Positions 1-64,000 of a stretch of 64,000 nucleotides of DNA are shown piece by piece; within the stretch, counting starts at the first letter, position 1, and each line of letters starts with the position of its first letter. This DNA comes from Eledone cirrhosa (Eukaryota). A program made the position numbers and the translations under genes. The stretch spans positions 1-64,000 of the forward strand of contig CAXHJY010001509.1 in NCBI GenBank assembly GCA_964016885.1, given 5' to 3'. A model generated the notes under the pieces. It made no database searches, was not told where the DNA came from, and worked only from the letters and a program-made list of their open reading frames with translations.

Positions 1-79
1 ACTCTACTTTCCTTAAGTATGGAGTGATAAGTTGAAGAATTACTGATCTTATCTAGTAAAAGAGAGAGTGTTTGTGTGG

Positions 80-127
<48 letters not shown>

Positions 128-892
128 TTAGAAATTTGCCAAGGTGTTTTAACATCTTGGCAAAATTGTCAAGTCATTGGTTGGCAAATAAAATGTGTCT
201 ATGGTGTTTTCACAGAAGTTTTAAATTTGGATATGTATGATTCCATGATCTGAAATCTCTATCTATATATATATATATAGAGAGAGAGATACATAAATGC
301 ACACACACATTCACACACTACTTAAATATATATTTATATATATACATACATAAGCGCACACACACGTATATATATATATATATACACACACAGACTTTAT
401 ATATACATACATACCCATTCAAATATTGATCTTCGTAGGCATTTATATATCAGTATCATATCTGCATACTGAACATTTCTAAGGAGCTCTGTATAATATT
501 ACAAATACATTTTCATTTTTATGCTGAATTTATGTAGACATTGGCACATGAACTTGTAAAACTATTTTTACATCCTATCAGAACTAAGTGTACCAATGTG
601 TTCAGGAAGATGGCAGACTTTGGACTTTTGACAGTTAACACCCTCGTTTTCTTACAGCTGAATAGTTTTCATGGTAACAAATAGATTTATAAACCAAATT
701 TTCTGGAGTTGCAATAACTGGAAATTTTAGAGAGAGGGGGGGGGGGGAGAAAGGAGGATACAAGTGACAGGGAGAACGAGCAAAAGAGAGCAAAAGAGAG
801 CAAAAGAGAGCAAAAAAGAGAGCAAAAAAGAGAGCAAAAGAGAGAAAAGGGTGAACAGAGAGACATTCTTATACAAATATATATCCATAGAT

Positions 893-1080
893 AATTGTTT
901 CTACATTTGGCACAAGGCCAGCAATTACCCAGTACATTACTGGTACTTTATTTTATCGACTCCGTAAGGATGAAAGGCAAAGTTAACCTCGGCGTGATTT
1001 GAACTCAGATCGTAAAGGGACGTAACTATGCTGGAAATCATGGCGTCCAACTCTACCTATACTGCCAATCCACCGCCCCT
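893..1080 (-). mobile_element. tRNA-derived SINE, family A (Meta-domain-like core)
   Basis: Reverse complement has an A-box-like GTGGATTGGCAGTA, B-box GAGTTCAAATC and core TTAACTTTGCCTTTCATCCTTACGGAGTCGATAAAATAAAGTACCAG. The same unit recurs more than 10 times in the window. Confidence 0.9.
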
Positions 1081-1102
1081 ATATACATAAATAATGTGTG
1101 TG

Positions 1103-1142
<40 letters not shown>

Positions 1143-1527
1143 CATATATATATATTCATGTGTAACTGCATGTAAGTATGTGTGCATATATTTATGTATG
1201 TATGTATCCCTGAATATGTGTATGTATTGTGAGAGAATGTATGAAAGAAAAAAGAAAAAGAAAATCTTAGAGTTTAATATGTTAATCATGTGAATGTGAG
1301 ACTACATCACTACAACAAACAGCTAAAACTGATGCTATTTTATTTCATATTGCCAGCTGATATCCCCAGGTGAATGGTTATTACATTCCCAGAGGATATA
1401 GTAGATATATGAAATATGCAAATGCTAGCATAATTCTTTGAAAGTTTAACTGACAGTCATGTAGTTTTGGGGGGTTTTTTTTAGACTGTTTCTCTGACAT
1501 TTTTTTATCTAACTATTACTATTCATA

Positions 1528-2105
1528 GATGGCTTGTGACTTAGTGGTTAGTGTGTTGGACTCAAAATCCTACAGTTGTAAGTGATCCCTGATCCCAGAC
1601 CAGTCAACACATTGTGTCTCTGAAAAAGTGAAAAAGATTTTATTTCACATTGCTCCACTCCACTCCACTGGAAAAAAATGAGTCACAATTACTCTGAAGT
1701 TAAGGTGCGTTAATTAGCCTATGTCTTTCCTGTGAACAACATCAATGGCATAGAAAAAGGAGTCTAGCATTCATGGGCGTCAGCTGGTCTTCCAAAAACC
1801 ACTTTGCACAAGCTTGCGTTTTGGAGAAGAACTTTCCAGATACAAACTAATAATCGGTTATAAACAAAGGAGGAGAAACTAGCATGCATAGGTGTCTGTT
1901 GGTCTTCCACCAAACATTTTACTCAGGCTGGTGTTTTGGAGAACTTTCCAGGTGCAAAACCATGGCCAGTCGTGACTGAAGTCTACCAGTCGTGACTGAA
2001 GTCTACCAGTCGTGACTGAAGTCTACCAGTCGTGACTGAAGTCTACCAGTCGTGACTGAAGTCTACCAGTCGTGACTGAAGTCTACCAGTCATGACTGAA
2101 GGGGG
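1528..2105 (+). mobile_element. Decayed CORE-like SINE with duplicated 3' region
   Basis: Head TGACTTAGTGGTTAG, core TTTATTTCACATTGCTCCA, internal 3' duplication, ends TGACTGAAGGGGG. Confidence 0.6.
1966..2100 (+). repeat. 20-bp minisatellite (CCAGTCGTGACTGAAGTCTA), 6 units plus a partial unit
   Basis: Perfect tandem units visible directly. Confidence 0.97.
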
Positions 2106-2310
2106 CTATTACTATTCATGTTTGCTTTGCAGATTAGCTGTAGTTATCTTGTAAACTAAGCATTTTAAATGGTTAAAAGACTTAACTATTCCAATTGAAA
2201 AAATTCAAATCTAAATTGTTCAATCTCAGTGTCTCAGTACATGCTGCTGTGATAAATAATACATTTTACGTGTTGCTCAGAGATAAGTATAATCTTCATT
2301 ATAATACAGT

Positions 2311-2500
2311 AGGGGCAGTGGATTGGCAGTATCAGTAGAGAGTTGGACGCCATGCTTTCCAGCATAGTTACGTCCCTTTGTGGTCTGAGTTCAAATCCCA
2401 CCGAAGTTAACTTTGCCTTTCATCCTTACGGGGTCGATAAAATAAAGTACCAGTAATGTACTGGGTAATTGCTGGCCTTGTGTCAAAAAGTAGAAACAAT
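2311..2500 (+). mobile_element. SINE family A, full length, TSD TTATAATACA
   Basis: A/B boxes, Meta-like core, flanking direct repeat. Confidence 0.92.
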
Positions 2501-2942
2501 TATAATACAAAATGCTTTACTTGCTAAACCAAACATATCTATTTTAAATGTCTTGTGGAGAAAGTGTGCCACTTCTTAATCACAGAAACTATTTCTGGGT
2601 TTAATGGTAATGCATCTTCAGTAGTTAAGAGAAAATATAGCTTAAATATGCAGCTATTACCAGAAGATTTTAAGTAATTAACAAAATAATCAAATAAATA
2701 AATCTGTGCTTACTGAAATTAAAGCTGTCACCTTAACCCTTTCGTTAACATTTTCAATGAAATTCAATTTTTCAAAATCCCTTTAAACCCTTTCGATGCC
2801 AACTTGTTTGAAGCTGCCTCTGGTACTATGATACAAGTTACCCAATTTAAAGTATCCATCCTTTTATTAAAATCTTCAATCATAATTATATCATCATCAT
2901 CATATAAACACTTTTCATTAATGACCCGAACATCAGACTAAT

Positions 2943-3130
2943 AATTGTTTCTGATTTAGGCATAAGGCCAGCAATATTTTAGGAGGGGTAAGTCGATAAA
3001 ATCAACTACAGTGGGTGACTGGTGCTTTATTTTATCAACACCATAAGGATGAAAGGCAAAGTTAACCTCAGCTCGATTTGAACTCAGAACGTAAAGACCT
3101 TCAACTCTCTGCTGTGAAGCATGGTGTCCC
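2943..3130 (-). mobile_element. SINE family A variant, TSD AACATCAGACTAATAAT
   Basis: Core match; 17-bp direct repeat on both sides. Confidence 0.88.
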
Positions 3131-3536
3131 AACATCAGACTAATAATGAAAAAGTTACTTTACTAAATTCCCACATGTTTTGGATCATCTTCAAATTTAA
3201 TTATAACATTTAGACAGTGTATTTTATCATAAACATGACACCAAGAAATTTAAACAAGTAACTGAGAATTTGGATGGGAAACTGCTCTTTGAAACAAATC
3301 CTTAAAATTATGAAGGATGGTTTTAAATTAAATATGAATATAAAAAACGCTGAAATGGCCAATAAGCCATAAAACATGTATAAGCAATCTCATATCTTTT
3401 GTATACAAAGAGAACAATGTTTTTCATATTTATTTAAATGTTCACATCAATTCTTATAAAGGAGAGTTACAACTACATTAAATTTACTTTAAATTTTTTT
3501 AAACGCACTGTGTTGCACATAGATAATCATTATTTA

Positions 3537-3720
3537 GTGGATTGGCAGTATCGGTAGAGAGTTGGACACCATGCTTTTCAGCACAGAGTTGCGTCCCTTT
3601 ACGGACTGAGTTCAAATCCCACCGAGGTTAACTTTGCCTTTCATCCTTACGGGGTCAATAAAATAAAGTACCAGTAATGTACTGGTTAATTGCTGGCCTT
3701 GTACCAAAAATAGAAACAAT
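3537..3720 (+). mobile_element. SINE family A
   Basis: Core match; ATTATTTA direct repeat. Confidence 0.9.
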
Positions 3721-3967
3721 TATTTAATTATACCATTAACAAATGCACATTATGCAAATCATCCTGGCCATTTCAGTTTAGTTGTAGTGTGATATAAAAA
3801 ACATTTTAAACACTGCTGAATCTTTGATGCCACTGCCACTATTTTCTTCCACATTTCTGAGACAGAACAGAAACAGCATTGATTAGTGAGTGCACCTTAA
3901 CCTTGCAAACCCAATGCCAAACTCACAATTGCTAATGCTTCAATAAAACGCATCTACTATACTCTAT

Positions 3968-4109
3968 AAGTCATGTGCAAAATTCAGCCTGTGGGCCACA
4001 TGCAGTTTAGCTTTCTGAATGGCATGCCTTGAATGTTTTAGTAGTGTAGCCTGCCTTATGATGTGTCATACTATGCTGCTCAAAGCTTGAAAAAGTTTGT
4101 CCATACCTA
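3968..4109. mobile_element. hAT (Charlie-like) MITE relic
   Basis: Degenerate TIRs AAGTCATGTGCAAA / GTTTGTCCATACCTA; about 8-bp ACTCTATA direct repeat nearby on both sides. Confidence 0.55.
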
Positions 4110-4395
4110 CTCTATAAAGTGGTAATGACTGAAATCAGTTCATCTAGGATTGCGACGACTGTTTTAGTCCCTATTAAGGATATTGACAACCGCTCCAGTG
4201 GAGGTGCCACAATATAATGCACCAAGTTCATTCTAATTTGTTGAGCATTAGCAAAGCCATGCAACCAAAAAATATCATAGAAAGAAATGTAACTTATGAG
4301 TGAGATGAAGTTTTCGAACCTACCCTCTCAATCTGTGACAACAGAGCCGAAGCAGACAGCATGAAAAGTGAACATTAAATGATGATTATATATAC

Positions 4396-4428
<33 letters not shown>

Positions 4429-6831
4429 CATACATATATATATGTGTGTGTGTGTGCATAATATGCAATGTTATGTAAATAGAGACATACATCTTGAATG
4501 TATTAAAACATTTTACTGTATATTTTCTATTTAAATTTATTGGTTATACACACATATATATACACACACACATATATGTACATACACACACACATACATA
4601 CATACACATATATATACACACAAATATGTATGTACATACACACGCATACACACACGCATACATACATACACACACATATATATATATATATACATTCGCG
4701 CACACACACACACACATATAAATGTACACATACATATTCTGTTCATTTTGCATTGCTTTTAATATTCCACTCAAAATGTTGCTATTTTAAAAACAGTATA
4801 ATGACCAAATCTCTTAAGAGATGCGATGAAAGAAAATGTTAAAGTAATACAATAAAAATGTTTGTTATTAACATCTTATAAGAGATAGAAACCTTTGTTA
4901 AACAAGAATCTTAGATACAAACTATGAAATTAAACCATTTCTAAATAGATTCTAAAAATAAATATAAATCAAAGGAAAAAAATATAAATAATGAAATTAA
5001 AATAAAGTATAAGATAAATAAACAGATATGTATACATTGCTATAAAATATATACACACAAACACAAATCTCTCCATCAAATATATGTATTTTATTGAGCC
5101 GAAATATAATATTTCTCTCTTGTTAGATGTGTAATTATTACATTCTTTGTTATTCCAATTCTTTATAATTCCAAAATAAAAATGCTCTTCTGATTTCCTG
5201 TCAATCAGATTTTTCACTATTCCTTTATTATAAAGCTGTGTTTAATTTTCTGTCAACTCGTTATGTCTTGTCTATATTCACACTTGAATAAGCAGATTAA
5301 TGAACCATTCCCTCCTTTGACTACTACACATATATATTTAGGATGTTCAGTCAGATTAGAGTGTCACATAAAATTCTTTGTGGCATTCTATTTATTTCAG
5401 CTCACTGTGTTTAAATCCTGTCGAGGTCAACATTTTCCTCCATTCAGATACAAGAAATAAAGTACCATACTAGTACTGATGTAGGCACTATGGTTTATCA
5501 ATGTTTTGTGCTGTAAGAAATCAGTAGTATTAACTGTTGAAAGTTCAACGTCTACCATCTTCCTCAACACATTGGTACACTTAGTTCTGGCGGAAAGTAA
5601 GTTCATGTGCCAATATCTACATAACATTGTTGAATTGGCTCAGTCATTGGAGTGCCAGATAGGATGTTTGAGGTATTCTAGTCAGTCTAGCTCTCTGTAT
5701 GTGTTTAAATCCTGATGAGGTCAAATCTACCTCTCATCCATTCAAGGTAAATAAACATGATTTTGTTTTTCTGGGTTCTCTCTATCACTGTGTGCTGTAA
5801 AAGGAGACAGAGTTGGCACCAGGAAAAAACATTCAGCTATAAATCATTGCTCAAAAAGGGACCCGTGGTAATGGTTAATCTGAGTTAAAGCAATTGATAA
5901 TGTCATCCTTTTGTTTTTTTAGATCATATCCCACCTAAATCAACTTTGTTTTTCATTCTCCATAGACAATAAAAACTGATATCAAAATGTTTAATTTTTT
6001 TCTATATAGATTATAAAATGAAAGTGATTGGCTTAGTGGTAAGGAATGCTGGATTCACAATTATGAGGTCATACATTCAATTCCCAAACTAGTTGGCATG
6101 TAATGTTCTTAAGCAAGATATTTCATTTCACATTGCCTCAGTTCCCTCAACTGAAAATAACTATCAAAATTGCATCTCAAGATGCTAAAATATTCTCCAG
6201 GCTTTTTCCAACTCATGCAAGTATAGAAAAATAGATGCAAAATGACACACAGACACACACACAAATATCTGATAGCCATTTATCCTGCTAAAGTAAGGTT
6301 TAGTCTTGCAGGCTCCATAATATGCTTCATGGTAATCATGGAATTCTTTTTTTAGGCAAATTTTTACAGCTGTATACCCTTCCTGGTCCCAATCTTTTAT
6401 TCACCTCTTATGACATGCAAGGATATGGTACTCTATGTTAAACAAGATAGTCACAGTATTCTAAAAACAACAATAGAATAGACAGTAGGAAACTAAAGTT
6501 CAGTGCAGTTTGGTGCTCATGATAAGCAGTGTAAAATAAATGGTAAATAATGCCTTAGAATGAATTGCCATCATAGAATAGGCTAAGTGCCAGATTGTAA
6601 ATTACAATTATGGCTGGCTCGGCTGTGTCAGCCATGTGTAGTAAATAGATTTTTGGAAAACTTTCTGCAATTTATTTCCTTCTTCATAAACAAGAAATAC
6701 ATGCTGCATGCCACCACCACAATAGCTGATGGCATTTGTTATTGACATGAATTTCAATGGTTGGTTAGATGGTTTGTTTCATAATATTTTAGCAACAATA
6801 CTCTGTTATTGTTTGTTACATTTATCTTATT

Positions 6832-7052
6832 AAGGTGGTGGATTGGCAATATCGGTAGAGCATCAGACACCAATTTTTGCAGCATCGAGTTATGGACCTT
6901 TCATTTTGAGTTCAAATCCCATCAAAGTTAACTTTGCCTTTCATTGAGACAGGGTTGATCATATAAAGCACTATTCATGCCCTGGGGTTGATTTAATCGA
7001 CTTTCCGATCACCCGCTAAAATTGCTGGCCTTGTGCCCAAATCAGAAATCAT
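6832..7052 (+). mobile_element. SINE family A, longer and older subfamily
   Basis: A/B boxes and core, with extra GGGGTTGATTTAATCGACT segment. Confidence 0.8.
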
Positions 7053-9522
7053 TATTATCATTAGGGTGATAGATTAGCAGAGTCATCAGAACATCGGACA
7101 CATGTTTATCAATATTTGTCCAATCTTGCTACATTCTGAGTTCAAATCCCACCAAGGAGAAGAGGATGATAAAGAAGGATGGTTAATTCTAAACTTCCCC
7201 ACACAGCCAACTATGTGAGAAACCTTCCATCACCTTTCATTTGGAGCAGTTATTCAAACAACTATACTACCTACTTGTTAAATTGATGTAATAATTACTG
7301 AGTATTCTGTAAACAAACATGCCTACTTTTAACTAAATTCTTAGACCAAACACATGTGACAAGGCTGGCTCTTTGAATTACAATTACTTTTCCATATTCT
7401 ATTACTATGTAAGTGGCTGAGTATTCCACAAACACTTGTACATAATGCAATCTTTAAGTTGAATCACAATATGAGGCAAGGCTGGACATTAGACATCCAT
7501 CCAACAAGCTTCAACACAATATTTGTCTAACACTGTTTAGAAGAATTGGCCAAATAACTTTAACAGATACAAAGATTCACTCCATGCCAAAATTTCTTTG
7601 ACATCAACTTACAGCTATTAACTTATACAAATACACTGCAGTAGAATTGTAGAATTTATGTTGCTTTTTTTTTTTTTTTTTTTTAGTTCTTTAGTTTGCA
7701 GTGTACACTTCATATTATATTCATCATACTCCAGTGACTCAAATGTATGTTGCCAACAAATATCTAACATCAGATATATCTACATCATAACTTTTCAGCC
7801 CAACAGTCCAGACATACTGGCATCCATACATGTACCTACCTATGTAATCACCCTTCAGGCCAATTAGCTAATGTAGCTTTTTGACAATAGATATGCCTAC
7901 ATCATATTTTGGACCAATTATTTGAGTTTATTTGTAACATTCATCTTTTATACCTCCATTAAGGGTGCCATGACAAAGTTCCTGTTCCAGCTCACCCTGT
8001 CTAGCATTGCTGTCTGGATTTACCCTTGCTTCCAACTCGGTGTCATCCTCAAGAACATCGTTCACTATGATGAACTAATCTGCACACATCATGTTTCCAG
8101 AAAAGAACTCTTCCAGCAAGTTCATTGTGACATTTCAAAACATAAACATCTTGGTATGTATTAAATCAGTTTATCATCTTTTTGATTTTAAAACTGAAGA
8201 CTCATATCATACGTACTATCTATATATGGCAGTATAGTTTATCACAGCTACATTGATTTATCAATCAGCAAAGTATGAAAAAAAAAAGATACCTTGCAGT
8301 TTTTTTGTTTTTTTTTATCATTCACAGAATTTATCAATTCTCTATAAATTATTTAGTTTGTACAATGTTGAATGGTTTACGTCTTTTGTGTCATTTTTGT
8401 ATATGTTCAAGGGTCCAAAGCTTTTGTTGGCTGTTTTAGTATATGAGGCATCAGTGAGCACATCATAGATATACAATGAAAGAATCGATAGCTAATAATA
8501 GATATTTTTATGAGAATTTAAGAATAAAGGAAAAGTGAGTATAACTGTGGGCATCTGTGAGTATGTGTGATGCTAAAAGCTAACTCCATCAATGATGCAA
8601 TTATTATTATTATCATTATATAGAAATACACACATAAATATAAATATATATAATATATATATACACACATATATATATATATACATATATATAGTAATAA
8701 TAATAAATATGACGACTATATTATATATATATACACACACACATATATATATTTATATGTACTTATTTTACTTTTACATATTTAAACACACACACATGTA
8801 TATATATATACACACACAAATTCCATAAATTTATCGCAATTCTATACAAGTCTAATTTGATTCTCTTCCTACCATATATATTATTCCAATCTAAATAGCT
8901 GCATTGTTGAGTAATAGTTCTTACTGAAGAATAGTATACATATATGTGTGTGACTATACAAATATCCAGATAATAATATATGTATGTATCTATAGTCTCA
9001 CAACTTTTGCAATCTAGTTCATGCTATATTGAATAATTTCAGTAGAAAGTTTATATTGTGTAAGTAATTTATACTTAAGTCATCTATACATATATCCTAT
9101 AATATAGTGAATTTCTCTGAAATGGTTATTCTGCATTTCTATAGAATTGCCACATTGCTAATGAAATTATATTCTTTTGTCATTGAATAATTAGGGAATT
9201 TGCATATATCAACTATTTAGAATCTATTGACAAGGTAGAATCCATTATTTATATTTATATGCATTTTGTGTGCCTGTGTGTGTGTGTGTGTGTGCGTGTT
9301 TGCGTGTGCGCGTTTGTGTGTGCGCGTGTGTGCGTGTGTGCGTGTGTGCGTGTGTGCGCGTGTGCGTGTGTGTGAATAATAATAATGAAAGTAATTATTT
9401 GAAAGAACCACTGAGGAATTTGAAAGATGAAAGAAACAGTGATAAAATAGTATTCCTTAGTTCATTAAACTTTATTATTTATTCATCATATATGTATACC
9501 TGCATATATGCATACATGTGTA

Positions 9523-9556
<34 letters not shown>

Positions 9557-9820
9557 TATACAAAAACACAAGAGATGTAACAGGATCTCAGACAGGCTAA
9601 CAAAGAATGTAAGCTTTCTATGAGGCAGATGGACATGAGCAGTGAGCAGCAAAATATCACATATAATAGGTACTATCAAATAAACAAAAAAACTCCCTTG
9701 AAAAAGTTGATAAGTGACTTAATTAGAAGTGGGTGTGGACGTTCTGAAAGTACAACAGCTAATGTGAGAACAGTGAACTTCTAACTCTGATGGCTATAAA
9801 GGTTTATTTCACAGGATTAA

Positions 9821-9994
9821 CTCTTTAGCATTTACATTACTCTATATTTACTATTGTATTTTTGTGGTAAAGGCTTTACCACTCATAATTATCTCACACA
9901 ATACCGAATCTATAAGATTTTGATATCTATTTTGAGAACAATACCTTAACATCAGTATGAGTGGCCAATTGCAGCCAGTTTGAATGCTAAAGGG
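9821..9994. mobile_element. piggyBac-like MITE
   Basis: TTAA-CTCTTTAGCATT ... AATGCTAAAGGG-TTCA; related copies at 15392 and 38480. Confidence 0.8.
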
Positions 9995-10338
9995 TTCAAG
10001 ACAAATTATATTATGCCTGAGTGCAACCTAAGATTGTTAAGGGAACTGAGACTTGGTGCTTGATTGGGGATGATCTGTAAACAAATGAAATGCACATAAG
10101 ATGATTTAGTGAAGGTTGACCTCATGAAGCTAAAGCCCCCTCCCTACATGATTTATATCTCTTCCATCATCTAATATTCTTAATTCTTCACTATCTGAAT
10201 CCCCCACATTACTTTTTGCTCCTCTCGCATCCTTCATTTCTATTTTCTTGTTCAACCCAATGCCAGTTTGTAAAGACAAATCCTTCCCCAATAATATAGT
10301 GCCAAATATTGTACATATATATATATACATACACACAG

Positions 10339-10364
<26 letters not shown>

Positions 10365-10369
<5 letters not shown>

Positions 10370-10443
10370 CACATGTATACATACATACATAAATAAATAT
10401 ACACATGTATACATACATACATAAATACATATATGTATTTATT

Positions 10444-10481
<38 letters not shown>

Positions 10482-10575
10482 CACATGTATACATACATAC
10501 ATATATGTATTTATTTATATATATACACATGTATACATACATACATATATGTATTTATTTATATATATATATACA
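10365..10575. repeat. Compound minisatellite (ACACATGTATACATACATAC... units separated by TA runs)
   Basis: About 4 related units visible. Confidence 0.8.
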
Positions 10576-13201
10576 TATATCTATACATACACAAACACAT
10601 ACATATCAAACCAAATCTTACAATTCATTAAGGAAGTTTATTGAAGTGATAATATACAAAACAGTTCATTTTTCTTTTTTTTTTTTAGTTTCACTCTTTT
10701 GCTTCATTCCTACACATTCTTTATTGTCCTTCCCAAAAATATATTTCAAATCATCCATAAATGGTGTTTACGGACAAAAGATACAAAAGGAAGATTTTTT
10801 TTTATGCTGCTGCCATTAATATTTGCAAAGAAATTAGATGTTATTCAGACAATTTTCTATATAACAACGAAAACAGAAAAAAAAATATTTTGAGCAACAA
10901 AAAATTCTCACTGCACAAATGAAAAGCTAGCACTATGTGCAACTGACATAAAACTCTTAAAACCTCAAAAGATACGAATGACGACAACAACAGCAGCAGC
11001 AGCAATAATAATAACAACAACAACAACCATAGCAAAAATAATTACATCGATACTATGAAAATAAAATTAAAAACAAAATATTACAAGCACAGAAGTATTT
11101 CTTTTACAGTGAAAACAAAGAATGGTATTGCTGTATGGTTTTATGAGAAATTTGAAAATAATTTATTCTTGATATTAAAATAGACATTATATATAATTTC
11201 ATCTTTGCTCCTACCCCCATCCAATCCAACACGAAAATTATGTTTGAGAATAACTGTTATTCAAGTAATTTTATGGTTAACATTATTCATCATAATATTC
11301 CACATGCAAACCAATTAAGAAAAGAAAAAATAAAGAAACAAGATGTTTTTTTTTTGTTATATTTTTAATTAGCATTTGTTTGTTTTTTTAAGAATTCTTA
11401 TTTGTAAAGGTGAAACTAAAAATGTAATGAATTGCATATGTTGAGTTGCATTGAAATAGCATTGAAATTTGCATTAACTTTACATGAAATAATGTTTAAA
11501 TTATGTGATGATTGAGATGTTGCTGATCTTTAACACTAGGTCAGTATTAATTGAACAAACTCAACTTTTTTACTATATTCCTAATGAAAGGCATTGATTA
11601 TTTTCATAATTAATTAAAAATCATAGGCAAAGATTTAGAGGGATTTAGTAATAACTAGTTTACTCATTTATCAAGTGTTTGGAACAAAAGTTAAAGTTTC
11701 TTACATAAAATTATGATGTGCCTTGAGATAAAATATGACAAACACCTTTTCCTGATGTTCTATCAATTCTGCAATCTCCTAGTCTCATCACACTAGATAA
11801 TAAAACAGAACTTTATCATTGTAGTTGTTAACCTTCAGGTTAGCCATAAACAAATAAATATAATCATTAAATGCATTCCTGTCATGACTTTCTCATCTTA
11901 AGATAATCTAAGTCTAATGTGCCCTTCCCACATGTTGATTCAAAGTTTGACAGCAGTTCTCAAATATAATTATGATGGAAGGTTTTCAGATAAATATAAA
12001 TACTTTAAAATAAAGTTTTGTATCATAGAACCAGGGTCCCCTGGTTCAGGTCTGACCGGATGCTAAACAACATAAATGATGAAGTCATAATTTAAACCAA
12101 ATGATTATGGGTGATGACAGACTCAGTCAATTTCAAGCAAGGAAAACATGTAAATATGATGGTGAATCCGTGATGATCTTGAGCTAAATAATACCACCAC
12201 TACCATCAACAACAGGACCTCTACAGTAGATTTGAAACTTTGATTCTCCCAAAATATCCACTCAGCCAATTCATCAATACACAAACATATTACTGCATTA
12301 TCACATCACTACCAGATGACTAGATCACTGCCACCACATCACCTGAACTCCTATGGCCATATCACCACGTGGCACCCACACAACCACTTTACCACAGCGA
12401 GTTCACCAACCCTCATGCAATTGACCAGCTTATAGCTAATTCATCACTGCCACCACATAACTGACCTATAGCCAGTTCACAACCACAGAGCTACACCATG
12501 ACCACCACATAGCTAAATCAATGCCCTGAGCCATTGATGTGGTTAAAACTAAAAAAATAAAATATTAAAGTTGTGTTTTTTTTTTTGTTCTTAAAAAAAT
12601 ATAAAAAACTTTCATATTTATAGCAATGAAAAAAAATAATTAAAAAGAGAAAATAATTTTCAATTTCAATATTTCCAATATAATTTCACTGGAAGCTATA
12701 TTATAAAACAGGTGTTGACATTACACATTGCTCATTTTATTCTTCAGAGCAAAGCATATTATAATATATTTAAAAAAAACAATTTTACAATAAAAATTTA
12801 CCACCCAGATGTTTTAGTAATACAATAAGGTTACAATAGTTTAATCATCGTTTGGTATAGAAGTTAGCTGCAGGGAAAACTGTTTGGAAGAGTAGATAAC
12901 ATGTTTTCCCTTCTTTTTGAGTGTGTATGTGTCAAAGTGTGTGTGAGTGTGTGTGTACATGTCTGTTTAAGTCACAACACGTGTGTGTGTCTAAATACAT
13001 TAGTGTCTATGTGTGTTTGAGAGTCTAAGTGTGTTTCTGTATGTGTTTGCATGTTTGTTTTATTTTTTCCTTTTTTTAAACAATAGAGATAAAGTTGATT
13101 TGAATATTTCAGCTAAGAATTTAACACCATATAAATTTGTGTAAAAATTCTGTCAGTAAAAGTAGTAGGATTAGCAACTTAACATACATCACTCTTTCAT
13201 T

Positions 13202-13247
<46 letters not shown>

Positions 13248-13725
13248 TAAACACCCATATACCCACCTCCCCAATCCACACACACCTTTCCTACCAAAGT
13301 CCCACTGTAAAGTGGTCATGTAGGTGTCACGATAAAAAGCAAGTACTCACTGTAAATGTGGTTGGCATAAAGAAGAGCATCCAGCTATAGAAACCAAGCC
13401 TAAATCAGTTCTGTATGAGCAAGATATGGCCACCTGACCTATCTCACAACAGAACAACTTGTCTAAACCATTCTGGAATCTGGTCTTATATTTTTATTAA
13501 ATTCCATTCATGTACCAATTATGAGATACCACATATATGTTGGATGATACACCTACCATCAAGTGCTTATGTTTATTGCATGCATCATGGTCTGCTAATT
13601 GGTATGAAATGATTAAAACTACCTATTAATTAAACCATCCAACATAAACGGAATATATGTGTGTGTGTGACTCACCTAACATATATATATATATATAATC
13701 AGTGATGATGATGCAGAGGTCTGTC

Positions 13726-13780
<55 letters not shown>

Positions 13781-14623
13781 TGTGTGTGTTTACACGAACA
13801 TATTCTGTTGTATGTACAATGTTAGTGTACAAAACAGAAGACTGTTCTGGTATGGACATATTCTGCATATGAATGAACATAGGTGGGTAAATAAGTGCTT
13901 AGCGATACGGAGAATGAAGCTGTAGAAGAGAAAGATTGACAAAGATATGAGTAGATGTGAATTCTGATCTCAGGTGGCTGAATATTACAAAGGAGATGAC
14001 AAAGAAATGTATCAAGTTACTTTACGTTTTGTTGGAGATATAACTAACCCAATCTAGATTGGGAAACAGGTGTAAACATGATTATATATTTAAAATGCTT
14101 GCACACATGCATGCATATATAGACACACACACAATATACTGTAGCAGTTTGAATATCCAAAGGTGAAGAAAGAACAACTTCGCATCAAGATTTATTTGAC
14201 TTTATATATAACATTACGTTTACTAAAACACTACATATGTTTCAAAATTGGTTTAGACCAAACTTTTATCAAGCTATACATTTATATATATTTAGTACAA
14301 TAGGTATTATTACTGATTTCTATGCAACCACCCATATTTTTGTAAACTCTTCTCTGCAATATCACCTCACATGTCTTTCTTGTGGCAATTATAATTAAAG
14401 AACTATTATTTCAGTATAAGACACAAATTGTACAGAAATTGTTCGACCTCTTTATGATTTGATTTCAAATTCTACAATAGTCAACTTTCATCCTTTCAAA
14501 TCAATAACAAGTACCAATCAATAAAATAAAGTACCAATCAATTAGTGCGATTAATTAATCAACTTCCTTTTGCCCCTAAATTTGCTGGATTTGTTCCTAG
14601 TGAAACCATTGTATTATTAGTAT

Positions 14624-14795
14624 TAGCAGTATAGAGGGTCAGACACCATGCTTTCCAGCATAGTTATGTCCCTTTACGGTCCGAGTTCAAATCCCGTCAA
14701 GGTTAACTTTGCCTTTCATCCTTATGGGGTCGATAAAATAAAGTACCAGTCATGTACTGAGTAATTGCTGGCCTTGTGCCAAAAGTAGAAATAAC
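14624..14795 (+). mobile_element. SINE family A inserted among older SINE copies, TSD TATTAGTATT
   Basis: Core match; decayed SINE pieces on both sides. Confidence 0.88.
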
Positions 14796-15023
14796 TATTA
14801 GTATTGGATTGGCAGAATTAATATGTTGGACAAAAAGCTTTGTAGCAATTGTTCTCATTCTTTGTTTTCAGTTTAAGCCCATTATGGTCAACTTTAACTT
14901 TCATCCTTTAAGAGCTGATAAAATTTAGCACCAGGTAGATTTAATCAGTTTTCCCCTCCCCCAAAATTGTGCCTAAATTAAAAATCATCATTACTATTAT
15001 TATTATTATTAATAGAAAACAAA

Positions 15024-15201
15024 TAGGGCGGTGGATTGGTAGAGGGCCGGACGCCATCCTTTGACGCAGAGTTACGGCTTTCCATTCTGAATTCAAATCC
15101 CACCGAGGTTAACTTTGCCTTTCATCCTTACGGGCTCAGTAAAATAAAGTACCAGTAATGCACTGGCTAATTGCTGGCCTTGTGCCAAAAATTGAAACAA
15201 T
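15024..15201 (+). mobile_element. SINE family A, TSD ATTATTAATAGAAAACAA
   Basis: Core match; long direct repeat. Confidence 0.9.
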
Positions 15202-15391
15202 TATTAATAGAAAACAATAATATTGCTGCAATATTAAAGTGAACAAGAAAATGTAATGCTTTACTCTTTTTTTTTTTATTACTAGTGGTTCTCCAAATAG
15301 TATAGTTAGGTTGTAATGATTCCTCCAACCCATGCTAGCATAGAAAATGATAATGATGATGTTTCTGAATGTAATTCACTATATTGTTTAA

Positions 15392-15599
15392 CCCTTTATC
15401 ATTTACATTATATATTCTATCATATTTTTCTGGTAAAGGCTTCATATAAATATCTCGCATGATACTGAAGCTATACGATTTCAATATTTATTTTGAGAAC
15501 AGTACCTTAACATAAGTAAGAGTGGCCAGTTAGAGCCAGTTGGAAGAGAAAGAGGTGAGGGAATTCTGGCTGGATGTGGCCAGTTTAAATGCTAAAGAG
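15392..15599. mobile_element. piggyBac-like MITE
   Basis: TTAA-CCCTTTATCATTTA ... TAAATGCTAAAGAG-TTAA. Confidence 0.8.
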
Positions 15600-17047
15600 T
15601 TAAGCCACCCACCTTTTTAATGTAAAACTATGTCAATGTAGGAAAAGAAAACTGATTCTCTAAACTGCCATCTTGTCACACCTCTAATCCTGCATAGACT
15701 TCACAGATTCACTATTTTTATTCTGATTATTTCACATGTCTCATTTAGTACAAACTCAGAAAACCATATAGTATGTGTATGTGTGTGTGTAAAGACAGTT
15801 TGTTGACAGTTCTATGTCTACACAGTTAATTATTTGTTATCTAGACAATGTGACAAAAAAGAGAAAAAAACTGGCAGATATCTAAACAGTAAAGAATGCA
15901 ATTGGAAATAAATAATTTTCTAAAGAAAAAAAAACATCTAAAAAGAATGAAAACAAAATGGGGAAATGTTTGTGCTCATTTACAATCTTTTTTATTTTGT
16001 TTTTCACCTAGTGATTGACGGTTTCTGACAAGAGATAAACAATATTTCTGAATCAGTATTGCCAATATACACAGATTCTTGCTCACATGTATTCATTATA
16101 TTATATATATATATAATAGTGTGTGTATGTATGTGTGTGTTGTACACATGTATGCATGTATAATATGGTAAGTTTATTCATTAGTGAACATACAGAAAGT
16201 AAATAAGGTAAACAAATGCACATAGTGGTGACGAAAAAAAAAAGCGAAATATTTACTAAGACAGAGTACACATGTCTCTTCCAGACTAAGTACAGAGGAA
16301 AGATAAAGTCTCCAAAAATCATAATTTACAAGATTTAGCTGAGATTCTTGACACTTCCCACTATAAACTTCAGGTTCATATTCTTTCAGAAAGAAAGAAA
16401 AAAATAAGAGAAAATCTGTAGATAGTTTTAAAAGGGCCTAAAGTAACCATTTATTTTGGTATTAATCAGTATATCAAAAACACAATTACAAAGATAACTC
16501 AGCTAGAATTGAAATTATGGCTTTACTAACATGTAAATGAGCAAAAGATCTGTTGGTTCTTCATAGTACTTTTTCATAGTCTTAGTACTTTGGTTACTAC
16601 TCATCACCAATATAGACATAATAAACTCAAAATTAAGAGAAAGAGGTCAGACAGACACACACACACATAGTCGCTCTGCTGGATAAGTAATGTTAGTTTG
16701 CAGTGAGGAAGAAGCACAAATGAACTGAGAGAAGAAGAGAACATATTTCTATTGAAATTTTGAAATCAGTTTGAAAATAATCACCAATTTAAAGAGATTT
16801 AGTAATATAATTTCATCATTAATAAGATGGTGTTTGGAACATAATGTAAAGGTTCTTGCATAGAATTACAGTTGAAGACTTTTAGATAAATATAAAGACT
16901 TTAAATAAACAGTTTTGAATCTTAAAAGTAGGGATGGTATTTCATCAAAAGGGTTAAGTGCTAAAGAAGAATTGAAATATCTTGAAGTTAAGGAAGCCGC
17001 AGTAAGCCATTAATCTCAATAAACCCAACAAGAAAACCTTCATAAAT

Positions 17048-17232
17048 AATTGTTTCTACTTTAGGCACAAGGCCAGCAATTACCCAGTGCGTTACTGGTA
17101 CTTTATTTCATCGACCCCATAAGGATGAAAGGCAAAGTCAACCTCAGCGGGATTTGAACTCAGATCGTAAAGGGACGTAACTATGCTGGAAAGCATGGCG
17201 TCCGACCCTCTACCGATACTGCCAATCCACCT
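17048..17232 (-). mobile_element. SINE family A, TSD CCTTCATAAATAAT
   Basis: Core match; 14-bp direct repeat. Confidence 0.92.
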
Positions 17233-17864
17233 TCATAAATAATGTTTCCCATTTCAAAAGTTTTTTTTTCTGTCAAGAAAAACTATAGATTAAATGCAAC
17301 ATTCCACATATACATTATTGATCCTCTATGTATTATTATTTATTTTTTAATTAAAATAATTCCATATCACATTTTTAATTTACTATAAAATAAAAAGATG
17401 CAGTTCTGAAATCTTTTTAACTTTATCAGCAAGTTGTTATCAATAATTTATATATTTATAAAAGAAATACATGGTTAAATCCTGGCAATTTAATATGCTT
17501 ATACAATTTAGGTATTACGATAACAATTTTCAAAATTCCTTTTTTATTATTTTGGAGTCTGTGACAGTTTTATAAATTTCTTGATATTTTGAGAGCTTTA
17601 ATTCACATTTATTTATCCAAAATATTCTTCATTTTCATAAGAAAAAAAATGATATGTTCTAAACATATAATTGTAAAAATGTATGTAAAAGTATTGGTGA
17701 GAGAGAAAAATGTCTAAGTAATATATCTACTTTTTCTAAATGTGTGTATGAACATGTGTGTTATGTATTTATATAAACTTAAATCTAAAAACTACTTATA
17801 GGAATAAATATATTTGTAGTTTTATTACACACACATACATATATATATATATGTTTAAACATGT

Positions 17865-17920
<56 letters not shown>

Positions 17921-18151
17921 TTTAACCTCAGTTTTCTGTATGTTATTTATGACCAGGTTTATGTAAAGAAATATAAATATATGAAGAAAATATATAGCAA
18001 CATTAAAGTGACAGATTCCTACAGCTGGCTATAAAATTATCTTCAATATTTTATATCTCAGAAGAATAAAATGTATAAAAAAAAAATTGATATATGAAAT
18101 GTGAAAATCATGATTTAAAATCTAATATGTATGTGCTGTTACATTTATGTT

Positions 18152-18211
<60 letters not shown>

Positions 18212-18610
18212 ATCACCCTCATAATAACTACATTATACAACAGATACAGGCTGATGAAGTCCATCACCCACATACCAGTAATTGATGCAGGTTGGTCGTT
18301 GTTTTGCCAGCACGGTTGAGGTATAGCTGTGAAAGACTTGTGTGATTTTTACTTTTTCTGGTGCAGAAAGCACAGGTGAGTGGCTTTCAAATATAATTTT
18401 ATCAATTACATTTGTTTGAGTTCATGGATAGCTTTGGTTTGTTCTGGATGTATTTGATGTACTTACGAGCAGGTCAAGACTAATAGTTTTAGTTATATAT
18501 ATATATATCATCACCATTTAACGTCCACTTTTCCATGCAAGCATGGATAGGCCTGGCAGTCTCTTTGTGAGAGATCAGGTCAGAGGACCTTGATTCACAT
18601 ACATGGAACT

Positions 18611-18647
<37 letters not shown>

Positions 18648-19507
18648 GATAAACTTAATCAAATTTTTAAGCTATCTGCAGTAATCCTAGAAAAGTCTCA
18701 ATATCTTTTTGAACATTGAGTGTAAATTATATTCATTTAAACAACACATTATAGGTTATAGCTTCTTTCACTGCTAGAAGGTAGTTTTCTCAAAGACATG
18801 AGTAAAAATTCAAATATAATTGGACAAGTTTAAATGATTATATAAAAGATATTTGCTAATGTCTTAGAGAAACAGCCTTCTAGCATTTCAAATAAATGAT
18901 ATAAACGAAATCTGTATTCTATATTCAAAATGTATTGAGTCTCTTAGAATTGTTGAGATAAACATTTTATTAAGCATACATAGTGTGTGTGTGCGTGCGT
19001 GCGCGTGTGTGTGTGCACGTGTGTGTGTCCTTTTCTGAATTTCTGTTACATATGGTTTTCTGCCACCAAAACAATAATGGTCAATTATCAAAACTGATTA
19101 AATGCCAAAATAGCTGATACTAATTACTTAGCAAAATGGCAAATACCGATTATCTGTAACCTTATCATACATATGCATCCATATATATAAGAGAAAGAAA
19201 GATAGATATATACGTGTGTAATAATGCTGGACATGAGAATGAGTACTCAATACTAAACTAGAGTCTAAATATACTTTATTATGGCTAAGTGGTGAATCTT
19301 ATTACATTTTTGGCTTGGTTTCTAGGGTTTGATGCTCTTCTTATCAGCCTCCTTCTGAAATGAACTAGGAGTATTTTTATGGCATTAGAACTACTACCAT
19401 ACAAGGAAACTGGATTATTTATATCATGCCACCATTACAGAGTGGGTTGTAGTATATTATATCATGGCACACATGCATGTACACATACATTAAATAAATA
19501 TATATAT

Positions 19508-19750
19508 AATTTTACATCCGCTCTTCCCTGCTTGCAAGGGTGGGATGGGTCCTCTTCAGCACAGCATCTCTCCATTCATCATCTCTGTGAGCTTCAGCAA
19601 TCTGAGATTAGCTCTCCCCACCTCCACCCATGTTTTTGTGATTCTTCACCTAGCAGTCATCTTTCATGTGCCTCACACGGCCATATCAATGCAGTCTTCT
19701 CTCCCGCACACTACAGTTTATCATTCTTACACACAGTTTCACTCTCAACT
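19508..19750 (-). mobile_element. Decayed RTE LINE 3' end
   Basis: Tail TTTACATCCGCTCTTCCCTGCTTGCAAGGG; similar to 28205-28562. Confidence 0.65.
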
Positions 19751-19759
19751 CAATTATAT

Positions 19760-20042
19760 CTCCCTCTCTATCTATATCTCTCTCTCTATCTATATATATC
19801 TATATATATCTATATCTATATCTATATCTATATATATATCTATATCTATATATATATATCTCTCTATATATATATATATATATCTATCTATATCTATATA
19901 TGTATCTCTATCTATATATATATATATATATATATATATCTATATATGTATCTCTATCTATATCTATATATATATATCTATATATGTATCTCTATCTATA
20001 TATATATATCTATATATATATATCTATATCTATATCTATATA

Positions 20043-20103
<61 letters not shown>

Positions 20104-20286
20104 ATATATATATATATCTATATATATATATATATATCTCTATATATATATATCTATCTATATATATCTATATATATATCTCTATCTATATATATATATA
20201 TCTCTATCTATATATCTATCTATATATATCTATATATATATCTCTATCTATATATCTATCTATATATATCTATATATATATCTCTA

Positions 20287-20325
<39 letters not shown>

Positions 20326-20622
20326 ATATCTATATCTATATATCTATATCTATATCTATATATCTATATCTATATATCTATATCTATATATCTATATCTA
20401 TATCTATATATATCTATATCTATATATATATATCTATATCTATATATATATATCTATATATATATATCTATATCTATATATCTATATCTATATATATATA
20501 TCTATATCTATATATCTATATCTATATATCTATATCTATTTCTATATATATATATAGATATATATCTATCTATATATCTCTCTCTCTTTCTCTCTCTCTC
20601 TTTATATATATATATATATATA
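19760..20622. repeat. About 860-bp (TA)n/(TATC)n/(TATATC)n microsatellite complex
   Basis: Visible directly. Confidence 0.98.
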
Positions 20623-21091
20623 ATGTGTTGCTTAGAAGTAAATTCTTGGCTTCTGGTCCATGAAGTTGTAAGCCAAAGTGATACATGATGTTATGCCTTT
20701 GGAATCTGAAACCCATTTAAAATTGAAGAAATTAATAAATTCAATAAAAGATATTTACCATAGAAATAGTTTATATATTTACATTTATATAAATGTAAAC
20801 AATTATATTCTTCCAGTGAAAGCTTTAAGGGAATTTGCCCACAAGAAAATTATTTCCCAGCTATACTGTGTGTGTATGTATGTTTCTTTGTAAGAAAAAA
20901 AAAAATGAAGGCACCTCCATCACTTAAAATTCAACACATAAGTATGGATGCTGTAGAAATAGTAGTGGCAGTAATGTTATCGACATACAACAGGGCTAGA
21001 AGTATTAAAAGAGTAAATGATTAACACAGAATCTAGATAGTTTCAACAAACCTCCTCTGAGACCAGATAAAGAGAGGTTATAAGTCTTAGT

Positions 21092-21370
21092 CTATAAGGT
21101 GAGCAAATAGGGTCCCACGTGCTGGTCTCCCCACAGCTCTAGCGGACAGAATGGAAAAGGCGTTTCCCGGAGGATGGTAAGGGAGATGCACTGGCAGAGC
21201 CATTCCAACTCGCAAGGCTCACACCTGCGGCTGGCCAGCTCAGTGCTTATGGTGGTGAATAGGGAGGTAGCCCTAGAACCAAGGACACCAGAAGTCTTCA
21301 CTGCCAAGGGCACGACCACAAACCTGTCGGAGAGCAACCGATACTTGGAGAGTTTGGCCTCCTGATTCAA
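21092..21370 (-). mobile_element. CRE-clade non-LTR retrotransposon 3' fragment (restriction-like endonuclease C-terminus)
   Basis: Translation KLSKYRLLSDRFVVVPLAVKTSGVLG...EP.ELEWL.Q.ISLTILR fits the K..KY / P.AVET.G / QR.S..I.RGNA pattern. Confidence 0.75.
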
Positions 21371-21691
21371 ACATGACTTGCTTGGATTTTACAAGTTTTT
21401 CTTGACAGCATTTTGTAAAAGCAGTCTTTGAGTTTTGTCAACAAAGCATGGGTAACCAAGCAGATGCAGCAACCTAATATACCAGAGCAAGAGTATGCAA
21501 TGTTTAGGAGTTTTTATATTGCTTCCTTCTTGTTCAAATTAAGTAGTGCAATGTCTGCTTTGACACAACAGAGAATATGGACAAGTTAAACACTTCTGAA
21601 TTCTTTATAACAGGTTGACCTTATGCATAGTTTCAACTAAGGTCTGCCAAAAGTGTCTTCTACCTATACACTGAATAACAAGGTGTATGAA

Positions 21692-22170
21692 TTCAGAGCA
21701 CTAGAAGTTGATGGAAACCGCGGAGTGGGGAGACCCCAGATGACCTGGGATGAGGTGATAAAAGCCGACCTTACCCAATTACACCTCTCAAAGACTATGA
21801 CACACGACCGTGACTTCTGGTGTCACGCAGTAATACAGAGTACCCGACCTCCCATGGGTACAAGCTGAAGCATATAGACAATATGCCCCCACACCCCCCA
21901 CTGCAAGGTGGTCGTGGAGGTGCCACGGCAAAAAAGCACCCAGCCCACATTGTAAAGTGGACGTGTAGGCGCCACGAAAAAGCACCCAGCACTCACTGTA
22001 AATGAGGTTGGTGTTAGGAAGGGCATCCAGCTGTAGAAATCAAGCCAAATCAGTTCCTGTATGAGCAAGGCATGGTCAGCCGACCAGACACTGCCCACAA
22101 CAGGACAACCCGTCTAACCCGTGCTAGCGTGGAAGAACGGACGTAAAACGGTGATGATGATGATGATGAT
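21692..22170 (+). mobile_element. RTE LINE 3' end, subfamily B
   Basis: [26 protein letters not shown]...DRDFW, then 3' UTR and (GAT)n tail. Confidence 0.9.
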
Positions 22171-22260
22171 ACCACTCATACTGATTTTATGATAGTGATG
22201 AATGCTTAGGTAGAAATAGCCTGGGGCTAAACAACAACCAAGAGAGCATTTACATGGTAC

Positions 22261-22302
<42 letters not shown>

Positions 22303-22384
22303 GCATGTATATACACACACATATATGTAAGACAGCATTTAAACATAACGGTGTATATGAAAACGATAATGATGAAACACAGAA

Positions 22385-22920
22385 ATATATATATATAAAC
22401 ACTCATATATATGCATATATACACATACAAATATATATATAAACACTCATATATATGCATATATACACATACAAATATATATATATGCACTCATATATAT
22501 GCATATATACACATACAAATATATATATATATACACTCATATGTATATATACACATACAAATATATATATAAACACTCATATATATGCATATATACACAT
22601 ACAAATATATATATATATATATATACACTCATATATATGCATATATACACATACAAATATATATATATACACTCATATATATGCATATATACACATGCAA
22701 ATATATATAGACTCATATATATGCATATATACACATGCAAATATATATATATAGACTCATATATATGCATATATACACATGCAAATATATATATATAGAC
22801 TCATATATATGCATATATACACATGCAAATATATATATATATAGACTCATATATATGCATATATACACATACAAATATATATATATATATATAGACTCAT
22901 ATATATGCATATATACACAT

Positions 22921-22958
<38 letters not shown>

Positions 22959-23075
22959 TGATATATATGCATCAAACCCATGCTAGCGTGGAAGATGGAC
23001 GTTAAACGATGATGATGACACATACAAATATATATATATACACTCATATATATGCATATATACACAAATATATAT
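22385..23075. repeat. Roughly 42-52 bp minisatellite (ACTCATATATATGCATATATACACATACAAAT(AT)n), interrupted by an RTE tail at about 22975-23017
   Basis: About 14 units visible; inserted AAACCCATGCTAGCGTGGAAGATGGACGTTAAACGATGATGATG. Confidence 0.92.
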
Positions 23076-23645
23076 ATAAATATATATATAAATACACACA
23101 CACACATACTGGCAGATCTAGTGTGTAAGAAAGAAATCTATATTAACATAATTTGAGAATTGGGAGATAGAATACAGGAGATAGATTACAGGGAAGATGA
23201 GTTTTTTTTTACATACATAAATATATAAATAAGTATGTAACTATTGTTTTTATATGATAAACATTGTTTATTGAATTTATTATAAATTTGTTCAATATTG
23301 TTAAATACTTAGGTTTCTGTTTCCAAGAAGATAATATGTATTTTTATGGCTTACAAATTCATGGACCAGTAGCCAAGAATTTACTCCCAGCAACACTAAT
23401 GTGTTTTCATGTTCCACATGAAATCACATTAGTAAAGCCTTCTTGAAAAGTACTAAACAGCACTACAGCAACATCACATTAAACCCTTTATTCTAAATCT
23501 GTAAATTTCCCCATTGATCTATCAACAAGTAAAGATACAATAAGCAATTGAATAAAACAGTTCTAGTCCTGTAGAAGTCATTTCTATATATATATAATAA
23601 ATATGTGTGTGCGTGTGTCTGTGAAACACATACATAACATCCAAA

Positions 23646-23737
23646 CACTGCCTCTCCCATCTCTCACTATTATGAGCAAATGAGGGCCCACATGCTGGCC
23701 GTCCCACGGCCCTAGCAGACAGAATGGAGAAGGCATC
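23646..23737 (-). mobile_element. CRE-clade 3' tail fragment
   Basis: Similar to 58050-58150 and 21100-21165. Confidence 0.6.
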
Positions 23738-25149
23738 AAAACATTTTTTTGTTAAATCACTACTGGATGGTAAGAATTAACATCAACAAGTGTAACAACA
23801 TCATTAACAAGGGGAACAGTGCTGCTGCTGCTCACACTAGCACCCTAGACTGCATCCAGGAATAAAAGTTACTCAATTCATCATTTTAAAGACTTTCACA
23901 CTGCATTTGTCTATGTAAGCAGTTTGATCATTGAATATAAGTAGAATAAGAATCATATAACCAAACTTAGAATATATGAAATGGTTGGCATCATGAAAGT
24001 CATGTAACATTAAAGAATTATCTCAAAATTAGTCACCTCCAATTTATGACAGCATGAAAACGCTGGCATAAAAATGACGAGGATGACTGCAATATACACA
24101 TTTAATATGTTAACATTTACCAAGTGCTTAAAGAAAATAAATACATGCACAAAGCCACATAAGGAACATCATTCCTTTACCTATATACACATTTTGAATT
24201 TCTACTTGAACAAATTCAATTCTCACTTAACTTGTGAACATAATATAGCATTTATTTAATAAATTCTCTCTCTCTACTATATTAACTTTCTCAAGCACCA
24301 CATATGTATAGAGGCAACTTTTAACCAACATCTCATACAAAACTCAACACACATGCTAAAGAATGTATACATCATATGGATTTACACACTCCCATCAATT
24401 CTAAAATACATAAACACATTTTTGCTAAGTCAACAGTTAATTTTTTTTTTTCAAAACTATATTCTTTGGTTCTTTCAAAGATATTCTAAATAGATTTTAG
24501 TAATTTATTTCTGTCCACGACCTCAAGTATTTAACTTCATATTAACCAGAAAATATAGAAAACAAAAATTCTTGAGAGTTCCATAGACCAATATATTCAT
24601 TTAAATGAAAAAATACATGAACATCACTTTAATTACTAATGTCTTCATTCTTCTATTTACACTAAGTACTTGATCATACTAGCATATCTTTATTTCTATA
24701 ACATCATATATTTATTTTTGGTATTATATATTTCTTAATTTTACCAAAGTATCTCAGGTAATATTTTAGTTTTTCGTTTATTTATTCAATATAATTATTA
24801 CTATTATTTATTTATTTATTTTGGCACTGTCCATCATTCAATTTTCTTTCCATTCAACACCGGCCACTTAAACAAAAATTCCATTTGCCACCCCCAACCA
24901 ACTCAACACCAACACCTACAATTTATTCCTTTATTTATTTGTTTTATCTTGTATTTTATGTTATTTTTTAATATACATATTTATTTCTTCTGAAGAAGTT
25001 GTTGATTTAGAATAGGATTTTTGAAAGTAATAGAAATTCCTCTTACAACAGAGCAAATGTGGAACAAGTAATAAGGAATTATTTCAAGAAAAAAGTAAAG
25101 GAAATGAATATGAACACTAGTAAAACATACATTTATACATATTTATAAA

Positions 25150-25182
<33 letters not shown>

Positions 25183-25210
25183 GTTTGGATGGGAGCCCCC
25201 ATGTAAACTC

Positions 25211-25298
25211 GCATATCTGAAGAGGCGTCGATTAAGAGTTGAGATCCGATCACATGATCAAACCTGAGCTGATCGATATCGAAACAGTTGTAATATGT
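25211..25298 (+). ncRNA. Minimal type I hammerhead ribozyme motif (PLE pLTR-like)
   Basis: GCATAT-CTGAAGA-GGCGTCGATT...GATCGATATC-GAAA-CAGTTG-TA-ATATGT; AATAAA follows. Confidence 0.75.
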
Positions 25299-25365
25299 AA
25301 TAAAATTTCATAAGTTGCAAATCTGACTTCCTACTCTCTCTCACCATAGATAGAGAGAGAGAGAG

Positions 25366-25425
<60 letters not shown>

Positions 25426-25430
<5 letters not shown>

Positions 25431-25560
25431 AAAATGTATAGCTGTAGAAATGGCTTGAGCTCTGCCATCGGGGTCATACATTTTCCTATTACCCACTCTA
25501 CTACCCTAAGTATTGAGTACTCTGGTGCGTTATGGTCCATCTGGTTCCTTACCACAACTC

Positions 25561-25562
<2 letters not shown>
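25426..25562 (+). mobile_element. PLE pLTR-like fragment with hammerhead 3' half and short inverted 5' arm
   Basis: Near-identical to 28045-28172; ATAGGAAAATGTAT / ATACATTTTCCTAT inverted arms; flanked by (TA)n. Confidence 0.6.
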
Positions 25563-25615
<53 letters not shown>

Positions 25616-27230
25616 TACATACATACATACAAACAAATGCATACATTCATTTTTACATATGCCTTACTATGACAAAATAGGTTACAGAAGACTTTTTAAG
25701 GCAGATTTCTTTATAACTTTCCTAATTCCAACTCTCAAATGTTAGAAATCATTGTTTATGTTAGGCATTAACAAATAACACTTGGTTGCCTTAGATGCTG
25801 TTGATATTGATATGAAGACATGGTAAATGAAAACAACCACGTACACACAGTAGTGAGATACACACACACACATACACATCTATATGTGTGTGTGTATATA
25901 TATATATATAGTTGAAAAAGGAGGTACAGTTCCATACAAATCGGTGATTATAGCTAAAAAGTAAAAGTGAAAAATCACAAGAGTATATTTAAAGATTGTT
26001 TTCTCTAAAATTCAACAATGAGTATTTTTATAACCATTACATTAAGCGAATTTAAATTTTAGCAAATATTAATCGATTTCTAGGACTTAATTGGGCTCTG
26101 ATCAGAACAGCCAATGACACCCACTGCATCAATCCCTCCATCTCATGGGGCTCCTTCTTGATACAAGTGGCATACCCCTTGATTTTGCCAAGGAAAACAG
26201 CAGTTCAAGCACCGAAGACCAAGAACATTAGAGGTATCTATGGTAACAGGCATGATAAGGAAGCAGTCGGTAAAACCCTGGTACATGGATATCTTGTGCT
26301 TTTCTGTGTTACAAGCAGCAGTGTCTGGCTTTGTGGCAAAAGCAACAAGATTGGTGTTCGAGAACATATCCCAGCATATAGCATTGCAGCATGTTAGATA
26401 TTTTGATGATCAGTTAATAGAACAAATGAATATCCATCATGACAGTATAACAGCAGATCCATTATGTGGCTAACCTATCATATTTCATAGATAATGACTT
26501 GCAAAATCGAAGTTTAAAATATAAAATGACAAACAAGAAAATTAAATTTGAATATATTATATTTGAAAGCAGAATGACTAAAAACATCAAATTAAAGCTA
26601 TCATTTAATATCTTTAAATTATAACTGCTGTTACTGTAGGTGTGTTTTGGTGGTAGTGATAATGGTGGTGGTGTTTCTGCTGCTGGTGCTGTGAATGTTG
26701 TTGCTGTTAGTGTAGCTGTTGTTGCTGTTAGTAACACTACTATTGCCATCCTTGTGATTGGTCTTGTCTTTGCTAATATTGAGATTATAGTTGTTATTGT
26801 TATTGCTTAATCATAACCGTTTTACTTCACTCAGCCATTTGTTTTTCAGCCCAGAGTAATTTGGGGAACGTCATTAATTTTAACAAGAAAGATGCTATAT
26901 TCAGAAACTAATTATTTCCATGCAATACTACTATCATTTTGGCTTATTATATTTCATGTAATCCCAGGAACATTCTATCACTTGTGGTAATAAAACATAA
27001 TTCTTTCATTACACACATAAAAAGAAAAAATCAGAGTATTTATGTGATCCAGCCTATGAGAAAATCTCAACAGATTAGCCAATATTACTGAATTTCAGAA
27101 TATATATATACATACACACACATCTATAGGTCTACATCTATGCACACATACATTATACGTGTGTGTATATATATATATGTACACATCTATATACTTAAAC
27201 ACATCTCTCTCTCTCTCTCTCTCTCTCATA

Positions 27231-27293
<63 letters not shown>

Positions 27294-27323
27294 AGATCAA
27301 AAGATGGTTAAAAGAGTTCCAAG

Positions 27324-27394
27324 TATTTTATTATGCGCATTTCAAAAACAAATATCATCATGAGATTATATCTGCGTTTTCATCAGATAAAATA
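27324..27394 (-). ncRNA. Minimal type I hammerhead ribozyme motif
   Basis: Minus strand TATTTTAT-CTGATGA-AAACGCAGATAT...ATATTTGTTTTT-GAAA-TGCGCA-TA-ATAAAATA; perfect 8-bp helix I and palindromic helix III. Confidence 0.85.
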
Positions 27395-27936
27395 GGGATA
27401 CATGATATGAAGGTTAAAAAACACTTGTGAATAGTGAAGTTTTAAATCAACTTATATTATTTATACTCCAGTCCTACAAACTGTAGAGTGCTACTTATCT
27501 GATATTTGCATTGCTTTATTGTACTACAATAAAACTCACCTCCTACATATATATATATATATATATACACTAAAATTAAAATATGTATGTATATAAGTGT
27601 GATACAATTGTGATCATTAGCATCATATCATTATAATTTTAATATTCTATGTTATGGCTTAAAGCTATATATTTCTCTTTTGTTAGGAGTCATTTTTCTT
27701 TATTAGTTTATAGTTGTGTATGGAAGCTAGATCTTATCACAATCATTGGAAACTGTGGTGTTCTGGGTTCCACCCTATCACACAGATCTTTTGGCAATTG
27801 TCTTTTACTGTGGCTTCAGGCTGCTGAATATCTTGTGAATGGTATTTGGTAGACAAAACCATACAGAAACCTGTCAAATATATGTACACATGCACACAGA
27901 CATATGTGTGTGTATGTATGTATGTATGTATGTATG

Positions 27937-27975
<39 letters not shown>

Positions 27976-27979
<4 letters not shown>

Positions 27980-28170
27980 AGGTATGACCCCGACGGCAGA
28001 GCTCAAGCCATTTCGACAGCTATTTCAGGACTAGTGTAGTCCTGAAATAGCCGTCGAAACGGCTTGAGCTCTGCCGTCGGGGTAATACCTTTTCCTATCA
28101 CCCACTCTACTACCCTAAGTATTGAGTACTCTGGTGCGTTATGGTCCACCTGGTTCCTTACCACAATTCC

Positions 28171-28172
<2 letters not shown>
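27976..28172 (+). mobile_element. PLE pLTR-like fragment with 119-bp foldback palindrome
   Basis: 27976-28033 is the reverse complement of 28037-28094 with about 3 mismatches; flanked by (TA)n. Confidence 0.7.
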
Positions 28173-28204
<32 letters not shown>

Positions 28205-28209
<5 letters not shown>

Positions 28210-28562
28210 TCATTTTACGTCCGCTTTTCCCTGCTTGCAAGGGTTGCTCGGGTCCTATTCAGCACAGCATCTCTCCACTTGTCACGGTCCTTCGTCATCT
28301 CCTCGGTGAGTTTCAGTTATCTCAGGTCTTCTGTCACCACCTCTGCCCATGTTTTGTGTGGTCTACCTCTACTGTGTCTTCCTTCTACTGAGATTTCTTG
28401 GCTCTTCTTTACCCAGCGGTCATCCTCCGCATCACATGAACTAACCATCTCAGCCTTCTCTCCTGCACATCACAACTTATACCCAGTCTCTTTCTCAACT
28501 CGTCTATGCTTGGTCATTCACACACATTGGCATTGCACATCCAACAGAGGATACTAGCTTCA
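28205..28562 (-). mobile_element. RTE LINE 3' end
   Basis: Minus strand encodes RR.RW..HV and GRP.KTW.EVV motifs; (GAT)n tail. Confidence 0.8.
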
Positions 28563-29129
28563 GGTTTAATTGTTATTCTCAGTCTGCCTGAGAACTCTGT
28601 TACAGATATACCTGTGTATGATGCTTAGCCACTCGTGAGTTAATTTCACAGGCAGGCTTTTCCATTGATCAAGTCAAACTTGAACACTCATTTTTTTTTT
28701 ATTGTAGAACCAGGGTCAGTTTCAGATGGTTTGTAATCAAACTTAATTAGCTTGACATTATTCTCAAAAGAGAAAAAGTTAGACTGGTAGGCAGAAGTGA
28801 CAAAAGGTTTCTAATTGCATAAGCATCATTAAATATAAGATTGTTAGAATTGTGATCTCATGTCATTACATAATAGATGTCAGACAATGTTGTATATCAT
28901 TATATTTTGATTGATGCAAAAGATTGTTTAGATTTCATGTTAAATACATGAGATATACTTATATTAGCATCATTATAATATTGATAGAGTTGAAATTTAT
29001 CCATATCTTTGTGAAACCTGTCAGACAATGTGATGCAACACCACAATATTTTTTTCTTGTCACAGATCTACTGGAGTAAGTAATGAGAGAGGTAATGAAG
29101 AATAACTTTGATATGGTGTTGTATAGTTT

Positions 29130-29700
29130 ATTGGCATGAGGCTATGCGATTCAGATTCTGTTGATAAAATTACAGCAATACAGTAGGTTGATGACTTCCA
29201 ATTTATTTTAACTGAAGCAGGTCTGCAAGTCAATCATGGTAAAATTCAAACTATGATTAGCTATTTTGGAATCATGATGGGAAGGTAAATTGGATATCAA
29301 CAGAACTGGGAGAAAATTCACTAGTTAGGGGCCACTTGCAAAACAGAATCTAAGATAATGGTACACAAGATCAATATATGGGTTATATCAGAATATCATT
29401 CATTACCTTAGATTCTACTGTTTAACTATAGTTTTTGACCCTTATTGAATGGATGGAGGAGTGTAAGGCAGGTAATCTTACCTCCATTAATCCAAATTAT
29501 TACAGGAACAGCAACCAAATCTTCAAAGCAATCAGTAAGGCTTTTCCTCAAATGGAAGCCAGAAGGTGGGCATAGAAAACAAACCAGACTGTCAAAACCT
29601 GGCTGAGGTTTGTAGGGGAAGATCTGGGAACAGGCCTGTGATAAGGCTTGCAATTATGAGGCTTGCAATTATGAGATCTCCAGTTGCCCAAAGCTCCATA
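29130..29700 (+). mobile_element. Highly decayed RTE-like LINE fragment
   Basis: Residual DDFQ and WKPEGGHRK..R..KTWLR motifs with many disablements. Confidence 0.45.
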
Positions 29701-30724
29701 AGGGGCAAATGGTGCTAAAAAGAATCAAGAACTATAAGCTTAATAGGCAGTGAATTTTCAGTCCTTAGAGCATTTATCCTGGCTTATTGCTCTCTAAATT
29801 AAAATCCTGCTGAGGAATACTTTGCCTTTCATCCTTTCAAGATCAGTATATAAAGTACCAGTTCAGAGATGGTGAATTGGATGTTTTGTGCTTTTTAGGT
29901 TCAAATTGCACCTCTTTTGCCAAGAGTTGCAACTGGCAAATAGTAACAGCAATGGAAAGACCAATGGAAACATTGGTCTGATCTTCCTTTCTTTCCTTTT
30001 CTTTCTTTTGATAAACATCTCAGCTTCTTTAATAAGAATTTAAAACATTCCATCATATGTGAAAAGCTTTTGGTATATTATATACCAAACTCTGAATTAA
30101 TATAGTAATTAATCAAAAAATTAAATATTTTATTTAATCCCTTCAAATTCTTGATTATCTTGATTATCTTTATGAGAACTGTGGATATCTCTAAAAATAT
30201 GGTTATGAGAGGGTTAAATTTATGTTTTAGTGAATGGCAGTGATACTGAGTTGCTTTAAGTGATAAGCTAACTGATTAAATTAGGTTATCAGTAAATACT
30301 AGTCTGTTTTTGATTTTTCTAAGTTTGCATTGGAAAGCCTTAATGAGAGAAGAAACATGCAAGTCAGGAATGGCTGAATATAGTGGCAGAAAGAAAAGCA
30401 TATATGACTATGAGAAGAAATGTCCATAATTGATTGAGAACCATAATAGAAGCTTTCAATCAATGAAACATTACAGATCATGTTTATTGATAATCAAATT
30501 AGTAAATGCAGTGCTGGTATCAGCACTGTTTAGTTGTAATTACTGAAACCTTGATTTGGCCTGCATAAGGCAGGCCTAAAACCAACATAATTGCTGAGAT
30601 AGGCTTCATACATCAGTGGATCTAATATCACTGGGTAAAAAAAAAAAAAAAGTTAATTTCAAATAATCAAAAAATTGAGATAATAATTGTACATATACCA
30701 ATGGCCAAATAATGAGGATACTAG

Positions 30725-30987
30725 TACATGGAAGGAATGTAATCCATTCAAGGAATATGATACATGGAAGGAATGTAATACATGGAAGGAATATAATACA
30801 TGGAAGGAATATAATACATGGAAGGAATATAATACATGGAAGGAATATAATACATGGAAGGAATATAATACATGGTAGGAATATAATACATGGTAGGAAT
30901 ATAATACATGGTAGGAATATAATACATGGTAGGAATATAATACATGGTAGGAATATAATACATGGTAGGAATATAATACATGGAATG
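30725..30987. repeat. 18-bp minisatellite (TACATGG[A/T]AGGAATATAA), about 14 units
   Basis: Visible directly. Confidence 0.97.
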
Positions 30988-31899
30988 AATGTACTATTCT
31001 CCTTAATTAGTGAGAGCACTAACACAGCAAATGTGTATCATATCATCATCATTTTAACATCATCTTTCCCTACTAGCAAGGGTTGGACGTGTCTACATAG
31101 ATCAAGTCAGTACTGAAGCGGGGCCACTGATCTCCCAGGCAGCCCAGGATTCTGTGCCTCAATACTCCATTGAGTACACAACCGAAAGGTTGTCATGTCT
31201 TTGACACAATTCCAACCCTTTATTTGGCAATATTTCTATTATGATTGGATGCCCTTCCTAACACTAACCACTTCACAACGTGTATTGTGTATGTTTATTA
31301 TGTTCATCACCAACACTAAGGAGGTTGTTATGTCTCTGGTATGACTGAGGGTTCTACCAGCCCTTTAAACCCATGTATAGTATATTTACATATAATAAAC
31401 ACACATGTAATTTGTCTACATTTTAAGCTGAAATCATGTCACAGATATCTCAGAATAGGGGTAAACTTGGTGAATTCATGTCATTACAGTTCATCATTGA
31501 TAAATTATGTACTAGATTACTTGGGGTGATATGATCAAATAAATCAAGAGCATGCCCCAGCATGAGCTCAGTCTACTGACTGAAGCTAGTCAGATGACAT
31601 ACACACACATATGTGTTGGTGTCCGAAACGTGAAGACTTTTCCTTCTATATCAAGCATTAAACATTTTTCTTCATTGTACTATGTTTTTTTTTGTTGTTT
31701 CCATCTACTTTTTGCATATATATATATATATACATACATACACACACAGACACACATACATAAATACACACACATAAATAAATACATACACATCTATACA
31801 TATATATTTATATAAAGGATAAAAAAAATCGTTATAGGTAATCCAATTAGAGGTTGTGAATACTTATTATGGATAGCTTTAGCGTACAGCGTTCTTGAC

Positions 31900-33332
31900 T
31901 CAACAATGATTCAGCCCAATTACAGACATTGTTGGAATGTATATAGCATATTTCTCACTTAGAGAATTTGATAACCTACAAGGAGGAATCTATAGAGACG
32001 ATACACTACTTTTAGCTAAAAACTTAAATAATCAAAACTTAGAAAGATTAAGGAAAATGATTAGAAAATTCTTTAATAATTTAGGCCTTAACATCACTTT
32101 TGAACCCAACTCTAAAAAAGCTAATTTCTTAGATGTATCGCTCAACCTTAACTCAGGACTAATAGAACCCTTCCATAAAAATAATGAAAATTTAGCTTAC
32201 ATTGATTATAACTCTAATCACCCTCGATCCATAATTATCTCCATAGCACATAGTATATCCCTTAGAATATCATGCCTATCTTCTAACCTAGAAATTTTTA
32301 ATGAACACGCTAACTACTACAACACAGCTTTACTTAAGGCAGACCATAAAGAAAGACTCAAATACATACCAGATACAAAAAAAAACATCACTATTAATAG
32401 CACCATCCACACATATAGAAACAACAAACCTAGAACTAAACATAAAAATTGGCAACATGCACGTAAATTAAAGGAACAGAATACTAATACAAAGACCACT
32501 AATAACTATAGAAGATGCAGAAATAGAAACTACTTATGGTTCAATCCTATGTTTAACTCCTCTATAAAAACTAAGCTTCCTTACACTTTCTTCAAATTAG
32601 TTGACAAACATTTCCCTAAAATTCATAAATATCATAAAATCTTTAATAGAAAAACTATCAAACTATCATACTCCACTGCCAACAACATAGAATCGCACAT
32701 ACACAAAATTAACTATAAAATAATTTAATACAAGTGGCCCACAAATAAGTACCATAACACCTAATACAAAACACAAGCATATAATATCATCACAACCAAA
32801 CACACGTCAGAGCACATCACCACAATACATCAACAAACCCAATTCTCAGCCCATACATAGCAACCTGCAAAACCATTTAGAAGAACCGGCGCATAGAAAA
32901 GCATCTAAATGTAACTGCCACCTACCTGACAAATGCCCTTTACAAAACAAATGCCTAGAGACAAATATAGTATACCTATGTACTATAAATCCAAGTAGCT
33001 TAGCATGGCATTACATTGGTTCCACAGCTGGAGAGTTTAAGAAAAGGTGGTACTTTCATAGACACTCTATGACTAACAGGAATCTCTCAAAGACAACGAC
33101 TCTCTCCAATAAAATCTGGCAACTTAAAGATGCAAACATAGAATATAAAATCAGCTGGACAAAGCTATCAAAAGCAAAGGCCTATCAAATTGGTATGTCC
33201 CACTGTGGTCTCTGTAGTATGGAACTTTTTCAAATTTTAAATTACAAGATTCTTCTTAACAGGAAAATTGATAAAAACATTTTTTGTCGACATAAATCAG
33301 CAACTAGATTTGAGAACTTTAGACCAGCTTAA
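31900..33332 (+). pseudogene. Penelope-like retroelement, 5'-truncated: RT C-terminal part plus Cys-rich linker and GIY-YIG endonuclease; stop and frameshift between domains
   Basis: GIYRDD, NFLDVSLNL, YIDYNSNHP, RNRNYLWFNP (31937-32728). In another frame from 32907: KCNCHLPDKCPLQNKCLETNIVY...HYIGST..EFKKRW..H...LSNKIWQLK...CGLC..E...LLNR...CRHK. Confidence 0.92.
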
Positions 33333-35021
33333 TTCCATCTTATCTATTCAATAACCCAGATTGTACCACTTGGATCTATTATGATATCACATTATCAACA
33401 TCATCAACATTATAATTATAACTATAATTGTCATCATCTATCAAAGAACAACATCAAAACCTCTTATATTTACATTCTTATTTTATATATATATATATTT
33501 TCACTCTTTATCTTAATATGTCTCTCCCTAAATTTATCTCATATCTGTCATTCTATTTTATCATATAATATAACTTAAAACTAATTAATTGATTTATTTA
33601 TTAAAATAACCAATACACACATAAATATATTTAACATTACCCTATTTTCACCATTTTTTCATAAATTTTTTTATATATATTTTTTTATTTACATTTATTT
33701 ACGCATTAACATTTATTCATCTATTTGTACCTCTATCCTTCTCTTCTCTCTATCATGTTTATTCTTATTTACGTTTGTGTCTCATTTATATACCATCATA
33801 TTCTATATATCTTCCTCTCTTTATATTTCTATCTATAATAATTTCTCCTTTTTTTTCTTTTTCTTCTTTTTACTTCCTTTCCTTTCTTTCTTTACTGTAT
33901 CTATCTCCGTTTCTTCCTCCTTTTCTCTCTATATCTTTATTATTAATATTATTATTGATGATGTAATTTGAATTTGTAAATGTGCTGGTTACACATGTTT
34001 TGTTCAGTTTCCAATGATCTAGTAGAGTTATCATCGTATTTAAAATTGAGTGGCACTGCTTTTAGTGTTCAGCAATTTTTAGACAACTCTATCAGTGAAA
34101 CAATTGTTAGACTGCAAATAAATCCCCTTTTTTGTACTGTTGACCATGTTATTCTCCACCTTTTCTGCAAGCATTAAAATGATGATGATGATGATTATAT
34201 ATATATATATATACACACACATACATACATAAGTGGGTTAGTGTATATCATATGTGCTATACAACATTGTTATTTCCTTCTAACAATATTTTAACTTGTT
34301 TCTCTTGATTGAAGCCAAAGTAATTCTTACATCCAATACATTCCTGTTTCTTTTTTTGTTCATTATCAATTTATTATTATCATCATCATTGCTCTTTTCG
34401 ATATATATGTTGTTAATAATTATTATTTTCATGAAATAGTTTCATTATCAGCATCATTTTAATAATTATTTCTATTTATTTTTGCTGTTATGTTTTCTTG
34501 AATTATTATTATTATTAGTTTGGTTTCGTTATATTATTATTATTATTATTATTATTAATATTTCTTATTGTTACTATTATTATTATCATCAGCAATTTTC
34601 ATCATCTATTATCATTGTTAATAATATTACTATCACTCATTACTACTACTACTACAACTATCAATACTACTATCGATTTTCATTATCAATTATCATTGTT
34701 ATTGTTATTTATAAAAATCAATTATTATTATTGCCATGTCCTTTACTTTATTTCTTGAACAATGAAAAGGAGGCAATTAAACTGTTGATGGTAGAAATTT
34801 AATTTTGTGAATGTACTAAGACTAAAAATGTAAACAACAACAACAATACTATACTATACAAAGCATAAATGAACAAAGATATTTTCTTCAATTCTACAGA
34901 AAACTTTAACTTGCACATCAATTGTATTTATTTAGTTTGTTCAAATATTCCAGTATAAACATTATTATTGTTATGGATAGATAGCTAAATAAATACACAG
35001 AAAGATATATGTATACACACA

Positions 35022-35330
35022 TCCTCATCATTTCATTTTACGTCCGCTTTTTCCCTGCTTGCAAGGGTGGGACGGGAACTGATTCTGGCTCGATTCGACA
35101 GCAGGATGCCCTTCCTAACACCAACCGCATTTACAGTGAGTTGTGGGTGCTTTTTTGCCGTAGCACCTCCACGACCATTTTGCAGTGGAATCATATGGAC
35201 CCCAATCCCTATCATCTCATTTCTACAGCTGAGTAAACTAGAGCAATGTGAAATAAAGTGTCTTGCTCAAGGAAACAACACATCAGCCAGTCTAAGAATT
35301 GAACTCACAACCTTTCGATTGCAAGGCCAA
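35022..35330 (-). mobile_element. SINE family B (CORE-like core plus RTE-derived tail), 5' end clipped
   Basis: Matches 41034-41378 in reverse. Confidence 0.9.
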
Positions 35331-35351
35331 CATATATATGTATATATATAT

Positions 35352-36028
35352 TGTGCAGAGGATCTGTGCAGACTGGAGAGGAACGAAGCTTGCATGCTCC
35401 GTTGGATATGTAGTAGTAATATACGTGAACGGCAAAGCATAAATGAACTAAGTGAGAAATTAGGAATAAGAGGGATCAGATGCTGTTTACTCAAGAGAAG
35501 ACTACGTTGATATGGTCACGTGATACGCATGAAAGACGAGAGCTGTATGAAAAAAGTGCAGGGCGATCAAAATAGATGGAAGCTACGGAGTAGGCAGACC
35601 CAGAAAAACCTGGGACGATTTGATAAATTCCGACCTTACACACACCTCTCCAAGACAATGTCACTGGACCGAGATCTTTGGCATTACGCAGTAATACAGA
35701 AGACCCGCCTTGCCTAAGTACAAAGCGAAACCTACAGTCAGTAGGCACCTCCTAACCAAAAATACACCCGCATCCCACTACCCCTACCCTTTCTCTGTAA
35801 AGTTATGTTGGTACCACAGCATCCAGTCCTAAATAAATGAGGTCGTGTAGGTGTCACAGCAAAAAAAAAAACAGTCGACACTGTAATGTGGCCGTGTAGG
35901 TAACACGGTAAAAAACCTCCCAGTCCACACTGTAAACGTGGTTGGTGTTAGGAAGGGCATCCAGCCGTAGAAAACCTGCCAGACAGTCCTATACGAGCAA
36001 GACAACCAATCTTGCCTGAAATGGGACA
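35352..36028 (+). mobile_element. RTE LINE 3' fragment, subfamily A; terminal tail missing
   Basis: CAEDLCRLERNEACMLRW...RRLR; aligns with 39601-40300. Confidence 0.92.
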
Positions 36029-37582
36029 GTGAGTGAGTGAGTGAGTGAGTGAGTGAGTGAGTGAGTGAGTGAGTGAGTGAGTGAGTGAGTGAGTGAGTGA
36101 GTGAGTGAGTGAGTGAGTGAGTGAGTGAGTGAGTGAGTGAGTGAGTGAGTGAGTGAGTGAGTGAGTGAGTGAGTGAGTGAGTGAGTGAGTGAGTGAGTGA
36201 GTGAGTGAGTGAGTGAGTGAGTGAGTGAGTGAGTGAGTGAGTGAGTGAGTGAGTGAGTGAGTGAGTGAGTGAGTGAGTGAGTGAGTGAGTGAGTGAGTGA
36301 GTGAGTGAGTGAGTGAGTGAGTGAGTGAGTGAGTGAGTGAGTGAGTGAGTGAGTGAGTGAGTGAGTGAGTGAGTGAGTGAGTGAGTGAGTGAGTGAGTGA
36401 GTGAGTGAGTGAGTGAGTGAGTGAGTGAGTGAGTGAGTGAGTGAGTGAGTGAGTGAGTGAGTGAGTGAGTGAGTGAGTGAGTGAGTGAGTGAGTGAGTGA
36501 GTGAGTGAGTGAGTGAGTGAGTGAGTGAGTGAGTGAGTGAGTGAGTGAGTGAGTGAGTGAGTGAGTGAGTGAGTGAGTGAGTGAGTGAGTGAGTGAGTGA
36601 GTGAGTGAGTGAGTGAGTGAGTGAGTGAGTGAGTGAGTGAGTGAGTGAGTGAGTGAGTGAGTGAGTGAGTGAGTGAGTGAGTGAGTGAGTGAGTGAGTGA
36701 GTGAGTGAGTGAGTGAGTGAGTGAGTGAGTGAGTGAGTGAGTGAGTGAGTGAGTGAGTGAGTGAGTGAGTGAGTGAGTGAGTGAGTGAGTGAGTGAGTGA
36801 GTGAGTGAGTGAGTGAGTGAGTGAGTGAGTGAGTGAGTGAGTGAGTGAGTGAGTGAGTGAGTGAGTGAGTGAGTGAGTGAGTGAGTGAGTGAGTGAGTGA
36901 GTGAGTGAGTGAGTGAGTGAGTGAGTGAGTGAGTGAGTGAGTGAGTGAGTGAGTGAGTGAGTGAGTGAGTGAGTGAGTGAGTGAGTGAGTGAGTGAGTGA
37001 GTGAGTGAGTGAGTGAGTGAGTGAGTGAGTGAGTGAGTGAGTGAGTGAGTGAGTGAGTGAGTGAGTGAGTGAGTGAGTGAGTGAGTGAGTGAGTGAGTGA
37101 GTGAGTGAGTGAGTGAGTGAGTGAGTGAGTGAGTGAGTGAGTGAGTGAGTGAGTGAGTGAGTGAGTGAGTGAGTGAGTGAGTGAGTGAGTGAGTGAGTGA
37201 GTGAGTGAGTGAGTGAGTGAGTGAGTGAGTGAGTGAGTGAGTGAGTGAGTGAGTGAGTGAGTGAGTGAGTGAGTGAGTGAGTGAGTGAGTGAGTGAGTGA
37301 GTGAGTGAGTGAGTGAGTGAGTGAGTGAGTGAGTGAGTGAGTGAGTGAGTGAGTGAGTGAGTGAGTGAGTGAGTGAGTGAGTGAGTGAGTGAGTGAGTGA
37401 GTGAGTGAGTGAGTGAGTGAGTGAGTGAGTGAGTGAGTGAGTGAGTGAGTGAGTGAGTGAGTGAGTGAGTGAGTGAGTGAGTGAGTGAGTGAGTGAGTGA
37501 GTGAGCGAGCGAGCGAGCGAGCGAGCGAGCGAGCGAGCGAGCGAGCGAGCGAGCGAGCGAGCGAGTGAGCGAGCGAGTGAGC
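36029..37582. repeat. About 1.47-kb pure (GTGA)n array ending in about 60 bp of (GAGC)n
   Basis: Visible directly. Confidence 0.99.
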
Positions 37583-37604
37583 ATATATATATATATATGT
37601 ATAG

Positions 37605-37817
37605 TGTTAAAATGCTGGGAGTTTATATCCGTAGTAAGTCCAAAGAACGAGTTTGGTATAGAGTTAGTTCCACAACAATTTAGCAAACCATATTCGACGA
37701 TGCGCATTTCACCGATTTTCAACCTGTATATAGCCTAACCATACACAGGTTGAAAATCAGCTAGGTGAAATGCACGTCCTTGAGTATGGTTTGCTAATTT
37801 GTAGTGGAGCTAACTCT
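37605..37817 (-). mobile_element. PLE pLTR-like fragment with about 158-bp foldback palindrome (37660-37817)
   Basis: Arms AGAGTTAGTTCCAC...AACCTGTATAT and ATACACAGGTT...GTGGAGCTAACTCT; each arm carries GAAA-TGC(G/A)C(A/G)-TC. Confidence 0.6.
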
Positions 37818-38479
37818 CTCTCTCATATATATATATATAAGAGTGTATAAATATTGGTTGCTTTTTCATTGTGGTACAAACACAGGCACCTATAGGGTGG
37901 ATGGGGTGTTTTTTGCCATTTCACCAGCACCATACAGAGTGGCCTAAGGCCTTGTTTGGGGTGTCAGGGCCATGGGAGAGCAGCTGAGGAACATGTTCAG
38001 CTTTCCAGACTTGTATTCATGGGCTGGAAAGTTAAATAGGTTGTTAACAGGTGGCCTAGAGGTCTAGATCACACAGCAGCCTGCCACTCACACATGATCC
38101 CATGCTCTATCAAGTGCATTAATTCCTTAAATTTATACTTTTAGGAATCTTTAATATAAAAAAAATGAATAGGGTATATTGGAAAACAAGAATAAAACAA
38201 TTACCATAACAATCAATAAGAATTGATAATTATACCTAAATAGAAATAGCAGTTAAGTAATGTTGTCATTTTGCCAATACAAAAGATTTACATATGTAAT
38301 ACATTCAGTTAAAAAAAACAAAAAACGGATGTAAATAGTGGAATTATAATTTCAATCTGGTGTCACTCCATTGACAATAGAAATATTGGAAAAATATTTA
38401 TAAAATGTATTTAGTTGATGGAAGATTTCAGTTGGGTTTTAGATATAGACAAAATACTTAAACTGTAAAAATAATTCTC

Positions 38480-38633
38480 AGTAAAAGCTTTATCTCACAT
38501 GATATCGAATCTATGAGATTTTGATATTTATTTTGAGAACAATACCTTAACATAAGTATGAGTGACTGTTTACAGTTGGTTTGAACTGAAAGCGGTGAGA
38601 AAACTGGATACAGCCAGTTTAAATGCTAAAGGG
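38480..38633. mobile_element. piggyBac-like MITE, right part
   Basis: Homologous to 9821-9994; ends AATGCTAAAGGG-TTAA. Confidence 0.75.
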
Positions 38634-38918
38634 TTAATATGTATGGATATTTGTGAATGTGTATGAATGTGTGTATTCTATGCATATTCTATGCATCTGT
38701 GTGTCTAAGTGATTGCTTGTAACGTTATTATAGTTGAATCTGCTCTTTTCAAATAAGATATCAACTTGACATTTGATTGACACAATTCTTAGATTGTTGG
38801 ACAAACGCTATATCGTATTTTGTGATGATTCATTATGTTCTGAGTTCAAATCTTGCTGAGGTCAAATTCAAGTGAGCCCCTCCCCTCAGGTTGTTACAGG
38901 TTTCTATGTATAGTCTAT

Positions 38919-39097
38919 AATTGTTTCTACTATTGGCACAAGGCCAGCAATTACCCAGTACATTACTGGTACTTTATTTTATCGACCCCGTAAGGATGAA
39001 AGGCAAAGTTAACCTCGGCGGGATTTGAACTCAGAATGGCAAGGGCCGTAAATCTATGCGTCAAACAAGGCGTCTGGCCCTCTACCGATACTGCCAA
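38919..39097 (-). mobile_element. SINE family A, TSD TCTATAAT
   Basis: Core match. Confidence 0.9.
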
Positions 39098-39351
39098 TTA
39101 ATCTATAATGCAACCTAGACATATGTGTATGGAGTCATGATAAAGGAGAGAAAGAAGGAATGAAAGAGAGAAAGAAAGAATGAAAGAGAGAAAGAAAGAA
39201 TGAAAGAGAAAGAAAGAAAGAAGAGGAGGTCTGTCTACACCATCCATCACATACAGAACAAGAAAAATGACAGTTGATAGGGAATGTATAACTTCAATAC
39301 AGACTTGATCCAAAGTGACATGTATAACAATATATAACAATATATAACAAT

Positions 39352-40361
39352 ATGAGCTCTTTCAATTGCGCAGAGGGTTCTATAGAAATAGTGGACAGTT
39401 TCCGTTACCTGGGTGATAAAATCAGCAGTGGGGGAGGGTGCTCTGAAAGTACAGTAGCTAGAGTCAGGACTGGTTGGAAAAAGTTCAGAGAGCTTATACC
39501 ACTATTAGCTGCAAAAGGGTTCTCCCTAAAAATGAAAGGCAGGTTGTACGATGCCTGCATACGAACAGCAATGTTGCATGGCAGTGAGACCTGGGCATTG
39601 TGTGCAGAGGATATACGCAGACTAGAGAGGAACGAAGCTTGCATGCTCCGCTGGATGTGTAACAGTAATATACGTGAACGGCAAAGCATAAACGAACTAA
39701 GGAAAAAATTAGAAATAAGAGGGATCAAATGTTGTTTACTCGAGAGAAGGCTACGTTGGTATGGACACGTGATGCGCATGAAAGTCGATAGCTGTATAAC
39801 AAAGTGCAGGGCAATAAAGATAGACGGTAGCCACGGAATAGGCAGACCTAGAAAAACCTGGGACGAGCTGATAAACTCCGACCTCACACACTTACACCTC
39901 TCCAAGACAATGTCACTGGACCGAGACCTTTGGCGGTACTCAGTAACAGAGAAGACCCGCCTTACCTAAATACATAGTAAAACCTACTACAGCCAGTAGG
40001 CATCTCTAACAAAATACCCCCCCCCCCCCGTCCCACCACCCCCACCCCATCCACGCCACCCCGTTCTATGTAAAGTTGTGTTGGTGCCACACCATCCAGG
40101 CCGAAACAAAGGAGATCGTGTAGGTGTCACGACAAAAAAACACACAGTCCACGCTGTAATGTGGCCGTGTAGGCAACACGGTAAAAACCTCCCAGACCCA
40201 CACCGTAAATGTGGTTGGTGTTAGGAAGGGCATCCAAATGTAGAAAACCTGCCAGACAGTCCTATGCGAGCAAGACAATCACTCTTGCCTCAAGTGGGAC
40301 TACCCCCGTCCAAACCCATGCAAGCGTGGAACACGGACGTTAAACGTTGATGATGATGATG
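39352..40361 (+). mobile_element. RTE LINE, 5'-truncated; ORF C-terminus open over 39352-39969, then 3' UTR and (GAT)n tail
   Basis: IEIVDSFRYLGD...RVRTGWKKFREL...KGRLYDACIRTAMLHGSETW...[12 protein letters not shown]...GRPRKTWDE. Confidence 0.96.
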
Positions 40362-40550
40362 AGAGTTCTTCAGCTGGAAGAAAAATATATTTCAGTTTTC
40401 ATAATAGGTTCAAATATTTCATTTGCAGAATCTCTAATGACATTTCAGGGTGACCTCACATAACTGTGCCAAAACTTTCTTCCAAAAATCAAAGACTTCC
40501 TGAGTCCATCATTGCACACACCAAAAGTGATAATCTAGGCACCAAAAATG

Positions 40551-40597
<47 letters not shown>

Positions 40598-41033
40598 GGT
40601 ATGAATCGAAGTTGTAGCTGCCATATTAGAAAGTTATTTGAGGCAATCACAAAGCAATCAATGGATCAAAAAGCTAAACTGTATTGTCCGAAGTAAAACA
40701 GTTAAAAAGTATGATACCAAGAAAAACTACCAAATACAGTGGCCATACTTATACCACAACAAAGAATACAAAAAGGTATATATATTATACATACTATACT
40801 TAAAATTTCATACTGTTAACATGTTCTGGTATTCAATGAAAGGGTAGTTTTGAAATGGCTCCCCCACTATACAGTGGAGGCCATAACTGGACCCCAATAC
40901 CTAAGGTTGCACATACATGTTAAAAGTATGAAATTTCAAGTATACTAAATAAGCTCGCTTGTAATGGATTGAGTATTGTTTTTCTTGGCTTTTTAATTAC
41001 TGATACACACACATATCTATATATATATATATA

Positions 41034-41378
41034 GGAGGCACATGGCTTAGTGGTTAGAGCATTGGCCTTGCAATCGAAAGGTTGAGAGTTCAATTCTCAG
41101 ACCGGGTGATGTGTTGTTTCCTTGAGCAAGACACTTTATTTCACATTGCTCCAGTTTACTCAGCTGTAGAAATGAGATGATAGGGACTGGGTTCCATATC
41201 ATTCCACTGCAAAGTGGTCGTGGAGGTGCCACGGCAAAAAAGCACCCAGCACTCACTGTAAATGAGATTGGTGTTAGGAAGGGCATCCAGTTGTAGAAAT
41301 AAAGCCAAAATCAGTTCCCATCCCATCCTTGCAAGCAGGGAAAAGTGGACGTAAAATGAAATGATGAATGATGATGAT
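41034..41378 (+). mobile_element. SINE family B, full length (tRNA head, CORE-like core, RTE tail)
   Basis: TGGCTTAGTGG A box, GTTCAATTC B box, CCTTGAGCAAGACACTT core, tail shared with the RTE 3' UTR. Confidence 0.93.
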
Positions 41379-41603
41379 ATATATATATATATCAGGTAAA
41401 ACCAACATTAAAAAATGATAATGAAGATATATGTTAATACATGGTGTTAGAAATATATTAAAAAACTGTCAGTTTCATAGATATTATTGACAAAATCACA
41501 TACTCTTCATTATCAGAACTTCTACTTTAAATAATTGATCGTGAAACACTTTATCTGTGAATAAACAATGATGCTATATTGATACTTCTCTCTCGCTCAT
41601 TAT

Positions 41604-41639
<36 letters not shown>

Positions 41640-41866
41640 TTTGACAGGTTTCAGCTAATAGAAGCTGTGTGAAAATGAAATGCAAGTAGCAAAAAAAATA
41701 CTTTAAATAAAAAATGTACACCTGAGTTCCCGACTCCCTCATTTTCTCTAAAAAAAATGTTTGGGCATATTATACATCATATACTCTCACAAATATATAT
41801 ATATGTGTGCCACATATACATGTGTGCCACATATATATGTGTGTAAATTGATGCATCATATGAAAG

Positions 41867-41906
<40 letters not shown>

Positions 41907-42284
41907 GATAAAAATAATATCCTATTACCAGCTGTTTATCTGACATCTTCATAGTTTTGTACTTGTAAGACCGGACTACTAGTCCAGCTGTGTACAACTA
42001 TGTTAGAAATTTAGTTTAACACTGAGAATGGAAAAAAAGAACATATAACCAAGACAACTCAAAAAACAATTGTTGAGCATTGCAAAACAAAAGAATGTGC
42101 AATGAAAGGGCTGAGAAAAAAGGAAATGTTGGGTCAAGGATGTATTTTCAAGAGAGCATGTTTTGAACTTTGAAGTAGTAGAAAAACCACAACGATGAGG
42201 GACGGAATCATGGCAATAACAATAACAATTAAATTAATATTCTAGAGACAGACAGAGATATGTAGCCCAGTCATATAAGTATAT

Positions 42285-42674
42285 CATCATCATCATCATT
42301 ATCATTTTACGTCCGCTTTTCCCTGCTTGCAAGGGTTGGACGGGAACTGATTCTGGCTTGATTTCTACAGCTGGATGCCCTTCCTAACACCAACCTCATT
42401 TACAGTGAGTGCTGGGTGCTTTTTTTTCGGTGGCACCTACATGTCCACTTTACAGTGTGGGCTGGGTACTTTTTTGTTGTAGCACCTCCACGACCACTTT
42501 GCAGTGGAATGATAGGGACCCCAGTCCTATCATCTCATTTCTACAGCTGAGTAAACTGGAGCAATGTGAAATAAAGTGTCTTGCCCAAGGAAACAACATC
42601 ACCCGAACTGAGAATTGAACTCACAAACTTTCGATTGCAAAACCAATGCTCTAACCACTAAGCCATGTGCCTCC
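42285..42674 (-). mobile_element. SINE family B, tail with an extra RTE module
   Basis: Matches the 41034 copy plus AGCCCACACTGTAAAGTGGACATGTAGG module. Confidence 0.92.
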
Positions 42675-43429
42675 ATATATTAAGGAAAATATATTAAGGA
42701 AAATTGCACAAAGACAGCATAATGAAGAAAATGAAACTTTCATCTCACTATTTTTCACTCATTCTCTCTCTCACATTAGATCCATCCAACAACTATTGTG
42801 TTTACTTATTGAAGAATTGCTGATCTCACATGTTTCTGCCATATACGAGGATATATAATGATCAACATATATAGATCATCGTCATGCTAGCAAGTGTTTA
42901 TATATATATATTTATACACACATACTTACATAGATATAAATGTATATGTATATGCATATATAATTTGATTGAGAAACTAGCCAATGGTTAAAAACAAGTA
43001 AATTCTATTTGTATATATAATTATTTATTTCTCTTGGTTCATCCAAATATAGGCAAATACGGAAAAATGCATAATTAATAATTTAGGAAATATTGGTTTG
43101 GCTAAATTTAATATCAAAATATATTTTCATTTCTTAACTCTCTAATGGCAAACATAGTAGCTGAACAAAACTAATGCCATATGTGTGTAAGCATATAATT
43201 TATACATCTGTTTTTCCTTGCTTGCAGTTGTTGAAAAATTGAAGAGCCAATTCTATAGCCAGATTCTATTCCTGCAATTGTTAATTTTATGTAAGGTGCA
43301 GATCTTTATACACATAGCCACTGAGAAGATGGATTTCTGTTTATTTGTATAAAATAATAACTGTGTGTGTGTGGTTTGTGGTGTATGTGTGTGTGTAGAC
43401 AATCTCTCTGTAAGATTGTGCTGGATTGA

Positions 43430-43868
43430 GTGCCTACCTGCTACATCAACATTTTACAGGGGCATGCATTGCTGTAACAGAATCAAAGATGGAAATACAG
43501 TGGTTTTTGATGTCATCACAAAGGTGTGATAGGTATGGGTACTGAATTTCATCATCAGAATGTTATGGATGATCCATTATATGGTCTCATGTGGGGTCAG
43601 GAAAGACTCAGACCTGTACAATGGTGAAGTAGGCTTGGCTACATGCTACGCATATCCACAAAGACACCAGTGTGGGAGGGGCACCCTCAAAGAGAAGCCA
43701 GAAGGCAAATCTATCAAGATCTGGTTGAGCTCTGTGGAAGCAGCTCTGATAGATGCAGGTCTGGCCTGGGAACAGGCTCTGACGTGGCTTGCAACCATAA
43801 AACATATAAAATTGAGATCTCTTATGCTCCATAAGGAGCATAAAGAACTAAAGAAGATGTATGTGTGA
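43430..43868 (+). mobile_element. Decayed RTE-like LINE 3' fragment
   Basis: KPEGKSIKIWLSSVEAALIDAGLAWEQA resembles an RTE ORF end. Confidence 0.5.
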
Positions 43869-46342
43869 GGAAAAGATATATTTATATGTTGGTACACAGA
43901 TAAATAATGGTGAGAGCAGTTGTAGTGGTAGTATTGCTGAGATATTCAATGAAATTAAAAGACCACTAACCAGTTTAGTGTTGAGGCAACAAAAATATAA
44001 TATATGAAGTTATATTAGTGACTGAGAATTGATGGTTTGATTCAATTGAGATAACCAAATTTTCACTTACATTTTATTGTAAATATATTTAATGCTTAGA
44101 TGTCATTGGCACTACCATTGTAGACACCATCATTGCCATCACTATCAGCATCAACATCACCGTTTTCCTCATCCTCATTACCATTAATATCATCATGAAC
44201 ATCACCAACATATCGGTCTAATTCGACTAAAACATGCCCATAGCTGTATCTTACCCACACACAAAACTCAATTTTTTTCTTAGGGAGTTAGTGTGCATTA
44301 ATGTATGTAGGAGCTTGTGTGAATGTAGCTGGATTCATGTTATGAGTGTGCCTGTCTCTTTAGTACTTAAGTGTATATATGCATGATTACTTAATGTATG
44401 TGTGCATTTGTATGCCATATACATACATAACTGAAGGCATATCTTTAATCAATCAAATTCAAATTGTGAATCTTTGGAATTTTTTAGTAATCTTCACTGT
44501 AACACTATTCAATTGGCTTTGGAGAATGCGAGTCAGTTGATTTTCTTTCTTCAAAAACACCAAAATTCATGCAAATCTTTGGTTACATAGCCCAGAGCAT
44601 GTATGAGAACTACAAATGAAAACCTATAATCAGGTTAAAAGAATTGTAAATTCCACATTGATTCATTCTAGGTATTTTCTTTAAGTTCTCAACCATAAAA
44701 AATACCTTCCTATTCAGTGTGAAGTTAACCTACACCAGTGGGTTTACTTATCTTTCCTGTCCCATGGAGCAATATCAGGTTGTATTTGCACTAAATTGTT
44801 CTTTTTGTTGGAATGTTCAGTCAATATTCCTTATTTTTTTAAAGTGTGGATAAATTCTGGTTTTGGTTCTGGTTGTTGTGTTTCTTTATGTAATCATCAA
44901 GACAACCTTCTTGTTGATAAATATTGTAAATAGCCTTGGCACCTGTCATGGCTCATGTAAAAATAGTATCATCATCATTATCATCAATTCTTATTTATGT
45001 TCCACATAAACAGAGCTCTAACTGCTCAATGGTTAGATTCACAGTGGTTAGGATTGGCATCAGTAAGAGCATTTAGCTATAAAATTTTGCCTCAAAAATG
45101 TTTATCAAACCCATGCCAGCATAGAAAAATGGATGTACTAATGATGATGGTAAAAAAAAAAAATATATATATATATAGTTGTTGAATTGTAAGTATTGGT
45201 ATAAATACATTTAATGACACTATATTAATATAAATATAATTGAGAGAGAGAGAGAGAAAGAGAGAGAAAGAGAGAAAGAGAGAAAGAGAGAGAAAGAGAG
45301 AGAAAGGGAGAGAAAGAGAGGGGGGGGTCTGACTTAAAACAGGTGATTTAATAATATTTTTTTTAAATCAGATTAGTTAGCATAAAGAAGAATATAATAT
45401 CAAAATAATTTTTTAAAATAAAATTATTTTCAATATGAAAATCTTGTTGTTTATTAGAATTTCATCTTAGAAATTAATTAATATTTGTTGCTTCAGGTAT
45501 TAAAGATGAAAGTTTAGTTTAAACAAAAGTTTAAGCTGCAACAGCAATATATTATCAGCAGTTTTCATTTCTAGACATTTTTTGATTCCAGTGAATATCA
45601 GACAACTACCTGGCTGGTTCTGGCACCATGGTAAACTCCACTTAGTACAATCTGTAAAGAAGTTAATGATCAAACAGTGACAACATAGGGTAAGGAAAAT
45701 TCATTCTGTTGAGGGCATAGTCTCTTTGGTGTTATTCCATGATAAAAATGCGACCAGTTCAATCTATAAAGTGATTGATATTGATACTCGGAAAGGCACT
45801 AGGCCATAGGAACTGTACTAAAAATGGAATTTAGGAATGTGTTTAGGTCTCTCTACACATGAAGGGGAGCAGATATTCCAAATAAGAACTGACTTGGACT
45901 GAGATGGGTGGCCAAACACATGACAATAAAATGAAGATTATGATAAAGGTAGGGGTCATTTGAGACTGTGATAGTGACAAAGGTGATAAAATCATAGGGA
46001 GTTTGTAGGTTTAAAAAATTTAGTTAGCCACGAGGAACGAAAATATCTGCCATTTTGGACAAACATTCCTCAGACTTTTGCACTTATTATTATTGCAACT
46101 AAACTTACTGATCTCATTAAACTATCTTGAAAAAATATAATGTTGGCTTTGGTAGAATTTGAAGTCAGAATGTAGAATTTATAAAGTAGGTATGTATGGC
46201 TGTAGGGTTAAGGAGTGAAATTTTGTAGACATAAATTGCAGAAGCCTCTACTTCATAAATTCTACATTTTGACTTCAAATTCTACCAAAGCCAACAATAT
46301 ATTTTTATACATTTGCATCATAGTTTAGCATGTTTTTCAGGC

Positions 46343-46379
<37 letters not shown>

Positions 46380-46382
<3 letters not shown>

Positions 46383-46858
46383 TCATCATCATCATCATCA
46401 TCATCATCGTTTAACGTCTATCTTCCACGCTAGCATGGGTTTAGACGGGAATTGTCCCACTTGAGGCAAGATTGGTCGTCTCACTCGTATGTTACTGTCT
46501 GGCAGGTTTTCTACGGCTGGAAGCCCTTTCTAACACCAACCACGTTTACACACATATATATATACATATATATATATAAATAAATAAATAAATAAATATA
46601 TATCACCTTGACCGACCAGTCTGTCGGGTGCCAATCGGCGCCGCTGGTCACAGCATGTCGTGCTGTTTTAGACATAAGATAACGCCATCCCACTGGCTGG
46701 GTGGGCAGGCTGGTACTCATTTCTAGAGCTGAGCAAACTGGAGCAACGTGAAATAAAGTGCCTTGCTCAAGGAAACAACACATCACCCGGTCCGAGAATT
46801 GAACTCTCAACCTTTCGATTGCAAGCCAAATGCTCTAACCACTAAGCCAAGCACCTTC
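46380..46858 (-). mobile_element. Composite: RTE tail (46380-46548) plus CORE-like SINE with a different 3' end (46604-46858)
   Basis: Tail and SINE head match other copies in the window. Confidence 0.85.
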
Positions 46859-47327
46859 ACATATATATATATAGTAGCCTGAAAAACATGCTAAACTATG
46901 ATGCAAGTATGTATGTGTGTGTGTGTGTTTCTGCATTTACACTTGTGTATGCCTGTGTTTATGTCTCATAAGCAGTTAGACAAAAAGAAACTGATTAGAA
47001 CCTCTCTCGAAAAAGATAAGTCCTAGGGTTGATATGATTGACTAAAGCTAATAAATAATAAAAGTAAAATAATAAAAGAATTCTATTTAGCCATTCATCA
47101 ATTTCTGTCAGTCTGTTGACTTAAGTATATATCAAAAATACATTTAAGTTTAACATACATATGCATGTGTGTGTGCACGCATATGGATGCATATATGTTT
47201 GTGAATTTGTATATTTATATATGTATGTATATCTGTGTATATATATATATATATGTGTGCACCTGAAGCATATATGTTTGTATTACACATACATATATAC
47301 ATACACAATACAAACGTGTGCTTCAGG

Positions 47328-47370
<43 letters not shown>

Positions 47371-47740
47371 GTATATCTAACATCACAGAATTATATTATT
47401 GTATTTGAAAGCTTTTATATACTTCATCAACTTTTCTAAACATGCCACACAATAGATAATGTCTGTGTGGAAGGAAATATGAAAAGTCTCTCATCTCCTG
47501 TGTCCACAATCTGCTGTGAATGCTGAAGTCCCATTGTCTTCAGAATGAGATTCAATGACATATTTTAATCCTAAATTATTCTGCAAGTGTCATTCTTTTG
47601 TCAAGATTCTCTCAGGCAGGTTTTGTCTGTGTTTTTGATATCCGAAATAAATAAATGTTGATGTCTGTACTGTTTATATTTAGATATATATGTATATATA
47701 TATATATGTATATATAAGTATATATATATGAGTATATATA

Positions 47741-48365
47741 TCATCATCACTGTTTTACGTCCGTTCTTCCACGCTAGCATGGGTTAGACGGGTTGTCCTG
47801 TTGTGGGCAGTGTCTGGTCGGCTGACCATGCCTTGCTCATACAGGAACTGATTTTGCTTGATTTCTACAGCTGGATGCCCTTCCTAACACATGTCCACTT
47901 TACAGTGTGGGCTGGGTGCTTTTTTGCCATGGCACCTCCACGACCACCTTGCAGTGGGGGGTGTGGGGGCATATTGTCTATATGCTTCAGCTTGTACCCA
48001 TGGGAGGTCGGGTGCTCTGTATTACTGCGTGACGCCAGAGGTCACGGTCGTGTGTCATCGCCTTTGAGAGGTGTAATTGGGTAAGGTCGGCTTTTATCAC
48101 CTCATCCCAGGTCATCTTGGGTCTCCCCACTCTGCGGTTTCCATCGACTTCTAGTGCTCTGTACCTTTTTATGCAGCTGTCATCCTTCATACGCATCACA
48201 TGTCCATACCAACGCAACCACCTCTCCTGCACACAGCATTTGGTCCCTCTTATGCTCAGTCTCTCTCTCAATTCATTTATGCTTTGTCGTTCACGTATAT
48301 TACTATTACACATCCATCGGAGCATGCAGGCTTTGTTTCTCTCTAATCTACGTAAGTCTTCCACA
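47741..48365 (-). mobile_element. RTE LINE 3' fragment, subfamily B
   Basis: [16 protein letters not shown]...[11 protein letters not shown]...GRPKMTWDE; near-identical to 21692-22170. Confidence 0.95.
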
Positions 48366-48653
48366 CATATATATATATATGAAAACAGGGAGAAAGAGAC
48401 GATTATGAGGAAGAAAATTTTTTTTTTTTTTTTTCATATATATTTATATATATTTTCTCCGTTTTCATATATATATATCCTAACTCGTGTGCCTCCTCTC
48501 CACATTTTATTATTATACTTATATATATATAAACATATATATATATATACTTATATATATATATATATAAACATATATATATACTTATATATATATATAT
48601 ATAAACATATATATATACTTATATATATATATATATATATACATATATATATA

Positions 48654-48697
<44 letters not shown>

Positions 48698-49734
48698 TAT
48701 ATATATATATATATATAAGTATATATATATAATTATATATATATGTGTGTGTGTGTATGTATGTGTATGTGTGCGAGTGTGTGTGTGTATGTGTCTGTGT
48801 CTATGTGTGCGAGTGTGTGTGTGTGCGCGCGTGCACGTGTGTGTAGATATATAAATATATACACATATATATCACCATCAGATGACTATACACACACACA
48901 AACACACACACGCACATATATGTATACACACACACACGCACATATATATAAATACAGATATATAATATATATGATTAAGCAAATAGATATGTTTAATTCT
49001 ATATCTTTATAAATGAATTAATAACACACCATTACATTATTTAAGTTTTGAATAATGAAAGTGTCTAAGTGTTAGCAAGAAACATTCTAACAAATTATAT
49101 CTCTTCACACTGTTTTACTAACTCCCTCCCTACCACCAACAACAACCAGCATGTAGCTAGCAGTCTCCATTATTCCCTTCCTTATCCTATTCATACTCTC
49201 TCCTTCATCCTATTGGTAATTTTGCCCCTACATTTTCATGCCTTGAAAAACAGGAATGGAATGAAGTGTATAGGGCTCTTTATCTATGCAGGCAACAAAA
49301 CACCCTCTCCAGTGTTGGCACCATGATCAAATACATTCAGTATACTCTAAGCTGGTCAGCAATCAAATAGTTTCAATGTAAGGCAAAGAGGTCTCTTCAA
49401 ACACATCAAGGATTTGACCTCACTAGTGCTGGTGCCATGATATATAACTCCTAATATACTCTAAAGTGGTTAGTGTTTAAAGTAACTATCCTTAAAAACC
49501 ATGCTAAAATGATTTGCAGCATTTAGTAACAGTTCTTTACATTCTGTGTTCAAATCCAAAGTTAATTTTGACTTTCATCCTTCCAGAGTTCATAAAATAA
49601 AGTACCAGTCAAGTGTTGGGTTTGATATAATTAATTTACTCCTCCCACAAATTGCCACCCGTGTGTTTAAAAATCATTATAATTAAAGTTAACTACAATA
49701 CTTTTAACTACACAAAGTTTCATACCAGAGATCA

Positions 49735-49935
49735 TCTTCGCCCATTTATTCCTAAGAGGGTCTTGTGGGGGGCAGAGTTCTCAAACACTCCTTCCAGTGG
49801 GTCCTGTCAGAAGCAACCATCTCCAACTGATCCAGCTGGATCCCCAAGCATGACTAGCCAAGCTCATGGATCCAACCAACTTGCTCAGGGTGATCTATGC
49901 TTGGGTCTCTTGCCAGCTGGTTTTTGCCCATAAAA
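49735..49935 (-). mobile_element. Decayed RTE/Expander-like 3' end
   Basis: Minus strand AGKRPKHR..ASWLD..AW motif remnants. Confidence 0.4.
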
Positions 49936-50712
49936 TCTGTTCAGTGATTATTTCCTGAGACATTCAAACCACATGTAATATAGTAAAGACCTTTGTGTTT
50001 GAGAGAAACAAAAAAAAATCATTTCAAATCAATCATGATTATATTTTCCTCTCTGTTCTAAATATTGAACTATTAACTGAAATCAATAATAGGCTGGATG
50101 ATTTTGTTTTGTTTTCTCTTTATAATTAGTAGAGTCCTTTTTATTGTTTAGTGTAGCCAGGGGTGGGATCCAATTTGTGAAACCTCAATTTGACTTTAAT
50201 AATAACCTTTTGTTCTGCTGTTTTACCATATTGTATTATATTAGGTTCTTTATGAGATGGTTGAATACAAAACATAAATCAATTTCTTTTTGTATTGTTG
50301 AGTAACTGATGATATTCATTTTTTTGTTTTATGTGTAAAATGTTCCATTACCATGAATTAATTAAGTAATTAATGGTTAATGATGTGAAATTAATAAATG
50401 TTAGTTTTTTCTTGTTCTAGTTGTTTTTGTAACTGAAAGAAATAAAACTATTTTATGGCCGCGAAGAAAATTCTTTAAAAATATTTGTAAGATAACATTA
50501 TTACAACAGTAGTAAAATTCTTTCTGATTCTTTACATTCTAAGTTCTAATCCCACTAATATCAACTTAGCTTTTCCTCCTTCTGGGGTTGTTAAAATAAA
50601 GTACTAGTCAAGTACTAGAGTTGCTTTAATCAACTTTGCCTTTCACCATAATTAACTGACCCTTTTCCTAAATTAGAAATCCATCGATATATATATATAT
50701 GTATCTATATAT

Positions 50713-51138
50713 CATCACCGTTTTGCGTCCATTCTTCCATGCTAGCATGGGTTAGACTGGTTGGTTGTAGGCAGTGTCTGGTTGGCTGACCTTGTCTTGC
50801 TCATAAAGGAACTGATTCTGGTTTGATTTCTACAGCTGGATGCCCTTCCTAACACCAACCTCATTTACAGTGAGTGCTGGGTACTTTTTTTCCGTGGCGC
50901 CTACATATCCACTTTACAGTGTGGGCTGGGTGCTTTTTTGCTGTGGCACCTCCACGACCACTTTGCAGTGGAATGATAGGGACCCCAGTCCTATCATTTC
51001 ATTTCTACAGATGAGTAAACTTCAGTAATGTGAAATAAAGTGTCTTGCCCAAGGAAACAACATCACCCGGCCCAAGAATTGAACTCACAACCTTTCGATT
51101 GCAAGCCCAATGTTCTAACAACTAAGCCATGCGCCTTC
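50713..51138 (-). mobile_element. SINE family B head joined to the long RTE subfamily-B tail
   Basis: 3' part matches 21920-22165. Confidence 0.9.
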
Positions 51139-51151
51139 ATATATATATATA

Positions 51152-51434
51152 AGTAGTAACATGTGCTTATGCCATATTGGACTTAATAGAATTAGTCTGC
51201 TAGTTTGGATTTTTAAAAAACCTCTGAATGGAAAAATGAATGAGTATTGACAAACCCACATCTTTGGTTTGCCAGACAAATGTGTTACCATTACATCAAC
51301 ATGTCTGGGCAACCAAAGATGTGGGTTTGTGTCCCAATACTCATCCTTTTTTCCATTGAGAGGGTTTCTTTTTAAATCCCAACTAGCAGACTAATTCTAT
51401 TTAGTCAAATACTGCATAAGCACAAGTTACTACC
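51152..51434. mobile_element. About 283-bp almost fully palindromic MITE, TA-flanked
   Basis: Arms AGTAGTAACATGTGCTTATGC...GCCAGACA and TGTCTGGGC...GCATAAGCACAAGTTACTACC. Confidence 0.85.
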
Positions 51435-52123
51435 TAATTTTCAAATTCGCTAGCCATTTCTAAACGAAGCATGCTTTGTGTCTCCCGATTTATATACATA
51501 TATATATATATATATCACATTACAAATATACATTTTGTTAGCACAGAGTATTTTGTTCACTTTTATATTCAAACTATATTTTATTGAGTAATTGTGAGCA
51601 ACCAAGATTTTGAAAAATATATTTCCTATAGCTTCTATAGACTCTATATATATAAAACTACATGGTTTAAACACATTTTCGCACTAGATGTCAACGTGTA
51701 TTTGTTTACAACATTAATATTGATATAAAGTGAATACTGACAAGACCAATCCGCCCTACAGATACATTCGTTTCCTCCTGTCTATGTATGTAATAAATGT
51801 TCAAGCACAGAGCATGGTGCAGCAGTTAACTCACATGTTATTTTTCATACCTGATTTTCTAGTAAAAAGCTGTGATTTATCTATGAGAATACATATACAT
51901 CATCAGCATTTACTGTCTGCTTTCCTGCTTGCAAGGGTTGGCTGTGTTTACCTTACTAAATCAGTACTGAAGCAGGGCTACTGACCTCCCATACTGGCTG
52001 AGGGGTTTGCATCACGCATAGATACATTCGATCAAGTGTAGAGAAGAAATTGTATCTTTTGACACAAACTGAAGAGTCCTCCCAACACACATGCATATAT
52101 ATATACACACACACGTGCACGTG

Positions 52124-52173
<50 letters not shown>

Positions 52174-53209
52174 TATATATTTCATATGTTATATAATTAA
52201 ATTGATAAAATATCTCATTTCTTATTACTTAACTAATCTTAGCTTAATGCTGAGTAATTCCATTAACAAATCTTATAATTAAGTATTATTTAACGTATCA
52301 CATGAGTCTGCTTATATATGCAGACAGCAAATCTCTTATTCTTATCTGAACTCTGTGTGATCTTCACAAATAACTAGCATATATATAAATACACTTCACG
52401 CCAAACTTCAAAGTAATTAAAAGAATTTCTCTCGTCCTTTCTTCCAGAGAGGAAAAGTTTTATAAATATAGATTATATCTAACATTTGCTTAAGTAATCT
52501 ATGCATTTAATATGCCATTCCAGTGCACTACTACTAATCCATTAGCAATCTTTAAGTGTGGATCAGCAACATGTCTTAATCCATACAAGTAAAGTAGTCA
52601 CACCTATAATAAGTAATAATGAAGTATACTGTTTTATGAGAAGAGACTTATCTAGTAACCTCTTCAATGACCATTTTTAAGACTATTATAATCAATCTGG
52701 TTTTAATCTTTGCAGCCAGTGTATTCTATCTGTGTCTATTATCTTCTTAGAATCCATTAAAGGTTTGAAATATCATTAGTTGTCAAGGTGTTATTTGACT
52801 AGAGTATTCCACTTCACAGTTAATAACAAACATTGATAGCCAGATCAAAGGTGTAAAATCATATATATATATATATGTTAGTTTGTATGTTTATATATAT
52901 ATATATGTTAGTTTGTATGTTTATATGTATATATATATGTCTGTTTGTATGTATATATATGCACTTGTGTGAGTAAGAATACGGTGGTGATTAAAAGTTT
53001 TGAAAATAGAATTAGAAGCTTTCACCATACATTGACTACAGAAAATAGACTAATATTAGGGCATATGAGACCCCATAAGGAGGGGAAAATGGGCATTAGC
53101 ATGCATGGGAATCAAACCCACACCTTTTATTCAAACAACCAAATATTTCTTATTCTGACTATAATACAATGGGTTATGTACTAGCGAAATGATTTCCTGA
53201 GAGGATATT

Positions 53210-53550
53210 TCATTTCATTTCATTTCATTTTCCGTCTGCTTTTTTCCCTACTTGCAAGGGTGGGACGGGAACTGATTCTGGCTTGATTTCTACAGATGCA
53301 TGCCCTTCCTAACACCAACCTCATTTACAGTGAGTGCTGGGTGCTTTTTTGCCGTGGCACCTCCACGACCCCTTTGCAGTGGAATGATATGGACCCCAGT
53401 CCCTATCATCTCAATTCTACAGCTGAGTAAACTGGAGCAATGTGAAATAAAGTGTCTTGCTCAAGGAAACAACATCACCCGGTCTGAGAATTGAACTCAC
53501 AACCTTTCGATTGCAAGGCCAATGCTCTAACCACTAAGTTATGTGCCTCC
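53210..53550 (-). mobile_element. SINE family B
   Basis: Matches 41034-41378. Confidence 0.93.
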
Positions 53551-53793
53551 ATATAGATTATAAAAACTAGAACTCTGGATTACTGATACAAACAGTTTTG
53601 AGTTCAATCTTATTAGAAGCTACATAATCCATACCAAAGTAATTTTGATGGAATAGGTTCTATATCTTATTAACTATTCTGCCTGTGTTAACCATGGTTA
53701 CATAGACTATACAGCTACTACTTATTTCATACTTGTCTTGTTTCATCCCATTCTTTTTTATTTATTTATTACATTCTTTAATTTCACTCACAA

Positions 53794-53960
53794 GCACTGC
53801 GTCTCCTCCCCATCTTCCAGGGAAATGCCTTCTCTATTCTGTCTACCAGGGCCATAGGGCGGCCAGTACGTGGGCCCTCGTTTGCTCATAATAGTCAGAG
53901 ATGGGTAAAGTGAGAGACAGAGGCAGTGAAAGTTTGGTTCCGTTGTGTTCTGACCTGGTG
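53794..53960 (+). mobile_element. CRE-clade 3' tail fragment
   Basis: GNAFSILS motif; reverse homolog of 58000-58180. Confidence 0.65.
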
Positions 53961-54848
53961 TATATGTATATATTTATTTACCACACCACACTAACTGTAT
54001 ATTACAAGATTCTTTTGTACGTTACTGGTGCTTTATTTTACCTTTTAACATGATTCTCATATGTTCAAAAGAAAGTCCTGAACCCCACCCCACCCCACCC
54101 CTGAACCATCAAAACTCCATCCTCCATTCTTCTCATGTCACACACAAACCTATCAGATTTGATAAATTGCATCAATTTCTTTTGTTCTCTAACACTGACC
54201 ATCGCTAGATAGATTACATAGTTTGTTTTCATCTTTACAGTTCTGCTGGCAGAGATGTTTAATGTGTTGCATAATTGGCTACCATGCTGTCATAGATTCC
54301 GAAAACCTTTATTCCATAACCATTTAGGCTCCCAGATAAATTATATAACTCTGCTTGCTGTAGTGTTATAGTGTACCTTGTCTATGATTAGAATTCTAAA
54401 CCAATTTCATGGTTGAGTGAAGAAATAGCAGAAGAGAGGCCATTCATTCATCTATAAAACAAGCTGGTCCAACAAACGATTTCACAAGAAATCACAGGAA
54501 AAATGGAAAACAAAAATATACATGATAGAAGAAAAATATATGATATACACTGTTTATATGATATCCAGTTTATTCCTGAGATTTTCCCTTTATTTATAAA
54601 ACCAATGGATTGTTAAGAATTTCACATGGATGAGGTTATCAGGTTACGATTACTAGAAGGTATTTTGTTTTTGCTTTTCAGATTCAGATTCCTTCTCTAA
54701 ATTTTTCTTAGATTGTGTGTATGTTATATGAAAAAGAGGTTATTTGAAAGTACACAGAGATAATTGTATGGAAATATTTTCAATTGATGCTAGAGTACAA
54801 GCAGCACATAAAGCCAGAAAAAGTGATCGTTGATGCAGAAGCAATTAT

Positions 54849-54886
<38 letters not shown>

Positions 54887-55353
54887 CCTTCATCTGCTTC
54901 GTAATATGTGAATAGTTCAAGTAACATATTTAATCATTTTTTTTTTTTTTTGTTGACAGTGAAAATAAGTTACTTGAACTATTCACATTTTACGTAAGTG
55001 TGTGAATATGTATACGTACAAATTTATTCGTGCGTGCGATAAATGATAAATGGTTAGAATTTCTATTTGATAAACTTAATACATTGACAAACACGTATCG
55101 AACCACATATCTATTCTACATCAAACAACAGCAATATCTGTTGACGTTCATGAATTGTATGAAGTATGAAAGGCTATCAGAGACATAATCGAGATGTACA
55201 TGAAATTACATAAATGCGAAGTTCACTTTTTTCCCACCAAACAAATATGCTGACAATATAAATAACTTGAAATTACAAACAGAGATGACCATAGCTGTCA
55301 AAATTCAACATACACACAGATATATCTCTATTTCACATGAAAATATAGAATAT

Positions 55354-55400
<47 letters not shown>

Positions 55401-55487
55401 GTTATAACAGTGACATATACATGTACTTAAGTTTCGTTGGGTTACACACCCCTAACTCATTCAGCCTGTCATATAAATATATATGTA

Positions 55488-55564
55488 CAAGGTGCCCTCA
55501 AAAAATGGATACACATTTATTAGAATGCTGTTGAAATGGGTATACATTTTTGAGGAACACTTTG
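55488..55564. mobile_element. Tc1/mariner-type mini-MITE
   Basis: TA-CAAGGTGCCCTCAAAAA ... TTTTTGAGGAACACTTTG-TA; inverted sister copy at 62630. Confidence 0.8.
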
Positions 55565-55592
55565 TATATATGAGAGAGGGAGGGGGAGAGAA

Positions 55593-55629
<37 letters not shown>

Positions 55630-56186
55630 AAGAGAGAGAGAGAGAGAAAGAGAGTTCAATCAATTCTAATTTCCAGATAGGTTATGGAGTACAGTTTAGT
55701 AACTTCCATCCGATTTGATTCCACATTTTTTAATGAAAATTTGTAAATATATTTTCGAAGGTGTAAGGTTATGATTATTTTGAAAAAAAAAAGGTGCTCC
55801 GTTTATTTAAATGCTTTTCCCAGTTCATTGTTGTAGCAATGACATAACTTTTCTGTAGAAAATGTATTACGTTATCCTAATATTTATTACCAACATGAAA
55901 TTGGATGACTTGATGAAAAAAAAAATGCCCTCGTTTGCGTTTAGCTTATCACAAACACAAATCTAAAGGATTAACGAGCGGAACTATAAACAATAAATGA
56001 AAGTATTAAAAAGAAATCAAATTAATCCTCTTTTGTATTTCCTTAACAAAATTGTACTAAAACGTATCCGCAAAATTTCATATAAAAATGTGCATTATTA
56101 AGGAAGATCTGAGGAAATAAATTTAGTGGGTGGGACGTGAGAGCACTGACCTGTAAGCCGAGTATCAGTAAACATGTATATAAGAT

Positions 56187-56800
56187 ACTAGCAGTGGTAC
56201 TCGGCGTTGCACGGGATAAGGTATTTTGGAACGCGGGCCGCCAACAGACCTAATCGTGGAAAAATTGCATGCCTGGACAATATGTAAAGAAAATAAACCG
56301 AATACTCTGATGGTTAGATAATCTTTAAGATTTTCCTCGATGAAGCAGGAAAAATGCAGGTTTTCACCTAATGCAGGCCCTACGGGGTCAAGAAAAGGAA
56401 TTTTTTTCATTTGCCTAATATGCCTTGAAATTTGGGGAAAATCGGCTGGATGTAACGGCTCCAAAAAGCCCTAAAAAGCTGAAAAAAATGAAGTTTTTCA
56501 CCTAATGCGGGCTCTAGGCCATAAAAAGTTGGATTTTCTTTGCTTACCGTATGAAGAAGAGACTGACTAATACATAGTTACAATTTCAAGGAAACCAGTC
56601 TGACGTAATGACTCAAAAAACCCCTAAAAATCTTTTTAAAAGGCAGTTTTTCACCTAATGCGGGCCCTAGGAGATCTAAATGTTCAAATTTTTTATGTGC
56701 ATAACACTCCCTGAAATATAAGTAATACACATGTAAAGTTTGAAAAAAGTCGGTTGGGTACTTTTAGGGATTCAAACAAACAGTTTTCGTTTAAAATTCG
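56187..56800 (+). mobile_element. Helentron-associated (HINE/DINE-1-like) non-autonomous element with internal tandem units
   Basis: Starts ACTAGCAGT...CTCGGCGTTGCACGGG; three TTTTCACCTAATGC(A/G)GGC(C/T)CTA units; late AAGTTTGAAAAAAGTCGG...CAAACAAACAG. Confidence 0.6.
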
Positions 56801-56819
56801 TATTACTTATCCGCATTAT

Positions 56820-57022
56820 AAGGTGGTTTGGCAGTATCGGTAGAGCGTCAGACGCCCTGCTTTGCCTTTACGTTCTGAGTTTAAATCGCTCCTTGGTTAA
56901 CTTCGCCTTTCTTCCTTACGGGGGTCGATAAAATAAAGTACCAGTCACGCACTGGGGTCGATTTAATCGACTTTCCCCTCCCCAGAAATTTCTGGCGTTT
57001 TGCCTATATAAAAAAATCGATA
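56820..57022 (+). mobile_element. SINE family A, longer subfamily
   Basis: Core match; CpGs retained. Confidence 0.85.
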
Positions 57023-57039
57023 TTATACTATTATACATT

Positions 57040-57173
57040 CAATGCCGGATTCACCATTGTATTTAGGTGTGGCCGGAAAGAGAGCAGCTTCCTACCAAAA
57101 GATGTTTTTACCTCCTCCAGGGGCCTCATAACTTAACTAACACAGGGCCTCATTTGTCCTAAATGCGGCACTG
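57040..57173. mobile_element. hAT MITE with 8-bp TSD TATACATT
   Basis: TIRs CAATGCCGGATT / AATGCGGCACTG; exact 8-bp direct repeats. Confidence 0.85.
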
Positions 57174-57667
57174 TATACATTTATAATTGATAAAATACGA
57201 TGTTTACAACTTTAATAAAATACGTTCATGCTTCATAAATTGTTCTAATTCGGTTAATCATCTATACCTAACCCCCCCCCCCCCCCCCCCACGTAGGTTA
57301 TGGAGCATATTTATGTTTTATTAGGCATCTATTGAAAGAGTATTTTCAATGACGAAAAATAGTTGGTCTCAAGAAAGAGTTAAATAGATGAATTAACAGT
57401 ATTCATTGATGTTACGTTGTAAATTCAATATTGACGCAAGTTACAGCGAGTTCTTTGGAAATAAATAAAGACTATTATAGATTGTTTTTAAAGAAAGTTC
57501 ATTCAAGTGAAAAATATGAATGGACAAAAACTAAAATGTTCAAAGAAGTAATTAAATTTTTATGTTCGTTGCTTTGCTGAATGCTTGATATAAAAGCTAT
57601 CAGTGTTAATTTGTTGGTTTAGTGTGTGTTTCAGTACTGAAGCTTAAGAGTTAGGTTATGGATAAGA

Positions 57668-57879
57668 GTCGATCGACTTTCGTCAAATCGGACCGAGGAA
57701 ACAATGTTTCCGTTGGTATCTCCAATTGCTAATACTCTATATCGGTTGCAACTCCAGGTAGAAAGAGTAACGTGAAATAAAGTGTCTTGCTCAAGGACAT
57801 AACGCATCACCCGGTCCAGGAATCGAACTCACAACCTCACGATTGCGAATCCAATCCTCTACCCACTCAGCCATGCGCC
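57668..57879 (-). mobile_element. CORE-like SINE variant with a distinct tail
   Basis: Head and core as family B; second copy at 60405-60565. Confidence 0.8.
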
Positions 57880-57994
57880 TAAACACCTCTATATTTCACA
57901 AGTACTAGCACCTACAACAAAAATTGACAGCTGTTTTGATTTGAAGTTTGAGAATTAAAGTACACACGTAGAACCCATTATAGATTCATTAACT

Positions 57995-58290
57995 GCTTAA
58001 TGACAAGGATATAGTCCGAACGTGGAAGAGCCGAACTTCCGCTGTCATCTCCTCCATCTCTCTCGCCTCTCCATCTCTCCGTATGGTGAGCAAATGGAGT
58101 CCCACGGGCTGGCCTCCCCACAGCCCCCGGACAGAATGGAGAAGGCGTTTCCCCGGAGGATGGTAAAGGAGATACGCTGGAAGAGACATTCCAACTCGCG
58201 AGGCTCACACCTGCGGCTGGCCAGCTCAGCGCCTATGGTGGTGAGTAGGGTGGTGAGTAGCCCTAGGGCCAAAGACACCAGAAGTCTCTG
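57995..58290 (-). mobile_element. CRE-clade non-LTR 3' fragment
   Basis: LTTIGAELASRRCEPRELECLFQRISFTILRGNAFSILS. Confidence 0.8.
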
Positions 58291-58295
58291 TTAAA

Positions 58296-58450
58296 TGCGT
58301 CCTCGTCAGATAGAATACACGAGTTGATGTGTGACATGCCTCAACTGTCTTGATAGTTCAATTCCAGTATTGCCAATACTGGAATTGAACTATCAGGACG
58401 GTTGAGGTGTGTCATGCTTCAGTTCATGTATTTTGTCTGACGAGGACGTG
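58296..58450. repeat. About 155-bp imperfect palindrome centred at 58373
   Basis: CGTCCTCGTCAGA...CCAGTATTG-C-CAATACTGG...TCTGACGAGGACG. Confidence 0.95.
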
Positions 58451-58492
58451 CTGAAAAACCAGCACGGTGCCTTCGAAATATATATAATAAAA
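58431..58492 (+). ncRNA. Minimal type I hammerhead ribozyme motif
   Basis: TTTTGT-CTGACGA-GGACGTGCTG..CAGCACG..TTC-GAAA-TATATA-TA-ATAAAA. Confidence 0.7.
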
Positions 58493-58605
58493 CATATATT
58501 TTGATTAAGTATATATATATTATATATCCCTATAACTCATTAAAATCTGCACAATACACCTTGTGTGTTTGTATATTATATATATATATCCAATGCAATT
58601 CCTAC

Positions 58606-58745
58606 CTTGGTGATATTGCTACAAGAAGTTCACTTTCCAATCACAAGCTGTTTCTCCAAAGCTACTCATGTATTTAATCTTGTCATTTGTACATATGTAC
58701 TGAACATTTATGCAATTATATATTAGAAATAAATTTAACAATATC
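58606..58745 (-). other. Candidate non-coding exon (140 nt)
   Basis: Acceptor CTTTCTTTCCAG|GAT and donor AAG|GTAGGA; stop codons in all three frames. Confidence 0.35.
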
Positions 58746-59458
58746 CTGGAAAGAAAGACTTAATCTATCTTTGCCAGTGTATTGGCTTGCTTCAAAAAGT
58801 ATTAGGGGGCGGTTCCGGCAACCCTGATGATTCTATATTTTAATGTGATTTATTTATGTAATTAAGTAATAGAGATATATATGTGTATGCGTTGAATTTT
58901 CAGAGCTAAGGTATTTCTGTTTGTAATTTTAAGCTATCTATATAGACTACAGTTTAGTATCTTTGGATTCGGTTTTTCGCAACTTTATTAATAAAACATT
59001 TTTCAATAACATTTTACAAACACATTTTATTATGTTGATAATATTTTTTTTTTTTAAATTATAATTTATAATTTTGTCTTCTGGGTTTTCGCAGTTAGAA
59101 TGTCAACGTTCATTCAGAAAATTTATAACAACATTATTTGATATTAATTATCTATATGAAATTGGAAGGCACATTTATTAAACTTCCGAGTTTTCGTTTT
59201 GTCGAATACAACCACAAATCTAAAATATCCAGGTGTTTACTAGATGACCCGGTAAACTATTCCATTTACTAATAATTGTTTGAAAAAACCTGCAGTATTT
59301 CGTAAACTCAAATCCGAGATTACATCTTAAGTTCATATGAATTTCAATTTATATACTTGTACCCAAGTTTGTTCAAACTAATATCAAATAATTTGTTTCG
59401 CTAATATGTGTAAAAATAGATAAACTAATTATTAAACCATGAGCACTAAATAGCTTAC

Positions 59459-59600
59459 CTTTCGCTGATAACTTGTCTTTTCTTAGCAGATCCTTATTTT
59501 GTAAAAATCCCTTGTAAAATCCCTTGCATTTAAAGTCAATATAGAACATGGCCTCAATTGAAGCCATATCTAATGTGTTCTTTTGTCCATTGAACAGTCA
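59459..59600 (-). other. Candidate first exon (contains a 36-codon ATG frame from 59567)
   Basis: Strong donor AAG|GTAAGC at 59459/59458 just downstream of the CCAAT cluster; product not recognised; 5' end approximate. Confidence 0.4.
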
Positions 59601-59649
59601 TTAGCGATAAAACTCGCTCAACATTAATATTGTGAGCCCGAATGCTAGG

Positions 59650-59735
59650 CAAGTATTGGCATTCATGTGGTTATTGAACAAACCAATCGGACATTTAAAA
59701 TAAATGGAAGTGAAAACCAATAGGTGCGCATGTTT
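59650..59735. promoter_or_regulatory. Candidate NF-Y/CCAAT promoter
   Basis: ATTGG at 59655, CCAAT at 59683 and 59717, GGAAGT at 59706, TGCGCATG at 59725, in CpG-retaining unique DNA. Confidence 0.5.
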
Positions 59736-59909
59736 GTGTTGGCAGCACGACACTCCCAAAGTATTTAAAAAAAAAAAAAAAAAATTATATATACATTTTT
59801 TATTTGAAGGCGCGTGGCAAGAGAGTTGGTAAGAGAGTTGAATTCGCCATCGTGGCGTTGTGAGTTCGATTCCTGGACGGGGCGATGCAGATACAATTCA
59901 TCTGCACCT

Positions 59910-59944
<35 letters not shown>

Positions 59945-59988
59945 TATGCATACGTACACACACATATATGTGTGTAACGAACATTAAT

Positions 59989-60075
59989 AATTGTTTCTAC
60001 TTTGGGCACAAGGCCAGCAATTACTCAGTGCATTACTGGTACTTTATTTTATCGACTCCGTAGGGATGAAATGCA
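59989..60075 (-). mobile_element. 5'-truncated SINE family A
   Basis: 3' half only. Confidence 0.85.
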
Positions 60076-60404
60076 AAATGGTCGATTCTTTGTAAACAAA
60101 CGGCCCGATTTGTTAAGCTGTGTCGTTCGTCACCTGTTCAACCTGTTTGAGGAACAATCAACATGTTTCTGGGTCATTACCCTTCATCATGGCTGTATAC
60201 CTCTGTCAGTTCGTTCAACGGTTGAAAATATATAGTATTTTCTTAAGTACACATCGGCTGAGTAGCCTCATTTGCTTGCCGAATATTAGAAATAAAATTA
60301 GAATGTTATTTCTCGCCCTAACACAGCTGATGCATAAATGTAAGTACACACATATATATATATATTATTTATATATATATATATATATATTATTTATATA
60401 AAGG

Positions 60405-60563
60405 ATCGATCGACTTTCGTCAAATCGGACCGAGGAAACAATGTTTCCGTTGGTCGTTCCAATTGCTAATACTATCTATCGGTCGCAACTCCAGGTAGAA
60501 GGAGCAACGTGAAATAAAGTGTCTTGCTCGAGGACATAATGATTGCCCGGTCCAGGAATCGAA

Positions 60564-60565
<2 letters not shown>
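60405..60565 (-). mobile_element. CORE-like SINE variant, truncated
   Basis: Homologous to 57668-57830. Confidence 0.8.
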
Positions 60566-60613
<48 letters not shown>

Positions 60614-62347
60614 TATATATACATATACATATGGGTTATATAGAACATTGATGATCATATTTTAAAAAAAGGGATGTTTACCAGTAGTTATATTCTTTGC
60701 TATTCGACATTGAAAGCTTTCATAAACAAGCACTAGCTATAAAATTGTCGTCTGCGATGTCTATCACGTGATACTCGCACTCACCCGCTCTCTCTATTTA
60801 CCCCCACTGCCCCCCCCCCCCTCTCTTAAAAAAGTAAAAAGAAGACATCACCATAAAATGTATCTTTTTTCGCCCCTCCAAAGTTTGACTGGTGCAAATA
60901 TATATAGGTCTTAATATATTTTAAAAATAAGAGATATATATTCATTTTCAATATCTTCTATACAAGATGGCTCCAATTTTTCGCATTAAATTCCTCGAGA
61001 AATGAAGTCCATTCCATATGGTGGTTAATGAAAGTGCTGTAACAATTTCTTTTTCTGTTCAAACACACTGTAATATCAATTATTCAAGTCAAACCTCAAC
61101 ACCTAAAGGAATAAATTTTTCATTAGTTATTTCCTTTACTGTTAACGAGTTCGTTTAAATAATGAAACGCCTGAATGGTGCTTTCTGGTCATTTGTTCAA
61201 TTTGCATAAACTTATTAGTAATAATTCTTTCTACATTTAGCACAGGGCCAGCAATTTGAAGAGGGAAGAAACAGTCGGTTAATTGTGATCAGTGTGTTAC
61301 TGGTATTTTATTTTATAAACCTAAGAGTGATACTAAATTCAAAACCGTAAACAATAAAATAGTAAATGCCGCTCGTAAATAATATGGAACGTCATCAAAT
61401 CACAAAAATCTCATTTTTTATTTTTTTTCAATTCGGACATTATACATACTGAAATGAGAAGACATTTTCATGACAATTACTTTCGTCAAACAGAAATACA
61501 AGCAGAATTGTCAGAATTTGAGCTGAGCACCTAAATTCTTCCATAAAATCATTCACACTTTTTCTACTTTATAATTATTTGCATCCGTAGATATGTCAAA
61601 AATTGACAGGTTATCTTTGACAATCTCTGAAATAATGTGTGGAGCTATTACAATTTTTTTATCTATTTATTATTGCTGCACATGAAAATGTGCTTGCTGT
61701 TTAGGTGTTATAAAATAATTGTTGGGGGGAGAAATTCTTTCATACAATAATTCGAGTCGAACAAGTGATGATGACAGAATGGATAAAATCATTGTATATA
61801 CTGCAGTTATTATCTTCTTATCTTTTACAATCAAATTTAGTATTTTTCGCAGATGATAGAATTGAAGACAATATACATCGTTTGTGCTTTACAATTTCTT
61901 TATGCTTCCCATGATGTTTAATATTCACTGTAACCATTATATATTTTACAATCAGCTTCAAAACAAATTTTTCTTGTTTTTGCGTCGACGTTTGCCTTTT
62001 AGATCTCCGGTGCACTCACGCCATCCTTCACCTCCCCAGACAACCGTTGTCTTGCGTCAATTTGGGACAGATATACCTGTTGCCTGAGGAAGGAAGCTGC
62101 GAAGTGAAATAGCCGATACAAATGGATATTCGCCGGCTATCCTCCGCCCCAACGCTATTTTTTATCGTTCCGCGGTGTAGAGTTTGCCCATTTCTCTCTC
62201 GCAATTTTTTCCTTCCTTTTGTCAATATACTATCAGGGTATTATCCGATATATGACTGGTAATTTTGAATATATACTTTTGCCAATGTGGTAGTATACAG
62301 TTATACTTTAACTTAATTTTCGAATTTCATGTGGCTTATACAAAATA

Positions 62348-62435
62348 TTTGTTTCTACTTTTTGGTACAAGGCCAGCAAAAACCCAGTGCATTACTGGTA
62401 CTTTATTTTATCGACCCCGTAAGGATGAAAAGCAA
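62348..62435 (-). mobile_element. 5'-truncated SINE family A
   Basis: 3' half only. Confidence 0.85.
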
Positions 62436-62629
62436 CAAAATAATGTTAATGGGAAAGGAAAAAGAAATTTAGAAAAAGGAATGTTTATCAGTAATTATAT
62501 TCTTTACTATTCGACATTTGAAAGTTTTTATAAACAAGTACTAGCTATAAAACCGGCGTCTGCTCTGTCTCTACTCTTCTTTCGGTCATGTGATGAATTT
62601 TCTTTACCTCACTGTCTCCCTCGCCCTTT

Positions 62630-62706
62630 CAGGTGTCCCCAAAAATGTTTACACATTTCAACAGCATTCTAATAAATACGTGTATACATTTTTTGAAGGG
62701 ACCCTG
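62630..62706. mobile_element. Tc1/mariner-type mini-MITE
   Basis: Inverted homolog of 55488-55564. Confidence 0.75.
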
Positions 62707-62712
62707 TATGTA

Positions 62713-62764
<52 letters not shown>

Positions 62765-62766
<2 letters not shown>

Positions 62767-62927
62767 GTATTTCCCGGCGTCGATGACGCTACTTTTTTCC
62801 TAAAATAAGTCTCAAAATTCTACCATGCGTCCTGGAAGCCGAAGGTTGTTTATTATTTTTTTTTCAAATTTTGGGTTGTCAAAATTAGGGTGCGTTCTCG
62901 ATGACGAAACGTCTTCGGTCAATACGG
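62765..62927. mobile_element. pogo/Tigger-like MITE
   Basis: TA-CCGTATT ... AATACGG-TA termini. Confidence 0.8.
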
Positions 62928-63008
62928 TATATATAACTTTTATTATGGCTAAATGATATATCTTGTTACTCTAAAGTTTCACCGGTATAGTTACAAGATG
63001 ATCAACCA

Positions 63009-63075
<67 letters not shown>

Positions 63076-64000
63076 GTTTTACTTTGATTCTCTCTATATA
63101 TTATACTAGAGTGTTACTCGTCATGTGAAATGTAATTTTGTGAGCATACATTTGGTACTGTAGATAACAGTAGGTAGATAGATAGATAAATAAATCATCA
63201 TCATCATCGTCGTTTATTCTACCATTGCATTGGTTAGACGGATTGTAGAAAATTGAACTAACATTTGGCTATTAGTAGTAAGAGTAATGAGTTGGTGGAA
63301 TTGAACAGTAGTATTGAAGTCTAAATACTAAAGTTTATATTCTCAAATTCTTTCATCATTTCTACACTTCTATTATGAACATAAAAACAGTTATGATGAT
63401 ATTTGTAAGATATTATTATATATATATCTGAGAAATAAATATTTTAGATAAAGTCCAATGTGCATATTTCTGATATATTTCAAAAAAGCGTTAAAGATAG
63501 TTTTAAATACTAGTTTTACGTTTCATCTTCAAAGTATTAGTATAGGTGAAAAAGAGTTAAGCTACAATTACCAATTTCCTGTTGGTCATAAATTTACTTT
63601 TACATTAGTGGATGTTTCAATGAATTCTCTATTCTACTAATTTAATTTACTTAAAAACTACATGCCATAAATTGGTCCTGTTGCTGAAGAAGAACCATCT
63701 CATCTAACCTTATCAAAATGTCAATTGTGATGAATTAGTCTTGTATCTAAGAAAGACATTTGCTTCACATTTCTTTAACACTTTTTATAAAACAAAGCTC
63801 TTATGACCTAGCGGTGTTTATTTTAAAAAATATAACAAATAATGGAAAAGAATTGATTTGAATATCATTATAAAATATCCATCTTTCAAATAAAGATGTG
63901 TGAAAGGAAGTTTGAATAGTTAAATATGATTTTCTTGCTACTCTATTCCACATATAGTTTGTTTGACAATTAACGCTTCAGTTAAACAATTTGATTAATG

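What the first reader, a model, noticed from the sequence alone, without database searches (positions are those of the whole stretch)
25211..58492. Candidate system: intact hammerheads alongside foldback islands that carry only substrate halves
Seen: three complete minimal type I HHR cores (25211, 27324, 58431) and three foldback islands (25426, 27976, 37660). The islands keep GAAA-helix III-UH-helix I 3' strand but lack CUGANGA; all lie beside (TA)n. Established: PLE pseudo-LTRs carry minimal type I HHRs with short palindromic helix III, thought to work as dimers, and PLEs often give inverted truncated insertions. Inference: the inversion point repeatedly maps to HHR helix II, as expected if nascent cDNA snaps back on that hairpin and self-primes. 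This would turn ribozymes into hairpin elements that are potential dsRNA sources or trans-cleavage substrates. I do not recall this breakpoint rule being described, but I cannot check the literature.
Basis: partly seen in the sequence, partly recalled or inferred. Interest (0 to 1): 0.75.

Follow-up and report, generated by a model that had tools for sequence, protein, structure and literature searches.

The report
Capped-start fold-backs of Penelope retroelements
These small hairpins and ribozyme-shaped motifs are end pieces of Penelope-like jumping genes inserted in TA repeats, and each hairpin likely forms when two DNA copies run to the capped front end of the element's RNA and are joined head to head, a start point that falls inside the ribozyme in only one of the five families.

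Summary
The three intact hammerheads are real (about 0.01 expected by chance). All six sites are short insertion products of five (TA)n-targeting families; four are tied to Penelope-like (PLE) ORFs. The proposed rule (snap-back on helix II) fails. Only family A (27976, 25426) turns in helix II; C and E turn about 70 nt upstream of the core, and 37660 carries a U3:A8-type core in both arms. In family A, 96 of 116 arms end within -7..+10 of a Y|AGT initiator that has a TATA-like box at -30. A non-templated G precedes +1 (G:A 87:13, against 22:78 at +4; family C 38:9), the known mark of a copied mRNA cap. Only 1 of 49 junctions keeps the helix II apex, and arms can be longer than their partners. 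Best model: both target strands prime cDNA from two fixed start sites, the cDNAs run to the cap and are joined. Family A is a Hydra-clade-like PLE (over 30,000 tail matches) whose promoter is helix II, so its mRNA leader is a substrate half. My searches did not find this in print; this scan noted capped-start PLE copies in other genomes. No RNA data.

The parts
25182..25334 (+). Family D single-arm copy: begins at the family's initiator A (+1) inside (TA)n; intact type I hammerhead, core CUGAAGA 25217-25223, long helix II, GAAA 25281, UA site
   Evidence: no ORF link found for D
25429..25567 (+). Family A copy with centre deleted: 11-bp left-arm remnant, right arm from about +10, decayed site (AUC), tail
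27290..27451 (-). Family E arm with intact hammerhead (core CUGAUGA 27386-27380), starting at about +5, ending at the short start site in (TA)n
27452..27546 (+). Opposite arm of the same family E insertion: tail only, head to head with the hammerhead arm
27976..28033 (-). Family A tailless arm: from the internal start site (+58) back to +1 (28032)
28034..28036 (.). Junction filler (3 nt) at the palindrome centre
   Evidence: L001
28037..28095 (+). Family A tail-bearing arm: +1 A at 28038, 3' strand of helix II, GAAA, 5-bp helix III, GUC site after 28078, helix I 3' strand; no core half
28096..28175 (+). Family A 80-nt one-sided tail (the mRNA leader upstream of and into the ORF in full-length copy L391)
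37604..37817 (-). Family B old fold-back: tail 37604-37659, arms 37660-37817, each arm with helix I, core UUGAAAA, weak helix II, GAAA, palindromic helix III, UC
58295..58509 (+). Family C fold-back centred at 58371-58373, about 65 nt upstream of the intact core CUGACGA (58437-58443); left arm cut short at its outer end

Best explanation
These are short insertion products of Penelope-like retroelements in (TA)n, and each palindrome likely forms when both nicked target strands prime reverse transcription on a capped sense RNA, the two cDNAs run to or near the cap, and their 3' ends are joined head to head. Shown: fixed outer ends (one tail-bearing, one tailless arm), fixed inner ends at an initiator-like A, a non-templated G before that A in families A and C, PLE ORFs upstream in long copies. 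Inferred: the A is the transcription start, the G is the copied cap, both primers usually act on one RNA with strand displacement, and joining is by microhomology or end joining. In family A the promoter is built into helix II (TATA-like box = its 5' strand, initiator = its 3' strand), so the mRNA leader and its retrocopies hold only the substrate half, whereas the 3' pLTR holds the whole hammerhead. In B, C, D and E the start lies upstream and the copies keep the core.
For: Family A: 96 of 116 arms end at -7..+10 of Y|AGT, 9 run on past -100, 2 end in between, 9 at +11..+17 (90 loci taken in genome order by a tail pattern). Base before +1: G 87, A 13 in the first 100 of 7,644 hits; at +4, G 22, A 78 of 1,766 hits; Fisher p 3e-21. 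The template has T or C there in all long copies aligned. Contexts are heterogeneous; after removing 13 G that the other arm could supply, 19 G against 3 A remain in 35 consecutive rows, and 3 of 5 hand-picked loci have G on both arms 1-2 nt apart. Family C: G 38, A 9, T 53 of the first 100 of 553, with TATATAAA at -32 and TC|ACT. TATA-like boxes at about -30 also in A and D. 3 of 55 family A fold-backs have a tail on both arms (1/3 expected if independent, p 1e-6); family C pairs are long+short in 18 of 23. Arms share subfamily letters in 41 of 47 pairs, 10.5 after shuffling. L391 is full length with 5' and 3' pLTRs. Published support: PAc cuts and extends both strands from two internal start sites that bound the tail (PMC11167929); an extra G marks the cap in full-length L1 insertions (PMC11702581); pLTR promoter with TATA and TCACT (PMC3846280; PMC2377424).
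Against: No RNA evidence for the start site or cap. G marks only about a fifth of arms that reach +1 (about 6,650 of 33,626), and 21 of 116 arms run 1-7 nt past +1. In the small junction sample the G excess is not significant (4 of 8 against 7 of 34, p 0.17). The +4 control is confounded: 12 of 18 inspected A come from the opposite arm. Family E is weak (G 31, A 23, T 46; 9 of 25 arms end at -2..+5), family D shows no G excess (1 of 14), family B was not tested and B and E have no TATA box at -30. Family C ends in the unbiased sample are scattered (3 of 24 at +1; ungapped method). Arm concordance could also come from gene conversion or subfamilies active at different times. One junction (L161) fits snap-back.
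Confidence: 0.72

Rival explanations
1. Snap-back on hammerhead helix II: one nascent cDNA folds on the helix II hairpin and copies itself.
For: Family A centres lie in the 3' strand of helix II next to its apex; arms share subfamily letters; L161 keeps the apex.
Against: 1 of 49 junctions keeps the apex that such folding needs. Centres of B, C, E lie 31-70 nt upstream of the core. Inverted arms can be longer than, or not overlap, the other arm (L015: 232-nt sense arm, about 1.8-kb inverted arm with the EN frame; tail-only arms, and window 27452-27546). It does not explain the G or the fixed outer end.
Confidence: 0.05
2. One target-primed cDNA runs to the cap, then its 3' end self-primes by short microhomology (or self-priming on an antisense template, as proposed for rotifer PLEs) and copies back to a fixed stop; later deletions trim the apex.
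For: 20 of 49 junctions have overlaps; arm concordance; self-priming is the published reading of such palindromes (PMC3846280).
Against: Loci with G on both arms 1-2 nt apart (L324-L326) need two runs to the cap or a very tight U-turn; unequal and non-overlapping arms; the tailless end matches a known internal start site of reverse transcription (PMC11167929).
Confidence: 0.13
3. The fixed inner end is an RNA-processing site or a strong pause of the reverse transcriptase with terminal C addition, or the hairpins are a self-amplifying non-autonomous family copied from a few masters.
For: Many arms stop a few bases short of or past +1; some junctions recur; 'AGUC' at +1 contains a GUC and follows a UUUAG (sequence).
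Against: Junctions are mostly unique; arms keep the AG; C has no AG; TATA-to-initiator spacing in A, C, D; G is not in excess at +4.
Confidence: 0.1

Closest known systems
Hydra clade of C-terminal EN+ Penelope-like elements (Craig et al. 2021, PMC8557442; section 11 read whole, other passages)
   Same: C-terminal GIY-YIG-type EN, DKT, CxCX5C linker, CxxC and CxH, hammerhead in pLTR, (TA)n targets, inverted 5'-truncated copy, one-sided tail.
   Different: Reported as few families of under 3 kb, mostly cnidarian; here over 30,000 tail matches, an 80-nt tail (30-40 bp is usual), a long 3' UTR, a U3:A8 core with a full 5-bp helix III, and the start site inside helix II.
Head-to-head inverted pLTRs with junction palindromes in Adineta vaga Penelope (Arkhipova et al. 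2013, PMC3846280; parts 2-3 of 5 and passages)
   Same: Palindrome at the inverted junction, tail on one side, TATA plus TCACT initiator-like motif in the pLTR.
   Different: Read there as self-priming, possibly on an antisense template; the passages seen do not map centres to the start site or report a cap G.
Two internal RT start sites of Poseidon PAc (Frangieh et al. 2024, PMC11167929; parts 1-2 of 4 and passages)
   Same: Both strands cut and extended, two start sites bounding the tail, uncleaved RNA as template.
   Different: The main text seen does not derive palindromes from this ('palindrom' 0 hits) and says nothing on the cap.
Minimal PLE hammerheads (Cervera and De la Pena 2014, PMC4209133; parts 1-2 of 4)
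   Same: Type I, palindromic helix III (B, C, D, E), U3:A8 variant known, pairs on opposite strands 100-700 bp apart noted.
   Different: Family A has a stable helix III and a promoter within helix II.
L1 twin priming and cap-derived G (PMC11702581, passages; original twin-priming work recalled)
   Same: Both target ends prime; extra G at complete 5' ends.
   Different: L1 inversions join non-overlapping pieces; here the arms usually overlap in full, giving palindromes.
Non-LTR retrozymes (bioRxiv 10.64898/2026.07.22.740005, part 1 of 5)
   Same: PLE-derived, type I hammerhead.
   Different: Retrozymes are tandem arrays; these are single or head-to-head units.

Membership tests
EN+ Penelope-like element | Single ORF with RT and GIY-YIG-type endonuclease upstream of the 3' pLTR | tested here: met
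   Family A: 807-aa frame in L391 with FDI, YRDD and a C-terminal EN-like domain, read by motif; Pfam gave no hit. Related EN frames lie collinear upstream in B, C, E.
EN+ Penelope-like element | ORF link for family D | tested here: inconclusive
   No collinear match in 39 family D loci of about 3 kb.
EN+ Penelope-like element | pLTRs in partial tandem, inverted 5' copy, one-sided tail | tested here: met
   L391; tail asymmetry.
Hydra clade | DKT, CxCX5C, CxxC and CxH, C-terminal EN, (TA)n target | tested here: met
   DKT 205, CNCPDRSSC 660, CNLC 758, CKH 786 in L391; criteria.
Hydra clade | RWK motif | tested here: inconclusive
   RWR in L393, not in the L391 frame.
Hydra clade | RT phylogeny with Hydra reference elements | not tested
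   No reference sequences fetched.
Type I hammerhead (family A) | Core U/C-UGANA-A, GAAA, NUH and three helices | tested here: met
   89.8% of cells paired in 14 long copies against 27-52% when slid; N7 varies while the rest holds. No two-sided compensatory change; 31 of the first 100 cores have a C3-A8 mismatch.
Type I hammerhead (family B) | Core plus stable helix II closed by G10.1-C11.1 | tested here: inconclusive
   UUGAAAA in 32 of 46 arms (selection partly on this motif); helix I pairs, helix II is about 3 bp with a U-U closing; the window arm does not fold as a hammerhead.
Type I hammerhead | Self-cleavage | not testable with these tools
   Needs an in vitro assay.
MITE / DNA transposon | Fixed symmetric termini and a fixed internal sequence, no retroelement parent | tested here: not met
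   One-sided tail, variable junctions, PLE ORF parent.
Non-LTR retrozyme | Tandem units each with a hammerhead | tested here: not met
   Window copies and sampled loci are single or head-to-head.

The most novel reading that the evidence does not exclude
In this PLE family the core promoter and hammerhead helix II are the same sequence: transcription from the pLTR splits the ribozyme, so the capped leader is a protected substrate half that can be cut only if the core half of the 3' pLTR (same or another RNA) pairs with it, a switch that could decap or circularise the RNA. Tens of thousands of cap-marked palindromes record a general PLE mechanism: two primers, one capped RNA, strand displacement.
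Probability: 0.25. Interest if true: 0.75.

Novelty: new variant of a known kind. Interest (0 to 1): 0.5.

Why it matters
How PLEs make inverted pLTRs is an open question: self-priming on an antisense RNA was the published guess, and the in vitro work stops at priming. A cap-derived G on both arms favours two target-primed cDNAs on sense, capped, uncleaved RNA and gives start sites that can be tested directly. It also explains why some families leave whole hammerheads and others halves, without any role for cleavage. Tens of thousands of 60-bp perfect hairpins are a potential dsRNA source in this genome (untested).

Tried and rejected
Reading the first GAAA in the 27976 island as the catalytic one: no CUGANGA precedes that helix anywhere in the genome (0 hits); the real core is UUGANAA 45 nt upstream with the second GAAA. 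Family B as coreless: first concluded, reversed. Arm mapping was invalid (references included flanking repeats) and was redone; the structure string was out of register and was redone. Rfam, Pfam and ARAGORN gave nothing useful. Sequencing runs: no RNA holder listed; no reads were laid. Naiad membership rejected (EN is C-terminal). Splice acceptor or ribozyme cut at +1 rejected (arms keep the AG; family C has none). Literature searches that found no paper linking PLE palindrome centres to the start site or cap; subscription papers and supplements were not seen.
Full report
Observation. The window is the first 64 kb of contig C1536 of a 3.0-Gb animal genome. A hammerhead descriptor finds three type I motifs with a 6-nt helix III insert at +25217, -27386 and +58437, plus one loose hit at +24990; 100 local shuffles give 0.01 short-helix hits on average. 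Self-comparison shows fold-backs at 27976-28094, 37660-37817 and 58298-58448; 25426 is a second copy of the 27976 family with an 11-bp remnant of its left arm. The six sites belong to five families, here A (27976, 25426), B (37660), C (58437), D (25217), E (27386), with 457 to 1,362 first-look candidates each. An exact 27-mer of the family A tail occurs 30,326 times.

What the families are. Long family A copies continue upstream into a 3' UTR and an endonuclease frame. L391 is full length: 5' pLTR, 807-aa frame, 3' pLTR, tail, (TA)n, and an inverted truncated copy on the left. Its motifs (DKT, YRDD, CxCX5C, CNLC, CKH) match the Hydra clade as described in PMC8557442 section 11; no tree was built and Pfam gave no hit. 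Related endonuclease frames lie upstream in long B, C and E copies; none was found for D. The family A hammerhead is helix I CCCC/GGGG, core UUGANAA (the U3:A8 variant of PMC4209133), a long helix II, GAAA, a 5-bp helix III and GUC. In 14 long copies 89.8% of cells pair, against 27-52% when slid, with no two-sided compensatory change. About 4,757 core halves exist against 33,626 arms that reach the hot spot (patterns differ in length). 31 of the first 100 cores have a C3-A8 mismatch, so many may be inactive. Family B has UUGAAAA inside its arms (32 of 46, selection partly on the motif) with a weak helix II, so 37660 is a decayed whole motif, not a substrate half.

Where the palindromes turn. 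I sampled family A in genome order by the tail pattern: 92 matches in 90 loci from the first 22 Mb of C1. Of 116 arms that reach +18, 96 end at -7..+10 of the A in Y|AGT, 9 at +11..+17, 2 at -17 and -38, and 9 (including the reference copies) run past -100. In other families the fixed end lies elsewhere: the core is at +31 (B, end set by eye), +36 (D, by eye), +69 (C) and +70 (E). In C, 20 of 35 top-hit arms end at -1..+7, but only 3 of 24 arms end at +1 in the unbiased set; in E, 9 of 25 end at -2..+5. A, C and D have a TATA-like box about 30 nt upstream and an initiator-like YYAGT, TCACT or CAGT; B and E have no such box. In A the box is the 5' strand of helix II.

The extra G. Long copies have T or C at -1. 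Among arms with a purine there, G outnumbers A 87 to 13 (first 100 of 7,644); at +4 the ratio is 22 to 78 (first 100 of 1,766; p 3e-21). In 35 consecutive rows fetched, the upstream context is heterogeneous, on tailed and tailless arms; 13 G could come from the other arm, leaving 19 G to 3 A (p 9e-4). Five further loci were picked for a G on both arms; in three the two G-led arms are 1-2 nt apart. The control is imperfect: of 18 A rows inspected, 12 come from the other arm and 6 do not. Family C gives G 38, A 9, T 53, with G even beside (TA)n. Against: the 49-junction sample alone is not significant (4 of 8 against 7 of 34), E is weak (31:23), D shows nothing (1 of 14), B was not tested, and G marks about a fifth of arms reaching +1. 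In L1, an extra G at complete 5' ends reflects the cap (PMC11702581, passage). Row counts for searches are my hand counts of the listings.

Mechanism. Snap-back on helix II needs the cDNA to cross the apex; 1 of 49 junctions does (21 have fillers, 20 overlaps, 8 blunt). It also cannot give an inverted arm longer than its partner (L015) or tail-only arms (window 27452-27546). Outer ends are fixed: 46 of 61 listed tailless arms end at the same base, +58. Of 92 matches, 52 had a tailless inverted arm, 4 (3 loci) a tailed one, 8 were long copies and in 28 the script saw no inverted arm; family C pairs were long+short in 18 of 23. The arms share subfamily letters in 41 of 47 pairs, including a few duplicate or spurious rows, against 10.5 when shuffled. 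PAc protein cuts and extends both target strands from two internal start sites that bound the tail, on uncleaved RNA (PMC11167929). I infer that both nicked strands prime, one at the distal and one at the internal site, usually on one capped RNA; complete displacement gives palindromes, incomplete displacement gives L1-like inversions; the cDNA ends join by microhomology or fill-in. Since the start sites also sit in the mRNA leader (L391), most short copies may be copies of that leader. These steps are inferred, not shown.

Substrate halves. Because family A transcription would begin in helix II, its leader lacks the core. Computed as two strands, leader and core half fold into the full hammerhead (-33.5 against -18.7 kcal/mol apart); the hairpin island (-101.8) does not. 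So a trans-cut leader is conceivable, a trans-cut island is not.

Known and new. Inverted pLTRs, tails, junction palindromes, pLTR promoters and PLE hammerheads are published. Self-priming on an antisense template was the offered explanation. Eight searches found no paper mapping centres to a capped start or placing a promoter in helix II; supplements and subscription papers were not seen. This scan has noted capped-start PLE copies in other genomes and two-armed insertions in this one; I had stated my reading before seeing them, and they are not independent evidence.

Verdict. Interest 0.5.

Noticed in passing
window 31919-33326 (+): Decayed PLE RT-thumb/endonuclease remnant, 35-37% identical to the L391 protein.
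   Followed up: no
window 51150-51436, 46131-46306, 54900-54994, 40792-40947, 23395-23433: Further AT-rich inverted-repeat islands (four printed) with no hammerhead hit; MITE-like or old fold-backs.
   Followed up: no
L186 (G000:C1:13300350-13301950): Family A fold-back whose two arms carry different subfamily letters; a possible two-template or converted event.
   Followed up: partly
L154, L206: Junction fillers are runs of 13-14 A or T, suggesting untemplated tailing of a cDNA end.
   Followed up: no
L192, L143, L103 flanks: A sister family shares helix III and helix I of family A but has a different helix II 3' strand and its own fold-back centre.
   Followed up: no
G000:C10:30558611-30576129 (L405-L409): Family D copy repeated five times at about 4.4-kb spacing.
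   Followed up: no
L120 upstream flank: Family E arm joined to sequence that looks mitochondrial-like by eye; not tested.
   Followed up: no
window about 36000-37580: Long (GTGA)n/(GCGA)n tract beside the family B insertion.
   Followed up: no
window 42607-42666 and 46787-46856 (-): Weak Rfam tRNA matches inside a dispersed repeat, probably tRNA-derived SINE heads; ARAGORN found no tRNA.
   Followed up: no
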